Shown: piece by piece, positions 1-64,000 of the stretch | Layout: each line of letters begins with the position of its first letter | Numbering within the stretch: position 1 is the first letter of the stretch | NCBI GenBank assembly: GCA_029940695.1 | Contig: JAPYUP010000004.1 | Span: forward strand, 9,998-73,997 | Reading direction: 5' to 3' | Length of the DNA stretch: 64,000 bases | Origin: Candidatus Thalassarchaeaceae archaeon | GTDB taxonomy: Archaea > Thermoplasmatota > Poseidoniia > Poseidoniales > Thalassarchaeaceae | Translations under genes and position numbers: made by a program | The notes under the pieces: generated by a model | Told to the model about the DNA's origin: nothing | What the model saw: the letters and a program-made list of their open reading frames with translations, nothing else | Database searches by the model: none

Positions 1-1242
1 GCGGGTGACAAGGTCGGATATCGAATGGCTGGTGGTGACATCACGGTCCAGGGTTCCGTTGGGGATGAGGCCGGAGCTGGAATGACGGGCGGGACAATAA
101 TCGTACGAGGGCACACTGGGAGCAAGCTTGGCGCGGGAATGGCTGAAGGGACCGTCGTGGTGATGGGTTCCGTGGGCTCAGAACCGGGAATTGAAATGAG
201 TGGTGGTAGGCTAATCGTCTCAGGGAGTTGTCCCCCTCCCGGCCAAGGAGTAAGCATGCGATCAATAGGGAATGACGAGATTTCGGAGTTCGCACACCTC
301 CTCGAGCCTCTCGGCCTGTCCCTTAACGAGGACGCCCTGGTACTGGAGGCTTCGAAGGACCTTGCAAGTCCTGACGATTTACCGGAGGCCTTCGTCGCAG
401 AAGGCTTTGAGAGGGTGTCTCTCGCCCCTTCTAATGAAGATCGCCTATCCAATCACAGTCCTCTTGACCACTATACATTGATTCTCCCAACTGGTGCAGA
501 TTCCGGAGGGATTCTCTTTCCTGTCCCTTGGTTAGTACAGTGTGACACAGCTAGCGAGTGGAAGGGTAGGATGTCCGACGAGCAACCCGCGCTAGTTCGA
601 TCGGCCCCTCGAGCGACTGACCTCCTGCTCATAGGGAGGGAGGGTTTGGCTGATTCAATATCGGTTGTCGGGCAATGTGCAGGTATAGTGCTAGACCTCT
701 CTGATTTCCCAGGTTTGAACGACGCTGAAATCGAGGCCTTGCTTGTTTCACTGTATAGCAGGATGTCCGAGTCCTCTCTGGTATTATTGAGGGGGGACGT
801 CGACAGGGTAGAGCACCTGTTCAGGCTTATAGTGGAGCTGGACCTAGACGGAGCTATTGTGGATGGGGCTTCGCCTAGTGGCTCCAGGTTGGCTGCTGCT
901 CTTCCGAAAATCGGGCTAGCATCCAGAGCGATGGGGCTAGCCGATCACGGCAAGTACGTGATGATAGAAATTGATGAGGCGCCTAGCGCCGAAGACATGC
1001 TCATTGCTGTCGCAGCTGGTTGCCCCGTAGTCGTTGCACCCCCGTCTGAGGAAGATGTTGACGGATACCTGACTTGGATTGAGGGGAACCTGAGGGGCTG
1101 GATGCGGGAACTTGGCATAGACGGACTTGAGAGAATCGGCAGAAGGAACCTCAGAGCCACGGACTATGACACGGCCGCAATTTCCGGGCTCCGTCTGGTC
1201 GGATACGATAGACCGCTACCAATGTGGCTCGAATTGAGGTGA
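1..1242 (+). CDS. Glutamate-synthase-related protein: GXGXG beta-helix domain (GltB domain 3 / FwdC-like) plus a GltS-like C-terminal region. The 5' end is cut by the window edge.
   Basis: Frame 1 is open from nt 1 (AGDKVGYR precedes the first Met at 25). Tandem Gly-rich turns GDEAGAGMTGGTIIVRGHTGSKLGAGMAEGTVVVMGSVGSEPGIEMSGGRLIVSG are typical of the GXGXG domain. The assignment of the C-terminal 250 aa is weaker. Confidence 0.55.
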   Translation, partial: AGDKVGYRMAGGDITVQGSVGDEAGAGMTGGTIIVRGHTGSKLGAGMAEGTVVVMGSVGSEPGIEMSGGRLIVSGSCPPPGQGVSMRSIGNDEISEFAHLLEPLGLSLNEDALVLEASKDLASPDDLPEAFVAEGFERVSLAPSNEDRLSNHSPLDHYTLILPTGADSGGILFPVPWLVQCDTASEWKGRMSDEQPALVRSAPRATDLLLIGREGLADSISVVGQCAGIVLDLSDFPGLNDAEIEALLVSLYSRMSESSLVLLRGDVDRVEHLFRLIVELDLDGAIVDGASPSGSRLAAALPKIGLASRAMGLADHGKYVMIEIDEAPSAEDMLIAVAAGCPVVVAPPSEEDVDGYLTWIEGNLRGWMRELGIDGLERIGRRNLRATDYDTAAISGLRLVGYDRPLPMWLELR

Positions 1243-1246
1243 TTAG

Positions 1247-3001
1247 TTGCCAACCCTAGAGCTCCAACATTCGATTCTTAGATACATCCAGGATCTGAAC
1301 GAAACGCGACACAATCCCGAGACGTGGTCGGACTGGCTGCCCAGAATAGGCTGTCCGGTAGATTTCAACGACAGAACAGTGGTGGAGGTGGAAGTATTCC
1401 CAGATCGTCCAGACCTCCTGAGTCATGAAGCGCTGGCAAAGGCCTCTCGTTCGTTCCTCGGTCTTGGGGAGGCGAGCGTAACATTGGGGGTGCTTGATGG
1501 CGAAATAGAAGTGAATGTCGACTCATCTCTGGGAGAAGTTAGGCCAGTCATCATGGCAGCAGTGGTCAGGGGTGTTGATACAGGCTCCGACATCGGGCAG
1601 AAGAATGACTTCATCCAAACTCTGATGGATCACCAAGAAAAATTGCACCTAACCCTCGGCAGGAAGAGAAGGTTCGCCTCAATCGGAGTACACGACCTCT
1701 CTGCCTTGAGCCCCCCCTTCCGCGTCCTCACTGTTCCCCCATCATACTCCTTCGTACCCCTGGCCGAGACTGAAAAGATGAGCATTAGCCAGATTCTGGA
1801 GAGTCACCCCAAGGGAATCGAATACGCCCACCTTATGGATGGGCTTGCCGGCTTCCCCGTTATTCTAGACTCTAATGACGATCTGCTCTCGTTCCCCCCC
1901 ATCATTAACGGGGACCACACTACGGTCAATGAGGACACCACTGACTTCTTCATCGATGTCACAGGATGGGACGAGCGGGCTTGCGAAGCGTGCTTGCTCT
2001 TGGTCTGCCTCTCGATGGCGGAACGGGGGGGTGCCGTCGAGAGTGTGCGGGTGACTGGCTTCGACGGCCAAACATCCAATACGCCCCGGGGAGATGAGCG
2101 TAGTCACAGGGTTCCAGACCGTCTGATTCGGAAGATACTCGGTCTGGAGATGTCATCAGAGGACCTTGCCACTGCGCTCAGGAAGATGGGGGGGCGTCTG
2201 GAAGAAAGCAGGACTGTGACCGATGGCCCCAATAATTCCGAGAAGTGGGTTGATTGCGTCGTAGGAGAGCAGGAGCACGTGATTTCAATGCCTAGGTGGA
2301 GGAGTGACATCATGCACCCCATTGATATCGTCGAGGACATTGCAATAGGCTACGGCTACGACAATCTTCCCAAGGAACTGTCCTCTGTCCACATAGATGC
2401 AATACCACTACAGTCATCTCACCTGAAGCGTAGGTTTGGCGAGAGTCTGCGGGCCTGCGGATTGCAAGAAATTCAGAGTCTGACCCTTTCCAATGAGGCA
2501 GACCAGTTCGAACTTATGCGATGGCCATCGGGGGGATCAAAGACAACAATTGCGAATCCGATTACATCCGAGCATACCTTACTTCGGCAGTACATCCTCC
2601 CATCGCTGCTCAGACTGCTTGCGGCAAACCGACACCATGAGCTTCCTCAACGGGTCTATGAGCTCGGTACGGTCGTACGCGACGCCCAGAACCAAAACAG
2701 GGGTGCCTGGGCATGTGCCGAAGCGGGAAGCGGATTCTCAACTGCCAAGGGGATAGTGCAAGGATTGCTTAGGGACTTGGGGGCACCGGCCGATGAAATC
2801 GACTTCGTCGCTATTTCCCCCCGTCTTGGCCCTTGGATTAATGGGAGGGGGGCCTATGTCTCCGTGCGAGGTCAAGCAGTGGGTGAGTTCGGTGAGATAG
2901 ACCCACTAGTCAGTTACGCATTCGGTCTCAAATCACCCATACATGCAGGTGAGTTCGATTTAGGTAAGCTAGGTGAACTAATTCCAGATCCAGTGACATG
3001 A
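1247..3001 (+). CDS. pheT: Phenylalanine--tRNA ligase beta subunit, archaeal type
   Basis: 584-aa ORF with a TTG start 4 nt after the upstream stop. It begins PTLEL.. and carries DIVEDIAIGYGYDNLP (B5/catalytic-like region) and ANPITSEHTLLRQYILPSLL, all characteristic of archaeal PheT. Confidence 0.9.
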   Translation: MPTLELQHSILRYIQDLNETRHNPETWSDWLPRIGCPVDFNDRTVVEVEVFPDRPDLLSHEALAKASRSFLGLGEASVTLGVLDGEIEVNVDSSLGEVRPVIMAAVVRGVDTGSDIGQKNDFIQTLMDHQEKLHLTLGRKRRFASIGVHDLSALSPPFRVLTVPPSYSFVPLAETEKMSISQILESHPKGIEYAHLMDGLAGFPVILDSNDDLLSFPPIINGDHTTVNEDTTDFFIDVTGWDERACEACLLLVCLSMAERGGAVESVRVTGFDGQTSNTPRGDERSHRVPDRLIRKILGLEMSSEDLATALRKMGGRLEESRTVTDGPNNSEKWVDCVVGEQEHVISMPRWRSDIMHPIDIVEDIAIGYGYDNLPKELSSVHIDAIPLQSSHLKRRFGESLRACGLQEIQSLTLSNEADQFELMRWPSGGSKTTIANPITSEHTLLRQYILPSLLRLLAANRHHELPQRVYELGTVVRDAQNQNRGAWACAEAGSGFSTAKGIVQGLLRDLGAPADEIDFVAISPRLGPWINGRGAYVSVRGQAVGEFGEIDPLVSYAFGLKSPIHAGEFDLGKLGELIPDPVT

Positions 3002-3005
3002 AAGG

Positions 3006-3239
3006 CTACTCTTTCTTCTTCGAGAGGAGCTTCATTGCATCCAAGAACTTTCGATTTTTCAGATGGTTTTCATTTGTTGCCCTAGCCTTCGCGTCCTTGC
3101 CCCCTTTTCGTTCGTACTCGACGACGTTGGTGACAAATCTCTGACTGGAAATTTTCGATTTGACGGGTTTCTTCTTGAATGGCCACACCGGTACCACAGT
3201 CCTCGAGTGAGGAAGCCAGACATCAGTATTTCGCAACAT
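3006..3239 (-). CDS. Small lysine-rich basic protein of unknown function (weak resemblance to small ribosomal or nucleic-acid-binding proteins)
   Basis: It is the only ORF in the 263-nt gap between pheT and rnhB. It encodes a 77-aa K/R-rich product (PFKKKPVKSKISSQRFVTNVV...LLSKKKE). I cannot assign a family with confidence. Confidence 0.3.
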   Translation of the reverse strand: MLRNTDVWLPHSRTVVPVWPFKKKPVKSKISSQRFVTNVVEYERKGGKDAKARATNENHLKNRKFLDAMKLLSKKKE

Positions 3240-3264
3240 TGAGTCTGAAAGCAGTAGTTTTCAA

Positions 3265-4038
3265 GTGATTACCGCCTCATTCGGTGTCATGCGGGGATGT
3301 GACATCGGAGTCGATGAAGCGGGAAGAGGGTCAGTAATCGGCCCCCTCGTCGTTTGCGCCCTAGTGGTGCCTGAGGAAGACCGAGGAATCCTAGTTGACA
3401 TTGGGGCTGATGACTCAAAGAAACTCAGCAAGAAGAAACGGGGACTAGTAGCTACAGAGATCGCTAGGCTCTCTGACGCAAGAGGCTGGGGGGTAGGTGA
3501 AATCGTTTGCAGTCCCTCTAGGATCGATCAAGGTATGAAAATTGGAAATCTGAACTCATTGGAGGTGGAATTATTCGCGGAGGCAGTTAACTCAGCGACG
3601 CAACCGAACGGACAGTGCAGAATTCTACTCGATGCGTGCGATGTAGACGCCCCTAGATTCGGGAGGAACGTAGAGTCTGCGCTTGGAGGGGGGTGGGAGG
3701 GTTGCAGAATCGTCTCGGAGCATGGAATGGATGGTGAAGATATTGTCGTAGGCGCAGCCAGCATCATTGCGAAATTCAGACGTGATGCCGAGGTCGAGAG
3801 ACTCTCGAGGAATCTTGCCATTGAGTTGGGCTCTGGATATCCCTCTGACCCCTTGAGCAGGGCCGCTGTGCGAGAACTCTCTGTCGGCAACCTCCCACAC
3901 GAGTGTCTGCGTTGGAGTTGGTCGACCGTTTCCGATATCTGGAAGGAACTGCATCGGCGCCCTGTGCCAATACGAAACGACGGTGCGACTCACCCAGTTC
4001 AATCGTCCTTGGATGATTGGAATCAGCAAGAATGGTGA
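3265..4038 (+). CDS. rnhB: Ribonuclease HII
   Basis: N-terminal GVDEAGRGSVIGPLVV (the DEAGRG catalytic motif) and SKKLSKKKR, followed by GSGYPSDP near the C-terminal part. This is the canonical RNase HII layout. Confidence 0.9.
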   Translation: MITASFGVMRGCDIGVDEAGRGSVIGPLVVCALVVPEEDRGILVDIGADDSKKLSKKKRGLVATEIARLSDARGWGVGEIVCSPSRIDQGMKIGNLNSLEVELFAEAVNSATQPNGQCRILLDACDVDAPRFGRNVESALGGGWEGCRIVSEHGMDGEDIVVGAASIIAKFRRDAEVERLSRNLAIELGSGYPSDPLSRAAVRELSVGNLPHECLRWSWSTVSDIWKELHRRPVPIRNDGATHPVQSSLDDWNQQEW

Positions 4039-4070
4039 AATGCCACCTTTGCTCGGTCAAATCGATTCGC

Positions 4071-5789
4071 ATGAGCGAGCCTCACGATTGGGATTCCGAC
4101 ATAATCGGTGTGATTCGCAAGTATGCCCTGCAGAACGCAGTCGAGTACGACGGCGAGGGGCGGTCAGGCAGCGTGCTTGGCAGGCTGCTCTCCGAGCGTA
4201 AGGACCTGCGTCAGAATGCTCGCGAACTCATGGTCCTTGTAGATGTCGAGGTCTCTGCTGCCAACTCAATGGCTGCGAGTCAGGGGGTGGGCGCTGTTCG
4301 AGCCGAGTTGGAGAGGTCCGCACCCGAAGCCCTAGAACGCGAGAAGCACCAGAAGGCAGAGGGCTTACGAGAATTGCCCGGAGATACGTCCAGTATCGTC
4401 CTGAGATTTGCACCAAATCCAAATGGGCCCATGACGATTGGTCACTCCAGGGGTCTCTCGATCAACTCCGAATATTCTAGGATGTACGGGGGCAAGGTGG
4501 TGCTACGGTTTGATGACACAGACCCCAAGGTCAAGCCGCCAATCATTGATGCTTATGACTGGATAGAGAGGGAGTACGAATGGCTTGCAGGGAAAGCTCC
4601 CGACATCGTCATCCGAGCTAGTGACAACATGAGCCGCTACCTCAAGTGTGCCGAAGAGATGATTGCTGGTGGTTTCGGATACGTGTGTCGCTGCAGTGTG
4701 GAGGATTTCAAGAGGATGCGCGAGGAAATGAAAGACTGCCCTTGCAGGGATCGACTGGTCTCAGACACTCTGTCTGACTGGGAGGCGATGAATTCAGGCG
4801 AAATTACGGAGGGTGATGCTGTGGTCAGAGTGAAGACGGCCATGGCCCTACCCAACCCTGCTCTGCGCGACTGGCCGGCCCTGAGAATATTGGATGCACC
4901 GCACCCAGCTGTAGACGGTGCCCAATACAGGGTTTGGCCGCTTCTGGACTTCCAGAGCGCCATCGATGACCACGATCAGGGAGTAACCCACATCATCAGG
5001 GGAAAGGACCTGATGGACAGTACCCGCAAGCAGACTCTCCTCTACGAGCACTTCGGGTGGTCATACCCCCAAACGCTGTATTGGGGGCGAATCAAGGTCC
5101 ACGAGTTTGGCAAGATATCCAAATCAGAAATCAAGGCAGCGATAGAAAAAGGTAAGTTCGAGGATTGGGATGACATTCGATTGCCTACCCTACCTGCCCT
5201 TATGCGCAGGGGTTTCAGGGGGGAAGTGATTCGTGATTTTTGGATTGACCTCGGAATAACACAGAAGGACATCTCGATCTCGATGCAGACAATCGAAGCA
5301 TTCCACGCCAAGCGGATAGACTCTTCGACAGAGCGGCGTAGTTTCGTTCGCGATCCTGTAAAGCTGACCTTGGAGGGGTCAGGTGGTCCGGGACCTGAGT
5401 TATCCATTCCCAAGCACCCGGACGGGATGGTGCAGGGCTCTAGGGATTGGACGGTCGGTGGTTCCGTAGTAGTTCAGTCTGCAGATGTCAATGCAGGCAG
5501 CATCCGCCTGAAGGAGTACGCAGACATCACAGTGTCCGGTGAGTCTGCTGCAGTAGACTCGTGGAGCAGGACGGACGAAAGACCCGTGGTGCAGTGGCTG
5601 CCTCTCGACATGGGACGTGATGCGGTTCTGCACAGGCCAGAAGGGAGGCTTATTTCCTTCGAAAGCGGACTGCTTGAGGACTTCGAGTTGAAAATAGGAG
5701 AGATATACCAGCTTGAGAGGGTCGGTTTCGCTAGATTGGAGGATCTTCCCGATGAGGGGCCTGCGAAGCTAATTTGGCTGCATAGCTAG
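4071..5789 (+). CDS. gltX: Glutamate--tRNA ligase (archaeal/eukaryal type)
   Basis: RFAPNPNGPMTIGHSRG (HIGH-type motif), VLRFDDTDP, THIIRGKDL and FGKISKSE (KMSKS-type). I prefer the ATG at 4071 over the ORF-track start at 4017, which overlaps rnhB. Confidence 0.9.
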   Translation: MSEPHDWDSDIIGVIRKYALQNAVEYDGEGRSGSVLGRLLSERKDLRQNARELMVLVDVEVSAANSMAASQGVGAVRAELERSAPEALEREKHQKAEGLRELPGDTSSIVLRFAPNPNGPMTIGHSRGLSINSEYSRMYGGKVVLRFDDTDPKVKPPIIDAYDWIEREYEWLAGKAPDIVIRASDNMSRYLKCAEEMIAGGFGYVCRCSVEDFKRMREEMKDCPCRDRLVSDTLSDWEAMNSGEITEGDAVVRVKTAMALPNPALRDWPALRILDAPHPAVDGAQYRVWPLLDFQSAIDDHDQGVTHIIRGKDLMDSTRKQTLLYEHFGWSYPQTLYWGRIKVHEFGKISKSEIKAAIEKGKFEDWDDIRLPTLPALMRRGFRGEVIRDFWIDLGITQKDISISMQTIEAFHAKRIDSSTERRSFVRDPVKLTLEGSGGPGPELSIPKHPDGMVQGSRDWTVGGSVVVQSADVNAGSIRLKEYADITVSGESAAVDSWSRTDERPVVQWLPLDMGRDAVLHRPEGRLISFESGLLEDFELKIGEIYQLERVGFARLEDLPDEGPAKLIWLHS

Positions 5790-5818
5790 TTCTGTTCGGC
5801 TCCTGTAGCACCGCGTGT

Positions 5819-5838
5819 GAACCGCGTGCGCGCGGTTC
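5819..5838 (+). terminator. GC-rich hairpin 30 nt downstream of the gltX stop
   Basis: Perfect 8-bp stem gaaccgcg / cgcggttc with loop tgcg. A direct repeat accgcgtg also occurs at 5810-5817 and 5821-5828. No T-tract follows, so a terminator role is uncertain. Confidence 0.25.
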
Positions 5839-5881
5839 CTAGGGGCGTCGCATTCAAGGGGATGAGGCCAATAGACATACG

Positions 5882-7891
5882 ATGAGGGGCAGTTCTCCAC
5901 GTAAGGCAGGAGTAATGGTGGCGCTACTGGTCGTGATTGTCCTATCGCCGTTATCCATGGAGGCCGAGGAGATTAACTCCTGCTGTGTGACTCAGGACTT
6001 CGATCTCTACCTGATTGGCGATTCGGATGAAGGAGAGTTGACTCCCTTCGACTCCGACTTAGACGAAGAGAAATCGGTCCTCGTCACACCATCGATAGCG
6101 GGCGAGGTTAACATCGGGACGTGGGGCGTCACTTGGGGCTTGGACGGAGAATACTCTGCGGGCACCTGGAGTTTCAGCATCCCCTACGAGGTAGTTGACG
6201 CTACGGGAGTCACGACCAACGCCACCGTACTAATCAAAGTAGGAGGGAGTACGTACGAGAGTTCTTCCCAGATTCCTGCAGTCTACCTTACCAACTCGGG
6301 AGAACTCCAAGTCTCGGTGGAAGTCGATGAGGGGAGAATTTCCGAGGGCGAAGATATCGAGTTATCGCTATCTGTACAAGGTCTGATCTTCTCCAACCCT
6401 GGAAGCGAAACTGGGATTAGATTTCTATGGGGGTCCCCCCAGAGTGATGCTTCCTTGACCATGTCCTTCCCGCTCGTGCAAGTCGAGATGAGAGAGGCGA
6501 GCGTGAAGGGTAATCTTGTGTTTTTTCCAATTGAGCTGACTTCGGGGTTCGGTGACAAGATGTGGTCTGGATCCAGTGGGGGCTTTTCCATTCATAACAC
6601 AGAGGTGAGTGAGAGTCCCATCACCACAGTAATGGAGGAAGGGGTTGAGGTTACCTTCGTCTGGGAGATCCCAGAGAGCTTCGAAGGGGGGTCTTTGAGA
6701 GCGGACTTCTACCTATCTCCGCAATCTACTCTGAAGATCGAGACCGATAAAAATCATCAAATCACCGCTGGAGTCGACTCAGGAGACACGAGTTGGTATC
6801 CATCCGAGGAGCCGTCTCGAAGCGGTGGCTCCAGCCTAGACGTTAACATCAATTGCGAATATGACGGAGATACAATCGATAGGGAGACGTCGGTCCGGTT
6901 CAATGGGGCTATGTCGCAGTGGATGAGGTGGGGTCTCGACAACATCGGAAACAATAGCCTTGGTTCCAGCAGTTGGTGGAAGAACTTGAATTCATACGCT
7001 GACTCCATAGGCAGCTCTGACAGGCAAAACGGAAGGGTCGACGATTCTGAGCTCTTAGCTCTCCAGAACCATCTGACGGGCTCAAGATCGGACTTGAGGT
7101 CATTCCTCTCCAATGGGCTATTCATAGAGCCTGAGGCGATGTTCGGAGTAAACCCAGTAGATTTCGGCCCCATGGAAATCATGATTGACTTGGGTGACTC
7201 AAGGGCATTCAACTCCGAAACCATTTCTATCACAATGAGCGCTTCCTACGAAGTTGACGAGGGGCAGAGGCAGAGGCTAATCGAGGACTTCGTCCGCCCG
7301 GGTGGATATGACTACTGGACAATGGTAGATCTCGACTTTGAGATTAGCACTGGAATGCTTTCAGGCCTAGGTAGCGTGTATTCCGAGACTGACGATGTCT
7401 CGTATTCACACCGAAGGTGGATTGTGATGGAGGTTCTGGTCATCGAAGAATCGGACATAGATTCGGAGACGGATTTTAGAATCGACTTCGCCTCTCCCGA
7501 ATCCCTGATGTACAGCCCCCTCGTTTCGGCGATGATCTCGGTTTTCGCCCTATGTCTGGCAATTGGAATCGCTTTGGCGCTGACTAAACGCAGAACGAAG
7601 GTGCCGAGCATGATAATGGTCAGCGTCCTTGGCGTACTGACATTCGTGATCTACTGGTTTGGCCTCCCGATGCAGATTGTCCTCGGCGTGGTCGCCTCGA
7701 GCGTACTACTAGTGTTCCCAGTGACACTTATCTCCCCCACTGACGAGTCGATAGAGAGAGTGAGTAGTGGCCCTGCTAGAGCCGGTAGGGTCAGATGCCC
7801 GTCATGTGGGGCGAAGAACAAGGTTGAGTCTAACGTGAGACCATTGAGGTTAGACTGCTCGGGATGCGGAAATACTCTGCGAATAGAGTAG
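5882..7891 (+). CDS. Secreted, membrane-anchored protein with C-terminal TM helices and a cytoplasmic zinc ribbon
   Basis: Signal-like N-terminus (KAGVMVALLVVIVLSPLSMEA), a long extracellular region and three hydrophobic helices near the C-terminus, ending in RCPSCGAKNK...CSGCGNTLRIE (CxxC..CxxC). Confidence 0.6.
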   Translation: MRGSSPRKAGVMVALLVVIVLSPLSMEAEEINSCCVTQDFDLYLIGDSDEGELTPFDSDLDEEKSVLVTPSIAGEVNIGTWGVTWGLDGEYSAGTWSFSIPYEVVDATGVTTNATVLIKVGGSTYESSSQIPAVYLTNSGELQVSVEVDEGRISEGEDIELSLSVQGLIFSNPGSETGIRFLWGSPQSDASLTMSFPLVQVEMREASVKGNLVFFPIELTSGFGDKMWSGSSGGFSIHNTEVSESPITTVMEEGVEVTFVWEIPESFEGGSLRADFYLSPQSTLKIETDKNHQITAGVDSGDTSWYPSEEPSRSGGSSLDVNINCEYDGDTIDRETSVRFNGAMSQWMRWGLDNIGNNSLGSSSWWKNLNSYADSIGSSDRQNGRVDDSELLALQNHLTGSRSDLRSFLSNGLFIEPEAMFGVNPVDFGPMEIMIDLGDSRAFNSETISITMSASYEVDEGQRQRLIEDFVRPGGYDYWTMVDLDFEISTGMLSGLGSVYSETDDVSYSHRRWIVMEVLVIEESDIDSETDFRIDFASPESLMYSPLVSAMISVFALCLAIGIALALTKRRTKVPSMIMVSVLGVLTFVIYWFGLPMQIVLGVVASSVLLVFPVTLISPTDESIERVSSGPARAGRVRCPSCGAKNKVESNVRPLRLDCSGCGNTLRIE

Positions 7892-7893
7892 TG

Positions 7894-8751
7894 TCAGCAT
7901 TGACCGTCCCTGAGGAGCGAGTCGACGACAATGCACGCGGCTAGGTGGGCCGGTTCTATTTCCCAGAATAACGAGGCTTGTTGTATCTGAGTAGCGAGGT
8001 CGGCGCTCCACTCAATTCCAAGAATGCAATGCCACATCAACTCCTCCAACCTAGCGGATGAGGGGGTGCCGCTCGTCAGTGCAGGCTTGGCGAGATTCGA
8101 CAAGGCCCTCGCTTTGCCCTCCTGGTCCATCCTATCCCATTTCCCGGATACTGCCTCCAGTGCGTTCTTATCCAACCATGGCAAATGATCGATGCTTGGC
8201 CCGTCGACCTCTGGAATAGGGACCACTCGGATGGAACCCTCGGATGAGAGCAGGTCCCTGAGAGTCGTATAGACGGGATCGTAGGTCGTTTCTAAGGCTG
8301 AATTCAACCAGTTTCCAGATACCAACCACGGCCTCATCCGCCTCAATCTATTGCTCTCGGGAAATATGGACTGGGCTAGAGCGTGGGCTTGAACAACGGG
8401 AGTTAGTGGCCCTTTTCTGGCGTCACCCTGGTGACCCCTGAGTCCCTCCACTACCACAGTGGCAATGCTGAGCCTCGTCGGATCAGTATCGAGAGTAGGA
8501 CCGGAAGTTTCCCCGGGGCCAAGAATATGCACGTGAGGCGCTGTGTTTGGATCTTCAATCCTGAAGCGCCTCCGATAGGGAATCCCTGAATCTAGGAGGG
8601 CTGCTTCAATGGGAGCAATGGCTAGGGCGCCGTTAAGAGAGGGGGCTGCGAGTAGCAGGATGGTTTCACTTGAGGTGGCCAACGCCTCGGCAGCGGAAGA
8701 CAGGGTGCTCCGGACTGTGGAGAATACTTCTTCTTCGAGCAACGCATGCAT
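7894..8751 (-). CDS. Tentative degenerate DHH / RecJ-Cdc45-like protein with the catalytic motifs replaced
   Basis: 285-aa ORF 41 nt downstream of rps15 on the same strand. ILLLAAPSLNGALAIAPIEAALLDSG fits the DHH motif I layout (strand-DxDG-helix), with SLNG in place of DADG. ATVVVEGLRGH sits where the strand plus DHH motif III would be. Confidence 0.35.
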   Translation of the reverse strand: MHALLEEEVFSTVRSTLSSAAEALATSSETILLLAAPSLNGALAIAPIEAALLDSGIPYRRRFRIEDPNTAPHVHILGPGETSGPTLDTDPTRLSIATVVVEGLRGHQGDARKGPLTPVVQAHALAQSIFPESNRLRRMRPWLVSGNWLNSALETTYDPVYTTLRDLLSSEGSIRVVPIPEVDGPSIDHLPWLDKNALEAVSGKWDRMDQEGKARALSNLAKPALTSGTPSSARLEELMWHCILGIEWSADLATQIQQASLFWEIEPAHLAACIVVDSLLRDGQC

Positions 8752-8792
8752 TGTGGTTTCCTAGCAGAAGGGGTTCAAATCACCTGCGCTTC

Positions 8793-9248
8793 TCACTCGA
8801 CCATCAGTCTGAGTTGATCCCTCTTGTAAGTCCAATCTTCATCAAGTTGGTTCGTCTCCTTGTAGTACTTGGAAAGGCGTCGAATTTTGGATTCGCACAA
8901 CTCAAGTTGCCTTCTGTTGTGAATGTCCTTGCCGTTTGTAGAGAGATGATCAATGAGCCTCAAGGCACGGCGCATCAAACTCATCAGGTCCTCGGGGTAA
9001 CTGGGTATGGCATCGAGTTTGGCTAGGGTTTGCGAGATTCTCTCACCCGTTACCAGACGCACGTCTGGAACTCCATGCTTGTCACGGAGTATCATACCGA
9101 TCATCGCACTTGAGTGCCCATCGTTAGAAAGTTGGGCGATGAGGGTTTCAACATCCTTTTTGTCGGTGTTTGACCACTCAGGAGGCGCCTCGGAGTGGGG
9201 CTTTCTCGAGCCGCTCTTCCCCTTGCCTTTGCTGTGCATTCTGGCCAT
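8793..9248 (-). CDS. rps15: 30S ribosomal protein uS15 (S15P/S13e)
   Basis: MARMHSKGKGKSGSRKP... N-terminus, 151 aa, and the C-terminal S15 helical region (RLSKYYKETNQL). Confidence 0.95.
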   Translation of the reverse strand: MARMHSKGKGKSGSRKPHSEAPPEWSNTDKKDVETLIAQLSNDGHSSAMIGMILRDKHGVPDVRLVTGERISQTLAKLDAIPSYPEDLMSLMRRALRLIDHLSTNGKDIHNRRQLELCESKIRRLSKYYKETNQLDEDWTYKRDQLRLMVE

Positions 9249-9323
9249 CTGTCTAACCTCAGGCAGCCGGGCGTCTTGCTCTCCCTCTATAATCGCTACG
9301 CAGCGGTAAGTGTGAGAGTTAGG

Positions 9324-11108
9324 TCATAGGCGGTGCCTAGCGCGTGCCAATTTACCAGGCCCGCGTGGCCACTCCCAACCAGGAGCCTCGGACCTAGCTG
9401 ACCCAATCAGCTTGCCTCCCTGAAAGACAAGGAGTTCGTCCCCTGATCTAATCGAGCAGTCTGCGGACTCTGTATTCGAGGAGAATATGTCTCCGATCCA
9501 GTCTACCCCATCCCTCAGTGAGACTCGAGCTAGTCCCCCTAGTTCATCGAGCATCGGCAGGCACGACTTCGAGAAGGAGAACCTCCCCAACCTGGGATTC
9601 CACTTTGCCAATTGGGAGCCATCCTTGTTGATGGTCAGAATGGGCGGCCTACCTATTACTGATGCCCCTTTGAGCCAAGCGTCGGAGCCATGTATGAATC
9701 TCGAAATTGACATCATGATCTCAAGACGCGCGTGGACTGGCGCACCCTTCCCCTCACTATCAATGACAGCAGACTCGACCGCGGACTCCAATCTAGAGAG
9801 TGCTTCCCCAGAGCCTGCGGAATCTCCCTGACGGGTGTCTATGATGTTGGTCCCTTCGATGTTAATTCTAATCCCGGAATGATTGATGACCACCGAATAA
9901 CCGACCCTACTGACAATTCGCCTGACCATCGATCGGATGACGTCGAGTTCGTCTGCGTCCCATTCCCCTGAGACAGGGATGTCATAGTGAGCGGCTGGCC
10001 AGAGGTCCTCCAGCTCCCGGGGGACAAGGCCCAATGGGGCAGTGACCATCGTCTCGTGAACGCATGGATTCCTTAGCACGCGCCTGAACCTAATGTGGCT
10101 CTTCGAGAGTTTGTATGGCTTCTTTGCAGAGCATGGTAGAAGCACCAAGATATCCCTCTGGTGCGATGGTGGCAGGTGTTCATCAGCAACCCTCGACCTC
10201 CAATCGAGAACCAAGGGGTCATTACGGCTCTCGTACGTATGGCACCTGAGACGTCGATTAGAACTGACTACGCTAGAGAGGACCGAGTGCGTGTTGCCAT
10301 TTTCGGTGACCATTGAATCGTGCCTGCGTAGGTGCTCCACGGAGCGGGGACTGGACATGCTCTGCCTTTCTACTAGTTCCCGTAGCGTCCCTTCCCTGAT
10401 TGCTGCTCGAGTGGATGAGATGGCTTGCACCCATGTGGTGCACTGGGCCTCCATGCCGAAATCCTCGTCCACGGTTTCCTCGATCTTTCTCGGCCCAGAT
10501 TCAGTCAGCAAAACTCCAAGCGACGAGGCGTGCCTCATTCTAGCTAGGTCGAAAAGATCCACCCCCATCCAAGCAAGCAATGCACAGTTGTCGGGACCTG
10601 AGATGCCGGGTGCCCAAATGAGTGAGGAGGGAAAGCGTATCCTGACAGTCTGTAACGCCTCTGCCAGCATCCCGGGACGCTGAGCTAACTGTGGGGCATC
10701 GATTAGGATGATGACGGACGGCTCCGAGTCCAATTCTGCTAGCGAGTCGTCATGATGCAATGAGTTCCACGATACCGGAACCACCTCTAGTCCACTTCCA
10801 AACACGCCCGAATCTGACTCAACTAGGCTTGGGGGCAGTACCAGTCCCTCTTGCGCGACCCATTGATCCTCGGAGTCAAATGGATAACAGAGGTCATCCC
10901 TAGTGCAGATGGTGATCGTAGCCGGTATGGAATCATATGACCGGGTCGATCTCAAGGGGGCAACGGAAACAGGCAGTTCTGGGTCATCGGGACCCAGAAC
11001 CAGCCCGGGAGACCAGGAGAGCGGAGCTCTCCTGTCACCCAAAGAGAACAAGCGGGCGAACCGCTGTCTTGCAATGACGTCTCGTCCAATGGGCCGTTCA
11101 GTCATCAA
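9324..11108 (-). CDS. arcS: Archaeosine synthase ArcS (TGT-like domain plus C-terminal PUA domain)
   Basis: LLPCSAKKPYKLSKSH is an exact match to the ArcS PC-x3-KPY-x2-S-x2-H motif. The C-terminal SGDELLVFQGGKLIGSARS is PUA-like. The start is TTG at 11108 or ATG at 11105. Confidence 0.8.
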   Translation of the reverse strand: MMTERPIGRDVIARQRFARLFSLGDRRAPLSWSPGLVLGPDDPELPVSVAPLRSTRSYDSIPATITICTRDDLCYPFDSEDQWVAQEGLVLPPSLVESDSGVFGSGLEVVPVSWNSLHHDDSLAELDSEPSVIILIDAPQLAQRPGMLAEALQTVRIRFPSSLIWAPGISGPDNCALLAWMGVDLFDLARMRHASSLGVLLTESGPRKIEETVDEDFGMEAQCTTWVQAISSTRAAIREGTLRELVERQSMSSPRSVEHLRRHDSMVTENGNTHSVLSSVVSSNRRLRCHTYESRNDPLVLDWRSRVADEHLPPSHQRDILVLLPCSAKKPYKLSKSHIRFRRVLRNPCVHETMVTAPLGLVPRELEDLWPAAHYDIPVSGEWDADELDVIRSMVRRIVSRVGYSVVINHSGIRINIEGTNIIDTRQGDSAGSGEALSRLESAVESAVIDSEGKGAPVHARLEIMMSISRFIHGSDAWLKGASVIGRPPILTINKDGSQLAKWNPRLGRFSFSKSCLPMLDELGGLARVSLRDGVDWIGDIFSSNTESADCSIRSGDELLVFQGGKLIGSARSEAPGWEWPRGPGKLARARHRL

Positions 11109-11136
11109 CCTTCGAGCGAAGTGTTTCGCTTGAAGG
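11109..11136. promoter_or_regulatory. Inverted repeat with 12-nt arms in the arcS / 11179 divergent intergenic region
   Basis: ccttcgagcgaa-gtgt-ttcgcttgaagg. 11 of 12 positions are complementary and the one mismatch would be a G-U pair in RNA. It directly abuts the arcS start codon. Confidence 0.3.
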
Positions 11137-11178
11137 ATTCTAAGACTTGTACGCTCTCCGGTAAATGATGAGGACGAA

Positions 11179-12321
11179 ATGATGAGGGCGGTTTACTTGG
11201 CTTCTGCGATGGTAGTCGTCATATCATTTTCCCAGATTTCCTTTTCTGAGCAATCGTCCTCAGGAAATCATTCGGTCAATGAAATCGATGATGCTCCAGA
11301 TTTTCTTTGGGGGCAAACCGAATTGGATTACAGGTGGCAACTAATCTTTGTAAGTTTTGAGATACAAGGGAATTTTTCGGGAAATGACTCAGTAGACGTC
11401 TTTGCCTTGAAAGTGAGCTCAGAAAATGGAACCAGAGTTGGAATATTGACTAACAGCACTGCAAGTTTTCAGATTCACTCGCTTAACCAATCAAATTGGG
11501 CAATTGACGATTCGATTAGTACCAAATGGACCTCGCTAAACGAGGAGTGGGTTTACTATGGTGAAATCAACCTCTCCAAGGGTTATCATGCAATCCGAAT
11601 CGAGAAACTAGGTGCTAATGAGGAGTTGATGAATTACAGTTTCAAATTGGTCGATTTGGGCCCAGTAGTTCCCAATGAAGATTCTTTTGAGGACCTGTCT
11701 AGGCTGTTTTCTAATCTCTACTTGCTCCTAGGCTTCCTGATGCTGCTTCCTTTGCTGGTTGTACTGTGGTGGAATAGGAGCCAGGTGCTCGGCCTACAGT
11801 CGGGCGCTAAGGGGATTGAGGCGCACGAGATGAGGAAGCTTCGCAGGCTCAGAGAAAGACTAGTGGAGGCCACCTCGACCGAACAATTGGACGAGCGCTT
11901 AATCGAGTCTGCGTTGAGCCAGTTGGGTGACAGCAACTGGGAAGCGGTGGTCTCGGACTGGGGAGAGCCCCTAGTGCGTCATCTAACTCGGCAAATCGAG
12001 ATTTGTGCATGGAGAATTTCTGGGGTTGGGGGAACGTTGCTGATTGGAATTCGAATAGGACCTGAGTCGTGGAATCTCGCAGCCATCCGAATCCATTCTC
12101 CTGAGGGGTCAGTGGCGGGGATAGGAGGGGTTTCCCCCAAACGTCTGTTCCAAGGTGACGAGGTCTTCCTCGACAAGCTCGCCCCTCGATCGACTACATT
12201 CCTACGTGTTACTATTACCGGGCACCCGTCGGTTATTGGGTTCCACCTTTCGGGAGTCGTAGACGGTAATCCGGTGGCAGTAGTCCCAATGAGCTCAATC
12301 AGATGGCAAGAGGAAGAATAG
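11179..12321 (+). CDS. Single-pass membrane protein with an extracellular PPC-like beta domain and a cytoplasmic domain of unknown function
   Basis: Signal-like N-terminus (AVYLASAMVVVISFSQISFS) and a central TM helix (LYLLLGFLMLLPLLVVLWW). No family was recognised. Confidence 0.5.
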   Translation: MMRAVYLASAMVVVISFSQISFSEQSSSGNHSVNEIDDAPDFLWGQTELDYRWQLIFVSFEIQGNFSGNDSVDVFALKVSSENGTRVGILTNSTASFQIHSLNQSNWAIDDSISTKWTSLNEEWVYYGEINLSKGYHAIRIEKLGANEELMNYSFKLVDLGPVVPNEDSFEDLSRLFSNLYLLLGFLMLLPLLVVLWWNRSQVLGLQSGAKGIEAHEMRKLRRLRERLVEATSTEQLDERLIESALSQLGDSNWEAVVSDWGEPLVRHLTRQIEICAWRISGVGGTLLIGIRIGPESWNLAAIRIHSPEGSVAGIGGVSPKRLFQGDEVFLDKLAPRSTTFLRVTITGHPSVIGFHLSGVVDGNPVAVVPMSSIRWQEEE

Positions 12322-12323
12322 GG

Positions 12324-13466
12324 TCATCCCCTCCGTCGAGACATGGCCTCCTTCTTGATCCGGTCCTCTAGAACGTCGAGTTCGTCCTCCATATCGTCCC
12401 TCATCTCGTTGAGCCTCTTACGCATAGTGCGAGAGGTCTTTCTGGGGACTTCCAACTTCAGGACCACGGTAACCGAACCTCTTCTGGAGTTGGCTCTGGG
12501 TCGAGGCAGTCCCCTTCCAGAGATGGTTATCGTCTCACCGGGCTTTGAACCCGAGGGGACCTTGATTCTCAAATCGTCGGCATCTATGTGCGGAATCTCG
12601 ATGGAAGTCCCCAAAGCGAGGTCGGCGTAACTCAACGGGAGTGCCATCAGAAGGTCGGAACCATCGCGCTCGAACCAAGGATGCGTCCCTACTTCCAGCT
12701 CGATGTACAAATCGCCAGTGTGTCCTCGGTTGCTGGATGCGGCCTCGCCCTGGCCTCTCATCCTCAGGCGTGTTCCGGGGCCAACCCCCGGATGCACGGA
12801 GAACTTGACTCTGATTGCCTGGTAGGCCCTGCCCTCGCCCCTGCAATCGCCACAGGGGTCAGTGACTAGTCGCCCTGATCCGCGGCAGGAAGGGCACTCC
12901 TTGCGGACCCTCTGCCTGAACGGCCCTATCATAGAAATCTCGTCTATACGTCCCCTGCCATCGCAAGAGGGACAGGGGCGTGCACCGTCATCACTGTTCG
13001 AACCCGAACCACCACAACCGGTACAATCCCTCAGGACGTCTATCTCCAGTTCGTCGTCTATGCCGTCCATCACCGCTTGGAATGGAATTGAGTGACGAAC
13101 TAGCAGGTCGGAGCCGCGCGAGCTACTGCTCGCGGAGTCGCCGAAGAACTGGCTGAAGATTGACTCAAAGCCCCCGCCGAAGAGGTCGTCGAAGTTGATA
13201 TTCACTCCTTGGAAGCCCCTAGGACCGAACGGTGATCCCCCAGGGCGGTCGTGTCCGAACATGTCGTACTTCCCCCTCTCCTCGGGATTAGAAAGAATAG
13301 TGTATGCCTCCTGGAGCTCTTTGAAATTCATCTCTGCTTCTGGATCATCTGGATTCTTGTCGGGATGGAACTTTCGGGCTAGGGACCTGAACGCCTTCTT
13401 GATATCCGAGTCTGTGGCCGCTTTACCGATGCCGAGGACTTCGTAGTAGTCACGCTTCTCAGGCAT
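12324..13466 (-). CDS. dnaJ: Chaperone DnaJ (type I: J domain, G/F region, four CxxCxGxG zinc fingers)
   Basis: MPEKRDYYEVLGI...KKAFRSLARKFHPDKNP (HPD motif), plus CTGCGGSG, CPSCDGRG, CPSCRGSG and CGDCRGEG. The ATG at 13466 gives the canonical N-terminus. The ORF-track start at 13589 adds 41 implausible residues. Confidence 0.92.
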   Translation of the reverse strand: MPEKRDYYEVLGIGKAATDSDIKKAFRSLARKFHPDKNPDDPEAEMNFKELQEAYTILSNPEERGKYDMFGHDRPGGSPFGPRGFQGVNINFDDLFGGGFESIFSQFFGDSASSSSRGSDLLVRHSIPFQAVMDGIDDELEIDVLRDCTGCGGSGSNSDDGARPCPSCDGRGRIDEISMIGPFRQRVRKECPSCRGSGRLVTDPCGDCRGEGRAYQAIRVKFSVHPGVGPGTRLRMRGQGEAASSNRGHTGDLYIELEVGTHPWFERDGSDLLMALPLSYADLALGTSIEIPHIDADDLRIKVPSGSKPGETITISGRGLPRPRANSRRGSVTVVLKLEVPRKTSRTMRKRLNEMRDDMEDELDVLEDRIKKEAMSRRRG

Positions 13467-13516
13467 CCCCTCACCATAGCAAGGCTCCTGACCGAGTCCT
13501 ATCAACCGTTCCCCGC

Positions 13517-14269
13517 TCAAGAGACGTAAGAGCCGCACGATGTGCAATAGTTGATCCCAGCGTTGTTGAACGTGCCACAGTTGTTGCAAATGATGGAGTG
13601 TTGCTGTTCGCGGTTTTCTTCAGGCACATCCCACTGGGAATTAATTTCAGGCGCTGTCTTAGCTTGAACGGCTGCGACTGGTTGGGTCGCACTCTCCTCC
13701 GAAGACGAGGAGGCTATCCTCCTAGATGCTGAGCGTTCCACGGTTTGCCCAATGAGTTCGTAGAGCCGAGAAAGGATAGGTCGGCGAGCCTCCACTTCAG
13801 GGGGAGGCTCGACATGCTGTTCCACTCCGTCTATTCGGATGGAATAGTCACCAGGACCGTCCTGTGTTGTTTCAATCTCCTTGGCCTCCTTGTTGAACGC
13901 ACCGATATTGCTCTGCATCCTCTCTCTTGCGCGTGCGGCTTTCTTTCCTTTGAAGTCGGCATAAGCCTTGGCTTCAAGCCTCTGAATAGCTGCATCTCCC
14001 TTCTCCCATAAGCCCTTGTCCTCATGACGATAGGTCTTGGAGAGTCGGCCAATCGCCTTGGATCGGTGATACTCATGATCCTCCACGAATCGGTATCTGT
14101 ACACCATCGCAACGCCGATTAGAAGAGTGGCCAGATGCAGCCCCAACTCGGCAACGGCATCGTTGGATAGCGCCTCGCTGAATGTGGGAATCGCCAACCT
14201 TACCGCGAGCAGGCAGATGTTCGGCGCTGCTATCAGGGCGAGGGATACGGCAGTGGATCGTTGCACCAT
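13517..14269 (-). CDS. Membrane protein with a C-terminal zinc ribbon
   Basis: Two N-terminal hydrophobic helices, a charged coiled region, and the C-terminus CNNCGTFNNAGINYCTSCGSYVS. I prefer the internal ATG at 14269, which avoids overlap with the divergent gene. Confidence 0.45.
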   Translation of the reverse strand: MVQRSTAVSLALIAAPNICLLAVRLAIPTFSEALSNDAVAELGLHLATLLIGVAMVYRYRFVEDHEYHRSKAIGRLSKTYRHEDKGLWEKGDAAIQRLEAKAYADFKGKKAARARERMQSNIGAFNKEAKEIETTQDGPGDYSIRIDGVEQHVEPPPEVEARRPILSRLYELIGQTVERSASRRIASSSSEESATQPVAAVQAKTAPEINSQWDVPEENREQQHSIICNNCGTFNNAGINYCTSCGSYVS

Positions 14270-14362
14270 ACGAAAGCCCCACTCGACGGCCGTTTGAATT
14301 ATTCGTGCCGCTGGGGTTACTCGCGTCGCAGCACTCTTGACCAGACAGTCGTTCGACGCCCC

Positions 14363-14875
14363 ATGGAGCCCACAATCTCGATCTCTACTGTGGTCCGCCC
14401 ACACGAGAATCCAAGGAAGGTCGAGGAGTCAATACTCGCACTGTTTCCCGATTGGAATCCAGAGTCACTACCAGACGAGCAGAGCTTTCCCCGTACGAGG
14501 GAGGAAGTCGAACTGAGTGGTTCAGCAGAATCACTTGACATCGTCCTCATGATAGTTAGGAAACAGAGGGTGTTGGATACTGCTCTCGACGCTATGACAA
14601 TGGGGCTAGTTGGTGACTCCACCACCTTCTCGCTCTCTAGGCAATCTGCCCTAGCAGGAAAGGTCTCTTTCGTGCTAAATAGCGATCTCTTGGGTGGGAC
14701 GATGCAGGTGATGATTGTGGGAGATGACTTGAGTTTGTGGCTGGAACAGCAGACTTGGCACAGTGGTCGTGACACCGTACCTAGGAGTGTCGGCGACGAA
14801 TACGCTATGTCCTCAAGGGGCTCACCCAACGAGTGGTTCGATGGAAAGGGGCGGAGAACAATGGGTGAGAACTAA
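14363..14875 (+). CDS. UPF0201 / COG1931-family putative RNA-binding protein
   Basis: ISISTVVRPHENPRKVEESILALFP..., RKQRVLDTA and TTFSLSRQSALAGKVSF follow the conserved UPF0201 pattern. The ATG at 14363 was chosen over the ORF-track start at 14261. Confidence 0.6.
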   Translation: MEPTISISTVVRPHENPRKVEESILALFPDWNPESLPDEQSFPRTREEVELSGSAESLDIVLMIVRKQRVLDTALDAMTMGLVGDSTTFSLSRQSALAGKVSFVLNSDLLGGTMQVMIVGDDLSLWLEQQTWHSGRDTVPRSVGDEYAMSSRGSPNEWFDGKGRRTMGEN

Positions 14876-15462
14876 GGGATCGTGCACAAGCACTTGGAGA
14901 CTCGTTTCACAACGCTCAGTTGCTCTGATGGGGCGATTTGCTTCCCATCAGGTAGATGGAGAAGAAAGATGGTTGGGGTCGACCCGAACGAGACCCCAGC
15001 AGCGAAGAGGGTTCTGAAGTATGTCTCGTTGCAGACGTACCCCCCTGCATCCTCGCTCCAGATGACATCGTCGTCATTGTCGAATTCATCGTCGAGCACA
15101 CAAACCGAGGCGTTGGTTTGGATGTGTTCGGGAGCATGATCGATAATCCCGCCATGTTTGACTAACCTACCCGAGTTGTCGGGAATACCCATTCTAAACT
15201 CGTTCCTGCCATACCTCTCCATTAGTATCCTTTCGCTACCAGCAGAGAGACCAAGGTGGAGAATTGCCCGGAATTCAGCGCCAGATGACAATTCTCTGGC
15301 TACTGCCTTAGAGCCGATCTCGTCCACCGTCAGAAGCATTGTTTCGGCATCTAAGCCATCAATGCCGTTGTTCGAAATTTCCTCCATTATAGATTGGGAG
15401 ATGTTTTCGGAATGAGTTGAGAAGGTGGTGAATCCAGTTACGAGGATTCGGGGTTTGGCCAT
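14872..15462 (-). CDS. pcp: Pyroglutamyl (pyrrolidone-carboxylate) peptidase I, family C15
   Basis: RILVTGFTTF N-terminus. The Glu-Cys-His triad contexts are LMERYGRN, DAGGYVCNETYF and FLLHLP. Confidence 0.85.
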   Translation of the reverse strand: MAKPRILVTGFTTFSTHSENISQSIMEEISNNGIDGLDAETMLLTVDEIGSKAVARELSSGAEFRAILHLGLSAGSERILMERYGRNEFRMGIPDNSGRLVKHGGIIDHAPEHIQTNASVCVLDDEFDNDDDVIWSEDAGGYVCNETYFRTLFAAGVSFGSTPTIFLLHLPDGKQIAPSEQLSVVKRVSKCLCTIP

Positions 15463-15532
15463 GGCGGCCCTAAGGTTCGCGTCTAGTTCGCCTTTTCTAT
15501 CGTCCGGAGGTCGTCATATTCTTCCGTTACGT

Positions 15533-15898
15533 ATGACGGCGAGCATCGTGGCTGAGGAGTACGTGGTTCAACTTGAGCCCGAAGATGAGTCGGACGTGAA
15601 TCCCTTTGGCGTGCTCTCTGTCATCTGGCACGAGTTGAGTGGGGGTGTTGGTCCTTGGGGGGCTGTCAGGCCACTTTTCGCAGTAGCCCTCTCGCTCGTT
15701 CCGCTCCTATTCCTCGGCCAACACTTCAACCGTGAGCATAGGAAGGGCGGAGAGTGGTTCTTAATCCAGTTTCCATTGATATTGTCACTCGTTCTATGGC
15801 CCGTTCTCTACTTCTGGTCAATAGCTGACGCATGGTGGGTATCGAGCGGAATAGTGGCTTCGGCCGAGACGAAGGATAATCTAGAATCCATCAGGTAG
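15533..15898 (+). CDS. Small integral membrane protein of unknown function
   Basis: Three hydrophobic segments (LFAVALSLVPLLFLG, FLIQFPLILSLVLWPVLYFW). The ATG at 15533 avoids overlap with the pcp start. Confidence 0.4.
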   Translation: MTASIVAEEYVVQLEPEDESDVNPFGVLSVIWHELSGGVGPWGAVRPLFAVALSLVPLLFLGQHFNREHRKGGEWFLIQFPLILSLVLWPVLYFWSIADAWWVSSGIVASAETKDNLESIR

Positions 15899-16378
15899 TT
15901 CTACCGGACTAAACAGGTGCCCCGGGCTAGTTGCCCGCGAGAGTTGGGCGCGGACGATGCCTTCCCATTCCCTCAAGAGAGAAATCGCATGGGAGAATGG
16001 TAGTTCTGTCTTGTTGATTGTAGTTCTCAGAATGGTATCTAAGATGTCCATCCTATCTTTGTCAACCCTGTCAAGGAGCGTTTCTAGAGGGAAGTCGGAA
16101 AGATTGGGGGTGATAGGGATGGCTTCGAGGGGCCTTGACCGGAGAATGTTTTCTGGAATCGTCTCGCGATGTAATTTGGCGAGCCCCTCAAGAGATTCAG
16201 TCAGGATTCTAAGGTATTTGGATACGACGAGCGATACTTCAATGACAGGGAGGTTGTACTGACTGGCAAAACTAACCATATTCCCCTGTAGGAAGATTAG
16301 TTTGTCCTCGACTGGTGCGTCGGACCCGGGAACCAACCTCGCTTCGTCCGCCATAGTACTTCGATTCGACCCAGACAC
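15881..16378 (-). CDS. Hypothetical soluble protein, probably co-transcribed with the upstream 1908-aa gene
   Basis: 165-aa ORF that starts 15 nt after the giant gene's stop on the same strand. It has no TM segment and no recognised motif. Confidence 0.45.
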   Translation of the reverse strand: MSGSNRSTMADEARLVPGSDAPVEDKLIFLQGNMVSFASQYNLPVIEVSLVVSKYLRILTESLEGLAKLHRETIPENILRSRPLEAIPITPNLSDFPLETLLDRVDKDRMDILDTILRTTINKTELPFSHAISLLREWEGIVRAQLSRATSPGHLFSPVELPDGF

Positions 16379-16393
16379 ATGAAATGATTGAGG

Positions 16394-19300
16394 TTATGAG
16401 GTAGTGCGGTCGTCGTACCTGATGGGAGAACCACTGTTCCCCCTAATACCGTCCAATAGGTCATCATCGATCTCAAAGAAGTCATTCAACCAATCGCCAT
16501 CTGTGTCCCAATTCATCGGATCGGTACCATCTGCAATGAGATCGCCGTCAATATCTAGGTACCACCATCCATAGGGATTCTCTCCGAGGCCGATATTGGG
16601 CAAGTGATACCTATCTCCTGCCAGTCGGTTGAATGAATCAGTCCAAGCACCATTGACGAAAATGACGTCATTGCTAGTGTTGACATTCTCGTAGTCAACA
16701 TCGTTATCATCGATGACCAAAGCGTATAATGGGTCCTGATTGTTGATTTTGTTCATTCTCAAGTAATTTGAGGACAATGAGCTGGAGCCTGAACACGTAC
16801 CCAACAGAGTCTCCCTCAGTTGCCACCATTCCTCGACGGTGTCCCCGGAGCAGTCGTACAGGGAGGAGGCGCGAACTACGGAAGGGGAAGAGAGCGTGGC
16901 GTTCACGACGGCATAGTATTCCTGGAAGTTGTTGTATGGCTCATATGCGCAGGACGAACCAGAACAGGTCCATTCACCATCCTTGTCTGCGTCCTGAACT
17001 GCGTCGGATGGGTCGGTGGCATCGTGGGTGAACCAAGTCCAACCAAGAACTGGTCGTCCTATGTACCCCTTCGAGAGATCTACGGGTTTCCAGTTGTTTG
17101 GAGTTACTTCCTGCCACTGAACTTCGATCTTATAGAATGAAGACCAATTGTCGTTAGTCTCATTCCATCCACGGTAGTGTTCGTAATAGTCTGGCATCAT
17201 GTCTCCATCTGTATCGTTGTCGAGGGGGTTGGAGCCGTACTTGAATATCTCACGGCCATCAGACAGGCTCATGTCCCTAGCATAATCAATCATGATACCA
17301 TCCTGGAAAACAGGGGACATGACGAGTGAGTCACTATCTGAGTCTGAATCGAGCGGGTTGGTGCCATTGTGGAACTCCATTAGATTGGTGAAGTATAGAG
17401 CGGAGACTCCGTTTGCAATCTGCTGATCAGGTGCGTATGCCAAGAACTCACGATCCAACCACGTCCCTTGCTCAGCGGGATTATCTCCGATCAACCTGTC
17501 GAGCCAACCGTCGGCATCGGGGTCGTAATTCACATCAAGAGGATTTATCGGGTTCAATGACCAGCGAAAGGAGTTAATCGGGAGGACCTCAGCGTAAAGA
17601 GAATAGCAGTATTCCCAACCATCAGGCATACCGTCTCTGTCAGAGTCTCCGTCCGTTGGATCGCTAATTCCAGCGAGGGTTTTGTTGAAGTTGTCCGGGT
17701 CGAACGCATTAATCAAACCCATCTTCTCTGATGAGGATAGGCTCTTCATAGAGAACTGCAGGTACAGTTGCCCCCATGCGGCCTGCATCGACAGCCCGTT
17801 CTCCTCCATTTGGGCATCAACCGCATCTACGCCATAGGACACTATTCCTGTTCCATTTGGAATGCTGCCAATGGCCAACCTCTTTCCATACCATCTGGAG
17901 TCATACTCTGCAAGATTGTCGAAGGACTCGGAATCGGAAATCTCCCCATCCCCATCGCAGTCGTAGGAATCCTCGTCGGTATCGTAGTCGGCATCGGTAT
18001 CAGTTAGGGGATTCATGGTCCAACGATTGCGCTCAAGGTCCCAGTCTGTGAACCAATACTCGTACCCATCGCTCATTCCGTCGCGATCGGTGTCAGCTTC
18101 CTTCGGATCAGTGATTCCCATTATTGAAGCCAGCAGAGGCTTGGCAGGGAATCCGTCCTGCCACTCGACGAACTGCTCCATTGCCAATTCGGCCCTGCCT
18201 TCCTTGCTGAACAGAATCCTGTAAATCCTGTTGACTGAATCGAGGTGATTCAACTGATCGGCCTCTTCCCAGAATAGTGGGGCATCGGGAGGGGAAAGGC
18301 CACCATTGACTGGGCCATTGGCAGTAAGATTCAGTTCGGTCAGATCGCGGATGCCGTCACCGTCTGAGTCGTACGACCCATCGTTTGGAACTAGTGGGTT
18401 GAGAGTCCAGACGCCATCGGTTGAGTTCCACATCGTGAAAATCAACTCGACCCCATCGAGCAATCCATCACCATCCGAATCAGGGTTATTCGGATCGGCC
18501 GTTAATCCTGTGTTGTTTCTCTGCTCGTCTGTCACGAAGGATCCGAACGACAGTGATGACTCAGCACCTATCCAAGGAGTCTCTATGAGTGCCCCGGCTG
18601 CTTCGGAGAGATAAAACTGAGGCACGGAAATGGAGGCATCGGTCTCACTCAAGAGACTATCAATTGCATTGTACTCCTCCCAATTGTTCATCCCGTCGCC
18701 GTCTGTATCGCCGAGCCTGTCATCGCTATTCACGGGATTAAGAGTCCAGTCTTGTTCAAAGAGGCTCCATCGAGCATTGAATACTTCCCATCCATCTGGC
18801 ATCCCGTCCCTGTCGGAATCGGAGCTTAGAGGGTCGGATGTGCCTATGTCGTCAGCAGGCAGACCAGCACTAAGTGTCTCGTAGTAACTCCCAATGTACT
18901 CGCCAAAGGAACCCGGCGCAAGTCCATCCCATGACTCGTGAGGCAAGATTGTGGAGAGATTGCCCGGGTAAGAATTACCTGATGAAGTACCATCCTGCAG
19001 GAGTATTTCCGACTTCAGGTGGTATTCGAGCCAATTGACTAGGGACTCACTCAAATCCATTGTCCCGTCATGATTGGCGTCGTAGCCGTCGCCGTCTGGA
19101 TTGTTCAGGAAATCGGAGCCGTTCATCGGATTAATTCCTGCATTTTCAGATGGCCAGTGGCACGAGTAGCGGGCCTCCCACCCATCTGGAAGAGAGTCGT
19201 GGTCGGAGTCCACAGAATTCGGATCGGTACTGAACCAGCTAGCAGCCGATTCCTGCGATTCGCCGTGGGTCTCGAGGCCCGAGGACTTTACACGGTCGTG

Positions 19301-22120
19301 AAGGCTTGCCCACTCGTATTCGCAAATATTGCTGAGTCCGTCGCCGTCTGCGTCCTGCATGGCATCCGAAGGGTCTCTCGGATCCAAAGTCCAGTTGTTT
19401 CCTCCGGTGTAGACGTCCCCTATCCACCTCCTGTGATGAATCTCCCAACCATCAGGCATCCCATCCCCATCCGTATCTGGGTTAGTGGGGTCAGTAGGTC
19501 CATCGCTACCTCCACCAGAGCCTGAGCCTAGCCATCCACCCAAATGGACCTCCCTGGCGGATTCGCCGGTACCGGAGTCGCATACATAGGCCCCATTTAG
19601 GTAGTGACAATCGAATGTGGTCGGGTCAAGGAACCAACCCCAATACTCCTCCCCATCACTCAATCCATCGCCGTCCGAATCAGAGTGACGTGGATCTGTG
19701 CCGTTGAATCCATCCATCGTGGCTGAAATGAAGCGGAACTCATCCAAGTTGCTCCATTGCCTTGTGTAACCCTCACCGCCGTTCCAAGTAATAGAAACCC
19801 CGTCGGAGTCGGGATCCCTGGGGCTGTCGTAAGGGTCAGTTGGATCCAGCCCGTAAGCGAACTCCCACCCATCTGGCATCCCGTCCAAGTCAGAGTCGTG
19901 AGAATGAGGATTCATGGGTGCGATATTCATGTACCTGCCTGGAGAAACCCCCACGAAGAGCCATTCTTCACCCTCCTTTTCCATAATGGCCATCGAAGTT
20001 ACGAACCCGGGAATCTCAGACTGGTTGAGATACGGACCCAGAATTCCTGAAAATCCCCCTTCGAGGGACCATGTCCCATCCTTTGACCCAACTGCAACCA
20101 CTCCATCTAGTGGCAGGATTGCACGGACATCATTTGCTCCGGATACTAATCCCTCGATGTTCAGCATCCTGTCGTTATCGAACGCTTCTGTGGGTTGAGA
20201 AATTATGAGGTCCATGTTAATCCGATGCAAACCACCACTGGTTCCCATCCATACCTCGCTCTCTCCCGCAGCCCCATCGTCAATCACGAGTGTATTGACC
20301 CTAGCAGTGTTAGTGGAGTCGAAGAGATTCATATTGACGAAATACTCCGCATCCATGATATCGAATACCCACCAAGGCTGGCCCACTGTGTCTAAGCCAT
20401 CTGTGGTATTCCAACCTAGCAATCCCACATCAGTACCTACGAACAGCAACGGACTCCTCCCGGAAATCTCTGCATGTGCAGCTGTGGTCACGGTGGCATT
20501 TGCATCAGAAAGCATTGTGGATAACCCTTCGAGGAGGGTGGGTTCGAAACTCGAGGAGTTGGTTTCAAATCCATCTACTAACTTGGCCTTCCAGACACTA
20601 GAACCACCAAACAGTAGGATTTCGAGATCGTCCGAGTTGGTCTTGAGGGCGATTATCGTCGAGACGGGGCCTATTTCTTGAGTGTTCATCGAATCCATAA
20701 TTGGTAGGCCGTTCTCCATCCTGAGGGTGTGGAACCCGACATTAGTTCCCAATAAGAGGTAGTCCGAGCCACCGATAGAATAGCGACTCATCGTCAGGCC
20801 CTCGATGCCTGACTGGAACTCGAAGCCGGAGGTGGTTCCTCTGAATGGGTCGATTACGGTGATTCCATATCTAGAGCCGACTATCAGGCGGTCCCTTTGT
20901 TGGTCGGAAATCACAGAATGGACGGCGGGGTCGACGAGAGTGATTGCAGTCGAGTGGTCAAAGTTGAGAATCTGCCCCTGGTTCGATGAGACCTTGGTGC
21001 CCCTAAGTCCCGGGCTGACACCCAATGCCCCATCGAAGTCGATGGAATATTCCTCATAGTTGCTGAACGACTCCCCCCAGTGTGCTGTTGATGTAGTGAC
21101 ATCCGGGGTGACGAAGCCGTCCCTGTTGCTATCCCATCCATCTGAGTCACTGTCAAGAATAGAATCGCTGGCGTTACGGGGATCCATGCCGTGGTGGGCC
21201 TCCCAACCATCAGGAATTCCGTCGCCGGGGACTATGAGTTCGACAGCCGTGACCTCATCCCATGAGAAATAGTCAGAATCGCTGAATCTGGGGTCACTGC
21301 CCATCCAGCCGGGGATTGAGGTAGGTCTGGAGTACTGTGTCTGGCAAGCATCCTCAGATAGACTTTGGATTTGACCGTGACACCAAAGGCCATCTCGCTC
21401 CGTGACCCAATCTTGAGGCGAGCCGAAGAGGTATTCCTCAGTGTTTGTGAATCTCTCACCGATGTCAATGATGCCATCGCTGTTGAAGTCGAATCCATCT
21501 CCGCAGCCCCAACTGAAGTCAGCCTCGCAGCGATCAAAGTCCACAGTCAGATCAATAGGATCGAGGGGATCGAAGTATTGGCACTCCCATACCTTCTTCG
21601 AATTCAGTGGATCGTTTGGATTATTCGTGTAAAGGCCACCAACCGTGCACATGTAGACCTCATAGCCGTCGGGAAGGCCATCGCCGTCGGTGTCGGATAT
21701 CCTGGGATCGAGATATTCTCGCAGTCCAGACGCAGTCTCCTCTGGTGCCTTTCCGGTAAGGCTGTTCCTCTCCTCGAAGCATCTGTCGATGGTGTAGGGC
21801 CAACAGTATTCCTGCAGAGCGGTAAGGCCATCCCTGTCGTTGTCGGTGACATTGTCGGTGGCATCTGAGGGATCAAGTCCGCTGATGGTTAACTCTCCAG
21901 AAGTCGTTTCCAACCTGTAGTCGCCCCCGAAGATGACTTCATAGAGATCAGGGATGAGGTCCCCATCCTGATCAGTGACAGGGGACTCAGTGCCTTCTGC
22001 GAGGTTCGGATTGGTCGAAGATACTGGAGACTGTGGGCGGGTTTGAGAGACGAAAGCGAGGCTAGATAGAATCAGGAAGGAAATTAGTAGGGCAGTCTGC
22101 TTGCGCCGCATGTCGCTCAC
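16394..22120 (-). CDS. Giant secreted protein (1908 aa) with many thrombospondin-type-3-like Ca-binding repeats flanking a beta-propeller (Reg_prop-like) region
   Basis: Signal peptide (RRKQTALLISFLILSSLAFVSQ). At least 15 D-x-D-x-D-G-x-x-D-x-x-E modules (DTDGDGLPDGYE, DSDLDGMPDGWE, DTDGDGMPDGWE, DSDRDGMPDGWE...). Propeller-like blades GTNVGFHTL, GTDVGLLGWN, GTSGGLHRIN and GSKDGTWSL at roughly nt 19840-20925. No C-terminal TM segment. The start is GTG at 22120 or ATG at 22111. Confidence 0.85.
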   Translation of the reverse strand: MSDMRRKQTALLISFLILSSLAFVSQTRPQSPVSSTNPNLAEGTESPVTDQDGDLIPDLYEVIFGGDYRLETTSGELTISGLDPSDATDNVTDNDRDGLTALQEYCWPYTIDRCFEERNSLTGKAPEETASGLREYLDPRISDTDGDGLPDGYEVYMCTVGGLYTNNPNDPLNSKKVWECQYFDPLDPIDLTVDFDRCEADFSWGCGDGFDFNSDGIIDIGERFTNTEEYLFGSPQDWVTERDGLWCHGQIQSLSEDACQTQYSRPTSIPGWMGSDPRFSDSDYFSWDEVTAVELIVPGDGIPDGWEAHHGMDPRNASDSILDSDSDGWDSNRDGFVTPDVTTSTAHWGESFSNYEEYSIDFDGALGVSPGLRGTKVSSNQGQILNFDHSTAITLVDPAVHSVISDQQRDRLIVGSRYGITVIDPFRGTTSGFEFQSGIEGLTMSRYSIGGSDYLLLGTNVGFHTLRMENGLPIMDSMNTQEIGPVSTIIALKTNSDDLEILLFGGSSVWKAKLVDGFETNSSSFEPTLLEGLSTMLSDANATVTTAAHAEISGRSPLLFVGTDVGLLGWNTTDGLDTVGQPWWVFDIMDAEYFVNMNLFDSTNTARVNTLVIDDGAAGESEVWMGTSGGLHRINMDLIISQPTEAFDNDRMLNIEGLVSGANDVRAILPLDGVVAVGSKDGTWSLEGGFSGILGPYLNQSEIPGFVTSMAIMEKEGEEWLFVGVSPGRYMNIAPMNPHSHDSDLDGMPDGWEFAYGLDPTDPYDSPRDPDSDGVSITWNGGEGYTRQWSNLDEFRFISATMDGFNGTDPRHSDSDGDGLSDGEEYWGWFLDPTTFDCHYLNGAYVCDSGTGESAREVHLGGWLGSGSGGGSDGPTDPTNPDTDGDGMPDGWEIHHRRWIGDVYTGGNNWTLDPRDPSDAMQDADGDGLSNICEYEWASLHDRVKSSGLETHGESQESAASWFSTDPNSVDSDHDSLPDGWEARYSCHWPSENAGINPMNGSDFLNNPDGDGYDANHDGTMDLSESLVNWLEYHLKSEILLQDGTSSGNSYPGNLSTILPHESWDGLAPGSFGEYIGSYYETLSAGLPADDIGTSDPLSSDSDRDGMPDGWEVFNARWSLFEQDWTLNPVNSDDRLGDTDGDGMNNWEEYNAIDSLLSETDASISVPQFYLSEAAGALIETPWIGAESSLSFGSFVTDEQRNNTGLTADPNNPDSDGDGLLDGVELIFTMWNSTDGVWTLNPLVPNDGSYDSDGDGIRDLTELNLTANGPVNGGLSPPDAPLFWEEADQLNHLDSVNRIYRILFSKEGRAELAMEQFVEWQDGFPAKPLLASIMGITDPKEADTDRDGMSDGYEYWFTDWDLERNRWTMNPLTDTDADYDTDEDSYDCDGDGEISDSESFDNLAEYDSRWYGKRLAIGSIPNGTGIVSYGVDAVDAQMEENGLSMQAAWGQLYLQFSMKSLSSSEKMGLINAFDPDNFNKTLAGISDPTDGDSDRDGMPDGWEYCYSLYAEVLPINSFRWSLNPINPLDVNYDPDADGWLDRLIGDNPAEQGTWLDREFLAYAPDQQIANGVSALYFTNLMEFHNGTNPLDSDSDSDSLVMSPVFQDGIMIDYARDMSLSDGREIFKYGSNPLDNDTDGDMMPDYYEHYRGWNETNDNWSSFYKIEVQWQEVTPNNWKPVDLSKGYIGRPVLGWTWFTHDATDPSDAVQDADKDGEWTCSGSSCAYEPYNNFQEYYAVVNATLSSPSVVRASSLYDCSGDTVEEWWQLRETLLGTCSGSSSLSSNYLRMNKINNQDPLYALVIDDNDVDYENVNTSNDVIFVNGAWTDSFNRLAGDRYHLPNIGLGENPYGWWYLDIDGDLIADGTDPMNWDTDGDWLNDFFEIDDDLLDGIRGNSGSPIRYDDRTTS

Positions 22121-22155
22121 TCAGTGTATTTTTCCCTACTTGAGGGATTTATCAT

Positions 22156-22257
22156 GGTGATGGAGCGCCGTTCGGACATAGAGGCTTAGATTGGGGTGAT
22201 GGCTAATCACCAAGACCTTGGAAAAGCGTGTGATTGAGGCATGATTAAGGAGTGATT
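22156..22257. promoter_or_regulatory. Cluster of TGAT-core repeats in the divergent promoter region
   Basis: GGTGATGG occurs at 22156-22163 and 22195-22202. A hairpin ggtgat-ggcta-atcacc spans 22195-22211. Three (G/A)TGATT copies at 22230, 22241 and 22252 are spaced exactly 11 bp apart, just upstream of the MBL gene start. Confidence 0.35.
22160..22178 (-). promoter_or_regulatory. Conserved 19-nt upstream element, copy 1 (sense strand TGTCCGAACGGCGCTCCAT)
   Basis: 18 of 19 nt are identical to 62847-62865. It begins 40 nt upstream of the giant gene's start codon at 22120. An ATAAAT TATA-like box (22147-22152) lies between the element and the start. Confidence 0.5.
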
Positions 22258-22268
22258 CAAAGGGTACT

Positions 22269-23096
22269 GTGGACCGGGGTCGCGATAACATGAGCATCGA
22301 GATAACTCATTTGGGTTCGGGCAGCAGGGGCAATGCCACACTGTTAAGCTCTGGAGGTTCGAAGGCCTTGGTTGATTGCGGATTCAGCCTCATACAAACA
22401 GAGAAGAGGCTTGCGTCGATTGGAGTCGAACCGAAGTCAATTGACACGATTCTTGTGACGCATCACCACAAGGACCACTCGTGCTCTGCTCTCAGGGCCG
22501 CGAGGGCGTGGGACGCCAATCTCCACTGCAATCTAGAGACTGCCTTGAGAATGGGGTGGCAGCCCATGGATGACTGTAGGACCTTCGGAAATCTCGAGAG
22601 GGTAGAGTGCGTCCAAGGATTCAGTCTATTAACAGTCCCAGTTCCCCATGACGATGCCGATAACGTCGCTGTAATCGCCAGTGATGGAAAAGGTGGGCGG
22701 GCGGCCATAGTGACTGACCTCGGAGAGGCCACTGCTGAATTGGTGAATCACCTTAGTGGATGTAACCACATCTCAATAGAAGCGAATTACGATCATTCTA
22801 GGCTTGCCCGAGGGCCATATCCCGATTCCCTCAAACGAAGGATTTCGGGACGGGGTGGGCACCTTTCAAATTCTCAAACTGCCGAACTATTGGGAAACCT
22901 GTGTCACTCAGGATTGGAAAGCATCGTCCTCTGTCACCTTTCTGAGAAAAACAACGCGCCCCACTTGGCCGAGAGCGAGGTGCTGATGGCCATAAGCGAT
23001 GATTTCTCTGGTGACATCTCAGTCTCAAAACAGCGTGGACCGGAGTTCAGTCACTGGACAGGGCAAGCGGAGCCACGGAGATTCGCGGCAGCTTGA
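22269..23096 (+). CDS. MBL-fold metallo-hydrolase (COG1235, YycJ/PhnP-like)
   Basis: ILVTHHHKDHS (HxHxDH), EANYD...RGPYPDSLKRRISGRGGHLSN and VLCHLSEKNN. The start is GTG at 22269 or ATG at 22290 (MSIEITHLGSGSRGN). Confidence 0.75.
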   Translation: MDRGRDNMSIEITHLGSGSRGNATLLSSGGSKALVDCGFSLIQTEKRLASIGVEPKSIDTILVTHHHKDHSCSALRAARAWDANLHCNLETALRMGWQPMDDCRTFGNLERVECVQGFSLLTVPVPHDDADNVAVIASDGKGGRAAIVTDLGEATAELVNHLSGCNHISIEANYDHSRLARGPYPDSLKRRISGRGGHLSNSQTAELLGNLCHSGLESIVLCHLSEKNNAPHLAESEVLMAISDDFSGDISVSKQRGPEFSHWTGQAEPRRFAAA

Positions 23097-25658
23097 CTAC
23101 TTTCCCATTACCGCCCGATGCACTGAGTTCTGGACCTCCCTCATCCTATCCACAGCCCCCAGTTCCCTGAAAAGCGAGAGCGAGCGTTGGAGATATTGCA
23201 TTCGCTGTGAGCGATCGGGCTCGACCGCTCCCAGACGGGCTAGCAGCTCACCCTGTAGCATTCTGAAATCGTTCCCCTCGGCCACGGCTAGGCCGTTGAG
23301 ATAGTGCTCACCGGCCTCCTCCCCTCTACCAGCATCTACCAACACTTGTCCTAGCAGCATCTCGACCTCCACCGCGCTTCTTGGGTCATTGAGGGTGGAG
23401 AGTGTTTCCAAAGCCCCCGAGTAGTGATGGAGTGCAAGTTCGTTGTCAGAAATCTTAGCATAGAATCTACCTAGGACTGCTCTGGAGCGCGCGTGCAGGA
23501 AATCCTGATTGATGTCTTTGGTGTTTTCAAAGGCCGCAAGAGCGTGCTCCCTAGCCCTGTCTAATTCTCCCATCTCAATGAAGGCAGAAGCTAGCCTGAT
23601 TCTGGCATCATTGAGTTCGGGATCATCCTCAAGTTTCAACAGATCCTCGACATTGCTATAGACCTCGAGTGCGCGTCTGGCATCCCTCCTTCTTCTGAAG
23701 ATGTGCCCCATGTTGTTGTATGAACGCGCCGCTCCTACCGCATCGCGAATGTCTTTGTGGGTTTGGATCTGGAGGGCCTTGCGGTGAAGTTCAAGCGCGT
23801 CATCCATTGCCCCTCTTTTCACGGCAATGTCAGCTCTAGCAGAGAAGAGGCGGGCTAGTTCAGGACTGATTTTCCTCCTTCCGACATGCCTAGCAGCAGC
23901 GTCGTATTCGATCTCTGCTTCGTCCCATCTCCCCTGAATAGAGAGGATGTCTCCCTTTAGTTCCCTTATCAGTCCCCAACTCTTTGCGTCAAAGTCGTCC
24001 CTATCGAGGGTGTTCAATATTGAGAGGAGTTCCGTATGGCCGGCACTCACTAGGCTATGGCCCTCTGAAAGAAGGACTTCAGCTAGACCCTCATCGTCTC
24101 CGGTATGCCTAAGGTGATGAATAAACTCAATTCTATCGGCCGCGTTGTCGTTCTTATCCCGGTACCAACTTACGGCAGTCGAATGCAGTTCCTTCCTAAG
24201 TTCGTCGTCCATCGCACGCATCAAGAACTCCCTAACGAGGTCGTGGACGTCGTAGTTTTCGGCGTCAGACTGGCGGGCTAGGCCTTTCTCGACAAGTTCG
24301 TCGAGGAGGTCAGTACCCCCTTCTACTCGCTTGACCGCCTGTATTGGTACAGGTTCGCGAAAAACAGCAATTGCGCCGAGAAGGCGTTTTTCTGCACCAG
24401 AGAGGCGGCTGAAAATCTCCTGTTCCACGAAAGCCTCTAGAGTGGCGTGGAAGGTATCAGCAACATTACCTCTGTTGATGAGCTCGAGAATGAGGGGGTG
24501 CCCTCTGGAAAGATCATAAATATTGGAGAATTGTTCCTGATTCAATTTTGGCATCGCTGTCAAAATCTGCTTACTGGAATCCTCATCTAACCCCTGAAGA
24601 GGCATCACTAAAGTGACAATATTACCAGTACTGTCAGACTCGGGAACGACCATTCTGAATGAGCGGGAGAACATTACTAGGCCCACTTCCCTCAGATTGG
24701 AAATCCTCAAAGTGAGCTCACGAAGAATTGTGAACAGGGTCTCGTCACCCACCTTGTGGAGGTCGTCTATCACTATCAAGGAAGGAGATTCGGAGAGGCC
24801 GGATTCAATCAGGTTCACTGCCAAGGTAGGCTGAGGGACAGGAGTGGAGTCCAGATAGTCGGAGAGGTCGTTGTGACCTATCGCCGACAGCCACTCAGCA
24901 CATGCCTCGAGAAAGGCACGTGACCCCTCCCAATCCTGGCACCTGTGGTACAGGAGGTTCCTACGATGAGTGAATCTGTCCAATATTTTTGTCGATAGGG
25001 CGGTCTTCCCGATTCCCGCAATCCCAGGAAGTAGGATTGTGCCGGATTTGGCCTCGAGTAGATCCGCCATCACATCGAGTTCCTTCGTCCTTCCATAGAA
25101 TCGGCGGGTTCTTGGTAGGTCGTTGAGATAGGAAATGAGTTGTTTTTCTATGTGCTTGGATAGGTCCCTCTCAATGAGATCCGATGTGAGCCCCGAGAGG
25201 TCTATGGTGCCCGAGTCATCCATGTAGCGGAGCAGGTCGACATGGCGAAGGGGTAAGTCTGTCTCCTCCAATGCTTCAGAGAGAGAAGTTGATTCGGAGT
25301 GACCGTCAGGGTGTATAATCCTGACGAGCTGCTCGGATACCTTAGTCCACACCTCATCGGCTACATTTGCTCCATCTTCGGTTAGGAAGTATGCCTTACG
25401 CTTCCTAGAGACGCCAGTGACGTGGGCTTGACGCTCGATGAGATGACCGGACTCCTTCATTCCAGAGATTGCCCTAGGGACATTAGACCTAGCTATCGCC
25501 ACGGCATTTGCGATTCCCATCTGTGAAAGTGCGAATGGAACTTCGACCTTGTCACCGTAGTCCATATAGTCGCGAAGATGCAGAAAAATTCGCTCTTGGA
25601 CCCCTGGACGAGTTGTAGACATCGTGGCCATGGTTTCGCAGCCCACATCTCCACTCAA
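23097..25658 (-). CDS. STAND-type P-loop NTPase with an N-terminal winged-helix DNA-binding domain and C-terminal TPR repeats
   Basis: The N-terminus LSQMGIANAVAIARSNVPRAISGMKESGHLIERQ is wHTH-like. Walker A is LLPGIAGIGKTALS and Walker B is LIVIDDLHKV. The C-terminal ~300 aa are TPR-like helical repeats (ARSYNNMGHIFRRRRDARRALEVY...). The start is ambiguous (TTG 25658, ATG 25631 or ATG 25622). Confidence 0.75.
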   Translation of the reverse strand: MSGDVGCETMATMSTTRPGVQERIFLHLRDYMDYGDKVEVPFALSQMGIANAVAIARSNVPRAISGMKESGHLIERQAHVTGVSRKRKAYFLTEDGANVADEVWTKVSEQLVRIIHPDGHSESTSLSEALEETDLPLRHVDLLRYMDDSGTIDLSGLTSDLIERDLSKHIEKQLISYLNDLPRTRRFYGRTKELDVMADLLEAKSGTILLPGIAGIGKTALSTKILDRFTHRRNLLYHRCQDWEGSRAFLEACAEWLSAIGHNDLSDYLDSTPVPQPTLAVNLIESGLSESPSLIVIDDLHKVGDETLFTILRELTLRISNLREVGLVMFSRSFRMVVPESDSTGNIVTLVMPLQGLDEDSSKQILTAMPKLNQEQFSNIYDLSRGHPLILELINRGNVADTFHATLEAFVEQEIFSRLSGAEKRLLGAIAVFREPVPIQAVKRVEGGTDLLDELVEKGLARQSDAENYDVHDLVREFLMRAMDDELRKELHSTAVSWYRDKNDNAADRIEFIHHLRHTGDDEGLAEVLLSEGHSLVSAGHTELLSILNTLDRDDFDAKSWGLIRELKGDILSIQGRWDEAEIEYDAAARHVGRRKISPELARLFSARADIAVKRGAMDDALELHRKALQIQTHKDIRDAVGAARSYNNMGHIFRRRRDARRALEVYSNVEDLLKLEDDPELNDARIRLASAFIEMGELDRAREHALAAFENTKDINQDFLHARSRAVLGRFYAKISDNELALHHYSGALETLSTLNDPRSAVEVEMLLGQVLVDAGRGEEAGEHYLNGLAVAEGNDFRMLQGELLARLGAVEPDRSQRMQYLQRSLSLFRELGAVDRMREVQNSVHRAVMGK

Positions 25659-25682
25659 GAATGTTGGTAGAAGTCGGGTGGC

Positions 25683-28600
25683 TCACTTGGGGTCATGGTA
25701 ATCGGGATCTGGTGCCCATTCTTCTTTGGCGGGGTCCCACAACCACCCCGGGTGGTCCTCGTGTTGCTCTAACTGCAAACTATCATCCACGATTGCAGAT
25801 GGAGTGGAATCGGAGGATTTTGCCCAAGCATAGGGGTCGTCGGGCTCCTCCAGTTCTGCTGAGAATGCCACAGGAGATTTCTCGGACTCATCTTCCTCTT
25901 CCTCGATTTCGATGAGGAAGTAGGCTAGAGCGCCTAGCAGCACTATTACAAACACGCCTCCAAATACAATTCCGCTCCAGTTCGTTCCCTCTGATTCTGG
26001 CTGCCCCAAATGAATGCGATTTCCAAAGGATAATTCGCCGCTGTAGCTGAACTGGGGGATGACGGAGGTACCTTGGATTCTCGAGGCTGGGATGCCGAGT
26101 TCCCAAGTTCCGTCCCCCGTCACGATGGTGTTGTTGACGGATAACCCACCAATGAGGACTGAGACCTGCTTGCCCGGGAGGCCGACTCCCGAATACAACA
26201 TAATTCCGTCCACTTCGACCCAACTCTGCTCCGGAGGTTGTATTGAAAACTGAATGGGCACGACAATGAAGGAAACTGGTAGTGAATTGACCTTTGAGTT
26301 AAACGAGTCGGTTGCGATGAAAATCACATCGTTAAGCGTCCAAGAGTCCATGTCTGGGTCATAGAAGAACATATCCGCAGGGTTGTAGTGGGCTATACCA
26401 TCACCCCCTACACTAATCACGATGGCAAAGTTGTCGTCGGTGGCACCGGATGTGTCGTTGAACACAGAGATATACTGGATGTCTCCGTCAGAGTCGCTGA
26501 AGAAATCCAACAGATCGATATTGGCAGTGGTACACCTATTGGCAGAACTTGACTCAGTGTCGCAGAATAGCGTAATCTCGCTGAGCCATTCAGCTGGATC
26601 GAACACAGGCTGGTTGTTATCGGCGTCAGGGGGGTTGTCGGCAGTAATACCAACCTCTGCCCAACCGCTGAAATCCAATCCATCATATGACCTAATCCTG
26701 ATTAGGTAGTCGGAATCGTGCCGTAGTTGGGTGGTGTCCCACTCAATTTCCCATTCGCCATTAGTCGAGAATTCGTTGGTAGAGGCGTAGTGGACGGTGA
26801 TGAAGTCATTGGAGACATCCTTAACCTCCACATCCACCCTAGTTACTTCACCATCGAAGTCCCTGGCTACTCCGCTGATGATCGAACTCTCGGATACCGG
26901 AATTCGAGAGTTCGTCTGGGGCTGGTTGACACTAATGGTCGGTTGGCTGTTGGAGTTGTCTATGCTCAGTGTAAGTACCACTGGCTGGCATTCGTCGATG
27001 ATGCCGTCGCAGAAGTCGGAATCGGATGCCCAAGCGGTAAATGTGAAGGTGGCGAGCTCTCGGGGTTGGCCACTGAAATCCCATTCCCACTCCCAACTGC
27101 CATCGGCGTTAGATTGGACTGGAGTCGTGACTTGGAAATTCGGGCCCTCTATCAGGATATATATCAGTCCAATGTCCTTGTTGCACTCCGAAGGGCAACC
27201 ATAGGGATCCTGAGCCATCCCCACGAACTGCACGGAGCCTCCGTCATGCGAGGAAAACGAACTCGGAGAGGTTATGAAAATCGTAGGGGGCAGTGTGTTG
27301 AGCTTGAAGGTCTTGAAGATTATTGGGCTGTAGTCGATTCCATCGAAGGCACGGAACTCGAAAGTGTAGTCGCCCTCCCCTGCCATGCTGCTCATATCGA
27401 AGGCGTAGTACCAGGAACTGAATGGTCGATTGGTTTTAGTGACCATGCCCTCATCCAATCCACTGGTATCGACTGCAAAACCGGCATCCTCCCATGCGTT
27501 GGTGAACGGATCCTTGACCTGGATTGAGTGGACGTAGCCGCGTTGGTCCCACTGCGCTAGTTGGTTGGTAGCGTAGCTGTTCGCAAGTTGGCCATCGTGC
27601 GCGCTGCCTGTAATGTTGACGATTCTGCGATAGGAATGGCCGTTATCTTGCGTCACCGTCACCGTCGGAGCGAGGTTTTCTAGATTGACAGTTTCTTGGT
27701 AGGAGCTATCCACGAGAGTGAACTCCCCACGATGGTAACCGGAGCCGAACTTGTAGGCGGTGAATCTGTAGAGGGACATTTCTCTCGTGCCCGCTGAGTA
27801 GTTGCAGTCGGAGTCACCTGTATCTAAGGTGAGATCGCCATCGTTGTCGATGCCATCCGAACATGAGTCCTCGTACTCGTCATCTGCAAAGCCATCGGGA
27901 TTGTCACCACCCCCGAGCCCTCTGAAGTCAAGGTGGAAGTTGGATGGAAGGGAAATCCAAGGGGTGAATCCGTCGGATTCTGTTTTGATAGAATAGAGGT
28001 CGTTACCTAGAGCGTCCTCGACGATTAGCAGCGTATCGGTGACCCTCTCCCCTTTGATCAGCGTCTGGAACCTTACTAGCTCAGCCCTGCTGACCTGAAC
28101 CGCGTAGTGAGTCGGCTGGGTGGCAATCTTGACTTTGGACAGGTCGAGATTAGACAGGTTGGCGAAGGTGAACACGGTGGAGTTGTTGTCCATGTTGAGC
28201 GCGAGGGGGAAGTTGCGCGGAGTCATGTTGGCGCAGTTTGCGCAGTTCTTGACGGGAGTGGGTGATATCCGACCCTGGAAGCCGTTTGCTGGCCATGCTT
28301 CCTGATCTTGCCAGGCCAAGCGCACGGGAAATTCCCCGGAAGGGGGGCTTGGAATGTACTCGGACTGAACGGTGACGGCGCTCTTAGAGACGTTGTACGT
28401 CATTTCGGCCCCGTTCCACGTGTTCTGGGAAAAGAAGCCGAGGGTGCCAAATTGATCCGCTTCGGAGTAACCGCTGTCGAAGTTTCTCAACACGGCCCCT
28501 GTCTTGGCGACGTTGAAGACGTTCCTCTGGATGTCAAGCAGCGAGCCGACAGATCTGATGCCATCGGCAGAGCCGCCGGCGTTGACGACGTTGTCGTACA

Positions 28601-30014
28601 TCGTCACACCGGTCACGAAGGCGTGAATAGCGGGGCAAGTGAAGTCACCGCCCCAGTAGGTATTGCTGCTGCACGCGCCGGCCCCCTGCGTAGAGATAGT
28701 GTTGTTCGCTAGGAAGACCCGGGATGCCGAGGCCTCGGACCGGGTGTACCTTCCCGCCACGATTGGTTCCGTTCCAGTCTCGAAGATGGTGTTGTTCTCC
28801 GCGACCACGTCGAAGGAGCCGCGCAGCCATAGCCCGTTGTATCCCCCAATCGGACCAATCTCATTGTTGTGGAGGGTCGCGGTGCTGGAATAGACTGTGA
28901 TGCCAGAGGCTTGTGAGGCGCCCTCGATGTCGTTGTTGGTCAGCGTGGCCAGAGCGCCGCTGTAAAGCGTAATTCCGCTGCCTTGCACGGTCGTGATAAC
29001 ATTGTTCGAAATCTCAAAGTCGTAGTAGACCGAGCCTATGGACTTCTTGCCGTTGATGTCGATGCCGTTACAGTTGACGCTTGCAGTGGAGTTGGTGACG
29101 CTACCTGCGGATGTCCTGAGGCTGAAGCCGAAGTCACCGTCAGTGATTTCGGCATTGTCGATCTCTATGAATGACTTCTCGGCCCAGATGGCAGCACGGC
29201 CGCGGTCCCGGGTCCCACAGCCGTTGTTGGTACTGGAGAGCGTGATATCGCTGAGGGTGAAAGGGGTTATGGAGGACCCCGAGGAGTAAATCTGTAGGGC
29301 TGGACCGACAATACTCCTGCTGGCATCGTTGCCTACTACGAAGGTGCCGCCGATAAAAGAGGGTTGGGCGAGATCGGTGGTTAGGACGCTGCTAGAGTTG
29401 ACATCCATGAACTCGAGGTTGATCAAGGTCGGGCTCGCACCATCGAGAACTAAAGCCGCGTAACGGAACTCGCTGACCGCAGTGACGTAGTATGGAACTC
29501 CCCAAGGGCCATCGAAGGTGACGTGCCTCATTCCCGTCTCCGATAGGTCGATGCTGTTCCTCATCAGCACCCCTTCGTTGCAGGATGGGTCGTCGATCCA
29601 GATTTCCTGGTTGCCCTGGGATATACCCCAGCACTCGCCCCTAGCACTCGAGTTGAGCGGCTCTTCCCACCTGAGGGTTATCTTCATCGCAGAGTCGGCA
29701 TTGCTGCTGCTGCCGCACGAGATGACGCCGGCGCAGATGCTGCCTCGGACGTCCAGATGCGTTCCATTGGGGAAGGTGATAGTAGCGCCCGCTTGGATAA
29801 TGAGCTTGGCACCCGGGGCAATCGTCACGTCTCCTGTCAGTGTGTGCGTTCCAGCCCAAGTCTCGGTACCCGTGATGGTACCGGAGGTGGTCTCGTTGGA
29901 CGCGCTAACCGGATGGGCTGGTAGCGTTAGTGAGAGTAGGACGCTTGTCAAAAAGAGCGCAACGAGAGCAATGGAGCCGGCCTTACCACTCCGCGCCATA
30001 GACCCGGGCTCCAT
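25683..30014 (-). CDS. Giant surface protein (1443 aa): signal peptide, right-handed parallel beta-helix (PbH1) repeats, Ig-like modules, C-terminal TM anchor and an acidic cytoplasmic tail
   Basis: SIALVALFLTSVLLSLTLPAHPVSA signal. PbH1-like repeats (NNVITTVQGSGITLYSGALATLTNNDIEGASQASGITVYSSTATLHNNEI). TM helix GIVFGGVFVIVLLGALAYFLIEI followed by EEEEDESE...HPGWLWDPAKEEWAPDPDYHDPK. Many N-x-S/T sequons. Confidence 0.85.
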   Translation of the reverse strand: MEPGSMARSGKAGSIALVALFLTSVLLSLTLPAHPVSASNETTSGTITGTETWAGTHTLTGDVTIAPGAKLIIQAGATITFPNGTHLDVRGSICAGVISCGSSSNADSAMKITLRWEEPLNSSARGECWGISQGNQEIWIDDPSCNEGVLMRNSIDLSETGMRHVTFDGPWGVPYYVTAVSEFRYAALVLDGASPTLINLEFMDVNSSSVLTTDLAQPSFIGGTFVVGNDASRSIVGPALQIYSSGSSITPFTLSDITLSSTNNGCGTRDRGRAAIWAEKSFIEIDNAEITDGDFGFSLRTSAGSVTNSTASVNCNGIDINGKKSIGSVYYDFEISNNVITTVQGSGITLYSGALATLTNNDIEGASQASGITVYSSTATLHNNEIGPIGGYNGLWLRGSFDVVAENNTIFETGTEPIVAGRYTRSEASASRVFLANNTISTQGAGACSSNTYWGGDFTCPAIHAFVTGVTMYDNVVNAGGSADGIRSVGSLLDIQRNVFNVAKTGAVLRNFDSGYSEADQFGTLGFFSQNTWNGAEMTYNVSKSAVTVQSEYIPSPPSGEFPVRLAWQDQEAWPANGFQGRISPTPVKNCANCANMTPRNFPLALNMDNNSTVFTFANLSNLDLSKVKIATQPTHYAVQVSRAELVRFQTLIKGERVTDTLLIVEDALGNDLYSIKTESDGFTPWISLPSNFHLDFRGLGGGDNPDGFADDEYEDSCSDGIDNDGDLTLDTGDSDCNYSAGTREMSLYRFTAYKFGSGYHRGEFTLVDSSYQETVNLENLAPTVTVTQDNGHSYRRIVNITGSAHDGQLANSYATNQLAQWDQRGYVHSIQVKDPFTNAWEDAGFAVDTSGLDEGMVTKTNRPFSSWYYAFDMSSMAGEGDYTFEFRAFDGIDYSPIIFKTFKLNTLPPTIFITSPSSFSSHDGGSVQFVGMAQDPYGCPSECNKDIGLIYILIEGPNFQVTTPVQSNADGSWEWEWDFSGQPRELATFTFTAWASDSDFCDGIIDECQPVVLTLSIDNSNSQPTISVNQPQTNSRIPVSESSIISGVARDFDGEVTRVDVEVKDVSNDFITVHYASTNEFSTNGEWEIEWDTTQLRHDSDYLIRIRSYDGLDFSGWAEVGITADNPPDADNNQPVFDPAEWLSEITLFCDTESSSANRCTTANIDLLDFFSDSDGDIQYISVFNDTSGATDDNFAIVISVGGDGIAHYNPADMFFYDPDMDSWTLNDVIFIATDSFNSKVNSLPVSFIVVPIQFSIQPPEQSWVEVDGIMLYSGVGLPGKQVSVLIGGLSVNNTIVTGDGTWELGIPASRIQGTSVIPQFSYSGELSFGNRIHLGQPESEGTNWSGIVFGGVFVIVLLGALAYFLIEIEEEEDESEKSPVAFSAELEEPDDPYAWAKSSDSTPSAIVDDSLQLEQHEDHPGWLWDPAKEEWAPDPDYHDPK

Positions 30015-30056
30015 CAGGGCGATTTAACCGTAGGGTATTATCGAGCCACTGGTGGC

Positions 30057-31295
30057 TCAAATAGAATTGAACTCTAGTGCCACTTGGTTGGACCATGCCG
30101 TCGCATCTAGTATACCATAACCAATCTTAGAATCATGGGAACCATCTTGCGAAGTAGTCTTTTGGGCTGACTTGGCCAACGCGACCTTGACCAGTGCCAT
30201 TTCTTCGGGGTCAATTTTGTCGTTCTGCCCGGCAATCAACTGGCCGTGTTCCTCCAAAATGAGTGCCAGAGCACCGGTGACCAAGACAGTGGAATCGCTG
30301 GTCCCTGTCGAGTAAGCGTAAGGGGGATTACTGTGGCTGGAAGCGCAAGACCAGATAAGCACGCCGGGGGCTGAAATCTCAGGTTTCTGGTTTGGAAAAG
30401 CCCTCTCCTCGCCAGTGTATGGGTCTATAGGGGCGCCGGTGGCGCTGTCCTTCCAGGCAGTCCCGTCCCAGCCATGTGCTCCAACAGCGATGACCCGCGC
30501 GATGCTTGCAGGAGTCGAGACGTCCGAGTCGTCTGCAAACGAGTCGCTGTTCCCTGCAGCAGCGATGACGAAAATTCCCGCGTCTAAGGCCTCCATAACG
30601 GCCTCTACGGTCTCCGATTCTCCCCCCATTCCCGAACCCGGCTCGCTGCCTAGGCTCAGTGAGATGATGTCAGCGTGTTGAGAGATTCGGCACCAACGGA
30701 TTGCCTGCGACACCATTCGCTCGTCTGTCGACACTCCCGTGGGCCCTAGAGCAATGGCGATGGAGAGAGAGACCTCAGGAGCGGCACCCAAATAGGTGCC
30801 GTTTGCAACGAGGAGGCCAGCCATCAGCGTACCGTGGCTCTCATGACCAATGTCCCTAATGCTATCATGCTCTTCGCTGTATAGGTCCCTGAACCCCGCT
30901 AAGTCGACGTTAGAGAAATCAGGGTGCGAGAGATCGATTCCTGTGTCCACCATGCACACGCTAACGCCGCTTCCCAATCTGCCCGAACTCTGCAGTTCCC
31001 TAATCCCAGTGTCCTCGTAGGCCCATTCCGAATCAGGGAGAACGTGTCCCAAGAAAGGTGTAATGAGATTCCACGATAATATCAACAAAACGATGGTTAC
31101 GGAGAATCCGATTGCCCCCCACGGCCAGAGCACCTTCATTATCGGTCCAGCGGGCCAGCGCATCTCTCTCGCCTCCTCGTCTGAGACGCCATAGGCTCCC
31201 CCTGGATATCCTGGGGCATCGCTGTCAACCGTTGTAAGCAGGCTTGGCTCATCGGGTTCGGGCATCAGATCGAGATGTTCTATCCCCTGCATCAC
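30057..31295 (-). CDS. Membrane-anchored subtilisin-like serine protease (peptidase S8)
   Basis: N-terminal TM helix (WGAIGFSVTIVLLILSWNLI). The Asp/His/Ser contexts are VCMVDTGIDLSHPDF, HESHGTLMAGLL and YSTGTSDSTVLVTGALAL, with AAAGNSD as the oxyanion Asn. Confidence 0.85.
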   Translation of the reverse strand: MMQGIEHLDLMPEPDEPSLLTTVDSDAPGYPGGAYGVSDEEAREMRWPAGPIMKVLWPWGAIGFSVTIVLLILSWNLITPFLGHVLPDSEWAYEDTGIRELQSSGRLGSGVSVCMVDTGIDLSHPDFSNVDLAGFRDLYSEEHDSIRDIGHESHGTLMAGLLVANGTYLGAAPEVSLSIAIALGPTGVSTDERMVSQAIRWCRISQHADIISLSLGSEPGSGMGGESETVEAVMEALDAGIFVIAAAGNSDSFADDSDVSTPASIARVIAVGAHGWDGTAWKDSATGAPIDPYTGEERAFPNQKPEISAPGVLIWSCASSHSNPPYAYSTGTSDSTVLVTGALALILEEHGQLIAGQNDKIDPEEMALVKVALAKSAQKTTSQDGSHDSKIGYGILDATAWSNQVALEFNSI

Positions 31296-31339
31296 TGACC
31301 CTCGTGTTGCTGAGAGTCGCCTCCCATATCACTCTGTGT

Positions 31340-34300
31340 TCAGAAGGGGGCTCTCGGCCTTCTCCCAGTCCGGCGGGTCAGAGACCATAGTGCGAGTGCG
31401 AGCATGAGCAGCAACAGGTAGGTAATCCACCCGAGCACGCCTTCCTCAGCCTCTGACCATAGTTGCGCCTCCTTCACGCAGACTGATTCTCCTTCCGCTC
31501 CCTCTGTGCCACAAGCCTTCAAATCGTCTTCGTCATTAAATCCGGGGGGAATGATTTCGAATAATATGTAGTACTTGTTCGGAGTGGTGAAGTTACTGAA
31601 GTCCATTGGGATGTAGAATGCCGAAGTGCCTTGCTCAGGGATGTCACTCACTGCAGTCGAGTTCACCCCCGTGATTGACGTGCATTTGATGTCGACACAC
31701 AACGTCGCCCTCAAAGTGACATCCTTTGCAATGACATGCCCCTCATTTACCACTTCCACTACGTAAGTGGTCTTCTGGCCCACGGCAGGGTTCCCGCCAC
31801 CCTGAAGTTGGATTGTGCTTCCGTGGATCGAGAGAGCAGGAGAGTCTCTGAGGAGTGAAATTTGGTAAGTGTAGGAGTTGTTGTCGGTGTCCGACACAGT
31901 GAAGTCGATCGTGTACTCAAGGAGCTGTTCCTCCTCCTCGCCAGTGTAAGAGAGGGCCAAGGTCGTAATGCCCTCCGAGAACGGTGAGACGGGCTGTCCC
32001 TGAGGCCCCCCCAGATCCCAGTTTTCTGGGGATTGATAGTCGAAACTCAGGAATTCGTCACTGTTTCCTAGGTTCTGGAATGGTATCTGGATTTCTAGGT
32101 GTTTTTCATCTGGGCTGAAGTAGGTAGTGTCGACAAAATCTCCGGTTAAATCAAATCCGGAGAATTTGGGTACCGTCACGGATAGACTGTGCTCAGTGGA
32201 ATATCCCCCAGCGGTCGAGAACATGACCAGGATGGTGTGACCTATTTCGAAATGGTGGGCATGGCTCCTGTTTGCTGGAGTCACCCTTACTCTGAAGTTG
32301 TCTATCACCTCAGCAGTATCGAGGCCCATCTCGAACGATGCCGTACTGTTCCAACTCCCAGATTCGTTCTCGAACTCCACAAGCCATAGATTACCATCGG
32401 TTCCCAGGACAGTGCCAACTATGTCATACGTGTCGAGGGGATTGTGCCCTGAGTAATCGATGCGCAATGTGAACTCGGCGGGAGAATATTCGCAGTCGGC
32501 CTCGGCTTCGCAGCTAGAGTCTAGTTCTAAGTTGACGGCGTTCTCTCCAACGGTGGAGATCCCTATGTCCTGCTTCGGAATTAGTTCTAGGTTCAATGTC
32601 TTGAGGGGGCTGTCCTGACTGGCCCTAATTGTGACGCCTTGACCGCCCGAGTATGACATGTTCCTGCCTCGTTGCTCTACCTCGAAGTCACTAGATGCGT
32701 CTATTTGTCCGGTGGGCAACAACATCTCGAGGGTGCCATCCCCACTCAATTGCTCGGACCATGACATCCCCATGCCGATAAAAATCACTAGGTCATAGTC
32801 ATCTATCTCCGATAGAGAGAGCGATGCCCCGTCATAGTCCAGCCACTCGGTGTCTAGGAATAGCTTGCCACCGATGGAGAGTTCCGAATCTACGGCACCC
32901 CCATCGACATCGGCGTCTAGCAGATCCACAGCGACTAGGTATGAGTCCCCCTCCGGGGAGTCGACAGTGACATAGACAATCCATCTTCCAGGCTCCACTG
33001 AGGCAGTCCACTCGCCTGTCCACCCATCCGCTTCGTTCCCAACCTTATCTGGAACAACCCGATCCCTAGCGATTCCGTGTGCGGGAATCAGCACAATGTC
33101 CCAATCACCGTCAAATATCCATTCGTCAGAAATGTATGAGACGGTTCCAGAAACTTCGACTGAGCCAGCAGTAATCTCGATATTCTCGGCTTGGGCGGAT
33201 TCTCCTAGGGTGACGAAAACTGATTCAGTGGCAAAGCCGGGACTTTCCACGGTGACGTTCCAAGCGCTGCCGGACGGTAAGTAGATTGCCCAATCGCCGT
33301 TATCATCAGTCGTCAACGAATAGTTGACCTCTTCACCGGATGACAGGTTCACAAGATTGGATGCAATCGTAACCGAGACATTGGACAGACCCTCTCCGAA
33401 GCCTGGCATTTCGTCGTCGTTTAGATCCCAGTAGACATTGCCGCTCATCTCGACGAGTCTCTGCACAGTCAGATCGACGGTGTGATTGACGCCGACCGTG
33501 ACGCCTGATTCGATTAGAGATGTGTTCTCGATGACCCATCTCACGCCCTCGTTGTCAGTCTGGTTCAGTTCCACGTTCCACATTCCTGGAGTGGGCCTAA
33601 TCACGATAATCTCCAAGAAGCCAGAGGACTCTGCTGTGAAGGAGCCTAAACCGTCCTGTGAGGTGAACTTGAGCTCCATCTGGTTGAGGCTGTCACCCGA
33701 ATAGTCCTCAGAGAGGATGATGGAGACCTCAGCCAGCTCAGAGGTCCGGAAATATGCTCGAGTACCGGCAGTAACTTGGGACACGCTGATCAGGCGACGG
33801 AGGCCTTCGAACACGCCTGAACTGGTTTCAAACTCGTGAACAATCACTATCCAATCGCTCTCGGGCAAGTATTCCACAACCCTGCCTTCCTCGTTAGTGA
33901 GGAAAGTTTGAATCCAGCCGTTTTCGGTATCAACGAACACGACCTCTTGAGCGACTAGGAGACTGTCACTCTCGTTCCTGAAAGTAATGTTTACGAGCCA
34001 TAGGGGCTCGAAGCCAACCGACCTCTCGATAATCGATGGGTCCATGCCCACTTGAAACACCTCGTTGAGGTCGTAGAGAGTGTCAAACGGCTCATCGGCC
34101 GAGGCATTGGCCCTCTCAATGACAATCCTGTACCTGCCCGGTTCCAACGAAATCTCGGCCCTACCAGTGGAGACCCATTCATCACCGTCCGTGGCGACTT
34201 CGTAACCCGCACCGTTGGCTTCTAGTGACTGGATGGTGAAGGGATACCTCACTGCCGTGCCATTGGAGACGTTGTTGTCCCGATAATGATCGACGAAAAG

Positions 34301-37300
34301 ATCGATTAGGACCGTGCTGTTCTCCTCCGGGTAGACTAGAAGTTCAAGTTCCACGATGGCGGATGAATTGAGCTCCTCAATCTCGGTGCTGGAGCCCATT
34401 TCCCCGGCGTCCAGAACGAAGGTCCAGTTGCCTAGGGGCAGTATCAAGTCAAAGTGGCCATCGGGACCAACGGCCTCCCTCCAAACTCCGTCTGTGTTCC
34501 CGTCTAAGTTGTTGGCGACGACATAGACCGGTTCCCAATCCTTGAAGGCATCAGTGTAGGTGTTCCCGGGCCGGTTCAGACCAACAAAACCACTTGTCAT
34601 GGCCCCCTGTACGACAGTCAGCGAAACGTCACTCATATCCTGTGCCACAGTGAAACGGGTTCCGTTAGAGTAGAACCCGTCCACGCCCATGAGTACTTCG
34701 ATTGTGGCGTCCACTATCACGTCCACGGGGAGTATCACGCTGAAGTTGCCTTCTCTATCAGAAGTAGTCGAGAGAGTGAATCCATCCCACTGGAACACGA
34801 TTTCCTCGTTTCCCACGACTTGCTCAAAGATGCCGGTTTCCAGCTTTTCACCATGAGAGTAGTACACTGTGCCGTTAACTGTGTGGCTGACTTGGAAGCT
34901 GAATGAGTCAGACAAGTCATCCGAACCGACTTCGATACGTTGCCAGAGCTGCTTATCGTTGTCCAGGGTGTGGTTGAGTATCCAAATGCCGTAGGAAAGC
35001 TCGACTCTGTACGAATTGGACACCGAGTCATAGATTGCCAAGACTGGGCTCATCGACTCGTTTTCGGGCCGCAGGCTGATCTCGAGGTCCGAAACGGGAG
35101 AGTCGCCATCGAAGAGGGTGAAGGAGAGATCGGACGTATCTGGGATTGGGGAGGGGAAGGTGGCTACGAAATCCTCCTCGGGGAGGAAGGAGTAGGTCTG
35201 AGTTACCTCCGGGAACCCGTCGTCGTCGATGTCGACCTCGGCGATGTAAGTTCCGGGAATGATGGGTCCAATCTGGAACGCGCCATTATCGTCAGGAACG
35301 ACAATGCAGGGAGGGGCCACGGTCTGGGAACACTCCATAGTGGCATTCTCGGCCGTGTCGTTGTTCGGGAAGATGGAAATCGATCCATCAAGTGGTTCTC
35401 CTGATTGGTCGACTAAGTTGCCCTTTATGCCCCCTCCAGAAACTGATAACTGCACAGGAGCCTGAATGGCATTCAGTCCTATTAGGAAGTTGCTCTCCAG
35501 CCCCACTATTGTCCCGTCACTGAATTCGATTGAGACGTCGTACTCGCCTGGTAGGGCATCGACGAAGTGGAAGGTGCCTGGTTGGACCATCGGCCCGCTG
35601 AATATCCCGGTGCCAGAGAACATGCCTGTTCCATTGATGGTGCCATACGAAGTGAGTGGTTGCGTGGTGTCCGTCTCGAAGGTGCCCGCGCCCACGAACG
35701 TAGCTTGGTCGAGGGTTCTGGAGAACAGGCTCGTACCGTCAGCAGTGAACCTGCCTGAGGCATTTACAGTGCCGTTCAATAGGTAGTCGCCATCATCGAG
35801 CACGCAAACGACAGTATCCCGAGGGATTTCGTTATCGGGGCACGCAAGAGCCTCCGTGCTGTCTAGAAGTTCCCCTATCAGCGTGCCCTTGCCGGTGAAT
35901 ATTCCCTCACCAGTCATGCTATGATTGTTGAAAATGGACTGGGTATGTGTTCCTGTGAAGTCAGTGACTGTCACGACGCCCTCAGTTGCGGCGATCCCCT
36001 CGCCAGTGAAGATTACCTGACCAATACCGCTGAACTCCAACGACTGACCCACTACCGTGCCGTTTGAGGTAAGAGCCACGTAGGGCTCTATGGTGACCTC
36101 GTCGGAGGAAGGGGTCAGAACCACTTGAGAGCCAATGACCGGATCCGCATCGAAGTCTAGCCCGCCGGACCACGTCAAGACTCCGGTTGCAGTGGAGGGC
36201 TGGACTGTGATGGAAGCCTCTATTCGAGATTGGCCGTTGCTGTGGCCATCCGAACCAGAGACGTTGACGATGGTCTCGGAGAGCCATGTTGAGCCCGAAA
36301 CGTTGCCCAGTATACCCGTAATCGGATTGACTGTCCTCTGTTCGTTGTGCTCCGTGAACAGCTCATACATCGAATTGCCGACGTCAGAAGCCATAATCGA
36401 CGAGCGGGCGGACTCCAAATCAGGTTCCCCAGAAAAGGCGGAGATTCGGATCTTGCCTGCTGGGACCGTGAAGGAATACTCTCCGTTTTCGTTAGCTTGA
36501 GTATGGCCGATGGGTATCCAAAACGTACGCCCATCTCCGTCGATGACGCTACCATTCTCATCAGGTTCCTCCTCGCCGCTAAATGCATCTCTCTCGATTA
36601 GAATTCGAGCGTTTGGAACTGGTCCGATGCCCTCTAGCTCAACCGTTCCTTCCACGGTAGCGCCGCTGTAGTACTTGAGAACCTTAACAATCCTGTTGGA
36701 ATCATAAATGGTGCCACATAACTGGCTAATCTTCACACCGGTCTCGTTGAGCTCGCATTCGCTGCTGTCGTACCAGTTGGAGATGACGAAGTGATTCATC
36801 ATTGCACCGGGAAGGGCGAAGGCATTCTCCAAGTAAGAGCCAGGAGAGCCTGTGATTTTCGTCTGCTGAGGGTTGAGCCAGACGGAGGGCGTCTCGGCAT
36901 CACCGGGAATCCCGAGTGTAGAGGATCCATAACCCACGTAAATCCTCGCGACCATGGTCTCAAAGAACTCCGGCTGGTGCTGGTAGTCGATGTCGATCAT
37001 CCTGATGACCTCAGAGGGGTCTGAGGATGCTCCCGAGGTCTGTCTGACTAAGTCATCTAGGTACTCTGCCTCGTATTGTGCCTGAGTCCTTGGGATAATC
37101 GGGCCATCGCCCCTCTGGGTCTGGTACATCGTTGAGATATATGACTCCATATCGAGCCCTGAGAGACGAGTAGGGGCATGGAAGATGCCGGTCGTCTGCC
37201 CGCGGTGGTATTCGTAGTCGTCGTAGTAAGAGCCACCAAGTGGGAAGAGTCGGTTGTCGACTGCGAAGTATCGAATCTCGTTGTTGCGGACCACTTTGCT

Positions 37301-40300
37301 GCCCAGTGGGGAGTCGTAGTCGGAGACCTCGTACTCGATGGAGGTGATACCTTGGTAGATGTCTACTAGGGCTTCCATATCAAAGGCTGTGACGAGGAAG
37401 GCGCGCAGCAGCCCCAGCCTTGCGTTGTTTCTGTGCAGCCCCGTGGAGATGTCGTAGTAGTCATCGATTAGGTCCTTGGTGTACCTGTATCCCCCAATGT
37501 CGTAGTGCGCTGGCTCACCCGTGTCTACCTGGGAGGAGGAGGCGCGGGTCTCGTTGAACAGGGACATGGCCTCGGACTGATTCGTGGTAGGGTCGCCGAC
37601 TTGGACACCATTCTCGAGAACGACCCAAACCTTTCCTATCTGAGGAAGACCATCACTCCCAAGCTGCTCCCCGTGGAGCAGTTCGACGTCGTTGTACACA
37701 GCTATGATCGCCATGGACCTGTTGAGGACGAACTCCCTGTTGTTGTTGGAGAGTATGGCCTCGAACTCCTTGACCTGCTCGGGCGTCATGTGGGCGTTGA
37801 GGGAGGCGAGGAAGTCCTCGCCGAGCTGCTGGGAATTGAACTTCCTATCGCCCTGTGCAAGAGTAACGATGAACATCGCTAGAGTGTCTTCTTGTCCTGC
37901 TGACAAGAGCATTCCACCACTGTTAGGGATTCCCGACTGGAAGTTGTCCGCGACCGTTGGGTGTTGGCCTGAGGCCAGAGCTTGGAACCCATAGTCCCAC
38001 CATGAGACGAACGCGGGACGCTCACTGAAACCTTGTTCCGAATCCTGCTCGGAAAGCCAATTGTACGCGTGGTTCCAGCCTTGGCTGTTGAAACTAGGGC
38101 CGAAAGTGCCCATGTACCAGAGTCCAGAGGCGTCGGGGCTGTACTCCTTGCTGTTCATCACGGAGAAGATGTTGAAGAAGTCCTCCCTGAAAATATCCGG
38201 GACGATGTCGTAGATGGCTAGGTCGACGTCGTAAGCCGATTCTTCCCCCCTGGGTATGCCTGAGTCGATCCCATAGGTAGTGTGCTGGGAGGTCACTAAC
38301 AGAAGCACGATAAGAATAACCGGAACTCCGGGACGAGACTTCGATGCAGGCCATATTGACCTGAATCGAGCTCTTGGGGTTCCAATGCCAGATCTCCTCC
38401 ACTCCTTGACGAACTCGGACGAGTTGGCACGGCTCCAAAGCATGGCGATTCCGATACCGCCAACCACCGCCATCGCCGGAGTTGCGTTGATGATGAACCG
38501 GCCAGCGGTCCATGCCATGTAAGTCGCAATAATTACCCACAGTCCCAGCAGCGTCAACCCGGACTTGTTCTTACGACTGCCCCGCCATAGTAGAAAGAAG
38601 CCGCATCCTATCGCTATCAGCGCGACCACAGGGCCGTAAGAGGCGAACAGCACACCACGACTGGGTGCCTGTGCCTCACCGATGGTGCCGAAGATCTTGT
38701 TCTTCGAGAAGTAGAATCCCCCTGTGAACAGGATGTCCCATCCGTCGTATACATCGGTGGCTTGGAGCAGGTAGAGGGCACCTAGAATCGTGCCGAACAG
38801 AGCTGTTCCGCTGATGACGACGAGCAGCCATGGCTTGTCTCTGAAGGAACTAGCAACCCATCCCATCGCGAACGTGAACCCGATGATGTAGAACATCGGC
38901 TGCATGCCGCTGGGTGCAAAGACCAGATTCAAGCCTGGCCATCCGTAGAACGGTAGTGGGAGGAGGATGGCGGTCATCATCATCTGAAGTGCGGCAGAGG
39001 TGAATTGGAGGCTGTCTCTGCCACGGAAGATGTTAATGGCAACTTGAACCGAATATGCGAGGAAGAGGATTCCGGGCCCATAGACGAATCCCTTCCAACC
39101 GAGTGCCATTATCGTGAATGCGATTCCAGACATCGTTGCGTTTGCCATCACTACAGGATTCTGCTTCCAGCTCTCCCTCATTCCAGCAATCAAGTAAAGC
39201 GGGTTCGGACTGGAAGATTCGAACAGTCTCTTGTGCTCGAGGCCGGCGAGAGCCCTTATCCAGAAGTAGAACGCCGTGGCTAGGAAAAGCATGGCGAACG
39301 AATCGTGATCGACCATAGCGAATGTCGACCTGCTAATGTGTCCAGGCATCAGCGCGATTAGCCATGCCGATATGATGCCGGCAGTCCTGCTGTGGACCCT
39401 AGTAGCAATACCTGCAATGGGTATGACGATGAGTGCGCCATAAATAGCAGGCAAGGCGGATACGCTCCACCAGACTGCCTGCTCTGAGGGAATCTCTAGC
39501 AGCCAGGATAGACCCAGTCCTCCAAGTGCGAGGGACCATGAGAACAGCGGTGGTCGGGGGTTTATTCCCCCAAGGGGATATGCCCTATCGTGATCGAAGA
39601 TGAGGTGGCTCCTCTCTGCGATGACGTAGTCGACGACCCTCTTCATGTACCATGGATCGGAACCCCCAGTCATGTCCCAGAGTCCCGTTCCCGACGCATT
39701 CATTGCAGGGATTACGTTCCATGCGGTTCTAACGGTTAGCGCAGTGACCAAGGCTAGGCCGACTAGGATCCCGTAGGAATTTGATTTCCACCAGATTCTG
39801 AAGCCACTTGGCTCCCTTTGGGGGGCGATGTCTCCGAAGACCCCTCGAGACGCGGCCATGATTCCGAAGAAATTTAGCCAGAACCCGACGAAGAACCACG
39901 AGGACGAGCCAATCAAGCCCCCTTCGTCGAGTGGGTACGGGAACTCGTTGCCGATCTCATGAAGATGGCCCATGGTGTACAACATCCAGTTTACCGCTAG
40001 CAACACACCGATAACGTGCCAACCCTCTGCTCGGAAGAAGGCATGCAATAGGATGGCCACGGTCGTGAATATCGCCCAGATGACTCCGAGATGGCGGGAC
40101 TCTGAGAACGCCTCGATGTCTCCAATCTGCCCCAACCAGACCAGTGGAATCAGTTGAACCACGAAGATGAGCACAGCGTAGATTATTGTCTCTCGACTGT
40201 GGGGGGGCGTAGGGATTACAGACATCATCGAGCCGGAGCCCACATTCTCAAATGTGCCCCTCAGAGCAATCATGACAGTAATTCCGAGTGCTATCGATGC

Positions 40301-40840
40301 AAACCAGAACGCGAAGAACGCAGAGCCGATTGCCTCTCTCTCGAAGTCTACAAACTGAGCAGTCGCAGCACCGTCGATAATCCCTAATCCTCCAGCGTAG
40401 GACGTTGCAAAATGCAGCCCCACAATAATGGATAGGAAGATGCTTGACTCTTCGAACCGCCTTGATTCTACTAGGTATCCTGTTACCGAACCAACCAAGA
40501 AAAACGTAGCGATGAACGAGTTGTCGAACATTGAATGGTCAAATGTGTTCGCCGCGAACGCGATTGCCAGCAGTCCGATTGACAGGGCCGAAACGCGGAG
40601 GCCTACAGAGGAGTTGAGTCTTAGCCAAGGGGACATTCTGCCAATGCATGCTGAGGCTAGGGCTGCTAGGGGAAGGGTCAGGGAACTGACAAAGTAGTCA
40701 TTGTCGATTGAGCGGCCCTCTATTTGCGAGAGTGCTAGGAAGAGCGTGGTCAGCATCGCAGTGATGGCGATTGGTGAGGCAAGTCCGGGGGGTCGGGGGG
40801 TGTCTTGGGATGCTTCGTTATCGGTTTCCATCACACCCAC
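31340..40840 (-). CDS. aglB: Giant fusion protein (3166 aa): extra N-terminal polytopic membrane block, then an STT3/AglB oligosaccharyltransferase core, then ~2000 aa of extracellular Ig/CarboxypepD_reg-like repeats, then a C-terminal TM anchor
   Basis: EL1-like GGSDPWYMKRVVDYV..FDHDRAYPLGGINPRPPLFSW. The catalytic motif SWWDYGFQ is at nt 37988-38002 (residues 947-951). CarboxypepD_reg-like GTVELEGIGPVPNARILIE...ENGEYSFTVPAGKIRISAF. The C-terminus is GWITYLLLLMLALALWSLTRRTGRRPRAPF. The frame is continuous, with a start at GTG 40840 or ATG 40831. Confidence 0.8.
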   Translation of the reverse strand: MGVMETDNEASQDTPRPPGLASPIAITAMLTTLFLALSQIEGRSIDNDYFVSSLTLPLAALASACIGRMSPWLRLNSSVGLRVSALSIGLLAIAFAANTFDHSMFDNSFIATFFLVGSVTGYLVESRRFEESSIFLSIIVGLHFATSYAGGLGIIDGAATAQFVDFEREAIGSAFFAFWFASIALGITVMIALRGTFENVGSGSMMSVIPTPPHSRETIIYAVLIFVVQLIPLVWLGQIGDIEAFSESRHLGVIWAIFTTVAILLHAFFRAEGWHVIGVLLAVNWMLYTMGHLHEIGNEFPYPLDEGGLIGSSSWFFVGFWLNFFGIMAASRGVFGDIAPQREPSGFRIWWKSNSYGILVGLALVTALTVRTAWNVIPAMNASGTGLWDMTGGSDPWYMKRVVDYVIAERSHLIFDHDRAYPLGGINPRPPLFSWSLALGGLGLSWLLEIPSEQAVWWSVSALPAIYGALIVIPIAGIATRVHSRTAGIISAWLIALMPGHISRSTFAMVDHDSFAMLFLATAFYFWIRALAGLEHKRLFESSSPNPLYLIAGMRESWKQNPVVMANATMSGIAFTIMALGWKGFVYGPGILFLAYSVQVAINIFRGRDSLQFTSAALQMMMTAILLPLPFYGWPGLNLVFAPSGMQPMFYIIGFTFAMGWVASSFRDKPWLLVVISGTALFGTILGALYLLQATDVYDGWDILFTGGFYFSKNKIFGTIGEAQAPSRGVLFASYGPVVALIAIGCGFFLLWRGSRKNKSGLTLLGLWVIIATYMAWTAGRFIINATPAMAVVGGIGIAMLWSRANSSEFVKEWRRSGIGTPRARFRSIWPASKSRPGVPVILIVLLLVTSQHTTYGIDSGIPRGEESAYDVDLAIYDIVPDIFREDFFNIFSVMNSKEYSPDASGLWYMGTFGPSFNSQGWNHAYNWLSEQDSEQGFSERPAFVSWWDYGFQALASGQHPTVADNFQSGIPNSGGMLLSAGQEDTLAMFIVTLAQGDRKFNSQQLGEDFLASLNAHMTPEQVKEFEAILSNNNREFVLNRSMAIIAVYNDVELLHGEQLGSDGLPQIGKVWVVLENGVQVGDPTTNQSEAMSLFNETRASSSQVDTGEPAHYDIGGYRYTKDLIDDYYDISTGLHRNNARLGLLRAFLVTAFDMEALVDIYQGITSIEYEVSDYDSPLGSKVVRNNEIRYFAVDNRLFPLGGSYYDDYEYHRGQTTGIFHAPTRLSGLDMESYISTMYQTQRGDGPIIPRTQAQYEAEYLDDLVRQTSGASSDPSEVIRMIDIDYQHQPEFFETMVARIYVGYGSSTLGIPGDAETPSVWLNPQQTKITGSPGSYLENAFALPGAMMNHFVISNWYDSSECELNETGVKISQLCGTIYDSNRIVKVLKYYSGATVEGTVELEGIGPVPNARILIERDAFSGEEEPDENGSVIDGDGRTFWIPIGHTQANENGEYSFTVPAGKIRISAFSGEPDLESARSSIMASDVGNSMYELFTEHNEQRTVNPITGILGNVSGSTWLSETIVNVSGSDGHSNGQSRIEASITVQPSTATGVLTWSGGLDFDADPVIGSQVVLTPSSDEVTIEPYVALTSNGTVVGQSLEFSGIGQVIFTGEGIAATEGVVTVTDFTGTHTQSIFNNHSMTGEGIFTGKGTLIGELLDSTEALACPDNEIPRDTVVCVLDDGDYLLNGTVNASGRFTADGTSLFSRTLDQATFVGAGTFETDTTQPLTSYGTINGTGMFSGTGIFSGPMVQPGTFHFVDALPGEYDVSIEFSDGTIVGLESNFLIGLNAIQAPVQLSVSGGGIKGNLVDQSGEPLDGSISIFPNNDTAENATMECSQTVAPPCIVVPDDNGAFQIGPIIPGTYIAEVDIDDDGFPEVTQTYSFLPEEDFVATFPSPIPDTSDLSFTLFDGDSPVSDLEISLRPENESMSPVLAIYDSVSNSYRVELSYGIWILNHTLDNDKQLWQRIEVGSDDLSDSFSFQVSHTVNGTVYYSHGEKLETGIFEQVVGNEEIVFQWDGFTLSTTSDREGNFSVILPVDVIVDATIEVLMGVDGFYSNGTRFTVAQDMSDVSLTVVQGAMTSGFVGLNRPGNTYTDAFKDWEPVYVVANNLDGNTDGVWREAVGPDGHFDLILPLGNWTFVLDAGEMGSSTEIEELNSSAIVELELLVYPEENSTVLIDLFVDHYRDNNVSNGTAVRYPFTIQSLEANGAGYEVATDGDEWVSTGRAEISLEPGRYRIVIERANASADEPFDTLYDLNEVFQVGMDPSIIERSVGFEPLWLVNITFRNESDSLLVAQEVVFVDTENGWIQTFLTNEEGRVVEYLPESDWIVIVHEFETSSGVFEGLRRLISVSQVTAGTRAYFRTSELAEVSIILSEDYSGDSLNQMELKFTSQDGLGSFTAESSGFLEIIVIRPTPGMWNVELNQTDNEGVRWVIENTSLIESGVTVGVNHTVDLTVQRLVEMSGNVYWDLNDDEMPGFGEGLSNVSVTIASNLVNLSSGEEVNYSLTTDDNGDWAIYLPSGSAWNVTVESPGFATESVFVTLGESAQAENIEITAGSVEVSGTVSYISDEWIFDGDWDIVLIPAHGIARDRVVPDKVGNEADGWTGEWTASVEPGRWIVYVTVDSPEGDSYLVAVDLLDADVDGGAVDSELSIGGKLFLDTEWLDYDGASLSLSEIDDYDLVIFIGMGMSWSEQLSGDGTLEMLLPTGQIDASSDFEVEQRGRNMSYSGGQGVTIRASQDSPLKTLNLELIPKQDIGISTVGENAVNLELDSSCEAEADCEYSPAEFTLRIDYSGHNPLDTYDIVGTVLGTDGNLWLVEFENESGSWNSTASFEMGLDTAEVIDNFRVRVTPANRSHAHHFEIGHTILVMFSTAGGYSTEHSLSVTVPKFSGFDLTGDFVDTTYFSPDEKHLEIQIPFQNLGNSDEFLSFDYQSPENWDLGGPQGQPVSPFSEGITTLALSYTGEEEEQLLEYTIDFTVSDTDNNSYTYQISLLRDSPALSIHGSTIQLQGGGNPAVGQKTTYVVEVVNEGHVIAKDVTLRATLCVDIKCTSITGVNSTAVSDIPEQGTSAFYIPMDFSNFTTPNKYYILFEIIPPGFNDEDDLKACGTEGAEGESVCVKEAQLWSEAEEGVLGWITYLLLLMLALALWSLTRRTGRRPRAPF

Positions 40841-40891
40841 CAGAACACGTAGCCAAAGGCTCAGCAGCGCGGCGACCTGAACGCTTGTTTT

Positions 40892-40910
40892 AACCGTTCG
40901 TAGAACGGTT
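40892..40910. promoter_or_regulatory. Perfect 8-bp hairpin/palindrome between the purD stop and the aglB-fusion start
   Basis: aaccgttc-gta-gaacggtt. It overlaps the TTTAACCGT 9-mer (40889-40897), which also occurs upstream of the beta-helix gene (30023-30031). Confidence 0.3.
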
Positions 40911-40941
40911 GCGGAAACAAGGGGTTAGAATAGGTTCCTTG

Positions 40942-42216
40942 TCATCTCGACAGCGCACGGTATCCGATATCCGAACGGTAATGCGAACCATCGAGTTCGA
41001 TGCCATCTATTATCTGGTAGGAAGACTCGACTGCCTCCTCTAGAGTAGGGGCAATGCCAGTCGCGGAAAGGACTCTGCCACCGTTGGAAAGAAGCTCTCC
41101 GTCTTCTCCGGTAATGGCACCAGAGAGATGTACGAACGCACTGACCTGTCCCTCTTCGATACGTGCATCCCATCCGGAGATTGGCCTGCCAGTTGCAGGG
41201 GTGTTCGGGTAGCCCTCAGATGCGAGTACGACGGTGGCAGCTTTGAGATTATGGAACTCGACCTCAGTCTCGGCTAGCAATCCCTCAGCCGCAGCTAGTA
41301 GGGTCAGCCCTAGGTCAGAGGCGATGAGCGGGATTGTGACCTGGGCTTCTGGGTCTCCCAGCCTGACATTGAACTCCACCACACTCGGCGACCCATTGTG
41401 ATCGATCATGAGCCCGACGTAGAGGCACCCCCGATACGGCGTGTCCTCGCTCCGCAAGTGATGGTGCATTGGCTCGACAATTTCCTCCGTGACCCTCCTC
41501 ATCACGGCTGGTGTAACGACTGGGGCGGGAGCATACGCACCCATCCCTCCGGTGTTTGGTCCGATGTCACCATCACCCACACGTTTGTGGTCCTGACTGG
41601 CTGGGAGGATGATGTAGCCTGACTCATCCATCATGATGAGGACAGAGGCCTCCTCTCCCGAGAGATGCTCCTCCAGTAGCACGAACCCGTCAGATTCGAG
41701 AGATTTTCGAAGTGCCCCCTCAGCGACTCCCCTCATGGAAGTCACAGTCACTCCCTTGCCGCCAGCTAGGATGTCTCTCTTAACGACCCAAGGGGGCTCG
41801 AATGCATCTAGCGAGGGTTCAACCTCTCTGGGGTTCTCGACGACGATGAAATCGCCAGTTGGAATGCCCAGGGATTTCATGACTCTCTTGGCGTGGAGCT
41901 TTGACCCCTCCAATTTCGCGCCACCGGAGTGAGGGCCAAAGCAAGGGATCGATGCGTCCCTCAGTCGTTCCGCCAGTCCTTCGACGAGGGGGGCCTCGGG
42001 GCCCACGACGACCAAGCCAACGTCGAGTTTGACTGCGAGGTCAACCAAGCCGCCTATGTCAGTGGAACTGACCTCGTGATTCGTACCGACCATGGACGTG
42101 CCGGCATTTCCTGGAGAAGAGTGAACAGAAGCCACTGAATCGCTCTGGGAAAGGCCGATGGCCAGTGCGTGCTCTCGGCCGCCGCCACCGATGATGAGGA
42201 CGCCCATGCCGACCAT
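40942..42216 (-). CDS. purD: Phosphoribosylamine--glycine ligase
   Basis: GVLIIGGGGREHALA N-terminus with an ATP-grasp core. The 424-aa length is typical. Confidence 0.92.
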   Translation of the reverse strand: MVGMGVLIIGGGGREHALAIGLSQSDSVASVHSSPGNAGTSMVGTNHEVSSTDIGGLVDLAVKLDVGLVVVGPEAPLVEGLAERLRDASIPCFGPHSGGAKLEGSKLHAKRVMKSLGIPTGDFIVVENPREVEPSLDAFEPPWVVKRDILAGGKGVTVTSMRGVAEGALRKSLESDGFVLLEEHLSGEEASVLIMMDESGYIILPASQDHKRVGDGDIGPNTGGMGAYAPAPVVTPAVMRRVTEEIVEPMHHHLRSEDTPYRGCLYVGLMIDHNGSPSVVEFNVRLGDPEAQVTIPLIASDLGLTLLAAAEGLLAETEVEFHNLKAATVVLASEGYPNTPATGRPISGWDARIEEGQVSAFVHLSGAITGEDGELLSNGGRVLSATGIAPTLEEAVESSYQIIDGIELDGSHYRSDIGYRALSR

Positions 42217-42268
42217 GCTGTTGCGCTTGTGCTTGGCACGATAATGGATTCCTAAGACTTCAATCGGC

Positions 42269-42985
42269 TCAGTACGGGACGGACTTCAGGCCGAGGCTAT
42301 ATCCGAGGAGGTTGAATGCTCGATGAATAACCGGGGTGATGAGCAGCAGTATTGCCATCCCCATCACCAGATCCGAGCTGCCAACGATAGACGGGTCCAG
42401 CAATAACTGGCCGAAAAGGAAGGTGGAAATAGCGAATGGGAGGGTGTCGAGCAGTGGTGCCTCGGAGCTCTCGTCGCCTTCCCTCTTGTGCCCGAGACGA
42501 CGCTTGACGAAAGAGCCAGCAGAATCGCCGACCATGCAACCAAAACCCAGCACGCATCCAAGCACGAAAACTGCCCCCCATTCGCCACCAAGCCAGAACC
42601 AGGCATCCGAAGTAACCCCTGTCATCGGATCGATGAAGGGGGCATCCGAGTCTTCACTACCCTTGGAAAGGGCGTGAGTGAGCATGCCGAGCAGCCCACC
42701 ACCCAAAGTTCCGCCAACTAGGCCGTTCCAAGTCTTCCCATCCCCTAGGAGCCTGTTACCATCGCCATGCACCCTCTCCCCGTCTATGGGCTTCACAGCC
42801 ATTCCGGTCATTTCCGGAATCCACTTGCCACCAAGCATCGCGGTGGTATTAGAGAGGTATCCCGGAAGATAGAGCCACAGTACTAGCAAGGGCGCGATTA
42901 AGGGGCTGTACTCAGAAGCCATCGGGTTGAGCACGCCGCTTGGGCGGTTGAACTTTCGCACACCACGAAACGAGATTGAGTCCAT
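42269..42985 (-). CDS. carS: CDP-archaeol synthase (CDP-2,3-bis-O-geranylgeranyl-sn-glycerol synthase, DUF46)
   Basis: LYLPGYLSNTTAMLGG, LGDGKTWNGLVGG and GSFVKRRLG...PLLDTLPF match the CarS pattern. The true start is probably the ATG at 42922 (MASEYSPL...). Confidence 0.8.
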   Translation of the reverse strand: MDSISFRGVRKFNRPSGVLNPMASEYSPLIAPLLVLWLYLPGYLSNTTAMLGGKWIPEMTGMAVKPIDGERVHGDGNRLLGDGKTWNGLVGGTLGGGLLGMLTHALSKGSEDSDAPFIDPMTGVTSDAWFWLGGEWGAVFVLGCVLGFGCMVGDSAGSFVKRRLGHKREGDESSEAPLLDTLPFAISTFLFGQLLLDPSIVGSSDLVMGMAILLLITPVIHRAFNLLGYSLGLKSVPY

Positions 42986-43035
42986 TGATTCGCGGACATG
43001 CCGCCGTGATGTTCATTGCCCCCACAGCCAGCCGA

Positions 43036-44775
43036 ATGACAATGAACGGCAGAAGCGCCCTAGTGGTTTGCATGGTTCTAATCTCAGCTGGGATTGTTCT
43101 ACCATCTGGTGCATTGGCTGAGAGTGGGGAGGATATCCTAATCGAATCTGACATGACTTGGGGGCAGGACATGACCCTGTCACAGAATGTCAGAGTCATC
43201 AACGGTGGATCTCTGACCTTCTCGAACGCCCAAGTCACCCTAGAGACTGGAGTGGATATCTACGTAGGCCCAACTTCTTCAATCACGATAGATAACTCAG
43301 GATTGGTGGCTGCAGATCCACCTGGTGGACTAGTTGGCTATGGCTACTGTGATGAGGGCAATCGTTCAGGAATCGGGGTAGAATGGCCAGATCCTGGAAG
43401 GCGACTTGAAGTCGTACTAACTGCGATTGAACCATCAAGCCTAGATGGGGTCACGGCATACTTTGGGGATGATTCTGAGTCCCTGAGTGGAGCAGAGGAC
43501 TCTATCGTTTTCGATTTGGGGACGGAGGGTGAAATTTGGATCGATTTGGTTGGGCCATTTTGCTACCCACCTTCTCTGAGTGATGTAAGTGTGAAAAGAG
43601 CAAATTCGGGAGTCTCGGATTGTCAAGGTTGTCAATCGGGAAGCGCTGCCGACTTCGAGCACAGGAACATGATGGTCCACGGGGATCCCGGGTTCACCGT
43701 GACGATCGAAGGAGAAATGCGAGCAAATGGCTCGAGACTAGTTGGCGGGAAGATTACCAATGCAGGACAAATGTCGATCAATGACACGTCATTGGATAGA
43801 GTTGGCCCAGTCATACTGACCACGGACGATGCCTCGATTTTCATTTCAGGGACCACTGACTTCACCAACAGCACTGACGACCATGATGTCAGGGCAAGGG
43901 CCCACAGCTCAATAGAATGGGGAGAGGATGTAAGCGGGTCCGGCGGACTCACCGACAAATGGGAAAGGAGGCTTGCAGGACAGCGCCTCAGTTTCGAAGC
44001 CAGATACGTCACATACGAGATAACTGGAATGCACAGTCCACCATCCTACAGTAGCTTCAGCGACGAGAACGGGGTTTCCTACGTCAATGGGGGTGATGAG
44101 AGGGTGGTCGAAATCGCCTGGTCCGATGACAACACATGGGAAGATGGGCTCATTTGGACCGAGCAGGCTGTCGTGACGATACAGAGCTACAGGACGGCTT
44201 GGAATCCGGAGAACTCGGAAATCGGAAACTACGGTGGAGGGGGATTTCCCCTGACATGGCAGGCTGAGATAATCGTCGACCAAGCAACTCCCAACATTCA
44301 ATGGACCTCACTGCAGGGTGTGCGGGATGGCAATTCCACCTACACTGCCACTCTAGGAGAGTCCTTGGCCATTGAGGCCGTAATTACAAACACGGGCACC
44401 GCAGCAGCGATCCTTGCCATAGATTGCAATGTCACCAGTACGGGAATCGCAGCGGAGATGTCCCCGACTTGGCCCAATGCAATGATAGGGGCGGGGGGCG
44501 AGGAAACCATCCACTTCAGCTGGAGGACGTCCAATACCGGGGAGGACAGTCTGACTTGTCGTGTCCTGACTCCTACTCAACTCGTCGACGATCTATCCTT
44601 TGGGGGTGGGGAGATCACTAGCGGAGCGATAACTTGGGAGGAGGCCGGCGAAGAGGAGGGACTGCCTTACATCCTACCAATCATGCTGGCGCTGGTAGTG
44701 GGAATCGCAATCGCGGGATTCGTAGCCGTCTATAGGATGAACGAAATCGATGAGGAAGGCCGTTCGCCGGAGTAA
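43036..44775 (+). CDS. Surface protein with a signal peptide, a beta-helix-cap-like N-terminus, a CARDB-like domain and a C-terminal TM anchor
   Basis: MTMNGRSALVVCMVLISAGIVLPSGALA signal, ESLAIEAVITNTGTAAAILAIDCNVT (CARDB-like), and the TM helix LPYILPIMLALVVGIAIAGFVAVY. An internal ATG was chosen over the ORF-track start at 42976, which overlaps carS. Confidence 0.6.
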   Translation: MTMNGRSALVVCMVLISAGIVLPSGALAESGEDILIESDMTWGQDMTLSQNVRVINGGSLTFSNAQVTLETGVDIYVGPTSSITIDNSGLVAADPPGGLVGYGYCDEGNRSGIGVEWPDPGRRLEVVLTAIEPSSLDGVTAYFGDDSESLSGAEDSIVFDLGTEGEIWIDLVGPFCYPPSLSDVSVKRANSGVSDCQGCQSGSAADFEHRNMMVHGDPGFTVTIEGEMRANGSRLVGGKITNAGQMSINDTSLDRVGPVILTTDDASIFISGTTDFTNSTDDHDVRARAHSSIEWGEDVSGSGGLTDKWERRLAGQRLSFEARYVTYEITGMHSPPSYSSFSDENGVSYVNGGDERVVEIAWSDDNTWEDGLIWTEQAVVTIQSYRTAWNPENSEIGNYGGGGFPLTWQAEIIVDQATPNIQWTSLQGVRDGNSTYTATLGESLAIEAVITNTGTAAAILAIDCNVTSTGIAAEMSPTWPNAMIGAGGEETIHFSWRTSNTGEDSLTCRVLTPTQLVDDLSFGGGEITSGAITWEEAGEEEGLPYILPIMLALVVGIAIAGFVAVYRMNEIDEEGRSPE

Positions 44776-46167
<1,392 letters not shown>

Positions 46168-46239
46168 TCATCGGACGCCCCGGCGAGCAGAGGCCCCCTT
46201 TTCAATGGTTGCAGATGGCAATCATCCCGTGAAGGTCAG

Positions 46240-47586
46240 TCATGAAAACAGATGGCGTTCAGCAATCTCAGCGACCTTCTGCTCTGCCCCAGGGAGAGTC
46301 ATGATGTATACGGCATCTTGGATGACCTGCCGCTTCCTAAGGGCCTCGGCCAAAGGGGTCAGTTCGCGCAGCCATCGGATCCTACCATCGTCGCCGGCCA
46401 CCCTGATGTCTACTTGGGCCATCCTAGGCTCGGACATGAGGAGCTTTACGCTAGGGACGTCGATTGCAACATAGCCCGGTTCCACTCCCGCTCGGTAGGC
46501 AATTTCGTCTTCGAGGGCCCTCCTCGAGTCAGAGTCATTGGCTAGTGCCACCAATCGATTGACTTGGTCCTCGGTCAGTTCTTGCATACGACGACTCAAG
46601 CAGACCTTGAGCAACTTGCGGTACTTCAGTCTCCTGATTATGTCCTGGGCGTACCCCCCGGCATCGTGCAGATCACCCCAAATCTCGGCATCGACCCGTC
46701 GTTGGAGGTCGAGTGGCTCGGGTAAGGTTCCGCCGCTTCTTTCGACAGCTCTTGATAGCATAACCTCAGTCACTCTCGTGACCCTGTGGAAATAGACTGC
46801 GCTGTACATCAACCCCCTTGCAGCGAGCATGCCCTCTAAGGATGAAAGACCACCTTCCTCGACAACGATGTCCCCGCCTTGGTTCCGAAGACACTCGATA
46901 AGCCTGTGGTGGTCCACTATCCCATGCTTCACACCGGTGAAATGCGAATCTCGCAGCAGGTAATCCAACTGGTCACAGTCCACGGGACCATGGATTAGGT
47001 GAGCCATGGTATGGTCGCTGCCGGAAAAATCACCCCTGCCCTCTGTCCAACTGAGGAGTGATCTCTCTGTTCCAGATGCGTCTGGACCACGTATCAAAGA
47101 AGCGATTTCATTGGGATCTAGCCCATGACGAGTGAGGATGTCAGGAATTGCCTCCCTGTTATTGACTGAGCTCTCCTCACCTTCAACCAACACGTCATAC
47201 TCGCCCAGAATTATGCCCTCCGTAACTGACATGTGGTCCATCCCGCCCCTCTCCAGAAGAATGTGCTCAAGCGTGTGTGAGTAGGGTCCGTGGCCCACGT
47301 CATGGAGCAGTGCGGCGACCTCAACGGTCGTCTTCTCGTGCATGTCCAATTCGAGGGACTCTGCCATCAGACCCGCTATGTGCGAAGCCCCCAGAGAATG
47401 CTCGAACCTAGTGTGATGCGCCCCTGGAAAGACTAGGTGGGCGAGTCCGAGTTGCTTGATGTGGCTGAGTTTGTTCAACTCAGGTGTGCCAAGGAGATCC
47501 TGTGTGACGCCCTCTAGCTTGAACTGGCCATGGATAGCGTCGTTGATGACCTTCACCTTAGCACCGCAACCATTGCAAGGGGCCAT
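46240..47586 (-). CDS. HD-domain phosphohydrolase (COG1078, SAMHD1/dNTPase-like) with an N-terminal zinc-ribbon-like CxxC
   Basis: HTRFEHSLGASHIAG, LLHDVGHGPYSH, DQLDYLLRDSHFTG, and the N-terminal MAPCNGCGAKV. Confidence 0.8.
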   Translation of the reverse strand: MAPCNGCGAKVKVINDAIHGQFKLEGVTQDLLGTPELNKLSHIKQLGLAHLVFPGAHHTRFEHSLGASHIAGLMAESLELDMHEKTTVEVAALLHDVGHGPYSHTLEHILLERGGMDHMSVTEGIILGEYDVLVEGEESSVNNREAIPDILTRHGLDPNEIASLIRGPDASGTERSLLSWTEGRGDFSGSDHTMAHLIHGPVDCDQLDYLLRDSHFTGVKHGIVDHHRLIECLRNQGGDIVVEEGGLSSLEGMLAARGLMYSAVYFHRVTRVTEVMLSRAVERSGGTLPEPLDLQRRVDAEIWGDLHDAGGYAQDIIRRLKYRKLLKVCLSRRMQELTEDQVNRLVALANDSDSRRALEDEIAYRAGVEPGYVAIDVPSVKLLMSEPRMAQVDIRVAGDDGRIRWLRELTPLAEALRKRQVIQDAVYIMTLPGAEQKVAEIAERHLFS

Positions 47587-47598
47587 GTGCCTTGAATC

Positions 47599-47675
47599 GC
47601 TCCGTGCGGAGCAGCATCGTAAGTATTGAGTTAGATGTACAATTAATTGTAATGCAATTGCATTTCAAATGCAAT
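47599..47675. promoter_or_regulatory. Palindrome cluster (candidate operators and AT-rich promoter core) between the divergent HD and RHH genes
   Basis: GCTCCG-TG-CGGAGC (47599-47612). A perfect 14-bp palindrome TACAATTAATTGTA (47638-47651). A perfect 14-bp palindrome AATGCAATTGCATT (47651-47664). A further direct AATGCAAT copy at 47668-47675. Confidence 0.5.
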
Positions 47676-47721
47676 ACGATTAAGTGCCCCTCCCCATCTC
47701 AAGGCTCAGGAGGAACTCGAA

Positions 47722-48093
47722 GTGGCCGGCGTCAGTCCCATGGTTTCGCTAAGGATTCCAGAGGATCACCTGCTGGAACTAAACAGACTTGTGGGATTCG
47801 ACGGGATGAGGAACAGGTCGGATGTAATCAGGGAGGCAGTACGCCGACTTCTAGCATCCCCGCTGCCAGGACAAGGAGACCGGGTCGAAGTCGATCTCGG
47901 TCCCGATTTGACCGCCAGTCTTCGCGGCTACTGTAAGCTCGTGGGAGAATCTGCGGAGGTCGTGCTTCGACAGTCCGCTCGTGAGCACATCCGAAAGGAG
48001 TTGGCGCAGGGGGCCGTGTTTGAGGAACTCCTCGCGAAACGCATGGATGAACTGCGTTCTCAATATGATGACGATTCAAACGCTCTGAGGTGA
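47722..48093 (+). CDS. Ribbon-helix-helix (CopG/NikR-like) DNA-binding protein
   Basis: MVSLRIPEDHLLELNRLVGFDGMRNRSDVIREAVRRLL fits the beta-strand/helix/helix RHH pattern. The start is GTG at 47722 (a GGAGG lies ~9 nt upstream) or ATG at 47740. Confidence 0.6.
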   Translation: MAGVSPMVSLRIPEDHLLELNRLVGFDGMRNRSDVIREAVRRLLASPLPGQGDRVEVDLGPDLTASLRGYCKLVGESAEVVLRQSAREHIRKELAQGAVFEELLAKRMDELRSQYDDDSNALR

Positions 48094-48129
48094 GAGATTG
48101 AGCGAGGATGGGATGCACACAAACAACAC

Positions 48130-48154
48130 GGGGGGGCGGCAAAACCGCCCCCCC
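48130..48154. other. Very stable GC hairpin (10-bp perfect stem) inside a 288-nt ORF-poor spacer
   Basis: gggggggcgg-caaaa-ccgccccccc. On the minus strand the hairpin is followed by GTGTTGTTTGTGTG (U-rich in RNA). On the plus strand it lies 37 nt after the RHH stop. Confidence 0.4.
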
Positions 48155-48381
48155 AACCAAAAATCAAGTCGCCGCAAGAGCTTTGCGAACGGACTCAGGA
48201 ACATCAGGGCTCGTGCACAGCTTTCGAATGCAGTCGGCTATAGCTCAAGTCGGGCACCTAGGGTCCTCCGGAGACAAGAACGGAACTGAATGCACTCAAC
48301 ACACACACCGTCCCGCATGCTCGTGCGGGGCACACCCTCCGGTCCTCTGAAATGCAATGCCGCTAACCGAGTTCTGATTCT

Positions 48382-51294
48382 ATGGATGGGGGCATCAGTG
48401 ACTGGAGCCGGTTCGAGCGACTGACTCCCTTCCGAGTAAGGGATGTTCTCCTCGTGGCAAGTCAGTTCGATCACTACCTACTGGAAGAATCCGGTTATCT
48501 CGCGGAGATTCTGCAAGAGGAGTATTCAGTGCTGAGCCTATCCCAAGCCCCTAGAATCATCCACAGTCCCGATGCCGTCGATGCCTTGGACCTACTAGCC
48601 TCTCGCAGTTTCGACCTAGTGATTACCATGACAAAGGTGGGAGCGATGGATGCCTATGCCCTTGCGAGGCTTGTGAAAAGCCGCCATAAGGGAATGCCGG
48701 TGGTAATGCTGAGTCATAACACTAGGGAGTTGGCCACACTTAGGACGGGTGATGGGATTGACAGGATATTCGTATGGGGGGGCGATAGTAGAATTCTACT
48801 TTCGATTTGCAAGTTGATAGAGGATGAGCAGAACGTTGAGAACGACGTTAGGGACGGGGATGTGCAGGTAATTCTGCTGGTCGAGGATAGCAGGAGATTC
48901 TACTCTGCCTACCTACCACTCCTCTACACTCAGTTAGTGCGACAGACGACGAGGCTAATGGGAGAGGGTGGGAACCTCCATGAGAATCTCCTGAGGCTGA
49001 GGGCCCGGGCAAAAATTCTACTCGCCTCGGACATGGAGACAGCCAAGGAAATCATCGACAAGTACTCCAGAAACATCATCGGTATCTTCACGGATGGTAG
49101 ATTCCCCAACCCAGGTGGAGAGCGGGACACGGCTGGTCTTGAGTTGATTCAGCATGCCCAGAGCCGCCACAGGTTTCTGCCAATCCTATTGCAATCGAAG
49201 AACCTCGAGCTGAAGGAAGCTACCGAGGGACTTGGAGTTCGGTTCCTCCACAAGGAGGACCCGAAGTTGTACCAGAGAATTGAGGAGTTCATGCTCGAGG
49301 AAATGAACTTCGGTGAGTTCATCTTCAGGATGCCGGATGGGATGGAGATCACTAGGGCATCTAACCTCGAGCAGTTTGTAGAGAAGGCAGAGGAGGTGGC
49401 AATCGAGTCCATAGAGTTCCATGCTACGAGGAACGAGTTTTCCCACTGGCTCAGGGCCAGAACAGAGTTCTCGCTCGCAGCGTCCATGAGGCCAATGAAG
49501 TTAGAGGATTTCGATGACTCGGAAGGAGTGAGGAAGTATATCGTTGGGTCGATTAGAGCGCACATTACCAATATCAGGAAACACACGGTCAGGGACCACG
49601 AATCTGGTTCTGTCGAAGTGGGGTTCCAGAAAATTGGCCGGGGCAGCCTCGGTGGAAAGGGTCGTGGTCTCGCATTTTTCTACACGAGGATGGAGGAGTT
49701 GGGCCTAGGTGGTGCCTTTCCGGACGTCGAGTTTGTCGTCCCGAACTCCGTCGTCATAGCCACTGGGGTCTTCGGTGGCTTCATCTCTAGGAACGAACTG
49801 AGCAGATTCGCTCACGAGGACAGGTCTGATGACGAGGTGAATCGGGCATTCCTAAGTGGTGAATTCAAAGATGATGAGGTCGCTGAAATCAGGGACATGC
49901 TGGAGAACATGGAGTGGCCGGTAGCCGTGCGCTCATCGAGCTTGCTCGAGGACTCCAGTCACCAACCGTTCGCAGGGGTGTACGCTACGTACATGCTCGC
50001 GAACGACCACTCCGACCTCGAGGTCAGGCTCAGACGACTGCTTGAGGCGATTAAGTTGGTATACGCGTCAATCTTCCACAGAGGTTCCAAGGTATACGTC
50101 ACAGCCACGGCCAACATCATCGAAGACGAACGGATGGCGGTGGTGATTCAGGAGGTTATCGGGAGGGAGATTTCGGGTCGATACTATCCAGATATCTCAG
50201 GGTCGGCAAGGAGCCGCAACCACTACCCTGTCGAACCCCTCAGGATGGAGGATGGATTGGCCGCCGTATGCATCGGCCTTGGCAGACAGGTCTCCTCTGG
50301 AGGGAAGTGCCTGAGGTTCAGTCCCGGACAGCCCAAGAGGGTTCACCAGTTCTACAGCACCCAGTCGGTCATCGATACATCTCAGAGTCACTTCTTCGCC
50401 ATCCCGATGAACCAAGAGTCGGGGGCAGTGCAAGTAATAGAGGGGGGGAACCTGATACATCTGGGACTATCGGCTGCAGAGGAGGACGGCAGGCTCTCCC
50501 TAGTGGGCTCTACTTACATCACGGCTGACGACAGGATTGTCGACTCAATCATGGTCGAGGGGGGGCCGAGGCTCGTCACCTTCGCCCCCATTCTCAAGCA
50601 CCAGCGGTTCCCACTCCCTCAGATTCTAAACCACGTTCTCACTACGTGCGAAAACTACCTGGGTTCGCCCGTCGAGCTAGAGTTCGCTATTTCCATCGAC
50701 CCCGAAAACGGAAGACGGAAGTTCGCAATTCTCCAAGTCAGACCACTGATGGACGAATCTGTGGACATCGACATTGACCTAAACGAGGTCGACAGGGAGA
50801 ATGCCGTCTGTATCAGCAGCAAGTCCCTTGGAAACGGTGTTATCGAAAATATCAGGGACGTCGTGTACGTTCACCCTGCACGAATGAACAGGATGAAAAC
50901 AATCAATCTCATACCGCTAATTGAGGAGATCGATGCCGGGCTTCGATCCGAGAATCGGCCGTACATTCTAATCGGCCCGGGGCGCTGGGGCTCGTCCGAC
51001 CCGTCGTTAGGAATACCTGTTCAATGGGACCAGATTATGGGGGCCAAGACCATCGTGGAGGTGCCTATGGCTGACATTCACGTGGAACCCTCACAGGGTA
51101 CCCACTTCTTTCAGAACATCGTGTCCTTCAACATCGGCTACCTTACCATACTTGAGGGCGACCTCATCGATTGGGGGTGGCTCGACTCCATTGAAGCCAC
51201 GAGGGACGAAGATGGGTTACGACACGTGAGGCTAGACTTGCCATTGAAAGTCATCCTAGATAGTAGAGACTCCGAGGCCATCGTAGTGAGATGA
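48382..51294 (+). CDS. Pseudo-receiver plus receiver (REC) domains fused to a PPDK_N-type ATP-grasp (PEP/pyruvate-dikinase nucleotide-binding) domain. No phosphohistidine swivel domain is present.
   Basis: REC1 lacks the acidic residues (VLLVASQFD and DLVITMTKVGAMDA, with Met at the phospho-acceptor position). REC2 looks intact (ILLVEDS, IIGIFTDGRFP, ILLQS, FLHK). IGRGSLGGKGRGLAFF matches the PPDK_N GGK motif. No TSHAA-type phosphohistidine motif is seen. Confidence 0.6.
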   Translation: MDGGISDWSRFERLTPFRVRDVLLVASQFDHYLLEESGYLAEILQEEYSVLSLSQAPRIIHSPDAVDALDLLASRSFDLVITMTKVGAMDAYALARLVKSRHKGMPVVMLSHNTRELATLRTGDGIDRIFVWGGDSRILLSICKLIEDEQNVENDVRDGDVQVILLVEDSRRFYSAYLPLLYTQLVRQTTRLMGEGGNLHENLLRLRARAKILLASDMETAKEIIDKYSRNIIGIFTDGRFPNPGGERDTAGLELIQHAQSRHRFLPILLQSKNLELKEATEGLGVRFLHKEDPKLYQRIEEFMLEEMNFGEFIFRMPDGMEITRASNLEQFVEKAEEVAIESIEFHATRNEFSHWLRARTEFSLAASMRPMKLEDFDDSEGVRKYIVGSIRAHITNIRKHTVRDHESGSVEVGFQKIGRGSLGGKGRGLAFFYTRMEELGLGGAFPDVEFVVPNSVVIATGVFGGFISRNELSRFAHEDRSDDEVNRAFLSGEFKDDEVAEIRDMLENMEWPVAVRSSSLLEDSSHQPFAGVYATYMLANDHSDLEVRLRRLLEAIKLVYASIFHRGSKVYVTATANIIEDERMAVVIQEVIGREISGRYYPDISGSARSRNHYPVEPLRMEDGLAAVCIGLGRQVSSGGKCLRFSPGQPKRVHQFYSTQSVIDTSQSHFFAIPMNQESGAVQVIEGGNLIHLGLSAAEEDGRLSLVGSTYITADDRIVDSIMVEGGPRLVTFAPILKHQRFPLPQILNHVLTTCENYLGSPVELEFAISIDPENGRRKFAILQVRPLMDESVDIDIDLNEVDRENAVCISSKSLGNGVIENIRDVVYVHPARMNRMKTINLIPLIEEIDAGLRSENRPYILIGPGRWGSSDPSLGIPVQWDQIMGAKTIVEVPMADIHVEPSQGTHFFQNIVSFNIGYLTILEGDLIDWGWLDSIEATRDEDGLRHVRLDLPLKVILDSRDSEAIVVR

Positions 51295-51334
51295 CGCCAA
51301 TCTTCTTGGTCGTTCTATTTGCAGGGTAGTCCCC

Positions 51335-53344
51335 ATGTCTGTCGGAAGCGGGGTCGAGGCGCGTCTATTCTTCGCTCATGAACAGATCAGAAATCCACAG
51401 AAAGAGATGATCTCTGATGGGATTATTGCACTCAGAGAAGGGGGTTTCCTTTTGGCGGCGGCCCCGACAGGAATCGGTAAGACCGCAGCAGCACTTGCCT
51501 CTGCATTCGAAGTCGTAAACTTCTACAACACCAACCCAGAGGTGCCGAAGATCCTGTTCATGACGGGCAGGCAATCGCAGCACAGAATCGTTGTCGATAC
51601 TGTGAGGCAGATCAACTCCAAGCTTCCATCTGGAAACCCCAGAATTAAGCTAGTGGACATAATAGGGAGAGAGGGGATGTGCGAAGTCGTCGATAAATCG
51701 ACGGGTCAGTGCTCCTGTGAAAAGGACGTTGTAGAGTCTGCTAGGAGGGCCCGAAGAGTAGACTTGGGGGAATTCATCCTAGAAGCACCTAGGCACGTAG
51801 ACCAGGTAATCAAGGAGGGTCGAGCAAGAAGGATTTGTGCTTGGGCAACAGCTAGATCTGCTGTCCGGGATGCGCACATTCTCGTCTGCGACTACAACCA
51901 CGTCTTCATAGAAGGAGTTAGGGAGAATTCACTACCGATAATGGGGGTCAGTCTCGAAAACGCGATTCTAATTGTCGATGAGGCGCATAATCTACCTGAC
52001 AGGATCAGAAGTGGATTGGAGAGACGAGTAACCAAGAATGTGTTTCAAAGAGCCCTCGTTGACATTAACGAACACAAGGGAAATCTGGAGAATGGCGCCA
52101 AGCAGCTTGAACTCTCAGATTCGAAGAGTCTGGACGAAGCGATACTGCTGGAGAAGCAGGTCAAAGCACTGAAAGACGATTCCGGATTGAACAATTGGTT
52201 TGCAGGAAAAATAACTGAGATTGAGTCCTCTCAGAAAGATGATCTGAGAGTTGAAACCAGTGAGTTCCTCGATGCCATCGCGAGTGCCATTGATGGAATA
52301 GAAGAAGACGAATTAGAAGATGGGATTAGTCGAATTAGGAGAATGAATAGAAGATTACTCTCTGTGGTAATCGATGGGGATGATTCCATTGAAGAAGATG
52401 AACAGAATGACTGCATCAGACTGGCAGAAATTTTGGAAATCTGCATTAAATACAGAGACAGCCCGGCCCTTGCACTCGTATTCGACAGGCTCAACAACGA
52501 TATCCCGAGAGTGACTAGTCATTTGCTTGACCCAAGTGTCGTGGGAAGGCCAATTTTCGAGCAGTGCGCAGGTTCAATACTTATGTCAGGGACACTATTT
52601 CCCCCAAATATGTACTCTGACATTCTGGGAATTCCAGAAGAAAAGTCTGCTTGCAGGGAATATGAATCTGGATTTCCTCCTGAAAACAGGCCGATCCTGA
52701 TAGCAAGCGACGTTACGAGCAAGTTCACGGAAAGGGACGCGAGCTACTCCTCGATTCGAGATCACATACAATCGGTGCTGGAGAAGACAAAGGGAAACGT
52801 GGCTGTCTTCGCACCCAGCTATGCAATGTTAGATCGCATTGGCAATGATGTCTCCTACACTTTCGGAAAGGTGAGTATGAAAGAAGGAAGGCGTATGTCA
52901 AAAAAGGAGGTCGAGAGGACCATAGCGAGGCTGTACGAGATGAGGGCAATGGGGAGGGAATCAGTGCTCTTTGGAGTTCTGAGTGGGAAGTTGTCGGAGG
53001 GCATTGACTATTCTGAGAACATCCTCAATGCAGTTGTTTGTGTGGGGCTCCCTCTTCCACCACCAAGCGCTAGGCAGGATGCCCTATTGGAGTACTACAC
53101 TAGGCGCTTCGGCAGGTCGAAAGCATGGAAGTATGCAAGCTTGCAACCAGCTGTAAACAGTGTGCTACAGGCTCTGGGTAGGCCGATTCGTAATGCCGAG
53201 GACAAGGCCATAGTAGTTCTTCTGGAGAAGAGGTTGCTTGAGCGAAGAGTCGGTGATTGCATGCCCAAATCAATGCATACTCGCCAGACCACCAGCCCAT
53301 CAAGGACCTCTAAGCACGTTGAGCGTTTCTTCGAGATGAAATAA
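51335..53344 (+). CDS. xpd: XPD/Rad3-family (DEAD_2) 5'-3' DNA helicase with FeS-cluster cysteines
   Basis: AAPTGIGKTAAAL (Walker A) and IVDEAHNL (DEAH). Cys residues in GMCEV...GQCSC, RRICAW and ILVCDYNHVF sit in the FeS-domain positions. QALGRPIR is motif VI. Confidence 0.85.
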   Translation: MSVGSGVEARLFFAHEQIRNPQKEMISDGIIALREGGFLLAAAPTGIGKTAAALASAFEVVNFYNTNPEVPKILFMTGRQSQHRIVVDTVRQINSKLPSGNPRIKLVDIIGREGMCEVVDKSTGQCSCEKDVVESARRARRVDLGEFILEAPRHVDQVIKEGRARRICAWATARSAVRDAHILVCDYNHVFIEGVRENSLPIMGVSLENAILIVDEAHNLPDRIRSGLERRVTKNVFQRALVDINEHKGNLENGAKQLELSDSKSLDEAILLEKQVKALKDDSGLNNWFAGKITEIESSQKDDLRVETSEFLDAIASAIDGIEEDELEDGISRIRRMNRRLLSVVIDGDDSIEEDEQNDCIRLAEILEICIKYRDSPALALVFDRLNNDIPRVTSHLLDPSVVGRPIFEQCAGSILMSGTLFPPNMYSDILGIPEEKSACREYESGFPPENRPILIASDVTSKFTERDASYSSIRDHIQSVLEKTKGNVAVFAPSYAMLDRIGNDVSYTFGKVSMKEGRRMSKKEVERTIARLYEMRAMGRESVLFGVLSGKLSEGIDYSENILNAVVCVGLPLPPPSARQDALLEYYTRRFGRSKAWKYASLQPAVNSVLQALGRPIRNAEDKAIVVLLEKRLLERRVGDCMPKSMHTRQTTSPSRTSKHVERFFEMK

Positions 53345-53347
53345 GCA

Positions 53348-53863
53348 ATGGGTTCATTCGGGTCCGTTCGATGGATGGGCGTAAGCATGCCGTGGTCAAG
53401 AATCGAGGTCGAGGTCGAGGGCGATGAGCAAGAGGGTGGCGGTTTGGATTCCCTCAAGATTGGATTAGACGTAGATGTACAGCAGATGCACGAGTTGTTC
53501 CTTGGGGGGCTGCCACACCTCTCCGAGGTACAAGGCCGCCATGAGGAGATTTTAGACGGAGTTTCCAGCACGATAGGTGACGCGAAATCCCTCGCTAGGG
53601 CTGCGGTTCCAATAGGGGATTTCCTAGCAGAGATCGGAGGGGAGTGGTCAGGCTCGGAGGTCAGAATACCCCTTCCCTCTTCCTTCCCAGAGAGAGTAGT
53701 CGTCGAGACGCTCTTGGAAGAGGGGAAGCAAATAGTGCGCCTCATCTCACCAGAGAGGTTCGGCGGGTTGCTCAGAACGTTCAGGCTTCCCGTGGGAGAG
53801 GTCATAATGGGGGCTAACTGGGAAGGTGGTGTCCTTACCATGAAGACGAGTCAGTCAGGCTAG
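53348..53863 (+). CDS. Hypothetical protein with a weak Hsp20/alpha-crystallin-like C-terminus
   Basis: It starts 4 nt after the xpd stop. Its C-terminal LLRTFRLPVGEVIMGANWEGGVLTM resembles the sHSP F-R-L-P...A....GVL-I strand pattern. The rest is unassigned. Confidence 0.35.
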   Translation: MGSFGSVRWMGVSMPWSRIEVEVEGDEQEGGGLDSLKIGLDVDVQQMHELFLGGLPHLSEVQGRHEEILDGVSSTIGDAKSLARAAVPIGDFLAEIGGEWSGSEVRIPLPSSFPERVVVETLLEEGKQIVRLISPERFGGLLRTFRLPVGEVIMGANWEGGVLTMKTSQSG

Positions 53864-56800
53864 GCCTCGGCCTCGATGGGAGGGGTGTTTCTTTGGGGGA
53901 TCTCCTGCAATTCTTCTATTTCCTGTAGAACCGAAGCTAGGGCAATCTGGGCATTCTCTCTGTGCAAGCCCCCGAGCACGTGGCTTGAGTACCGTGCCTC
54001 TTCGAATATCCGGTCGAGTGCTACCAGCGAAGTTTCGTTGATAGGCAACGCGTTTCGAATCGCAATTTCGAACTCCCTGACAGTCTCGAAGTCCCTGCGG
54101 AGGAAGCCACGTCGCAACAGGACAGCGCACAGTCTCGCGTAGCAATTGAAGATGGCTTTCCTGAATTCGTCTCCCGAGGCGAGCATATCCGCAGTGTAAC
54201 TGAAGACACCGGCGAGTTCCTTGATTGCGGCCTTGCGACGACGAGTTAGCACTGCGGCAACCGAGACCAGTGCGGCAGCGACAACCAAAATGAAGACGAA
54301 TCCTAGCATCGCCGTGCCGAAGAGGGAGTCGGAAGCGTCTTCCTCGTACTCAATTAGGATGCCGCCACTTGGCAGATAGGCTAGGCTTCGGGCATCGATG
54401 AAGTCCGAGTCCGAGTCCAGCATAACACTGAGTCTGCCCCATGAGGAGGTGTCGGAGAGGGGGGGCAGAGGTGAGAGTGACTTGAACTCGTACTCGAAGA
54501 CCCCATCTGCGTCGGTGAGTCTGGAAATGAAGAAGTGGGCAGTAGACCCATTCATCAGCATGGCTGTCATGGAAAGTCCCTCCACGGGAGAACCTGTGTC
54601 TCTGGCAGTGGCATTGACGGTTCCCCGTATCACCCTCTGTCCAGTGGATAGCTCTATGCTGGACAAAGTGAAGTCCACTTCAATCATCACCATTATCTCG
54701 ATGTCCGTCGAGGCGCCGTTGAGGAATCTCGACTGATCAGATTCAATCTTGATGGTCACGATGTTCTTTCCGGGCGGTAGGAACTCCTGGGCCTTTGCCC
54801 TCATCTGGAAGTTCATAGTTCCTGGATTGTCCCACGGCCCCCCTTGGAGGGGGAGGTTGATTTCACCCCATGATAGGCTAATAGTCAGGTTCTCGAAAAT
54901 GCTTGAGTCTCCACCAATCTCTCTGACGAAGCCTTGAATGAGAATCGAGTGGGAAGTGTTACCCCTAATGATTTTCGAGGTTATGGGTTGAACCTCAATC
55001 AATATGTCAGAGAGGACGAATGCAGTCAAGTTAGCCTCAGTGGCGAGATAGAGAAACTCGCCCTCATACGAGAAACTCACATTGTGGCCCCCTCTGTAAA
55101 TGGAATATCCCATACTGTGACTGTAGTTGAACAAGCCGCCCAACTCGGTAGTTACAGTCACAATGACAAATCCATCGAGAAGGATGCTGACCTCCCTGCC
55201 ATCTAACCCCATCTCGAAACCAGTGTCACCCTCATAGAGGCGCCCCGAGAAGTTCCATTCCGAACCCCTAGTGACTGAAGACTCCTCCACTTGAACGCTG
55301 ATTATTGTGTGGTAGGAGATCGTGAGGATAGTTTCCACGTGCCCCTGTCTGTGGTAGCCCTGGGCCGGAGCAACGGCGTATAGTGTGTGGTTCCCAATAT
55401 CGAGGGAATCGGGAATGATCCATGGAAGTGCCCAATGGCCATTGTCACCAGTACTGGTGATTCCAATTAGGATGCCATCGACGAATATCTCAATGGTATG
55501 GTTACCCAGCCAGCCGTCCTCCAAGTTGTCCTTGGCTGTTCCACGAAGGATAACTGAGTTGCCCACCGCAGCGGGAGAAGGTTCCTCTATGGAGGTGTAC
55601 ACAGGCCCATAGACGGTAATCACAGTGGATGAGTTGGAGGGCAAGATGAATGACTCGCCGGAGAATTTGATTTCTATAACCCTAGACCCAAGGGGCATAT
55701 CTGGTGGTACTGAAATATAGACGCTGAACGAACCGTTGTCACCGACCTTCAGACCGGTCATGAACTGCCCGTTCATCGAGACTTCGATGTCCCTGTTCGG
55801 CAGACCCCTCCCAATGCCGTCAGTCAAGAGTCCCTGCACGAGCACTAGATCAGAACGATCGACGTCCCCCGGAGGCGTCGAGATGATGACCTGAGACGTC
55901 TGTGTGACATTGAACTCGGTGCTATGGGACGAGGGGAGGTAGAACTCAGGATTCAATGAGTCTCCCTGTCCCATGGGATCGACCCAAGTGAAGCCTCCGA
56001 GGAAGTTCACACCCACCTGATGGGCTCCGAACTCCATGCCGAGAGGGAGATCGTAGGTAATCATCCAATGCCCCTTGGTGGCATTGGATATCGTGGTGTA
56101 AGTCGGTCCGACGTCGATGCCGTCAATCGTGAGATGGATGACGCCCCCAGTGTGGGCCCCATCCTCAGCCAACGGCTGGCCCCTCTCGTCGAGAAGGGTC
56201 CCGTTGAAAGTTACCGTGTTTCCAACTATAGATGGTTGAGTCACCCCTGTAATTCTAAGTTCAGTCGGAGCGAGTACAATTACACGGGTCCAGACCTCGT
56301 CTCCGAGAAGTCCGGTAGTCCCGTTGACGCCGGTGAAAATAGCAGTCACAGTCATGGGTCCTGGGCTCCTGTCGGGATCGACGAGAATTTCCGCGGATGC
56401 CTCCCCATCGAGATTGGTCATGCCATTCCACACTGGTGCGCCATCAATCTGTATTGACAGTTGTGCGGATGGAACTGGGTTCTCGGTATTATCGATTATG
56501 GATACATTGACGTCTATCATGTCCCCCCTAAGCGTCCTGCTGTCAGGATCGAGATCAGTGGGATAGACAATGGAGAGCAAGGAATACCCTCTGCTGTCGA
56601 AGAGGGCTAGGTCGGTCGCCGTAGTGTAGTAGCTGACTTCGGGCGTAAATAGTACGATGATGCCATGCGAACCACGGGGGAACGAGAGGTCCAACCTGAG
56701 GAGCGCGCTCCAGTTTCCATCCTGATTAAAAGCGATCTGGGAGACCATGAAGATATCTGACTCACCGTCGATAGAGAACGTCAGAGTGGGATTGAGCAGG

Positions 56801-59800
56801 TTGCCCGATCTGTCTGTGAGAGCACTCCCATTACTCGAAACCAAGGATCCTGTAACGTTGAAGAACTCGCCCGCGAGTGGGTTGTCGATTATCGGATTGA
56901 TGTTCATGTTAGCCGACGATCTTACCGTAATTGTGCTGATTGTCCTGATGGTTGCGTGTAGGTCCTCTGAGCCATTGAAGAACAAAGTGATGTTAACAAC
57001 ACCCAAAGGGTGGTTGTGTGGAATGTCAAACTCGAAGGCTATGCTGCCGTCCCCGGAAGTGATTTCCTGCTCTAGCCAAGTATCATGGAATTTAGCTGAA
57101 ACTGAGTATCCGGACAGGCCTTCGTCATTATCGCTGAACTCGACAAGACGTGAAGTGATAGTAGCTGTCTCCCCCCTGTTGATGACGGTGTTAAGGAAGG
57201 GCGTCGTGCCAACGAACTGAGGAATCCCCCTCACGAGAATCGAGGCGTCACCTGTTCCGGTCAGGTAGAATGGGGTTGTCCCATTCAGGACGCTGACCAC
57301 GACGGTGCGCATTCCCTTCGTCACACCATCACCCAGAGTGTCCGTGGGCACGGAGACGTTGAAACTGCCATTGCTATCTGTCGTGTGGTTCTCGATGAGT
57401 ATCTCATCCGCTTGGTCGAGGAAGAAAATCTCAAGTCCCACTGGTCCCTGAATGGTCCTATTCGAATCAACTGAGTCGATAACGGTACCTGCAATAGTGA
57501 AGTATTGAAGGGCTGTGACTTCGTTTGGAATGCTACTAATCTCAACGAAGCTCGGGACTTGGACCGTGAGGTTGACTATGCTATGATTGGCAAGCCAACG
57601 CCCTGCATTTTCCGAGCTTAAGTTGTCAGAGAGGTCATCAGGAGCATGAATTCTGATATCGTAGAATCCAGGAGCGATCGAGGAGGGAATAATTGAGCTG
57701 AATACAGCCACGCCCCCCGAATCCGTGGTAGCAAAATCGAGTACCTGCTGGAGAGGCCCGCCCCAGTCGAAGTAGAGGTCGAGCCCCACGTCCCCTATGG
57801 ACTGACTATCATCCTCCACATCAGTGACGGTTGCGTTGACGACTAGAGCGTCCCCTGCGACCAGAATGACTGCATTGGGTTCGGTTGTGACTACGAACTC
57901 AGACTGAATTCCGGCTAGGATCTCGGTGCCGTCAGAGACGGCGTAGTAGTGCCCGCCGAACGGGGGGTTGACAGAGAAGTCTAGCTTTATCCTAATTGTG
58001 TAGACTCCTGAGGTGACGCCACTCGGCATCTCGAAAGATAGGTTGTAGCCGCCGGTTGTGGTATTCACCCACCCGGTGGCAAGAATGTAGATGTCAGGCG
58101 GAGGGGGGCCAAACGGAGTCGGGGGCAGGCTAGAGGGGACCTCGAGTCGCATGGTAACTGAGGAATTGTTTCCGGTGACGACCGAGTTGAGTACCATGTC
58201 CCTAGCGAATCCAGTGACCCAGTTTGTGCCGCCTCTGGGAGTCCAATCCAAGTTGATGGAGGCGCTAACATTCGCCAGGCCCCGAATACGTATCGTCTCC
58301 TGAGACGAAGCGGGTTGGAACCAGGTTGATCCAGAGTAGTTCAGGAACCAATCATAGTCGCCGGGCTCCATGTCCCACGCTGGCGACCACACGACGACGA
58401 GTCTCGGTGAGCTGGGGTCGGTCTCGTTCCAGACGTCAATCCCATCAAAGTCGAGGTTGTAGGCCCCCTCAAACGAGGCGAAGGAATTGCCGGTGTGATC
58501 GGTGAGGATGACTTCGACCTCTGCTTGGATTCCACGAGGTTTGGGGGACAAGGTGTAGTTGAACTCAACGAAGCTCCTAATTCCGTACTCTGAGAACTGT
58601 ACCTGGTCATTGGCAAATAGACCCTCGGCGTCGAACTGAATCCTTACTTCCACTGGCCCTGCCGGGATAGGCACCTCGGCTGCGGAGAAGCTCCAATTGA
58701 TAGCGAAGTCACCGGATAAGGGGGGGTCCCAAGATGTGTCGTTCAGGTACCATGTGAACAAGGTGGTGAATGGCCCGGCGATGTCCAATCTCCTCATTTC
58801 GAGAATTAGTGTGCCGTTCAGAGTGGATGGGTTCTCGCCCCTACTCAGAACTGTGCCGTTGAGGAAGATCGGGTTGTCGATTTCTAGGATGGAGTTGTTG
58901 GAACCTTGAGCCTCGAGCGTGACGGACAGGTTTGGGGACAGAGTGATGTTGAACATCACGGCAAAGGCACTGGGAAACGCATGATAGGATGGGGGCGTGG
59001 CGTTGTTCAGGTCGTCCTCGTGCCAGCCTAGGAAACTGATTGAGGCATTGATTAATCCCAGTGGCTCTGATTCAGCGATTGGAACTGAGAACTCATAGTA
59101 CCCCCCTCCGCCGACACCACTAGTCAGGTTGACTTCCCCGTCGGTCACGGTGACGTAGTTGAGGACTACTTGGAGATCGTCGACGAGGGACGGGTCCAAT
59201 GACGGATTACTAGACCAAGACAATTGGCCTAACACCGTGGTGTTGACTCCGATTCCCAGCATTGGCTCCTCTATCGGAGGTGGTTCGGAAAGGGACAGTA
59301 CGACGTCATCGGTGACGTTGATGTGCCAGCGGAAAGTGACTCCTTGCGTGCCCACATAGCCTTGCTCTATGGTTTGGATAACCAAAGAACCGTAGCCGGG
59401 ACGGATGACCTCGGAAGGAAGCCCTGTGAGGTTGAAACTGCCGTTCTCGCCAGTTGTGGTGTTCGCCACGAGGTGTCTGACGACAGCGGAGCGCCCCGGA
59501 ACGTCGTCGGCATCATCGGGCTCAACGAGGTACATGAGCAGAGTTACGTTTTCAACGGATGTCGAGTTGTCGGCATATTTCAGAGTGCCCTCCACCCAGA
59601 TCGTCTCCGATTTGGAGATGTTTCTCTCAATCGCACTCGGACCCCAAGTCTCGTTGACGACCTCGACCAGAGACATTGGTGGGCAGGCTTCGAAGGGAAT
59701 CCAACCGAGGTCTAGTTCGCCTTGGTTCTGATTGGTCTGCAGGTGAACTTCCACCCAGCGGGAGAAGTCCTTGCCATAGACCATGAAGGACTCGCCGTTC

Positions 59801-62800
59801 CACGTCCCTCCTGAGAATCCTGTAACCTTTCTTGCCGGGATGCCGGCCAGCCTCACCATTACTGCGAAGACAGATGCGAACTCGTCGCAACTTCCCTCGT
59901 GAGAAGAGTTGAGCAACCAATGAGAGATGTCGCTGTCAGTTCCTAGCCCGTCCACCCTCTTAGAGCCATCATGATTCCTGAGGAATGTGATAGTGTCGTT
60001 TCCGTTGGTCAGGAAGTCCTGTATCGCAGCCACTTTGTCCCATGCAGACAGAGCCCCGGACTGGTTCAGGACAGTCTGTGTCAGGTTGTTGACGTATGCA
60101 CTGTCCTGATCCAAAAAAGCAGGGGGAAGGTCGAGTGCGTAGGTGCTTCCGGTGAAGGCTGTGGAGTTCTGCTTGACCTCAGCTGAGAGGATGACCTCGG
60201 GGGCTGAGACGTAGAGGGCCTCGATTATTGACGAGTCGATGATGATGTCCCTCGTGTAGTTCGAAAAGTTGAGTCCCGCCATGATATCCGACCAACTGGA
60301 GAAGTTCTGAACGTTGTAGGGCTGTATCAGTTCCTCGCCGGGACCGATGTACCCTGCCTCGTCGAAGATGAGCTCCCATAGGAGCTGGGTGCTGTGATTC
60401 CAGAAGGCCTGATCTGCGACTCCTTGGTCAGTCGACCATTCTGGGAAAACTTGTGTAAAAAAGCCTGCTAGGCTGGTGTTGACCCCCCAGGATACCCCAG
60501 TATAGGAATCGTAAGTGTGCCACCTCCAATAGTGAGTTACTGTTGGATCCATTCCGGTCGAGTAGTTGGTGGCAGTGAACATCAGTGCGTTCTCAATCAG
60601 GTCGTCCATCGGGTCAAATGGGTCCCCTGGTGATCCTATGCAACCCGACACCCAGAACTCGGGTGGGCATTCTTCGCCGTCAGGAACGCCCCCTCCATCG
60701 GAGTCGGGGTCCAGCCAGTCAGTGCCGATTTCGTCCTCTATGGTATTCGGTATTCCGTCCCCGTCGCTGTCGAGCGGGTTAATGTCGTCATCCGGGTTGT
60801 TTTGGGGGTTAGTACCGTCGATGTACTCCTGGCCATCATCTACCCCCCCGTTGTCAGAATCAGCCATGTTCCACAGGGTCAACCAAGAGTCGAAGGTAAG
60901 GTTACCACTCATGATTCCGAAAATCATGTCGCAGCCTGTCGTGTTCTCGAAGTAGTTGTTGAGACCGTCGTCATCCGTATCCAATAGGTTGTGGCATGGC
61001 TCCAAGGGATCAGTTTGGTTCTGAATCTCAGACAGGTCATCCACTCCATCGCCGTCGGAGTCTGTCATGTTGATGAAGGAATGATACCCCCAAGTCCCCA
61101 TTTGTTCCTCCCAATCCGCTAGGCCGTCACCATCCAAGTCGGGGTAGTCGTCGTCGCAGTTAGGGTCGTTGGTTGCGCCGGCTGTGGCGTTCCAGCACCA
61201 TGACCCATTGGTGAAGACGACGGTGGATGCGTCGTTTGGCTTCGCTGTGTTCACGCCTCTCAGCCAATTGACTTCGATGGATGTGAATCCAAAGGGGGTC
61301 CTCTCCCCACTGAAGGACTCATAGAATGCCATTGGAGCGCCCGACTGTCGCCAATCAACCGGGTTTGGGTTGAGTCCCAAAGTTGTGTTCAGAGTCAGGA
61401 TGTTCTGGTTTTCGTCCCAGTCAGTGATTGTGAAGACGAGTTCGACGAAGGATGTGCAAGGGTCCGTATTTCGGAAGAAGGAAAGCTCGTCGCCGTCGTT
61501 CATTCCGCCCCCATCTGAGTCTGAGACGTTCCAAAAGGAGCAACTCATGTTCTCCTGCCAATTCTGGACGCCGTCGCCGTCGAAATCTCCCTCATCATTG
61601 ACTCTCGTTGGATCTGTCTCGCCTTCGTCGATTATCCCGTTTCCGTTGAGATCCTCCTCGCCATCGTCTAGGTAGTCACCATCCGTGTTGTTGTCACGGG
61701 GGTCTGAGCCTTGTGGTGGGTTGTTGCCGTAGGAGCCGTTGAACTCGACCCCATCCGGAATGCCGTCGGAATCCGTGTCCGCAGAGGTCGGGTCGGTCAA
61801 GAGGATGAGTGCCTCGAAGGAGTCATTGAGGCCGTCGCCATCGGTATCGTTGTTCTGTGGGTCAGTCTGCGTTATCCCGTCGACCTCGGCTGTGAATATC
61901 TGACAGCCCCCTGGACCGAGGGATAGTATGGGGTTGCATGGAGACTCAGTGGCAGTCATGTTGGTCGGTCCAGGCCGGAAGTACTGCGTGGGTGGGAAGG
62001 TCGAACCGTTCCTCGTGCCCCAAGTCGGGTTGACGTACTCGTAGATGTTGACGAGGCCGTCTCCATCCGGGTCTCCGTAGGTACCATCTTGGTTGGAGTT
62101 AGAGGTCGGGTCCAAGCCATTAGCGGCCTCCCAACCGTCAGGCATACCATCACCGTCGGTGTCCCATCCGTTGGGGTCCTCGTCTATTAGGCCGTCACCA
62201 TCGTCGTCATCGGAGCTGCAGTCCGCATCACCATCGTTGTCCCCGTCGTTGGAATCCACCATGCCGTCCTTATCATTGTCGAAGGTGTCGGTGCAGATGT
62301 TGCCCATTGGATCCTCGTCAGCCCCATCTGAACCCGATCCCTGCATCAACTGCATGGCGCTTTCCTCGTCCCAGTTACTCACCGGGACGGTCCCATTCCA
62401 CCACACCCCGTTGTCGAGTACATTGGGAGTGGATGGCTCGTCCCACCCAACAGGGATACCGAAGAGATATTCGTTGAGGTTTGTGAGTGCATCCGAGTCA
62501 GGATCGCCGGTAGAGCCGTTGTCCCCAGTCGATGAGAGGGGGTCGAGCCCATACTGCCACTCCCAACCATCGGGAAGGCCGTCATTGTCGGAATCCCAGT
62601 CCTGAGGTTGGGTGTTGATGTAGAATTCGATTCCATAGGGCAGCCCGTCACCGTCTTGGTCCGTGGTTGCCTTAGCCTCCCATATTCCGAATTGCATCGC
62701 TGCGTGGCTAGACAGCAGCAGGAAGGCTGTGAAGACGAGCGCAGAGCGCTTCCTCTCCCTTGGACCCAAAGCTTCGTAACTTCCAATTACGAACAGCACG

Positions 62801-62808
62801 GCTACCAT
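53860..62808 (-). CDS. Giant membrane-anchored protein (2982 aa): TSP3-like repeats, a transglutaminase-like core, many Ig-like modules, a TM helix and a cytoplasmic DUF4129-like tail
   Basis: N-terminal anchor RKRSALVFTAFLLLSS. TSP3 modules (DQDGDGLPYGIE, DSDNDGLPDGWE, DTDGDGMPDGWE...). TGase core GSCDEFASVFAVMVRLAGIPARKVTGF with Cys codon at 59887-59889. TM helix AMLGFVFILVVAAALVSVAAVL. The tail reads FRKAIFNCYARLCAVLLRRGFLRRDFETVREF...FEEARYSSH. Confidence 0.85.
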   Translation of the reverse strand: MVAVLFVIGSYEALGPRERKRSALVFTAFLLLSSHAAMQFGIWEAKATTDQDGDGLPYGIEFYINTQPQDWDSDNDGLPDGWEWQYGLDPLSSTGDNGSTGDPDSDALTNLNEYLFGIPVGWDEPSTPNVLDNGVWWNGTVPVSNWDEESAMQLMQGSGSDGADEDPMGNICTDTFDNDKDGMVDSNDGDNDGDADCSSDDDDGDGLIDEDPNGWDTDGDGMPDGWEAANGLDPTSNSNQDGTYGDPDGDGLVNIYEYVNPTWGTRNGSTFPPTQYFRPGPTNMTATESPCNPILSLGPGGCQIFTAEVDGITQTDPQNNDTDGDGLNDSFEALILLTDPTSADTDSDGIPDGVEFNGSYGNNPPQGSDPRDNNTDGDYLDDGEEDLNGNGIIDEGETDPTRVNDEGDFDGDGVQNWQENMSCSFWNVSDSDGGGMNDGDELSFFRNTDPCTSFVELVFTITDWDENQNILTLNTTLGLNPNPVDWRQSGAPMAFYESFSGERTPFGFTSIEVNWLRGVNTAKPNDASTVVFTNGSWCWNATAGATNDPNCDDDYPDLDGDGLADWEEQMGTWGYHSFINMTDSDGDGVDDLSEIQNQTDPLEPCHNLLDTDDDGLNNYFENTTGCDMIFGIMSGNLTFDSWLTLWNMADSDNGGVDDGQEYIDGTNPQNNPDDDINPLDSDGDGIPNTIEDEIGTDWLDPDSDGGGVPDGEECPPEFWVSGCIGSPGDPFDPMDDLIENALMFTATNYSTGMDPTVTHYWRWHTYDSYTGVSWGVNTSLAGFFTQVFPEWSTDQGVADQAFWNHSTQLLWELIFDEAGYIGPGEELIQPYNVQNFSSWSDIMAGLNFSNYTRDIIIDSSIIEALYVSAPEVILSAEVKQNSTAFTGSTYALDLPPAFLDQDSAYVNNLTQTVLNQSGALSAWDKVAAIQDFLTNGNDTITFLRNHDGSKRVDGLGTDSDISHWLLNSSHEGSCDEFASVFAVMVRLAGIPARKVTGFSGGTWNGESFMVYGKDFSRWVEVHLQTNQNQGELDLGWIPFEACPPMSLVEVVNETWGPSAIERNISKSETIWVEGTLKYADNSTSVENVTLLMYLVEPDDADDVPGRSAVVRHLVANTTTGENGSFNLTGLPSEVIRPGYGSLVIQTIEQGYVGTQGVTFRWHINVTDDVVLSLSEPPPIEEPMLGIGVNTTVLGQLSWSSNPSLDPSLVDDLQVVLNYVTVTDGEVNLTSGVGGGGYYEFSVPIAESEPLGLINASISFLGWHEDDLNNATPPSYHAFPSAFAVMFNITLSPNLSVTLEAQGSNNSILEIDNPIFLNGTVLSRGENPSTLNGTLILEMRRLDIAGPFTTLFTWYLNDTSWDPPLSGDFAINWSFSAAEVPIPAGPVEVRIQFDAEGLFANDQVQFSEYGIRSFVEFNYTLSPKPRGIQAEVEVILTDHTGNSFASFEGAYNLDFDGIDVWNETDPSSPRLVVVWSPAWDMEPGDYDWFLNYSGSTWFQPASSQETIRIRGLANVSASINLDWTPRGGTNWVTGFARDMVLNSVVTGNNSSVTMRLEVPSSLPPTPFGPPPPDIYILATGWVNTTTGGYNLSFEMPSGVTSGVYTIRIKLDFSVNPPFGGHYYAVSDGTEILAGIQSEFVVTTEPNAVILVAGDALVVNATVTDVEDDSQSIGDVGLDLYFDWGGPLQQVLDFATTDSGGVAVFSSIIPSSIAPGFYDIRIHAPDDLSDNLSSENAGRWLANHSIVNLTVQVPSFVEISSIPNEVTALQYFTIAGTVIDSVDSNRTIQGPVGLEIFFLDQADEILIENHTTDSNGSFNVSVPTDTLGDGVTKGMRTVVVSVLNGTTPFYLTGTGDASILVRGIPQFVGTTPFLNTVINRGETATITSRLVEFSDNDEGLSGYSVSAKFHDTWLEQEITSGDGSIAFEFDIPHNHPLGVVNITLFFNGSEDLHATIRTISTITVRSSANMNINPIIDNPLAGEFFNVTGSLVSSNGSALTDRSGNLLNPTLTFSIDGESDIFMVSQIAFNQDGNWSALLRLDLSFPRGSHGIIVLFTPEVSYYTTATDLALFDSRGYSLLSIVYPTDLDPDSRTLRGDMIDVNVSIIDNTENPVPSAQLSIQIDGAPVWNGMTNLDGEASAEILVDPDRSPGPMTVTAIFTGVNGTTGLLGDEVWTRVIVLAPTELRITGVTQPSIVGNTVTFNGTLLDERGQPLAEDGAHTGGVIHLTIDGIDVGPTYTTISNATKGHWMITYDLPLGMEFGAHQVGVNFLGGFTWVDPMGQGDSLNPEFYLPSSHSTEFNVTQTSQVIISTPPGDVDRSDLVLVQGLLTDGIGRGLPNRDIEVSMNGQFMTGLKVGDNGSFSVYISVPPDMPLGSRVIEIKFSGESFILPSNSSTVITVYGPVYTSIEEPSPAAVGNSVILRGTAKDNLEDGWLGNHTIEIFVDGILIGITSTGDNGHWALPWIIPDSLDIGNHTLYAVAPAQGYHRQGHVETILTISYHTIISVQVEESSVTRGSEWNFSGRLYEGDTGFEMGLDGREVSILLDGFVIVTVTTELGGLFNYSHSMGYSIYRGGHNVSFSYEGEFLYLATEANLTAFVLSDILIEVQPITSKIIRGNTSHSILIQGFVREIGGDSSIFENLTISLSWGEINLPLQGGPWDNPGTMNFQMRAKAQEFLPPGKNIVTIKIESDQSRFLNGASTDIEIMVMIEVDFTLSSIELSTGQRVIRGTVNATARDTGSPVEGLSMTAMLMNGSTAHFFISRLTDADGVFEYEFKSLSPLPPLSDTSSWGRLSVMLDSDSDFIDARSLAYLPSGGILIEYEEDASDSLFGTAMLGFVFILVVAAALVSVAAVLTRRRKAAIKELAGVFSYTADMLASGDEFRKAIFNCYARLCAVLLRRGFLRRDFETVREFEIAIRNALPINETSLVALDRIFEEARYSSHVLGGLHRENAQIALASVLQEIEELQEIPQRNTPPIEAEA

Positions 62809-62846
62809 TCCCGTTTTGTTGGCGCTACCAACGGGTCTTAAGACGA

Positions 62847-62865
62847 ATGGAGCGTCGTTCGGACA
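62847..62865 (-). promoter_or_regulatory. Conserved 19-nt upstream element, copy 2 (sense strand TGTCCGAACGACGCTCCAT)
   Basis: 18 of 19 nt are identical to 22160-22178. It begins 39 nt upstream of the ATG at 62808. A CTTAAG TATA-like stretch lies between the element and the start. Confidence 0.5.
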
Positions 62866-62877
62866 GATACGAGGGGT

Positions 62878-64000
62878 TCAGACGAGTTCGACGTCCTCGT
62901 CATCGTATCTATCTGTTCGCGTCCCGCTATCAGCGACTGTAACCGGTGAGGGAATCTGCGGCTCTTCCTCTGTTTCCCCTATGGCTTGATCTACGGAAAT
63001 CGTATCAATCAATGCCATCTGAGCGGCCCAGCGACGCCGGTTCATCCTGCTCTGGATCCCAGCGAACAGCAGCAGTACGCTAACAACGACTAGAACTAGC
63101 GTAATCGGACGTGGGTGGGTCAACTCATTCAGGAGAATGTCGGGTATGGAACTAATCTCTATTACAGCATTGAGAGTGAACGTTGCAGTATAGGACTCGG
63201 AGAAGCCCTGCTCGGTATCTAGCGGCGTAGCTGAGATTGAGATTGGGACCGAATCACCGTTGTTTGCTGATTCGGGGACGGATATCTCGATAGTGAAGCC
63301 AGTCTCCTCAAAGGCTCCGATTTCAATGAGTGGGGAGCCGGACAACCCCCCAATCTCAACGCTCCATCCGCTTTCCTCGACATCTGATTCCAATAAGACG
63401 GTGAGTGGGCTGTTTCCTTCGTTCTTGATCTTCATCTGGATCGAGATTTGACTGCCAGGAGTGAGTTTGGTGTTCTGAGAAACCTGGAGAATCTCGAGCA
63501 TGGGGTTGTCGGCGTCGATCTCGAATGTCATGGGCAGGTCGAAGTACCTTTGATCTGATTCCTCGGTGTCCTCGATGATTCTTAAGTAAACAGTGTGGTT
63601 ACCGACTTCGACTTGGTTGGTCAGAGTCACGCTGACGAAGACCTCGGTGAAGTCGCCTGGTCCGAGCGAGACCCTAGGAACCGATTCGCCGTCGGCATCG
63701 GTGATTTGGAACTCCCATTGGCCATATGCTGGATTGCGATCGGTGTTCTCCTTCATAGAGGACGGGTTCTGGATTAACCACCAAGTTGCTGATTCGTCCT
63801 CAGTCATGCTGTTGGAAATCCTAGCTCTGAACTCTATTGTCGGCTTGTCCGACCCGGGTGCACACAGTGATATCTTCATGTGGCCCATTGGGGTTCCGTC
63901 GCAGTCCTGCGAAATCTCAGCGCGAACACCGAAGGTCCTCTGAATGGTGAATGTCACCACTGAATTCAGCGAAGCGTTACCGCTGCTGATGACCTCGAGT
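62878..64000 (-). CDS. Surface protein with CARDB/NEW3-like beta-sandwich domains and a C-terminal TM anchor. The 5' end lies beyond the window.
   Basis: The reading frame stays open to nt 63999 (LEVISSGNASLNS precedes the GTG at 63960). KIKNEGNSPLTVLLESDV is CARDB-like. The TM helix is ITLVLVVVSVLLLFAGI, followed by an acidic C-terminus. Confidence 0.6.
   Translation of the reverse strand, partial: LEVISSGNASLNSVVTFTIQRTFGVRAEISQDCDGTPMGHMKISLCAPGSDKPTIEFRARISNSMTEDESATWWLIQNPSSMKENTDRNPAYGQWEFQITDADGESVPRVSLGPGDFTEVFVSVTLTNQVEVGNHTVYLRIIEDTEESDQRYFDLPMTFEIDADNPMLEILQVSQNTKLTPGSQISIQMKIKNEGNSPLTVLLESDVEESGWSVEIGGLSGSPLIEIGAFEETGFTIEISVPESANNGDSVPISISATPLDTEQGFSESYTATFTLNAVIEISSIPDILLNELTHPRPITLVLVVVSVLLLFAGIQSRMNRRRWAAQMALIDTISVDQAIGETEEEPQIPSPVTVADSGTRTDRYDDEDVELV

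Follow-up and report, generated by a model that had tools for sequence, protein, structure and literature searches.

A 19-bp box conserved upstream of two giant-gene promoters in Thalassarchaeaceae is a putative transcription-factor site

In the surface ocean, Marine Group II ranks with the most abundant archaea, and no member of the group has been cultured. In a stretch of 64,000 nucleotides from a Candidatus Thalassarchaeaceae archaeon of Marine Group IIb (hereafter the window) the same short sequence stands ahead of two very large genes that lie far apart, and we asked whether this pair is a coincidence, the trace of a duplication, or a site that acts on both genes. Read on the minus strand, the box is TGTCCGAACGRCGCTCCAT. 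It occurs twice in the window, at 22160-22178 (copy A, minus-strand sequence TGTCCGAACGGCGCTCCAT) and at 62847-62865 (copy B, minus-strand sequence TGTCCGAACGACGCTCCAT). On the plus strand the two copies read ATGGAGCGCCGTTCGGACA and ATGGAGCGTCGTTCGGACA and are one base apart; an earlier note on this DNA had drawn attention to the pair, and its sequences, positions and single difference proved exact. The copies are direct repeats 40.7 kb apart. We found no third copy in the 64-kb window at up to three mismatches, and 100 shuffles of the sequence gave no match at all.

The earlier note had also judged a chance match very unlikely. This holds for the setting in which the copies are found, as the number of matches of at least 18 of 19 positions expected by arithmetic is about 4e-6 when the comparison is restricted to short intergenic regions. 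It does not hold for an all-against-all comparison over the whole window, where about 0.9 such matches are expected. Within the window, then, the match owes its significance solely to the short intergenic regions that hold both copies; copy B is just 11 nt away from the stop codon of the gene upstream. In our reading the question of chance is settled by the comparative data presented below and not by the window match alone.

Both copies lie upstream of giant minus-strand open reading frames, as had been noted, with mechanical start codons at 22120 (GTG) and 62808 (ATG). Giant gene A (16394..22111, minus strand) encodes a 1905-aa secreted protein made up of TSP3-like calcium-binding repeats. 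Its true start is almost certainly the ATG at 22111 (MRRKQTALL...) and not the GTG at 22120, judging from the N-terminus MRRKQTALL..LSSLAFVSQTRPQ, which is conserved in the orthologues that share this promoter class. An SD-like GAGTGAG at 22116-22122 precedes this ATG. Giant gene B (53860..62808, minus strand) encodes a protein of 2982 aa with TSP3 repeats, a transglutaminase core, a Big_3_5 domain and a C-terminal DUF4129, and its ATG at 62808 is retained as coding sequence in the closest relatives (loci L074 and L105). The two N-termini had been described as paralogous. A similarity does exist; it is weak (27% identity over 135 aa), its E value of 0.001 is that of a single comparison, and it consists mostly of the signal peptide and TSP3-like DxDxDG repeats.

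The neighbours of the two copies differ. Copy A lies in an intergenic region that gene A has in common with a divergent gene for a metallo-beta-lactamase-fold (MBL) protein (22290..23096, plus strand), which is followed by a minus-strand gene (23097..25631) for an 844-aa STAND protein with a predicted wHTH and with NOD and TPR parts, discussed below as a candidate reader of the box. Upstream of copy B is the 3' part of a membrane protein gene (62878..64000, minus strand) that leaves the window at its end. The protein has NPCBM_assoc/FixG_C-like Ig domains, a C-terminal TM segment and an acidic tail (..DDEDVELV*), and is 978 aa long in the close relative L105. The window further encodes CDP-archaeol synthase, an archaeal-type PheRS beta subunit, a class-Ic GluRS, a DUF5591 archaeosine-TGT-like protein, XPD, PurD, glutamate dehydrogenase and DnaJ; the genes for PurD, CDP-archaeol synthase, glutamate dehydrogenase and XPD lie between copies A and B. 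This gene content identifies the DNA as part of an archaeal chromosome. Neither tRNA genes nor Rfam matches were found in the window.

Each copy is followed directly by a spacer and a TATA-like box. In the gene A promoter this block (CACCATGATAAATC, 22146..22159, minus strand) contains the hexamer ATAAAT at 22147-22152, and in the gene B promoter (TCGTCTTAAGACCC, 62833..62846, minus strand) it contains CTTAAG at 62837-62842, both of which had been recognised previously. The gap from the box to the hexamer is 7 nt for gene A and 4 nt for gene B. In the wider promoter classes described below, the consensus of this block is CA.CaTcATAAgtc for gene A and TC.TCTTAAGacCC for gene B. It had been claimed that both boxes begin at the same offset of 39-40 nt from the start codon. 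This equality is lost with the revised start of gene A, as the distance from box to ATG is 48 nt for gene A (ATG 22111) and 38 nt for gene B; what is fixed is the distance to the TATA-like element.

We then looked for the box in other genomes with an exact-match scan (query TGTCCGAACGNCGCTCCAT) against one genome per prokaryotic species, which returned at least 119 loci. At least 115 of these are Marine Group II archaeal loci, from 95 assemblies, and every family-level name among the matches listed is Thalassarchaeaceae or Thalassarchaeum (MGIIb). The remaining four listed matches are bacterial and have no common context; about 17 such matches are expected by chance (arithmetic). Three matches on viral contigs have no promoter context and come from unrelated GC backgrounds, and we read them as chance and not as a viral link. 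Searches with the proteins likewise gave close MGIIb relatives only, and extending the search from the most distant homologue found for the upstream gene did not lead out of the family.

The box is not scattered through these genomes. Among the matches listed, none of the 95 assemblies has more than two exact copies, and none has two before the same kind of gene. Copies before both gene A and gene B are present in 19 assemblies, and one assembly has a copy before gene A and another before a gene for a PKD-domain protein. Additional copies with one or two mismatches were absent from 0.94 Mb of related loci, which argues against a dispersed repeat or MITE. At all archaeal loci among the matches listed the box has the same orientation, with a TATA-like element about 5-7 nt downstream. 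The scan of related genomes, which the earlier note had suggested, thus places the box before orthologues of gene A and gene B and before one giant PKD gene; random scattering, which that note had named as a sign against function, is not seen, with at most two exact copies per assembly among the matches listed and no degenerate copy in the 0.94 Mb.

Four promoter contexts can be distinguished, with the TATA-like element at +5 to +12 relative to the box and the start codon 37-58 nt downstream. The first is that of the TSP3 giant gene, in which the box is followed by CAYCRTSATAART and, 46-58 nt from the box, by ATG CGN CGN AAG CAG AC. This is the start of the gene A orthologues (MRRKQTALL...LSSLAFVSQTRPQ), which are about 1905 aa long where complete. 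Among the matches listed, the MBL gene is divergent in 68 of the 68 loci where it was found, and the conserved match to the MBL protein starts 86-172 nt from the box. The second context is that of the transglutaminase giant gene and is arranged as at copy B: the stop codon of the membrane protein gene is followed after 4-16 nt by the box and TCNTCTTAAG, with 37-49 nt to the start of the gene B orthologue. The membrane protein here ends in ..D(D/E)(D/E)IELV*, and the orthologues of gene B encode a transglutaminase/DUF4129 protein of about 3000 aa. This arrangement was found in 44 genome loci among the matches listed, and in 42 loci among the matches listed the membrane protein gene lies directly upstream of the box. 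The third context belongs to the gene B family in other genera, where a palindrome (GACCCTCC-N4-GGAGGGTC) precedes the box and TTGCCTTAATA follows it. The fourth was seen at a single locus (L081) of one deep-water lineage, in which the box and TGACTATTAAAG stand before the gene for another giant secreted protein, one that has PKD domains.

Since the genome scan demanded an exact match it overstates conservation, and we therefore sampled both promoters through their neighbouring proteins, independently of the box. For gene A we used the MBL protein as query against metagenome contigs and took the best 80 loci (65-95% protein identity), of which 79 had enough upstream DNA. The box was at the expected place in all 79, with no mismatch in 61, one in 16, two in one and three in one. 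For gene B we turned to the membrane protein encoded upstream and took contigs for ten of its homologues, the least similar at 38% protein identity. Here the box was present in ten of ten with 0-3 mismatches, 4-46 nt past the stop codon, and the same TATA-like block came next. Absence of the motif ahead of orthologous giant genes had been named as a second sign against function; the box is instead present at 79 of 79 gene A loci and in 10 of 10 gene B homologues.

The substitutions found in these samples are not spread evenly over the box. The degenerate consensus is NGTMYGAAC-DNY-GCTCCAT, in which GT (positions 2-3), GAAC (6-9) and GCTCCA (13-18) are invariant. The variable positions are alike in both promoter families, namely position 1 (T to C or G), position 4 (C to A), position 5 (C to T), position 10 (G to T or A), position 11 (any base) and position 12 (C to T). 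Position 19 changes from T to C in just 2 of the 79 gene A loci. GAAC-N3-GCTC forms a pseudo-dyad within the box, with the free position 11 at its centre. As the same tolerance profile is found at promoters that are non-homologous and otherwise unalignable, we propose that both are read by one common reader.

A profile of mean pairwise identity over 75 non-redundant gene A promoters sets the limits of the conserved unit. Identity in the three 20-nt blocks upstream of the box is 29-30%, the random level. It rises to 98.7% in the box without position 11 (position 11 itself is at 68%), is 81% in the 14 nt after the box, which hold the spacer and TATA-like box, and drops to 41% in the 20 nt that follow this block. 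Conservation thus covers a unit of about 33 nt, made up of the box and the TATA-like box, with a hard 5' edge.

Taken together, the box shows a fixed distance and orientation with respect to the TATA-like element, conservation above its flanks and restriction to a few promoters, features that characterise an upstream activating sequence (UAS) or an operator. We conclude that it is probably a DNA-level cis-regulatory element, a putative transcription-factor site abutting the BRE/TATA region of the two giant-gene promoters. The proposal that the two genes have in common a regulatory site just upstream of BRE/TATA is therefore borne out by position, conservation and restriction. In all four contexts the start codon lies 30-49 nt past the centre of the TATA-like element and a Shine-Dalgarno of the GGTGA/GAGG type precedes it. 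The distance from TATA box to transcription start is usually about 25 nt in archaea. With a transcription start about 25 nt past the TATA-like box, the box would lie at about -35 to -53, its 3' end would reach the BRE position, and the resulting leader would be 5-25 nt long and carry the Shine-Dalgarno-like GGTGA/GAGG. A factor bound there would be expected to touch or neighbour TFB and TBP and in this way to set the rate at which the pre-initiation complex forms, and the box may act as an upstream activating sequence that recruits TFB/TBP. We favour activation over repression because the site is upstream of the TATA-like box, not over it or the start site, and because the BRE position is pyrimidine-rich.

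Sites wholly upstream of BRE/TATA are typical of archaeal activators such as Ptr2, GvpE, TFB-RF1 and TrmBL1 in its activating mode. The Ptr2 sites of Methanocaldococcus, the GvpE-UAS of the haloarchaeal gvp genes, the TFB-RF1 site of Pyrococcus and, where it lies upstream of the promoter, the TrmBL1 TGM all abut BRE/TATA. Like these UASs, the box is short and specific, stands just upstream of BRE/TATA in fixed orientation and spacing, and is common to few promoters, one of them in a divergent intergenic region as in gvp. Its sequence is unrelated to theirs, and unlike them it marks only two promoters per genome among the matches listed and is far more tightly conserved across the family, with GT, GAAC and GCTCCA constant in the roughly 200 sites examined. 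So high a degree of conservation is unusual among ordinary factor sites, and an extra constraint could lie behind it. A counter-point to the activator-site reading is that each promoter has a single site, with no obvious repeat or clean palindrome.

The architecture of the box also resembles SurR-type sites (GTT-N3-AAC) and other sites of archaeal winged-helix dimers, in that two invariant 4-bp blocks enclose three tolerant bases (GAAC-DNY-GCTC). It differs from them in the order and sequence of the half-sites and in a dyad that is imperfect in a conserved way, as the additional invariant GT (2-3) and CA (17-18) and the near-invariant position 19 make the box asymmetric.

Which protein might read the box? 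Among genes whose synteny with a promoter carrying the box is conserved, we found just one for a putative DNA-binding protein, that of the wHTH-NOD-TPR STAND protein about 1 kb from copy A, which the earlier note had already named among candidate regulators. Its synteny and conservation make it the most plausible, if tentative, candidate for the reader. It is syntenic with gene A in 54 loci among the matches listed, and lies 5-6.6 kb distant in one genus; a gene for a 1443-aa beta-helix protein is also syntenic near gene A across the family. The pair of STAND and MBL genes was considered as a defence system and set aside, since PADLOC gave no meaningful matches and since both genes are syntenic and belong to the core.

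The STAND protein has AAA_16/AAA_22 domains followed by TPR_12 and TPR_MalT. An AlphaFold (AF2) model places a winged helix (H-H-H-beta-beta, residues 11-83) before the NOD and TPR parts, with pLDDT values of 54-89 per 10 residues; sequence matches of this wHTH region (residues ~11-83) to Pfam and PDB families are weak (HTH_Crp_2, E = 0.0014; PadR, E = 0.09; SlyA, E = 0.55), and some homologues have been named PadR, MarR or MalT by JGI. Residues 8-90 are 81-93% identical, as against about 70% elsewhere, so that the wHTH is the most conserved part of the protein. The top Foldseek match is 6mfv, PH0952 of Pyrococcus horikoshii (E = 1.2e-12), and the MalT model gives E = 3e-12, which is below its curated cut-off. 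Orthologues form a narrow group, with one further 50% cluster at 54% identity and the next at no more than 32%. This narrowness fits a box seen, among the matches listed, only in Thalassarchaeaceae.

In MalT of E. coli the LuxR-type domain is C-terminal, and the protein binds several short asymmetric boxes arranged in arrays. The STAND protein has in common with MalT and PH0952 the NOD, arm and TPR architecture, and with PH0952 an N-terminal predicted winged-helix DNA-binding domain; unlike the MalT boxes, there is here one 19-bp site per promoter. We found no DNA target for any PH0952-type protein in the literature consulted, and the family is only a predicted transcription factor in its structural paper (PMC6468293). 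If the STAND protein is the reader, it would tie the co-expression of the giant surface proteins to a signal sensed by its TPR part and to oligomerisation that depends on ATP. That the box is the operator of this PH0952-type STAND protein, and so part of a ligand- and ATP-gated switch co-expressing giant calcium-binding adhesin-like proteins in the most abundant planktonic archaea of the ocean, is possible but doubtful.

A different use of the same position would be as the operator of a repressor, which when bound would overlap the BRE position and keep TFB/TBP from being recruited until released by a signal. The geometry is equally compatible with such occlusion, since the 3' end of the box is about 5-7 nt from the TATA-like box and reaches the BRE position, and the evidence from conservation and from the set of target genes applies to a repressor just as well. 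We nevertheless regard repression as unlikely, as the pyrimidine-rich BRE position suggests a promoter in need of help and as the TATA box or the start site is the more frequent target of characterised archaeal repressors.

The unbroken conservation from the box to the TATA-like box, over about 33 nt, together with the strict orientation and a spacing fixed within 2 nt, would also be expected if the box extended the core promoter and were read by the basal machinery itself, for example by a specialised TFB/TBP paralogue. The BRE is about 6-8 bp long, whereas the box extends about 15 bp further upstream, past the usual footprint of TFB. A promoter class with two members per genome would moreover be odd for a basal factor, and we consider this explanation improbable.

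The preferred reading, a factor site in the DNA, was also weighed against an element that acts in the RNA. The box occurs only before genes that are 5.7-9 kb long where complete, and always in one orientation, which would suit a signal in the leader of very long transcripts that begin at a promoter further upstream or arise by read-through; it might load a processivity factor in the manner of ops, or serve processing or translation. The ops/JUMPStart element of long bacterial operons, at which RfaH is loaded, is transcribed and acts on paused polymerase; like the box, it is near-invariant, short, orientation-specific and found only before very long genes for surface structures. In the gene B context the upstream stop codon is followed by no T-tract in the 4-16 nt before the box, so that transcription probably continues through from the upstream gene. 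For gene A, there is an AT-rich island about 45 nt upstream of the box; were it a promoter, as is conceivable, the box would fall within the 5' leader of gene A. The position of this island is slightly sharper with respect to the MBL gene, which gives a weak preference for its being the divergent MBL promoter instead, and at the PKD locus the 60 nt upstream contain no AT-rich element. Unlike ops, the box is by its geometry upstream of the TATA-like box, and this downstream element and the canonical distances from TATA to start codon in the four contexts put it outside the main transcript. No Rfam match was obtained, and RNAalifold on 75 sequences gave 0.0 kcal/mol for the sense and -1.7 kcal/mol for the antisense strand, with no consensus structure. 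A function in the RNA is accordingly very unlikely.

The earlier note had pointed out that both copies can be read on the plus strand as the beginning of a divergent micro-ORF, ATG-GAG-CGN-CGT-TCG-GAC (MERRSD...), and the sole freely variable position of the box does coincide with the wobble base of the CGN arginine codon. We reject this idea almost entirely. In the 79 motif-independent loci the wobble bases of the other four codons (GAG, CGT, TCG and GAC) are constant; changes away from position 11 are non-synonymous (D to Y, R to S) or fall in the start codon or on the first base past codon 6; the length of the frame lies anywhere between 7 and more than 90 codons, and no conservation extends past codon 6; and in the gene B context it would run antisense into the upstream gene.

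The direct repetition 40.7 kb apart and the roughly 0.9 matches expected window-wide would allow a chance pair, a recent duplication remnant or the att sites or terminal repeats of a 40-kb mobile island, a set of explanations that we consider as good as eliminated, since both copies are conserved at orthologous promoters throughout the family while their flanks are randomised, and since a contig of a relative (PBMR01000015.1, loci L008 and L105) carries both copies 40 kb apart in the same arrangement as the window. An att site or island boundary was also set aside on the grounds that housekeeping genes lie between the copies, no tRNA is present and the sites are conserved in relatives.

Searches of the literature for the box sequence and the topic found nothing about it. 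On the comparative evidence, the box appears to be a previously undescribed cis-regulatory element defining a putative regulon of two, rarely three, genes for giant extracellular proteins in Thalassarchaeaceae. Genes of the thrombospondin type occur widely in the order and have been linked to adhesion, and their regulation is not mentioned (Rinke et al., PMC6461757).

To our knowledge, essentially nothing is known about gene regulation in Marine Group II. The box offers a concrete, testable piece of the regulatory wiring of these archaea, consisting of a site, its target genes and a candidate regulator. If the STAND protein is the reader, a DNA target would be assigned to the PH0952 family, and this would be, as far as we know, the first for a widespread and uncharacterised class of archaeal signal-sensing ATPase regulators. 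The gated co-expression of the giant proteins, if true, may then represent a possible switch between free-living and particle-attached states.

We found a 15-bp palindrome, GACGGC-N3-GCCGTC, in 43 of 149 promoters of gene A, which encodes the secreted TSP3-repeat protein. The palindrome (examples are the related loci L001, L003, L011, L019 and L037) has its 3' limit exactly 20 nt upstream of the 19-bp box, and in all 43 promoters the arms are invariant while the centre varies. It is absent at copy A, the window's own box upstream of gene A (22160-22178). GACGGC-N3-GCCGTC looks like a second protein-binding site, lineage-specific and lying between the two divergent promoters.

Palindromes were also observed in the promoters of gene B, the transglutaminase/DUF4129 protein gene. 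In one group of genera the palindrome GACCCTCC-N4-GGAGGGTC ends 6 nt before the box (L006, L029, L033, L034, L038, L046, L059, L063, L076, L100, L104, L216 and L217). The first codons of gene B in this group (ATG TCT ACG AAC GTA TCT CCA T) resemble a degenerate second copy of the box, with 15 of 19 positions matching in L216. Many gene B promoters carry a different, short palindrome, placed after the TATA-like box and before the start codon (L005, L039, L043, L049, L053, L054, L068, L084, L087, L088, L103, L117, L207, L212 and L214), and here the arms show compensating changes, reading either CTGCC-GTA-GGCAG or CCGCC-GTA-GGCGG. Since this palindrome is located about where the start of transcription is expected, it may serve as a second operator or form a hairpin in the leader.

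The box was also found in front of a gene for a giant secreted protein of a third type, which has PKD domains. At this locus (L081, CAUZSY010000106.1) an exact box together with TATTAAAG lies upstream of the gene. The locus comes from one deep-water Thalassarchaeaceae MAG, and in the same MAG the box also precedes the gene A orthologue (L052).

Upstream of copy B, the ORF listed at 62878-63960 (-) is only the 3' portion of a gene that extends past the end of the window (62878-64000). In L105 the orthologue encodes a protein of 978 aa that has a signal/TM segment at its N-terminus, followed by Ig-like domains and, on the C-terminal side, a TM segment and an acidic tail.

A run of cell-surface genes on one strand ends with the STAND gene, which encodes the candidate reader of the box. 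At its head is a 3166-aa ORF (31340-40840, minus strand), which is a giant AglB fusion because it combines an STT3/AglB oligosaccharyltransferase domain at residues 394-795 with a CarboxypepD_reg domain. This is followed on the same strand by an S8 subtilase (30057-31295), a 1443-aa beta-helix protein (25683-30014) and then the STAND gene.

The divergent MBL-fold protein (22290-23096, plus strand) is one of the core partners in synteny with the STAND gene, and it is no more than weakly similar to hydrolases of the RNase Z, beta-CASP and anti-Pycsar Apyc1 types. On the MBL-gene side of the intergenic region (22179-22289 in the window, and the orthologous intergenic regions) we found a conserved element in the gene's 5' region, GGATTnnTTCAAAGG when read in the direction of the MBL gene, at most about 45 nt before the ATG. 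The intergenic region between gene A and the MBL gene also holds a separate AT-rich island, at a distance of about 45 nt from the box. GGATTnnTTCAAAGG may be the promoter of the MBL gene, and if so, a leaderless or short-leader mRNA would be implied.

Follow-up and report, generated by a model that had tools for sequence, protein, structure and literature searches.

The window, a 64,000-nt stretch of DNA from a Poseidoniales (Marine Group II, MGII) archaeon, contains a block of four minus-strand genes, here called A to D, which encode an AglB/STT3 oligosaccharyltransferase, an S8 subtilase, a beta-helix surface protein and a STAND ATPase (Table 1). The sequence-only reading of this DNA had described four ORFs with spacers of 44 nt (A/B), 42 nt (B/C) and 24 nt (C/D), and these coordinates were reproduced exactly. 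The four functions that it had assigned were borne out by HMM annotation: Pfam matches were judged against the curated cut-off of each family, and those to STT3, Peptidase_S8, Beta_helix/NosD and AAA_16/TPR_12 are all above it. Measured from the starts conserved among orthologues (probable ATG codons at 31292 for B, at 29999 for C, with the N-terminus MARSGK, and at 25631 for D), the spacers are 47, 57 and 51 nt. Across the window, the median gap between its 29 main ORFs is 41.5 nt, with a coding density of about 96%; the 24-44 nt gaps of the block are baseline and not distinctive. None of the genes in the block is a glycan-assembly or flippase gene.

Table 1. Positions of the genes, protein features and promoter-like elements of the A-D block in the window.
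Feature	Coordinates	Strand	Size or residues	Basis or remark
Gene A (AglB/STT3)	31340..40840	-	3166 aa	ORF call and Pfam
Gene B (S8 subtilase)	30057..31295	-	412 aa	ORF call and Pfam
Gene C (beta-helix surface protein)	25683..30014	-	1443 aa	ORF call and Pfam
Gene D (STAND ATPase)	23097..25658	-	853 aa	ORF call and Pfam
A, N-terminal extension	39806..40831	-	residues ~4-345	~ten predicted membrane helices before STT3 TM1
A, catalytic motif WWDYG	37988..38002	-	residues 947-951	
A, extracellular extension	31451..36640	-	residues ~1401-3130 (~1,700 aa)	CarboxypepD_reg-like and DUF11-like beta-sandwiches
A, C-terminal TM anchor	31370..31444	-	residues 3133-3157	
C, tail motif HPGWLWDxxxxEWxPDPxY	25698..25754	-	residues 1421-1439	conserved in MGIIb
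D, Walker A GIAGIGKT	25002-25025	-		
Promoter-like box upstream of A	40886..40898	-		AACGGTTAAAACA
Palindrome embedding the A box	40892-40910	-		AACCGTTC-TAC-GAACGGTT; in the window's clade
Hairpin in the 5'UTR of A	40851-40861	-		AGCCTTTGGCT; conserved, downstream of the A box
TATA-like box of C	30022..30029	-		GGTTAAAT; 22 nt before the conserved ATG, leaderless geometry
Conserved box of D	25655..25665	-		AACATTCTTGA; 23 nt before the conserved ATG

Gene A and the giant AglBs of Thermoplasmatota

The reading frame of gene A opens with GTG and its probable start is ATG 40831; more than 20 species have the ORF intact, at lengths of 3155-3238 aa. Pfam STT3 (PF02516) matches residues 394-795 with 45.7 bits (cut-off 24.5), and Foldseek matches the AF2 model best to A. 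fulgidus AglB (3wak/7e9s), STT3A/B and PglB, with a probability of 1.00 for 3wak, 7e9s, 6s7o and 5ogl. The GGSDPWY, DHD, TIGE and WWDYG motifs are invariant in 23 of 23 orthologue sequences. The archaeosortase-A-associated STT3 family TIGR04154 is also matched, but with 161.2 bits (cut-off 450), so that A is not placed in it. The external domain of A is divergent: Pfam detected neither PF22627 nor PF18079, and AF2 confidence is low at residues 857-973.

Two large extensions flank this core. At the N-terminus, the AF2 model shows helices H18-37 to H306-328 ahead of H343-382, in a segment to which Pfam gives no match; a duplicated STT3 membrane domain was considered for it and rejected, with an hhalign probability of 0.3% and no homology to the STT3 core. 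This predicted domain of about ten helices is specific to the Poseidoniales. The extracellular extension (residues 1401-3130) contains 37 sequons, against 14.6 ± 3.4 expected from composition-preserving shuffles (z ~6.6), and is weakly homologous to the extensions of outgroup giant AglBs. It evolves fast, with an identity in distant MGIIb loci of 0.33-0.42, versus 0.70 for the core. The anchor is followed by a conserved basic tail that ends in RRPxAPF-COOH. A separate ORF of the window, at 53860-62808, is also sequon-enriched (87 sites, 29.4 expected).

Gene A belongs to a large and apparently undescribed class of Thermoplasmatota AglBs of 2,000-3,200 aa. At least 2000 aa are present in 93 of the 144 representatives listed at 50% clustering; nearly all of the giant ones show WWDYG and end in a TM segment followed by a basic tail, and those that carry a taxon name belong to Thermoplasmata or Thermoplasmatota. 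The searchable literature gave no relevant description of giant AglBs, or of AglB in Poseidoniales/Thermoplasmatota. In the predicted plan of the class, an intact catalytic core leads into a beta-sandwich stalk with an anchor at its C-terminal end, and to this the Poseidoniales add their N-terminal membrane domain; in outgroup members the STT3 core begins at residues ~20-100. Homologues of B, C and D (S8, C-like and STAND) were found beside the giant AglB in none of four outgroup loci; one outgroup locus (L039) has a beta-helix and Ig surface protein directly after its giant AglB. Among the matches listed for the D and MGIIa C-fragment queries, only close relatives were found and no outgroup orthologues of B, C or D. 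A looks like the ordinary AglB orthologue of the lineage, not a dedicated copy, and is probably the general oligosaccharyltransferase.

Products of genes B, C and D

Gene B encodes a cytoplasmic N-terminus, a single TM/hydrophobic segment at ~54-87 and, on the extracellular side, an S8 domain at 108-394 (Peptidase_S8 PF00082, 133 bits); no propeptide was detected. The sequence-only reading had seen here an extracytoplasmic S8 protease with an N-terminal anchor, in agreement with the one hydrophobic segment that precedes the S8 domain, and B is predicted to be a type-II membrane-anchored subtilase. Residues D116, H153, N248 (oxyanion Asn) and S332 are invariant in 33 of 33 sequences, and the cytoplasmic N-terminal peptide is strongly conserved (LMPEPEDPxLLTxVDxxAPGYPGxxYGxSDxEA). 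The best NCBIfam match, the mycosin family TIGR03921, is below its cut-off (94.1 versus 278.75 bits).

Gene C encodes a signal peptide, a right-handed beta-helix at ~40-545, low-confidence linkers, tandem Ig/FN3-like domains at ~640-1120 and a TM segment at 1343-1374 followed by an acidic cytoplasmic tail, the predicted layout of a type-I surface protein. Beta_helix PF13229 matches with 52.2 bits (cut-off 25.9) and NosD with 25.1 (cut-off 23.6); Big_7 is just below its cut-off (22.9 versus 24.1). The AF2 model has an overall pLDDT of 71, with a regular series of short strands at 40-545 (pLDDT ~85-93), and Foldseek retrieved generic Ig/FN3 arrays only (A2M, contactins), with no functional clue for the beta-helix. 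The protein shows 17 N-x-S/T sites versus 15.6 ± 3.7 in composition-preserving shuffles; since z is 0.4, C is not sequon-enriched, and the sequon-rich character once ascribed to it belongs to the extension of A and to ORF 53860-62808. The cytoplasmic tail contains two motifs, DPYAWAK and, downstream of it, the HPGWLWD motif of Table 1. The tail motif is nearly invariant in 41 MGIIa orthologues within a variable linker; one orthologue (L031) lacks the W-acidic tail and terminates in RRSSMPF.

Gene D encodes a probable wHTH at ~20-100, a NOD and a C-terminal TPR sensor at ~550-850. The Walker A GIAGIGKT and Walker B VIDDLH are invariant in 29 of 29 sequences. AAA_16 matches with 34.0 bits (cut-off 32.6) and TPR_12 with 52 (cut-off 30.1), TPR_MalT is also matched, and residues 172-488 align with the TPR-sensor STAND PH0952 (PDB 6mfv) at E = 2.6e-30. 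No TM segment was predicted, and D is, by these matches, a cytoplasmic STAND ATPase with a TPR sensor. At its head, HTH_Crp_2 reaches 19 bits (cut-off 27) and the PadR, HVO_A0261_N and SlyA matches are weak and sub-threshold; relatives of D are named PadR or MarR fusions by JGI. Against the MalT equivalog NF003420 it scores 45 bits (cut-off 537) and is not a MalT orthologue.

TPR-sensor STAND NTPases include defence proteins, and D could in principle be an anti-virus (Avs-like) sensor with incidental neighbours. This is highly improbable: PADLOC gave only a partial match of 17 bits (E = 4e-4) and called no defence system, on which outcome a defence STAND was rejected; the effector position is taken by the probable wHTH, not by a nuclease or protease; and, unlike the genes of variable defence islands, D occurs as a single syntenic copy, with the highest conservation among the four genes (identity 0.69-0.94).

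Synteny and promoter-like boxes

The order A-B-C-D is kept in 36 of 37 related genomes, in both families, and B-C-D is unbroken in all 37. The sequence-only reading had tied its proposal to the presence of this order in relatives, and it was found in 32 GTDB species-representative loci, all Poseidoniales/Thalassarchaeaceae (MGIIb), and in Poseidonia-type (MGIIa) contigs. In the MGIIb loci PurD-A-B-C-D-MBL-G1908 is retained wherever the contig extends that far. The MGIIa contigs L033, L036 and L038 show the order A-B-C(-D), and in MGIIa L037 an insertion of 5.8 kb splits A from B, with B-C-D still together. The housekeeping flanks (PurD upstream; MBL and a 1,908-aa ORF downstream) and CarS are as syntenic as the block, so that order conservation within the Poseidoniales is weak evidence of functional coupling and may be inherited collinearity.

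According to that explanation, a general oligosaccharyltransferase, a nutritional or housekeeping exoprotease, one surface protein among many and an unrelated regulator would be adjacent only through compact collinear genomes. The equal synteny of PurD, CarS, MBL and the 1,908-aa ORF agrees with it, as do the 96% coding density, the absence of the arrangement from outgroups and the report of subtilases among the transcribed protease/peptidase genes of MGII (PMC9723583). Nevertheless, we regard pure inherited synteny as rather unlikely. Rearrangements have occurred at the borders of the block (an inversion of CarS, a three-gene insertion between D and MBL in MGIIa and the A/B insertion of L037) and none was found inside B-C-D among the 37 genomes; B and C, with their conserved cytoplasmic peptides, are adjacent to a gene for a peptide-binding-type TPR sensor; and the outgroup pair of giant AglB and beta-helix/Ig surface protein in L039 also argues against it. 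The promoter-like boxes that the genes show (B in some species) count on the side of inherited synteny.

The box of A, in the form AACGGTTAWAACA, is conserved in all MGIIb loci; the palindrome that embeds it is limited to the window's clade, and only its right arm (the core box) is general. Between this box and the start, the leader of A also contains a GGTG Shine-Dalgarno-like element. CGAACG-containing elements are common to the promoters of A, the 1,908-aa ORF and a 2,982-aa ORF. The boxes of A, C and D each keep a fixed distance to the start codon. The TATA-like boxes of C and D are located 22-24 nt ahead of conserved ATGs; that of C keeps a spacing of 22-23 nt in most MGIIb loci, with a variable spacer sequence, and that of D is non-coding, its internal TTG being out of frame in other species. 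Some species show a TATA-like box before B too, and in this genome B is preceded by a Shine-Dalgarno-like GAGG. No terminator-like hairpin or T-tract was found in the three A-D gaps. Two other candidates were rejected: the palindrome GAGCCAC-CA-GTGGCTC after the stop of B, as operator or terminator, is not conserved in close relatives, and an operator common to A and C is not claimed, since GGTTAWAW, found on the minus strand of the window only before A and C, is at chance count (3 in total versus 2.4) and the ACGG prefix common to the two boxes does not hold generally across species. A, C and D each seem to be transcribed from a promoter of their own, and B may be co-transcribed with A.

Because the gaps equal the window median and conserved boxes precede A, C and D, a simple operon is not supported. 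The sequence-only reading had seen in the tight gaps a single operon, a self-contained module that would make, glycosylate, process and regulate one specialised surface structure. The co-directional genes with short gaps and no terminator-like element, the order conserved across the Poseidoniales and the GAGG before B are what such a unit would show, and still it is improbable: the gaps are those of the genome-wide median, C and D (and in some species B) are preceded by TATA-like boxes at leaderless spacing, 5.8 kb separate A and B in L037, and orthologues of A and its outgroup homologues are found in other contexts. Nor does the block look self-contained, with no glycan-assembly or flippase genes and an AglB that resembles the ordinary one of the lineage.

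Proposed functions and comparison with known systems

The reading that we prefer, and to which we give an even chance, is a conserved envelope neighbourhood of the Poseidoniales instead of a single self-contained operon, in which A is the AglB of the lineage and B-C-D are a probable trio. On the observed gene content, topology, catalytic motifs, conservation and promoter-like boxes, we infer who would cleave whom, what D would sense and what it would regulate. The STT3 core of A would transfer a lipid-linked glycan to N-x-S/T sites outside the membrane; it would continue into a sequon-laden beta-sandwich stalk of ~2,150 residues, tied back to the membrane by the C-terminal TM helix. The active site of B would face the extracellular space, placed to mature or shed C or the stalk of A. 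The cytoplasmic peptides conserved in B and C imply cytoplasmic partners; they could be ligands for the TPR sensor of D, which lends indirect support to a reading of cytoplasmic tails by this sensor, and B-C-D are plausibly a functional trio. After binding a cytoplasmic ligand, plausibly these peptides, D would swap ADP for ATP, assemble into oligomers and, with the winged helix at its N-terminus, act on DNA.

A more specific reading joins a B-C-D signalling device, of a kind undescribed in archaea, with a self-glycosylated stalk of A in the MGII envelope; taken together, these two parts are a long shot. The beta-helix/Ig ectodomain of C would be a receptor or adhesin that the membrane subtilase B sheds, and the freed or re-positioned W-acidic tail of C and/or the N-terminal peptide of B would be the inducer read by the TPR of D, which would activate the genes of the giant surface proteins (A, the 1,908-aa ORF and the 2,982-aa ORF). 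The stalk of the giant AglB would meanwhile serve as a self-glycosylated structural part of the envelope.

Marine Group II is among the most abundant planktonic archaea; we know of no cultured representative and of no description of its cell envelope. Under the envelope-neighbourhood reading, the block offers candidates for the building and glycosylation of the MGII surface (an AglB three times the usual size, with a sequon-rich stalk anchored at both ends), for its processing (subtilase B) and for sensing (the STAND D beside conserved cytoplasmic peptides). AglBs of giant size with a C-terminal anchor are common in Thermoplasmatota as a whole and may be of interest to glycobiologists.

Among known systems, the mycosin MycP is a membrane-anchored subtilase of type VII secretion, encoded beside its secretion partners. 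Both mycosin and B are membrane-tethered subtilases with the active site outside, encoded beside surface or secretion partners; the mycosin anchor is C-terminal, whereas that of B is N-terminal (type II), and B is archaeal, with no T7SS genes nearby. D shares with PH0952 of Pyrococcus horikoshii and MalT a NOD with Walker A/B, an arm and a TPR sensor. The mechanism expected from PMC6468293 is inducer binding to the sensor, a switch from ADP to ATP and multimerisation. The head of MalT is a C-terminal LuxR-type HTH, whereas that of D is a probable N-terminal winged helix. In kinesin light chain, TPR grooves dock tryptophan-acidic cargo motifs; the tail of C (GWLWD...EEWxPD), encoded next to the TPR gene D, resembles such docking peptides by analogy, with no homology claimed.

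Canonical agl clusters, as in Haloferax, contain aglB beside glycosyltransferases, epimerases and a flippase. Like A, their AglB lies in an envelope-related neighbourhood; unlike A, it is accompanied by glycan-assembly genes, and a distant AglB (P0073, locus L034/L035) sits in a cluster of this canonical type. With archaeal AglB (A. fulgidus AglB-L, 3waj/3wak/7e9s), STT3 and PglB, A shares the GT-C core and external domain, the EL1 Asp, DxD, TIxE and WWDYG motifs and the fold matched by Foldseek. These known enzymes have ~600-1000 aa, versus 3166 aa in A, which shows in addition about ten extra N-terminal helices and a sequon-rich stalk of ~2,150 aa ending in a second membrane anchor. Other, uncharacterised Thermoplasmatota giants, such as MFA5772382.1 ("carboxypeptidase regulatory-like domain-containing protein") and MEW5759581.1 ("STT3 domain-containing protein"), share with A the STT3 core with WWDYG, a CarboxypepD_reg-type extension and a TM segment near the end, followed by a basic tail. 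They have 2,000-2,800 aa, with the core at the N-terminus and without the N-terminal extension of A, and some of them end in PGF/PEF-like motifs.

Gene content and conservation of the neighbourhood

The coordinates, strand and gaps that the sequence-only reading gave for the four genes were reproduced exactly, and its functional assignments are each backed by a Pfam match: STT3, Peptidase_S8, Beta_helix, NosD, AAA_16 and TPR_12 all exceed the curated cut-offs, and a Big_7 match on C is slightly under it. The annotation of genes A to D is secure; their functional coupling we infer.

Positions of the four genes and of the WWDYG motif in the window
Feature	Position	Strand	Description
Gene A, AglB/STT3	31340-40840	-	3166 aa; Pfam STT3 at residues 394-795
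Gene B, subtilase	30057-31295	-	412 aa; Pfam Peptidase_S8 at residues 108-394
Gene C, surface protein	25683-30014	-	1443 aa; Pfam Beta_helix + NosD
Gene D, STAND ATPase	23097-25658	-	853 aa; Pfam AAA_16 + TPR_12
WWDYG motif of A	37988-38002	-	Tyr at fourth position

The block is flanked upstream by PurD and CDP-archaeol synthase (CarS), and downstream by a convergent gene of the metallo-beta-lactamase (MBL) fold and a 1,908-aa ORF with TSP3 repeats. These flanking genes identify the source as an archaeon. The stop codons of D and the MBL-fold gene abut at 23096/23097, with zero bases between them. With B as query and one genome per GTDB species, 32 loci were retrieved, all belonging to Poseidoniales/Thalassarchaeaceae (Marine Group II, mostly IIb), which show the order PurD, A, B, C, D, MBL (opposite strand) and 1,908-aa ORF wherever the locus extends enough. 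More than 20 species have A as an uninterrupted ORF, 3155-3238 aa long. Conservation of the order in relatives, on which the earlier reading had made its proposed module depend, is found in both Poseidoniales families, since A-B-C-D is also kept in contigs of the other, Poseidonia-type family (MGIIa); the AglB of contig L033 shares 72.5% identity with a protein labelled Poseidonia sp., a name that contig L038 bears itself. This family shows three additional genes between D and MBL and an inverted CarS, and in a single genome of MGIIa type (L037) an insertion of ~5.8 kb separates A from B; the rearrangements seen are all at the block borders. The gene-poor insertion (L037, 2755-8627) contains an FG-GAP_2 ORF of 242 aa and three shorter ones (212, 76 and 66 aa), and is the sole break in A-B adjacency among the genomes examined. 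Three assemblies, two MAGs and one pilon-polished long contig (L033, 13642/13644; L009, 2407/2408; L020, ~6810-7020), have a broken giant AglB ORF, probably through frameshift errors and not true gene fission.

Identity to the window in distant loci of Thalassarchaeaceae (MGIIb), with the segments of A taken from the multiple alignment, is ~0.70 for the STT3 core of A, ~0.37 for its N-terminal 350 residues, 0.33-0.42 for its distal extension, 0.55-0.64 for B, 0.56-0.60 for C and 0.69-0.75 for D, which makes D the most constrained of the four genes. The housekeeping flanks are equally syntenic, which speaks against functional coupling. Pure inherited synteny of the block is a possible explanation, if a rather unlikely one; B-C-D are contiguous in 37/37 genomes, unseparated in every genome examined, which argues for coupling of these three.

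Spacing and promoter-like elements

The gaps A/B, B/C and C/D (44, 42 and 24 nt from the ORF coordinates) had been taken as the mark of an operon, a view that finds no support: the coding density of the window is ~96% and its 29 main ORFs are separated by a median of 41.5 nt, which makes spacings of 24-44 nt normal for the genome, and promoter-like boxes precede A, C and D. With the start codons conserved among orthologues (ATG at 40831, 31292, 29999 and 25631 for A, B, C and D, respectively) the gaps are 47, 57 and 51 nt. Upstream of A, AACGGTTAWAACA lies ~55 nt before the ATG and is common to all MGIIb loci. In front of C, a variable spacer puts 22-23 nt between a TATA-like box (GGTTAAAT or variants) and the conserved ATG, a distance characteristic of leaderless archaeal mRNAs. 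D shows AACATTMTTGA 23-24 nt before its conserved ATG, non-coding in other species, and B a Shine-Dalgarno-like GAGG in the window genome, with a TATA-like box confined to some species. Baseline gaps and a promoter-like box for each gene also count against coupling. A single-operon module of four genes, within whose gaps no terminator-like sites were found, is improbable, and in the simplest reading of these sequence-derived elements A, C and D would each head a separate transcription unit, that of A perhaps including B, and some read-through between units may occur.

A conserved short hairpin, AGCCTnnAGGCT (40851-40861, minus strand), is located in the predicted 5'UTR of AglB, between the A promoter box and a GGTG(A)-type Shine-Dalgarno-like element, and sequence changes in other species preserve its stem. 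A perfect 8+3+8 palindrome, AACCGTTC-TAC-GAACGGTT (40892-40910, minus strand), overlaps the A promoter box only in the clade of the window (L002-L012, L018). An 18-nt element, GTCCGAACGRCGCTCCAT, is present on the minus strand at 22160-22177 and 62847-62864, where it immediately precedes the TATA-like boxes of the 1,908-aa ORF and a 2,982-aa ORF, respectively, whose proteins show similarity at the repeat level only. Another 21 loci keep it ahead of their orthologue of the 1,908-aa ORF, and genes of giant surface proteins may share it as the site of a regulator. The CGAACGG core of the element is also in the A promoter; 5/22 CGAACGR sites of the window are intergenic.

Gene A and the giant AglB class

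A hydropathy scan of A shows many TM segments in residues 1-800 and one more at 3133-3157. Modelled with AF2 (residues 4-1200, pLDDT 70), A has about ten helices ahead of the long STT3 TM1, followed by the STT3 membrane core and a mixed alpha/beta external domain, and the best Foldseek matches are A. fulgidus AglB, STT3A/B and PglB. The N-terminal domain has no match in a Pfam search, and a homology comparison with the STT3 core detects none. GGSDPWY, DHD, TIGE and WWDYG are invariant in A orthologues and, because these four catalytic motifs are kept, established knowledge of oligosaccharyltransferase (OST) motifs makes the enzyme very likely active. The extension carries CarboxypepD_reg-like and DUF11-like beta-sandwich signatures and ends in the TM helix and a conserved RRPxAPF-COOH tail, so its ectodomain of ~2,270 residues would be tethered at both ends.

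Searched exhaustively with HMMER, 1.84 billion cluster representatives yielded two tiers of matches to A residues 340-1400: Poseidoniales-type proteins of 3146-3228 aa, whose core begins at residue ~340-390, and, among the matches listed, more than 80 representatives of 2,000-2,775 aa with 29-38% identity and the core at the N-terminus; the two that bear names derive from MAGs of Thermoplasmata and Thermoplasmatota. Nearly all matches have WWDYG and, at the C-terminus, a TM segment followed by a basic tail. These tiers, and outgroup extensions that align weakly with that of A, indicate that the giant format (at least 2,000 aa) is ancestral in Thermoplasmatota and that the N-terminal membrane domain is an addition by Poseidoniales. 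Tyr is at the fourth position of WWDYG in all giant Thermoplasmatota AglBs inspected (P0322-P0465); a 2024 review describes this residue as typical of eukaryotic Stt3 and of AglB from TACK/Asgard archaea, and the site as variable in Euryarchaeota (PMC11407970). Ahead of their last TM helix, five outgroup giants (P0341, P0354, P0359, P0368, P0393) show motifs of the PGF, PSFE or FE type, endings that resemble archaeosortase (PGF/PEF-CTERM) sorting signals. No description of giant AglBs was found in the searchable literature, which is not proof of novelty.

The outgroups are without the A-D arrangement, another point against coupling: four contexts (L039, L040, L041 and one without DNA) contain no S8, C-like or STAND genes, and tblastn found no B, C or D homologues around outgroup giant AglBs. 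These often adjoin other giant surface proteins, and P0073, a more distant AglB of ordinary size, is part of a classical cluster of glycosyltransferase genes. Directly downstream of the nearest outgroup giant, L039 (7827-10586) encodes a type-II anchored Beta_helix/NosD and CARDB/Big_1 (Ig-like) protein, similar to C in architecture and without detectable orthology.

Proteins B, C and D and their possible coupling

B shows a single hydrophobic segment at ~54-87 (hydropathy scan), a positively flanked signal-anchor N-terminal to the protease domain, an Asp/His/Asn/Ser set invariant in orthologues and no detected propeptide. Its 50-residue cytoplasmic N-terminus, with the peptide LMPEPEDPxLLTxVDxxAPGYPGxxYGxSDxEA, is conserved to the same degree as the catalytic domain. 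Its best curated-family match is mycosin (T7SS), with a score far under the cut-off. C shows a signal peptide and a TM segment at 1343-1374 (hydropathy scan), and its model (pLDDT 71) a beta-helix at ~40-545, low-confidence linkers and tandem Ig/FN3-like domains. Past the TM helix there are a variable acidic linker and the motifs DPYAWAK and HPGWLWDxxxxEWxPDPxY, both conserved across the two families despite ~40% overall identity between them. The most divergent C orthologue, of L031 (5644-9938, ~45% identity), contains 44 sequons (N-x-S/T) and lacks the W-acidic tail, ending in TM-WKFSGRRSSMPF, which resembles the RRPxAPF end of A.

C had been called sequon-rich: its 17 sites bear out the count, not an enrichment, since shuffles preserving its composition give 15.6 +/- 3.7. 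Twelve of the 17 are kept positionally in at least 24 of 30 orthologues. Residues 1401-3130 of the A extension contain 37 sequons against 14.6 +/- 3.4 expected from shuffles. By far the highest enrichment in the window is that of the 2,982-aa ORF (53860-62808, minus strand), unrelated to the block, with 87 sequons against 29.4 +/- 4.8 expected (z ~12). Another secreted glycoprotein is probably encoded by a 380-aa ORF (11179-12321, plus strand), hydrophobic at its N-terminus and with 9 sequons where 2.6 are expected (z = 4.1).

D has no TM segments in the hydropathy scan, its Walker motifs are invariant in orthologues and its N-terminal winged helix has sub-threshold matches only. Its NOD has a strong match in the crystal structure of PH0952, a STAND with a TPR sensor (6mfv, E = 2.6e-30; PMC6468293). 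That D is a defence STAND is very improbable, and a PADLOC search with it returned nothing meaningful.

For coupling speak the membrane or surface as common site of action of A, B and C, and the conserved cytoplasmic peptides of B and C beside a gene encoding a sensor of peptide-binding type. B, C and D would probably form a functional trio, and the block may well, with about an even chance, be a conserved envelope neighbourhood in which A serves as general OST. Each component belongs to a known kind but in an unusual variant: an AglB of 3,166 aa with two membrane anchors and an orphan domain of ten helices, a type-II subtilase that lacks a propeptide and carries a conserved cytoplasmic peptide, and a W-acidic-tailed surface protein next to a STAND-TPR regulator.

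Follow-up and report, generated by a model that had tools for sequence, protein, structure and literature searches.

A single reading frame in the 64,000-nucleotide window (the whole stretch of DNA that was analyzed) encodes the core of an archaeal oligosaccharyltransferase, a long tail of beta-sandwich modules that is predicted to be extracellular, and another membrane anchor. Judged by its sequence, the gene is aglB (STT3-family oligosaccharyltransferase, CAZy family GT66) of a Marine Group II archaeon of the order Poseidoniales, and the family is most likely Thalassarchaeaceae. We think it likely that the product is a working AglB whose own chain continues into a scaffold that stays attached, is glycosylated by the enzyme itself, and is anchored in the membrane at both ends. 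To our knowledge, characterized AglB proteins have 600–1,100 amino acids, and this one is about three times as long as any of them.

Like other AglB enzymes, which transfer a glycan to the Asn of a sequon, the membrane core would take a lipid-linked glycan and attach it to the Asn of N-x-S/T in proteins that emerge at the outer face of the membrane. The polypeptide carries three additions to this core: ten predicted transmembrane (TM) helices, specific to the clade, ahead of the first TM helix of STT3; an extracellular part expanded to about 18 beta-sandwich modules with conserved N-glycosylation sites; and a final TM helix with a short cytoplasmic tail that ends in a conserved RRPxAPF. The chain would therefore leave the membrane at the catalytic domain and re-enter it about 2,200 residues later. 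The parts of the gene are listed here by their positions in the window.

31340..40840, minus strand: whole aglB reading frame, 3166 codons from GTG; stop codon at 31340–31342
39806..40840, minus strand: N-terminal extension, residues 1–345; ten predicted TM helices, AlphaFold2 model
38261..39805, minus strand: STT3/AglB multi-span membrane domain, residues ~346–860; from Pfam STT3, TIGR04154, alignment to PDB entry 3WAJ, and Foldseek
39647..39667, minus strand: motif GGSDPWY of the first external loop (EL1), residues 392–398, in which D395 is the catalytic-type Asp; invariant in the family; aligned by phmmer with GGNDPWY of 3WAJ
39296..39313, minus strand: second diacidic motif VDHDSF, residues 510–515; D511, H512, and D513 invariant; aligns with NDHH of 3WAJ
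38675..38686, minus strand: TIGE, residues 719–722, of TIXE type; T719, I720, and E722 invariant
36671..38260, minus strand: AglB extracytoplasmic alpha/beta domain, residues ~861–1390; contains WWDYG, Q1022, E1025, and I1029; column identity 0.46–0.80
37988..38002, minus strand: WWDYG, residues 947–951; invariant in the family; aligns with WWDYG of 3WAJ
31466..36670, minus strand: predicted extracellular beta-sandwich array, residues ~1391–3125, about 18 modules by length; from AlphaFold2, Foldseek, Pfam, and sequons
33188..33397, minus strand: CarboxypepD_reg module (PF13620), residues 2482–2551; 40.8 bits versus a gathering threshold of 32.3
31343..31465, minus strand: C-terminal TM helix (hydrophobic stretch 3131–3156) and predicted cytoplasmic tail TRRTGRRPRAPF; from the sequence and the family alignment

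One reading frame, conserved at full length

An earlier note on this DNA had described a single uninterrupted frame of 9.5 kb, and this was borne out: there are zero internal stops over the 3166 codons, and the enzyme, the tail, and the second anchor belong to one polypeptide. Translation probably begins at the ATG of codon 4 (nucleotide 40831) and would give a protein of 3163 amino acids, because the methionine at this position (M4) is invariant in homologues and the closest orthologue also has 3163 amino acids.

We found more than 120 full-length orthologues (47–93% identity at ~100% coverage). They come from ENA, JGI, NCBI, Tara, and Logan assemblies, from single-cell genomes, and from long-read metagenome-assembled genomes (MAGs), and some lie on contigs of 1.6–1.7 Mb. 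A search for the same fusion in related genomes and MAGs found relatives encoded in 466 species-level genomes, the best 80 of which are all Poseidoniales. Among the 55 loci that are not cut by a contig end, 51 have an intact frame (3,147–3,346 codons). When two of the four loci with short frames were followed up, several frameshifts turned up in one and runs of N in the other. These few broken MAG loci, and the prior expectation of an AglB of 600–1,100 amino acids, are what might lead one to suspect that a chimera or a frameshift hides a separate aglB and a surface-protein gene. Because the frame is kept at full length in dozens of independent assemblies, this kind of artifact is excluded; GC content is also even across the frame, and with 51 of 55 loci intact and two of the four short frames traced, the two-gene reading is almost certainly wrong.

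According to entries in the supplement of PMC9723583, an orthologous 9.5-kb gene is annotated as aglB, is transcribed, and is differentially abundant in field metatranscriptomes. In one MAG gene table from that paper, the orthologue is the only gene among the entries listed that bears the name aglB, and, among the two of five GT66 entries listed, it is the only one that is significant. Database names of the relatives include STT3 and dolichyl-phosphooligosaccharide-protein glycotransferase. The annotation is inconsistent: hypothetical protein, GT39, carboxypeptidase regulatory-like, and STT3 are all in use.

The catalytic core and the helices ahead of it

The core that had been noticed earlier, with its first external loop and its WWDYG motif, has intact motifs that align with those of 3WAJ, and WWDYG lies at the residues and nucleotides that the note had given. 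When searched with Pfam, residues 394–795 gave a significant match to STT3 (PF02516; E 9e-12; 45.7 bits versus a cut-off of 24.5), and this domain is present in 15 of 15 family members scanned. The NCBIfam model TIGR04154 matches residues 359–981 (E 4e-47) with 161.2 bits, as compared to its curated cut-off of 450 bits. By this comparison, the product is a relative of the archaeosortase A system-associated STT3 subfamily that TIGR04154 describes, and not a member of it.

The best match by both sequence and fold is AglB-L from Archaeoglobus fulgidus (PDB 3WAJ, 3WAK, 5GMY, and 7E9S; 868–875 amino acids), at about 16% identity. The two proteins have the EL1 acidic motif, the second diacidic motif, and WWDYG in the same order, and in each of them the membrane domain leads into an external alpha/beta domain that bears peripheral beta units. 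Beyond what AglB-L contains, our protein has the ten N-terminal TM helices, ~1,735 residues of beta-sandwiches, and the second anchor. The AlphaFold2 model of residues 1–1200 (pLDDT 68) shows, with moderate confidence, a GT-C multi-span membrane part and then an external alpha/beta domain; its catalytic loops and the region around WWDYG are below 50. When this model was compared to the PDB with Foldseek, the top 15 matches were all AglB or STT3 (E 6e-6 to 2e-2).

A motif of TIXE or SVSE type marks external loop 5 in PglB and AglB. From its position and this background, not from a confident model, we presume that TIGE (residues 719–722) lies in this loop. The invariance of D395, of D511, H512, and D513, of T719, I720, and E722, and of WWDYG was judged over 40–48 homologues. 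Two diacidic (DXD-type) motifs are expected in the membrane region of GT66 enzymes (PMC3703281), and our protein has both, with D395 in the first and D511 and D513 in the second. The Ser/Thr pocket is described as carrying, on a kinked helix, either a DK motif (DXXKXXX(M/I), or a variant with an insertion) or an MI motif (MXXIXXX(I/V/W)) (PMC3703281). We did not recognize a canonical match to either in our protein. Q1022-x-x-E1025-x-x-x-I1029, about 75 residues past WWDYG, alone has the i, i+3, i+7 spacing; Q1022 and I1029 are invariant in the family alignment and E1025 is nearly so. The DK-variant motif of A. fulgidus AglB (E613...K618; PMC3703281) has no clear counterpart.

The unrecognized DK/MI motif and the TIGR04154 score below its cut-off would both fit a protein whose STT3 part is dead, which would be purely structural in the envelope while another enzyme carries out N-glycosylation. 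We consider this very improbable. All acidic residues for metal binding and catalysis, together with WWDYG, are unchanged throughout the clade, and conservation along the protein is highest in the core (column identity 0.65–0.84), a pattern that is not expected of a dead enzyme.

The first ~350 residues had been described as extra hydrophobic helices with no counterpart in STT3, and our analysis agrees. Ten TM helices are modeled (residues 21–40, 47–68, 79–100, 107–125, 129–150, 161–193, 217–238, 252–271, 275–295, and 309–331), with block pLDDT of 75–92 for most blocks, and the predicted loops have 8 Lys or Arg residues inside versus 2 outside. This extension was seen only in the clade of ~3,150-amino-acid proteins, whose named members are all Poseidoniales. 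Homologue searches with it returned only fragments of aglB itself and no stand-alone partner protein. Profile searches of the extension found nothing below E 1.4 in the PDB and nothing consistent in Pfam. We also considered whether the extension is a duplicated STT3 TM region or contains an internal duplication, and we rejected both ideas (hhalign probability of 0.3% against STT3, and likewise 0.3% for one half against the other).

The tail and its anchor

The tail spans ~1,735 residues. The AlphaFold2 model of residues 1201–2400 has a mean pLDDT of 83 and is almost entirely beta, and its Foldseek matches are multi-domain strings of CnaB/Ig/prealbumin-like folds. CarboxypepD_reg is found in 15 of 15 family members, and internal profile matches link it to three more segments of the tail (E 5e-4 to 2e-2). 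Invariant features of the tail are a pair of cysteines (1667 and 1679) and a DxDxDG-like motif (D1870, D1872, and D1874). A hidden enzymatic or lectin domain in the tail was rejected, as Pfam (15 members), a profile search of the PDB, and Foldseek returned beta-sandwich families alone. One member has a match to UDP-g_GGTase (E 0.003), which we take to be noise.

Residues 1351–3125 contain 38 N-x-S/T sequons, as compared to 15.5 +/- 3.4 in shuffled sequences (2.5-fold; z 6.7). The mean z is 5.0 across the tails of the family and 5.7 across the tails of more distant relatives (described below). Furthermore, 26 of the 47 sequons in the protein are in the same column in at least half of 39 homologues, and because of this positional conservation, the tail is very probably N-glycosylated. 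The earlier note's account of roughly 2,000 residues of sequon-dense, extracellular beta-sandwiches thus holds in its outline, with two corrections: in this protein itself, CarboxypepD_reg at residues 2482–2551 is the sole tail module above its Pfam threshold, and the enrichment in sequons is not unique to aglB. Another surface protein in the window (53860–62808) has a sequon z of 11. The suggestion that the tail is the enzyme's own giant glycoprotein substrate is not supported as it stands. Such a substrate could not be told apart from an ectodomain that is glycosylated in the usual way, since the aglB tail is surpassed in sequon richness by further surface proteins of this organism.

In structure, the tail most resembles pilins and adhesins of Gram-positive bacteria (TIE, PitA, SpaC, SdrD B, and RrgB), which raises the question of whether the tail chiefly binds particles, cells, or polymers, with the oligosaccharyltransferase core as its membrane anchor and glycosylating partner. 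The stalks of such proteins (TIE from Bacillus anthracis, PitA, SpaC, SdrD B repeats, RrgB, and BcpA) do resemble the tail in the fold of their modules and in the way these are strung together like beads, but at 8–13% identity this is a likeness of fold only, and it reflects a generic beta-sandwich stalk. Our protein differs from them in having no sortase signal, no tip adhesin domain, an archaeal host, and both ends anchored, which is atypical for an adhesin. Neither Foldseek nor Pfam detected a tip or ligand-binding domain. The tail is also not variable: its column identity (0.35–0.69) is moderate rather than hypervariable, purifying selection of moderate strength acts on it, it remains colinear throughout the phylum, and the gene is conserved in those 466 genomes. 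An adhesin is therefore quite improbable.

The C-terminal TM helix with a basic tail, which had also been claimed, is present, and nearly all complete relatives have both elements. Close orthologues all share the RR..APF-COOH end (RRPxAPF) without change, and the terminal Phe is retained throughout the Poseidoniales clade, across which the N-terminal extension and the terminal-Phe tail co-occur. The idea that RRPxAPF is a sorting signal of general use was rejected: when 2,236 frames with 100 or more codons were examined in the window and in 84 loci (some 1.6 Mb of related DNA), only aglB and two broken fragments of aglB had this motif, which occurs once in the window. A role as a PGF-CTERM substrate of archaeosortase A was rejected as well, as this protein and its clade have no PGF and no conserved motif before the helix.

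Related giants and the role of the tail

A plan of core, beta-sandwich tail, and C-terminal anchor is found in more than 80 cluster representatives of 1,900–2,800 amino acids, and those with names are from Thermoplasmatota MAGs. Examples are MFA5772382.1 ("carboxypeptidase regulatory-like domain-containing protein") and MCL5785875.1 ("glycosyltransferase family 39 protein"). When we aligned the profile of our family to that of 45 distant relatives (cluster representatives of 2,080–2,220 amino acids, the named ones again Thermoplasmatota MAG proteins), the two were colinear over 1,996 columns (E 4e-176). This needed profile-profile comparison; phmmer found almost no direct similarity between the tail of our protein and the distant tails. 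Both groups have, in the same order, the STT3 core, the AglB core, beta-sandwich modules, a C-terminal TM helix, and a basic tail, with 27–38% identity in the core. Several of the modules in the shorter giants are CarboxypepD_reg/SdrD_B/NOMO-like, with CARDB/NPCBM_assoc near the end, and their tails are sequon-enriched too. In contrast to our protein, the shorter giants lack the ten-TM extension (their core begins at residue 20–100), their tails are ~1,000 residues shorter, and they lack the RRPxAPF end. Several of them have a PGF-CTERM-like (PGFE-like) motif before the last helix, and our protein has none.

The earlier note knew of no precedent for this architecture. In the literature that we searched on these enzymes in Marine Group II, Poseidoniales, and Thermoplasmatota, and on giant or C-terminally extended forms of them, we found no discussion of it, and in this sense it appears to be undescribed. 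The sequences themselves do have precedents: going by the entries in PMC9723583, an orthologue had already been annotated as aglB and its transcription recorded, and many proteins from Thermoplasmatota have the plan of core, tail, and anchor.

The gene order purD-aglB-S8-beta-helix is conserved. A subtilisin-like S8 peptidase gene lies downstream of aglB after a gap of 44 bp, and such a gene also follows aglB at 57 of the fetched loci and at one orthologous locus with 47% identity. Among the entries of a published MAG gene table, a halolysin adjoins aglB (PMC9723583). If the product were cleaved after translocation, for example by the downstream S8 protease, an ordinary-sized AglB and a C-terminally anchored surface glycoprotein would result. 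The anchor would hold the released tail on the cell, and the fusion would merely secure co-expression and co-localization. We judge such a polyprotein to be unlikely. No cleavage site or conserved linker was identified in the protein; the junction between the AglB domain and the first beta-sandwich (residues 1200–1500) is among the best conserved parts and is no loose linker; and one distant relative whose locus we examined has the same architecture without an adjacent S8 gene. Synteny alone may account for the adjacency, since the upstream neighbors of aglB, purD and CarS, are equally conserved.

We favor the reading in which the tail stays attached, as a structural, self-glycosylated scaffold or arch that is tethered beside the enzyme and is not an independent cargo. 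By analogy to the accessory subunits of oligosaccharyltransferase (OST), it might be an envelope spacer, an element of the glycocalyx, or a platform for handling substrates. In the eukaryotic enzyme, ribophorin I/Ost1, ribophorin II/Swp1, and OST48/Wbp1 place luminal beta-sandwiches beside STT3 by means of a single C-terminal TM helix, much as our protein is predicted to do on the extracellular side. These subunits are separate polypeptides, unlike our tail, and homology to ribophorins was not detected, so the comparison to them and to NOMO of the endoplasmic reticulum is an analogy of how they work. NOMO-type Pfam models and the NOMO2 chain gave marginal matches to the tail (E 0.017; 2 of 15 members), from which we do not claim membership.

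A more specific version is that the protein is a single-chain counterpart of a multi-subunit OST or an envelope organizer. The C-terminal helix would dock on the ten-TM domain, and the ~1,700 glycosylated residues in between would form a closed arch above the active site. This arch would set the spacing of the envelope or deal with nascent glycoproteins, and the shorter proteins of Thermoplasmatota would represent the ancestral state. We regard this version as rather unlikely. The co-occurrence of the extension with the terminal-Phe tail and the gene-specific RRPxAPF end are compatible with docking but are no proof of it, because both mark a single clade.

Poseidoniales are uncultured, and few archaea in surface seawater are more abundant (PMC9723583); we found nothing on their cell envelope or S-layer in the searchable papers. 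Because related Thermoplasmatota also have the plan of core, tail, and anchor, our results suggest that OST has an accessory function, so far unstudied in archaea, which structural work on compact AglBs would overlook. Envelope spacing, substrate handling, and glycocalyx formation are the candidates. The protein also offers a natural single-chain system for probing the roles of the non-catalytic modules of OST.

An intact reading frame with conserved catalytic motifs

The gene under study has the following position.

31340..40840, minus strand: aglB, giant AglB/STT3 oligosaccharyltransferase

The reading frame has 3166 codons with zero internal stops, and its GC content is even (0.52–0.56). 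A homologue search found more than 120 proteins of 3,140–3,340 amino acids, from ENA, JGI, NCBI, Tara and Logan assemblies, that are 47–93% identical over ~100% of the length. When we scanned one genome per GTDB species, relatives were encoded in 466 genomes; the best 80 of these belong without exception to Poseidoniales, with Thalassarchaeaceae (MGIIb) in the majority, and single-cell genomes and long-read MAGs are among them. At 55 aglB loci no contig end interrupts the frame; 51 of these retain it intact (3,147–3,346 codons) and 52 encode the APF end. Two of the four short frames could be explained: one MAG carries several frameshifts (locus L038, BPDA01000004.1, in which the orthologue is spread over several frames), and in another runs of N break the gene (locus L050, DAMG01000079.1). 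These two look like assembly or scaffolding defects and not real pseudogenes. Overall, these data refute an assembly artefact as the source of the long frame. The true start probably lies three codons downstream of the annotated GTG, because Met4 does not vary within the family and the closest orthologue, at 93% identity, has 3163 amino acids.

The earlier note had described a single uninterrupted frame with an STT3/AglB core between extra N-terminal helices and a membrane-anchored tail, and all of these parts are present. Pfam STT3 matches residues 394–795 (E = 9e-12; 45.7 bits, cut-off 24.5). NCBIfam TIGR04154 matches residues 359–981 (E = 4e-47) at 161 bits; the cut-off for this subfamily, 450, is far higher, which makes the protein a relative and not a member. 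In a phmmer search of PDB sequences, the core aligned with AglB-L from Archaeoglobus fulgidus (3WAJ): GGSD395PWY pairs with GGNDPWY, VD511HD513 with NDHH, and WWDYG with WWDYG.

37988-38002, minus strand: WWDYG motif, residues 947–951 (coordinates converted from residue numbers)

T719-I-G-E722 lies at the expected position of external loop 5, and we take it to be a TIXE-type motif. The key residues of these motifs (D395; D511, H512 and D513; T719, I720 and E722; and WWDYG) do not vary across alignments of 40, 48 and 15 homologues. Given this invariance, we consider it highly improbable that the core is dead. For the DK/MI motif of the Ser/Thr pocket (as defined in PMC3703281), the sole, tentative candidate with the right spacing is formed by Q1022 and I1029, both invariant, and E1025, which is nearly so. 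An AlphaFold2 model of residues 1–1200, built on 39 homologues, has a mean pLDDT of 68 and falls below 50 in the catalytic loops and around WWDYG. Its best Foldseek matches in the PDB are A. fulgidus AglB and the eukaryotic STT3A, STT3B and Stt3 (E from 6e-6 upward).

N-terminal extension, ectodomain and second anchor

In the same model, ten helices are predicted with confidence from residue 21 to residue 331, followed by the equivalent of STT3 TM1 (346–381). With ten helices, the N-terminus and TM1 would both start inside, which agrees with the lysines and arginines in the loops (8 inside, 2 outside). The extension had no relatives outside aglB in the homologue search, and no match in the PDB or Pfam; it showed neither resemblance to the STT3 membrane part nor internal similarity.

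A high-confidence model of residues 1201–2400 (mean pLDDT 83) is almost all beta strand from ~1394 on. In Foldseek it matched strings of CnaB/Ig/prealbumin-like domains: B. anthracis TIE (2e-12), PitA, SpaC, SdrD B repeats, RrgB, BcpA and the MG domains of alpha-2-macroglobulin. In Pfam, CarboxypepD_reg matches residues 2482–2551, and the tails of 15 family members contain only beta-sandwich families (CarboxypepD_reg, SdrD_B, SpaA, Big_1, NOMO-like, NPCBM_assoc, DUF11 and CARDB), with no catalytic or lectin domain detected. Column identity is highest in the core (0.65–0.84), stays at 0.62–0.69 to residue 1600, and is 0.35–0.55 in the remaining tail, a pattern that points to purifying selection and not to a hypervariable surface antigen. 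Given such conservation, it seems quite unlikely that the tail acts as an adhesin. The last 36 residues form a hydrophobic helix (3131–3156) followed by TRRTGRRPRAPF. This helix might dock on the N-terminal domain and so close a single-chain arch of oligosaccharyltransferase plus accessory parts, a reading that we regard as doubtful.

The tail (1351–3125) has 38 N-x-S/T sequons versus 15.5 ± 3.4 in shuffled sequences (z = 6.7). Tails across the family average 38.9 sequons (20.0 expected), and those of distant relatives 32.9 (14.0 expected). Furthermore, 26 of the 47 sequons in the protein recur at the same alignment position in half or more of 39 homologues, and all 39 have those at N785, N1526 and N2193. 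Because sequons are enriched and their positions conserved, the tail is very likely glycosylated. Two other frames in the window are also enriched.

53860-62808, minus strand: 2982 aa; transglutaminase core, Big_3_5, TSP3 repeat, CarboxypepD_reg and DUF4129; 87 sequons versus 30.7 expected (z = 11), the strongest enrichment in the window; probably a giant N-glycosylated surface protein
11179-12321, plus strand: 380 aa; 9 sequons versus 2.7 expected (z = 4); probably another exported glycoprotein

Since the first of these is more enriched than the AglB tail, the claim that the enzyme is fused to its own substrate holds only in a weak sense: the ectodomain is a probable substrate, as are other exported proteins of this organism.

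Relatives and earlier records

An exhaustive HMMER search with core residues 340–1100 (E ≤ 0.001) yielded 780 cluster representatives. The nearest full-length relatives (~3,150–3,230 aa) carry the N-terminal extension, as the core begins at residue 325–390 in each; named members are all from Poseidoniales or unclassified Euryarchaeota MAGs. The best 150 of the 780 also include more than 80 representatives of ~1,900–2,800 aa (27–38% identity) in which the core starts at residue 20–100, so these lack the extension. Those that bear a name come from Thermoplasmata or Thermoplasmatota MAGs. Pfam places the domains of these proteins in the order STT3, AglB_core, several CarboxypepD_reg/SdrD_B/NOMO-like modules, CARDB or NPCBM_assoc, and a transmembrane helix, which with a basic tail ends nearly all complete members. 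A profile-profile comparison of the Poseidoniales family with 45 distant relatives was colinear from residue 341 to 3016 (1,996 columns, 23% identity, E = 4e-176), although the modules repeat and many alternative registers score too. The shared order and colinearity argue that the design of core, tail and second anchor is old and widespread in the phylum Thermoplasmatota. Compared with the shorter relatives, the Poseidoniales form has in addition the ten-helix extension, a tail longer by ~1,000 residues and the RRPxAPF end. Throughout the extension-bearing clade the terminal phenylalanine is kept, and no other gene in ~1.6 Mb of related DNA has the RR..APF end.

Several distant giant STT3 proteins of 2,200–2,700 aa (P0143, P0153, P0159, P0162, P0185, P0230 and P0236) have a PGF-CTERM-like motif (for example PIPGFEV..., MPGFEAL...) before the last helix. 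Archaeosortase A could therefore, in some lineages, process the distal end of the AglB tail and attach it to a lipid. The motif is absent from the Poseidoniales clade.

The supplementary gene table of PMC9723583 contains an orthologue, SIMO Bin 19-2 gene 305 (27778-37315), flanked by purD and a halolysin-type S8 gene. It is annotated there as aglB and assigned to GT66 (9.3e-75), and in eggNOG it maps to MG2_1283, from a previously published reference genome for Marine Group II. According to the paper, the orthologue was commoner in metatranscriptomes when genus O1 was active (log2 fold change 2.05). Thus, the gene is catalogued and transcribed. In our literature search, no paper discussed how large it is or how it is built. 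The earlier note had proposed an architecture without precedent; the single chain of core, tail and second anchor stands, and it belongs to a known enzyme family as a widespread variant, undiscussed as far as we found. What the note observed is thus confirmed, and its interpretation holds in part.

Gene neighbourhood and proposed function

Three genes follow aglB on its own strand, separated by short gaps.

30057-31295, minus strand: S8 subtilase, directly downstream of aglB
25683-30014, minus strand: right-handed beta-helix/Big_7 protein, 1443 aa
23097-25658, minus strand: AAA_16 and TPR ATPase, 853 aa

The order CarS-purD-aglB-S8 peptidase-beta-helix protein-AAA/TPR is kept at 47% protein identity (loci L001 and L002); 57 of the fetched loci have the S8 gene and 56 have the beta-helix gene. 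The cluster at 23097-31295 could be envelope-related or plain synteny. The adjacent S8 protease might cleave the giant AglB into two proteins, which its position would allow; as the adjacency could be mere synteny, we think this unlikely. ARAGORN found no tRNA or tmRNA genes in the 64-kb window. Other frames nearby are as follows.

16394-22120, minus strand: 1908 aa; sole Pfam match is the bacterial TSP3 repeat (thrombospondin type 3, calcium-binding); L001 and L002 have a 1916-aa orthologue at the corresponding place
42976-44775, plus strand: 599 aa; no Pfam match, C-terminal transmembrane helix and acidic tail; kept beside CarS in 61 fetched loci
48382-51294, plus strand: 970 aa; PPDK_N (PEP-utilising, AMP/ATP-binding) domain, with a weak N-terminal response-regulator receiver match below the Pfam cut-off

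The data show the architecture of the giant protein, its intact motifs, its conservation and its transcription; from these we infer its activity, its topology, the glycosylation of its tail and the function of the scaffold. The best-supported reading is that it is an active AglB whose ectodomain would have grown into a scaffold of ~18 glycosylated beta-sandwich modules. The scaffold would come back to the membrane through the second anchor, and may serve as a support, a spacer or an aid in substrate handling.
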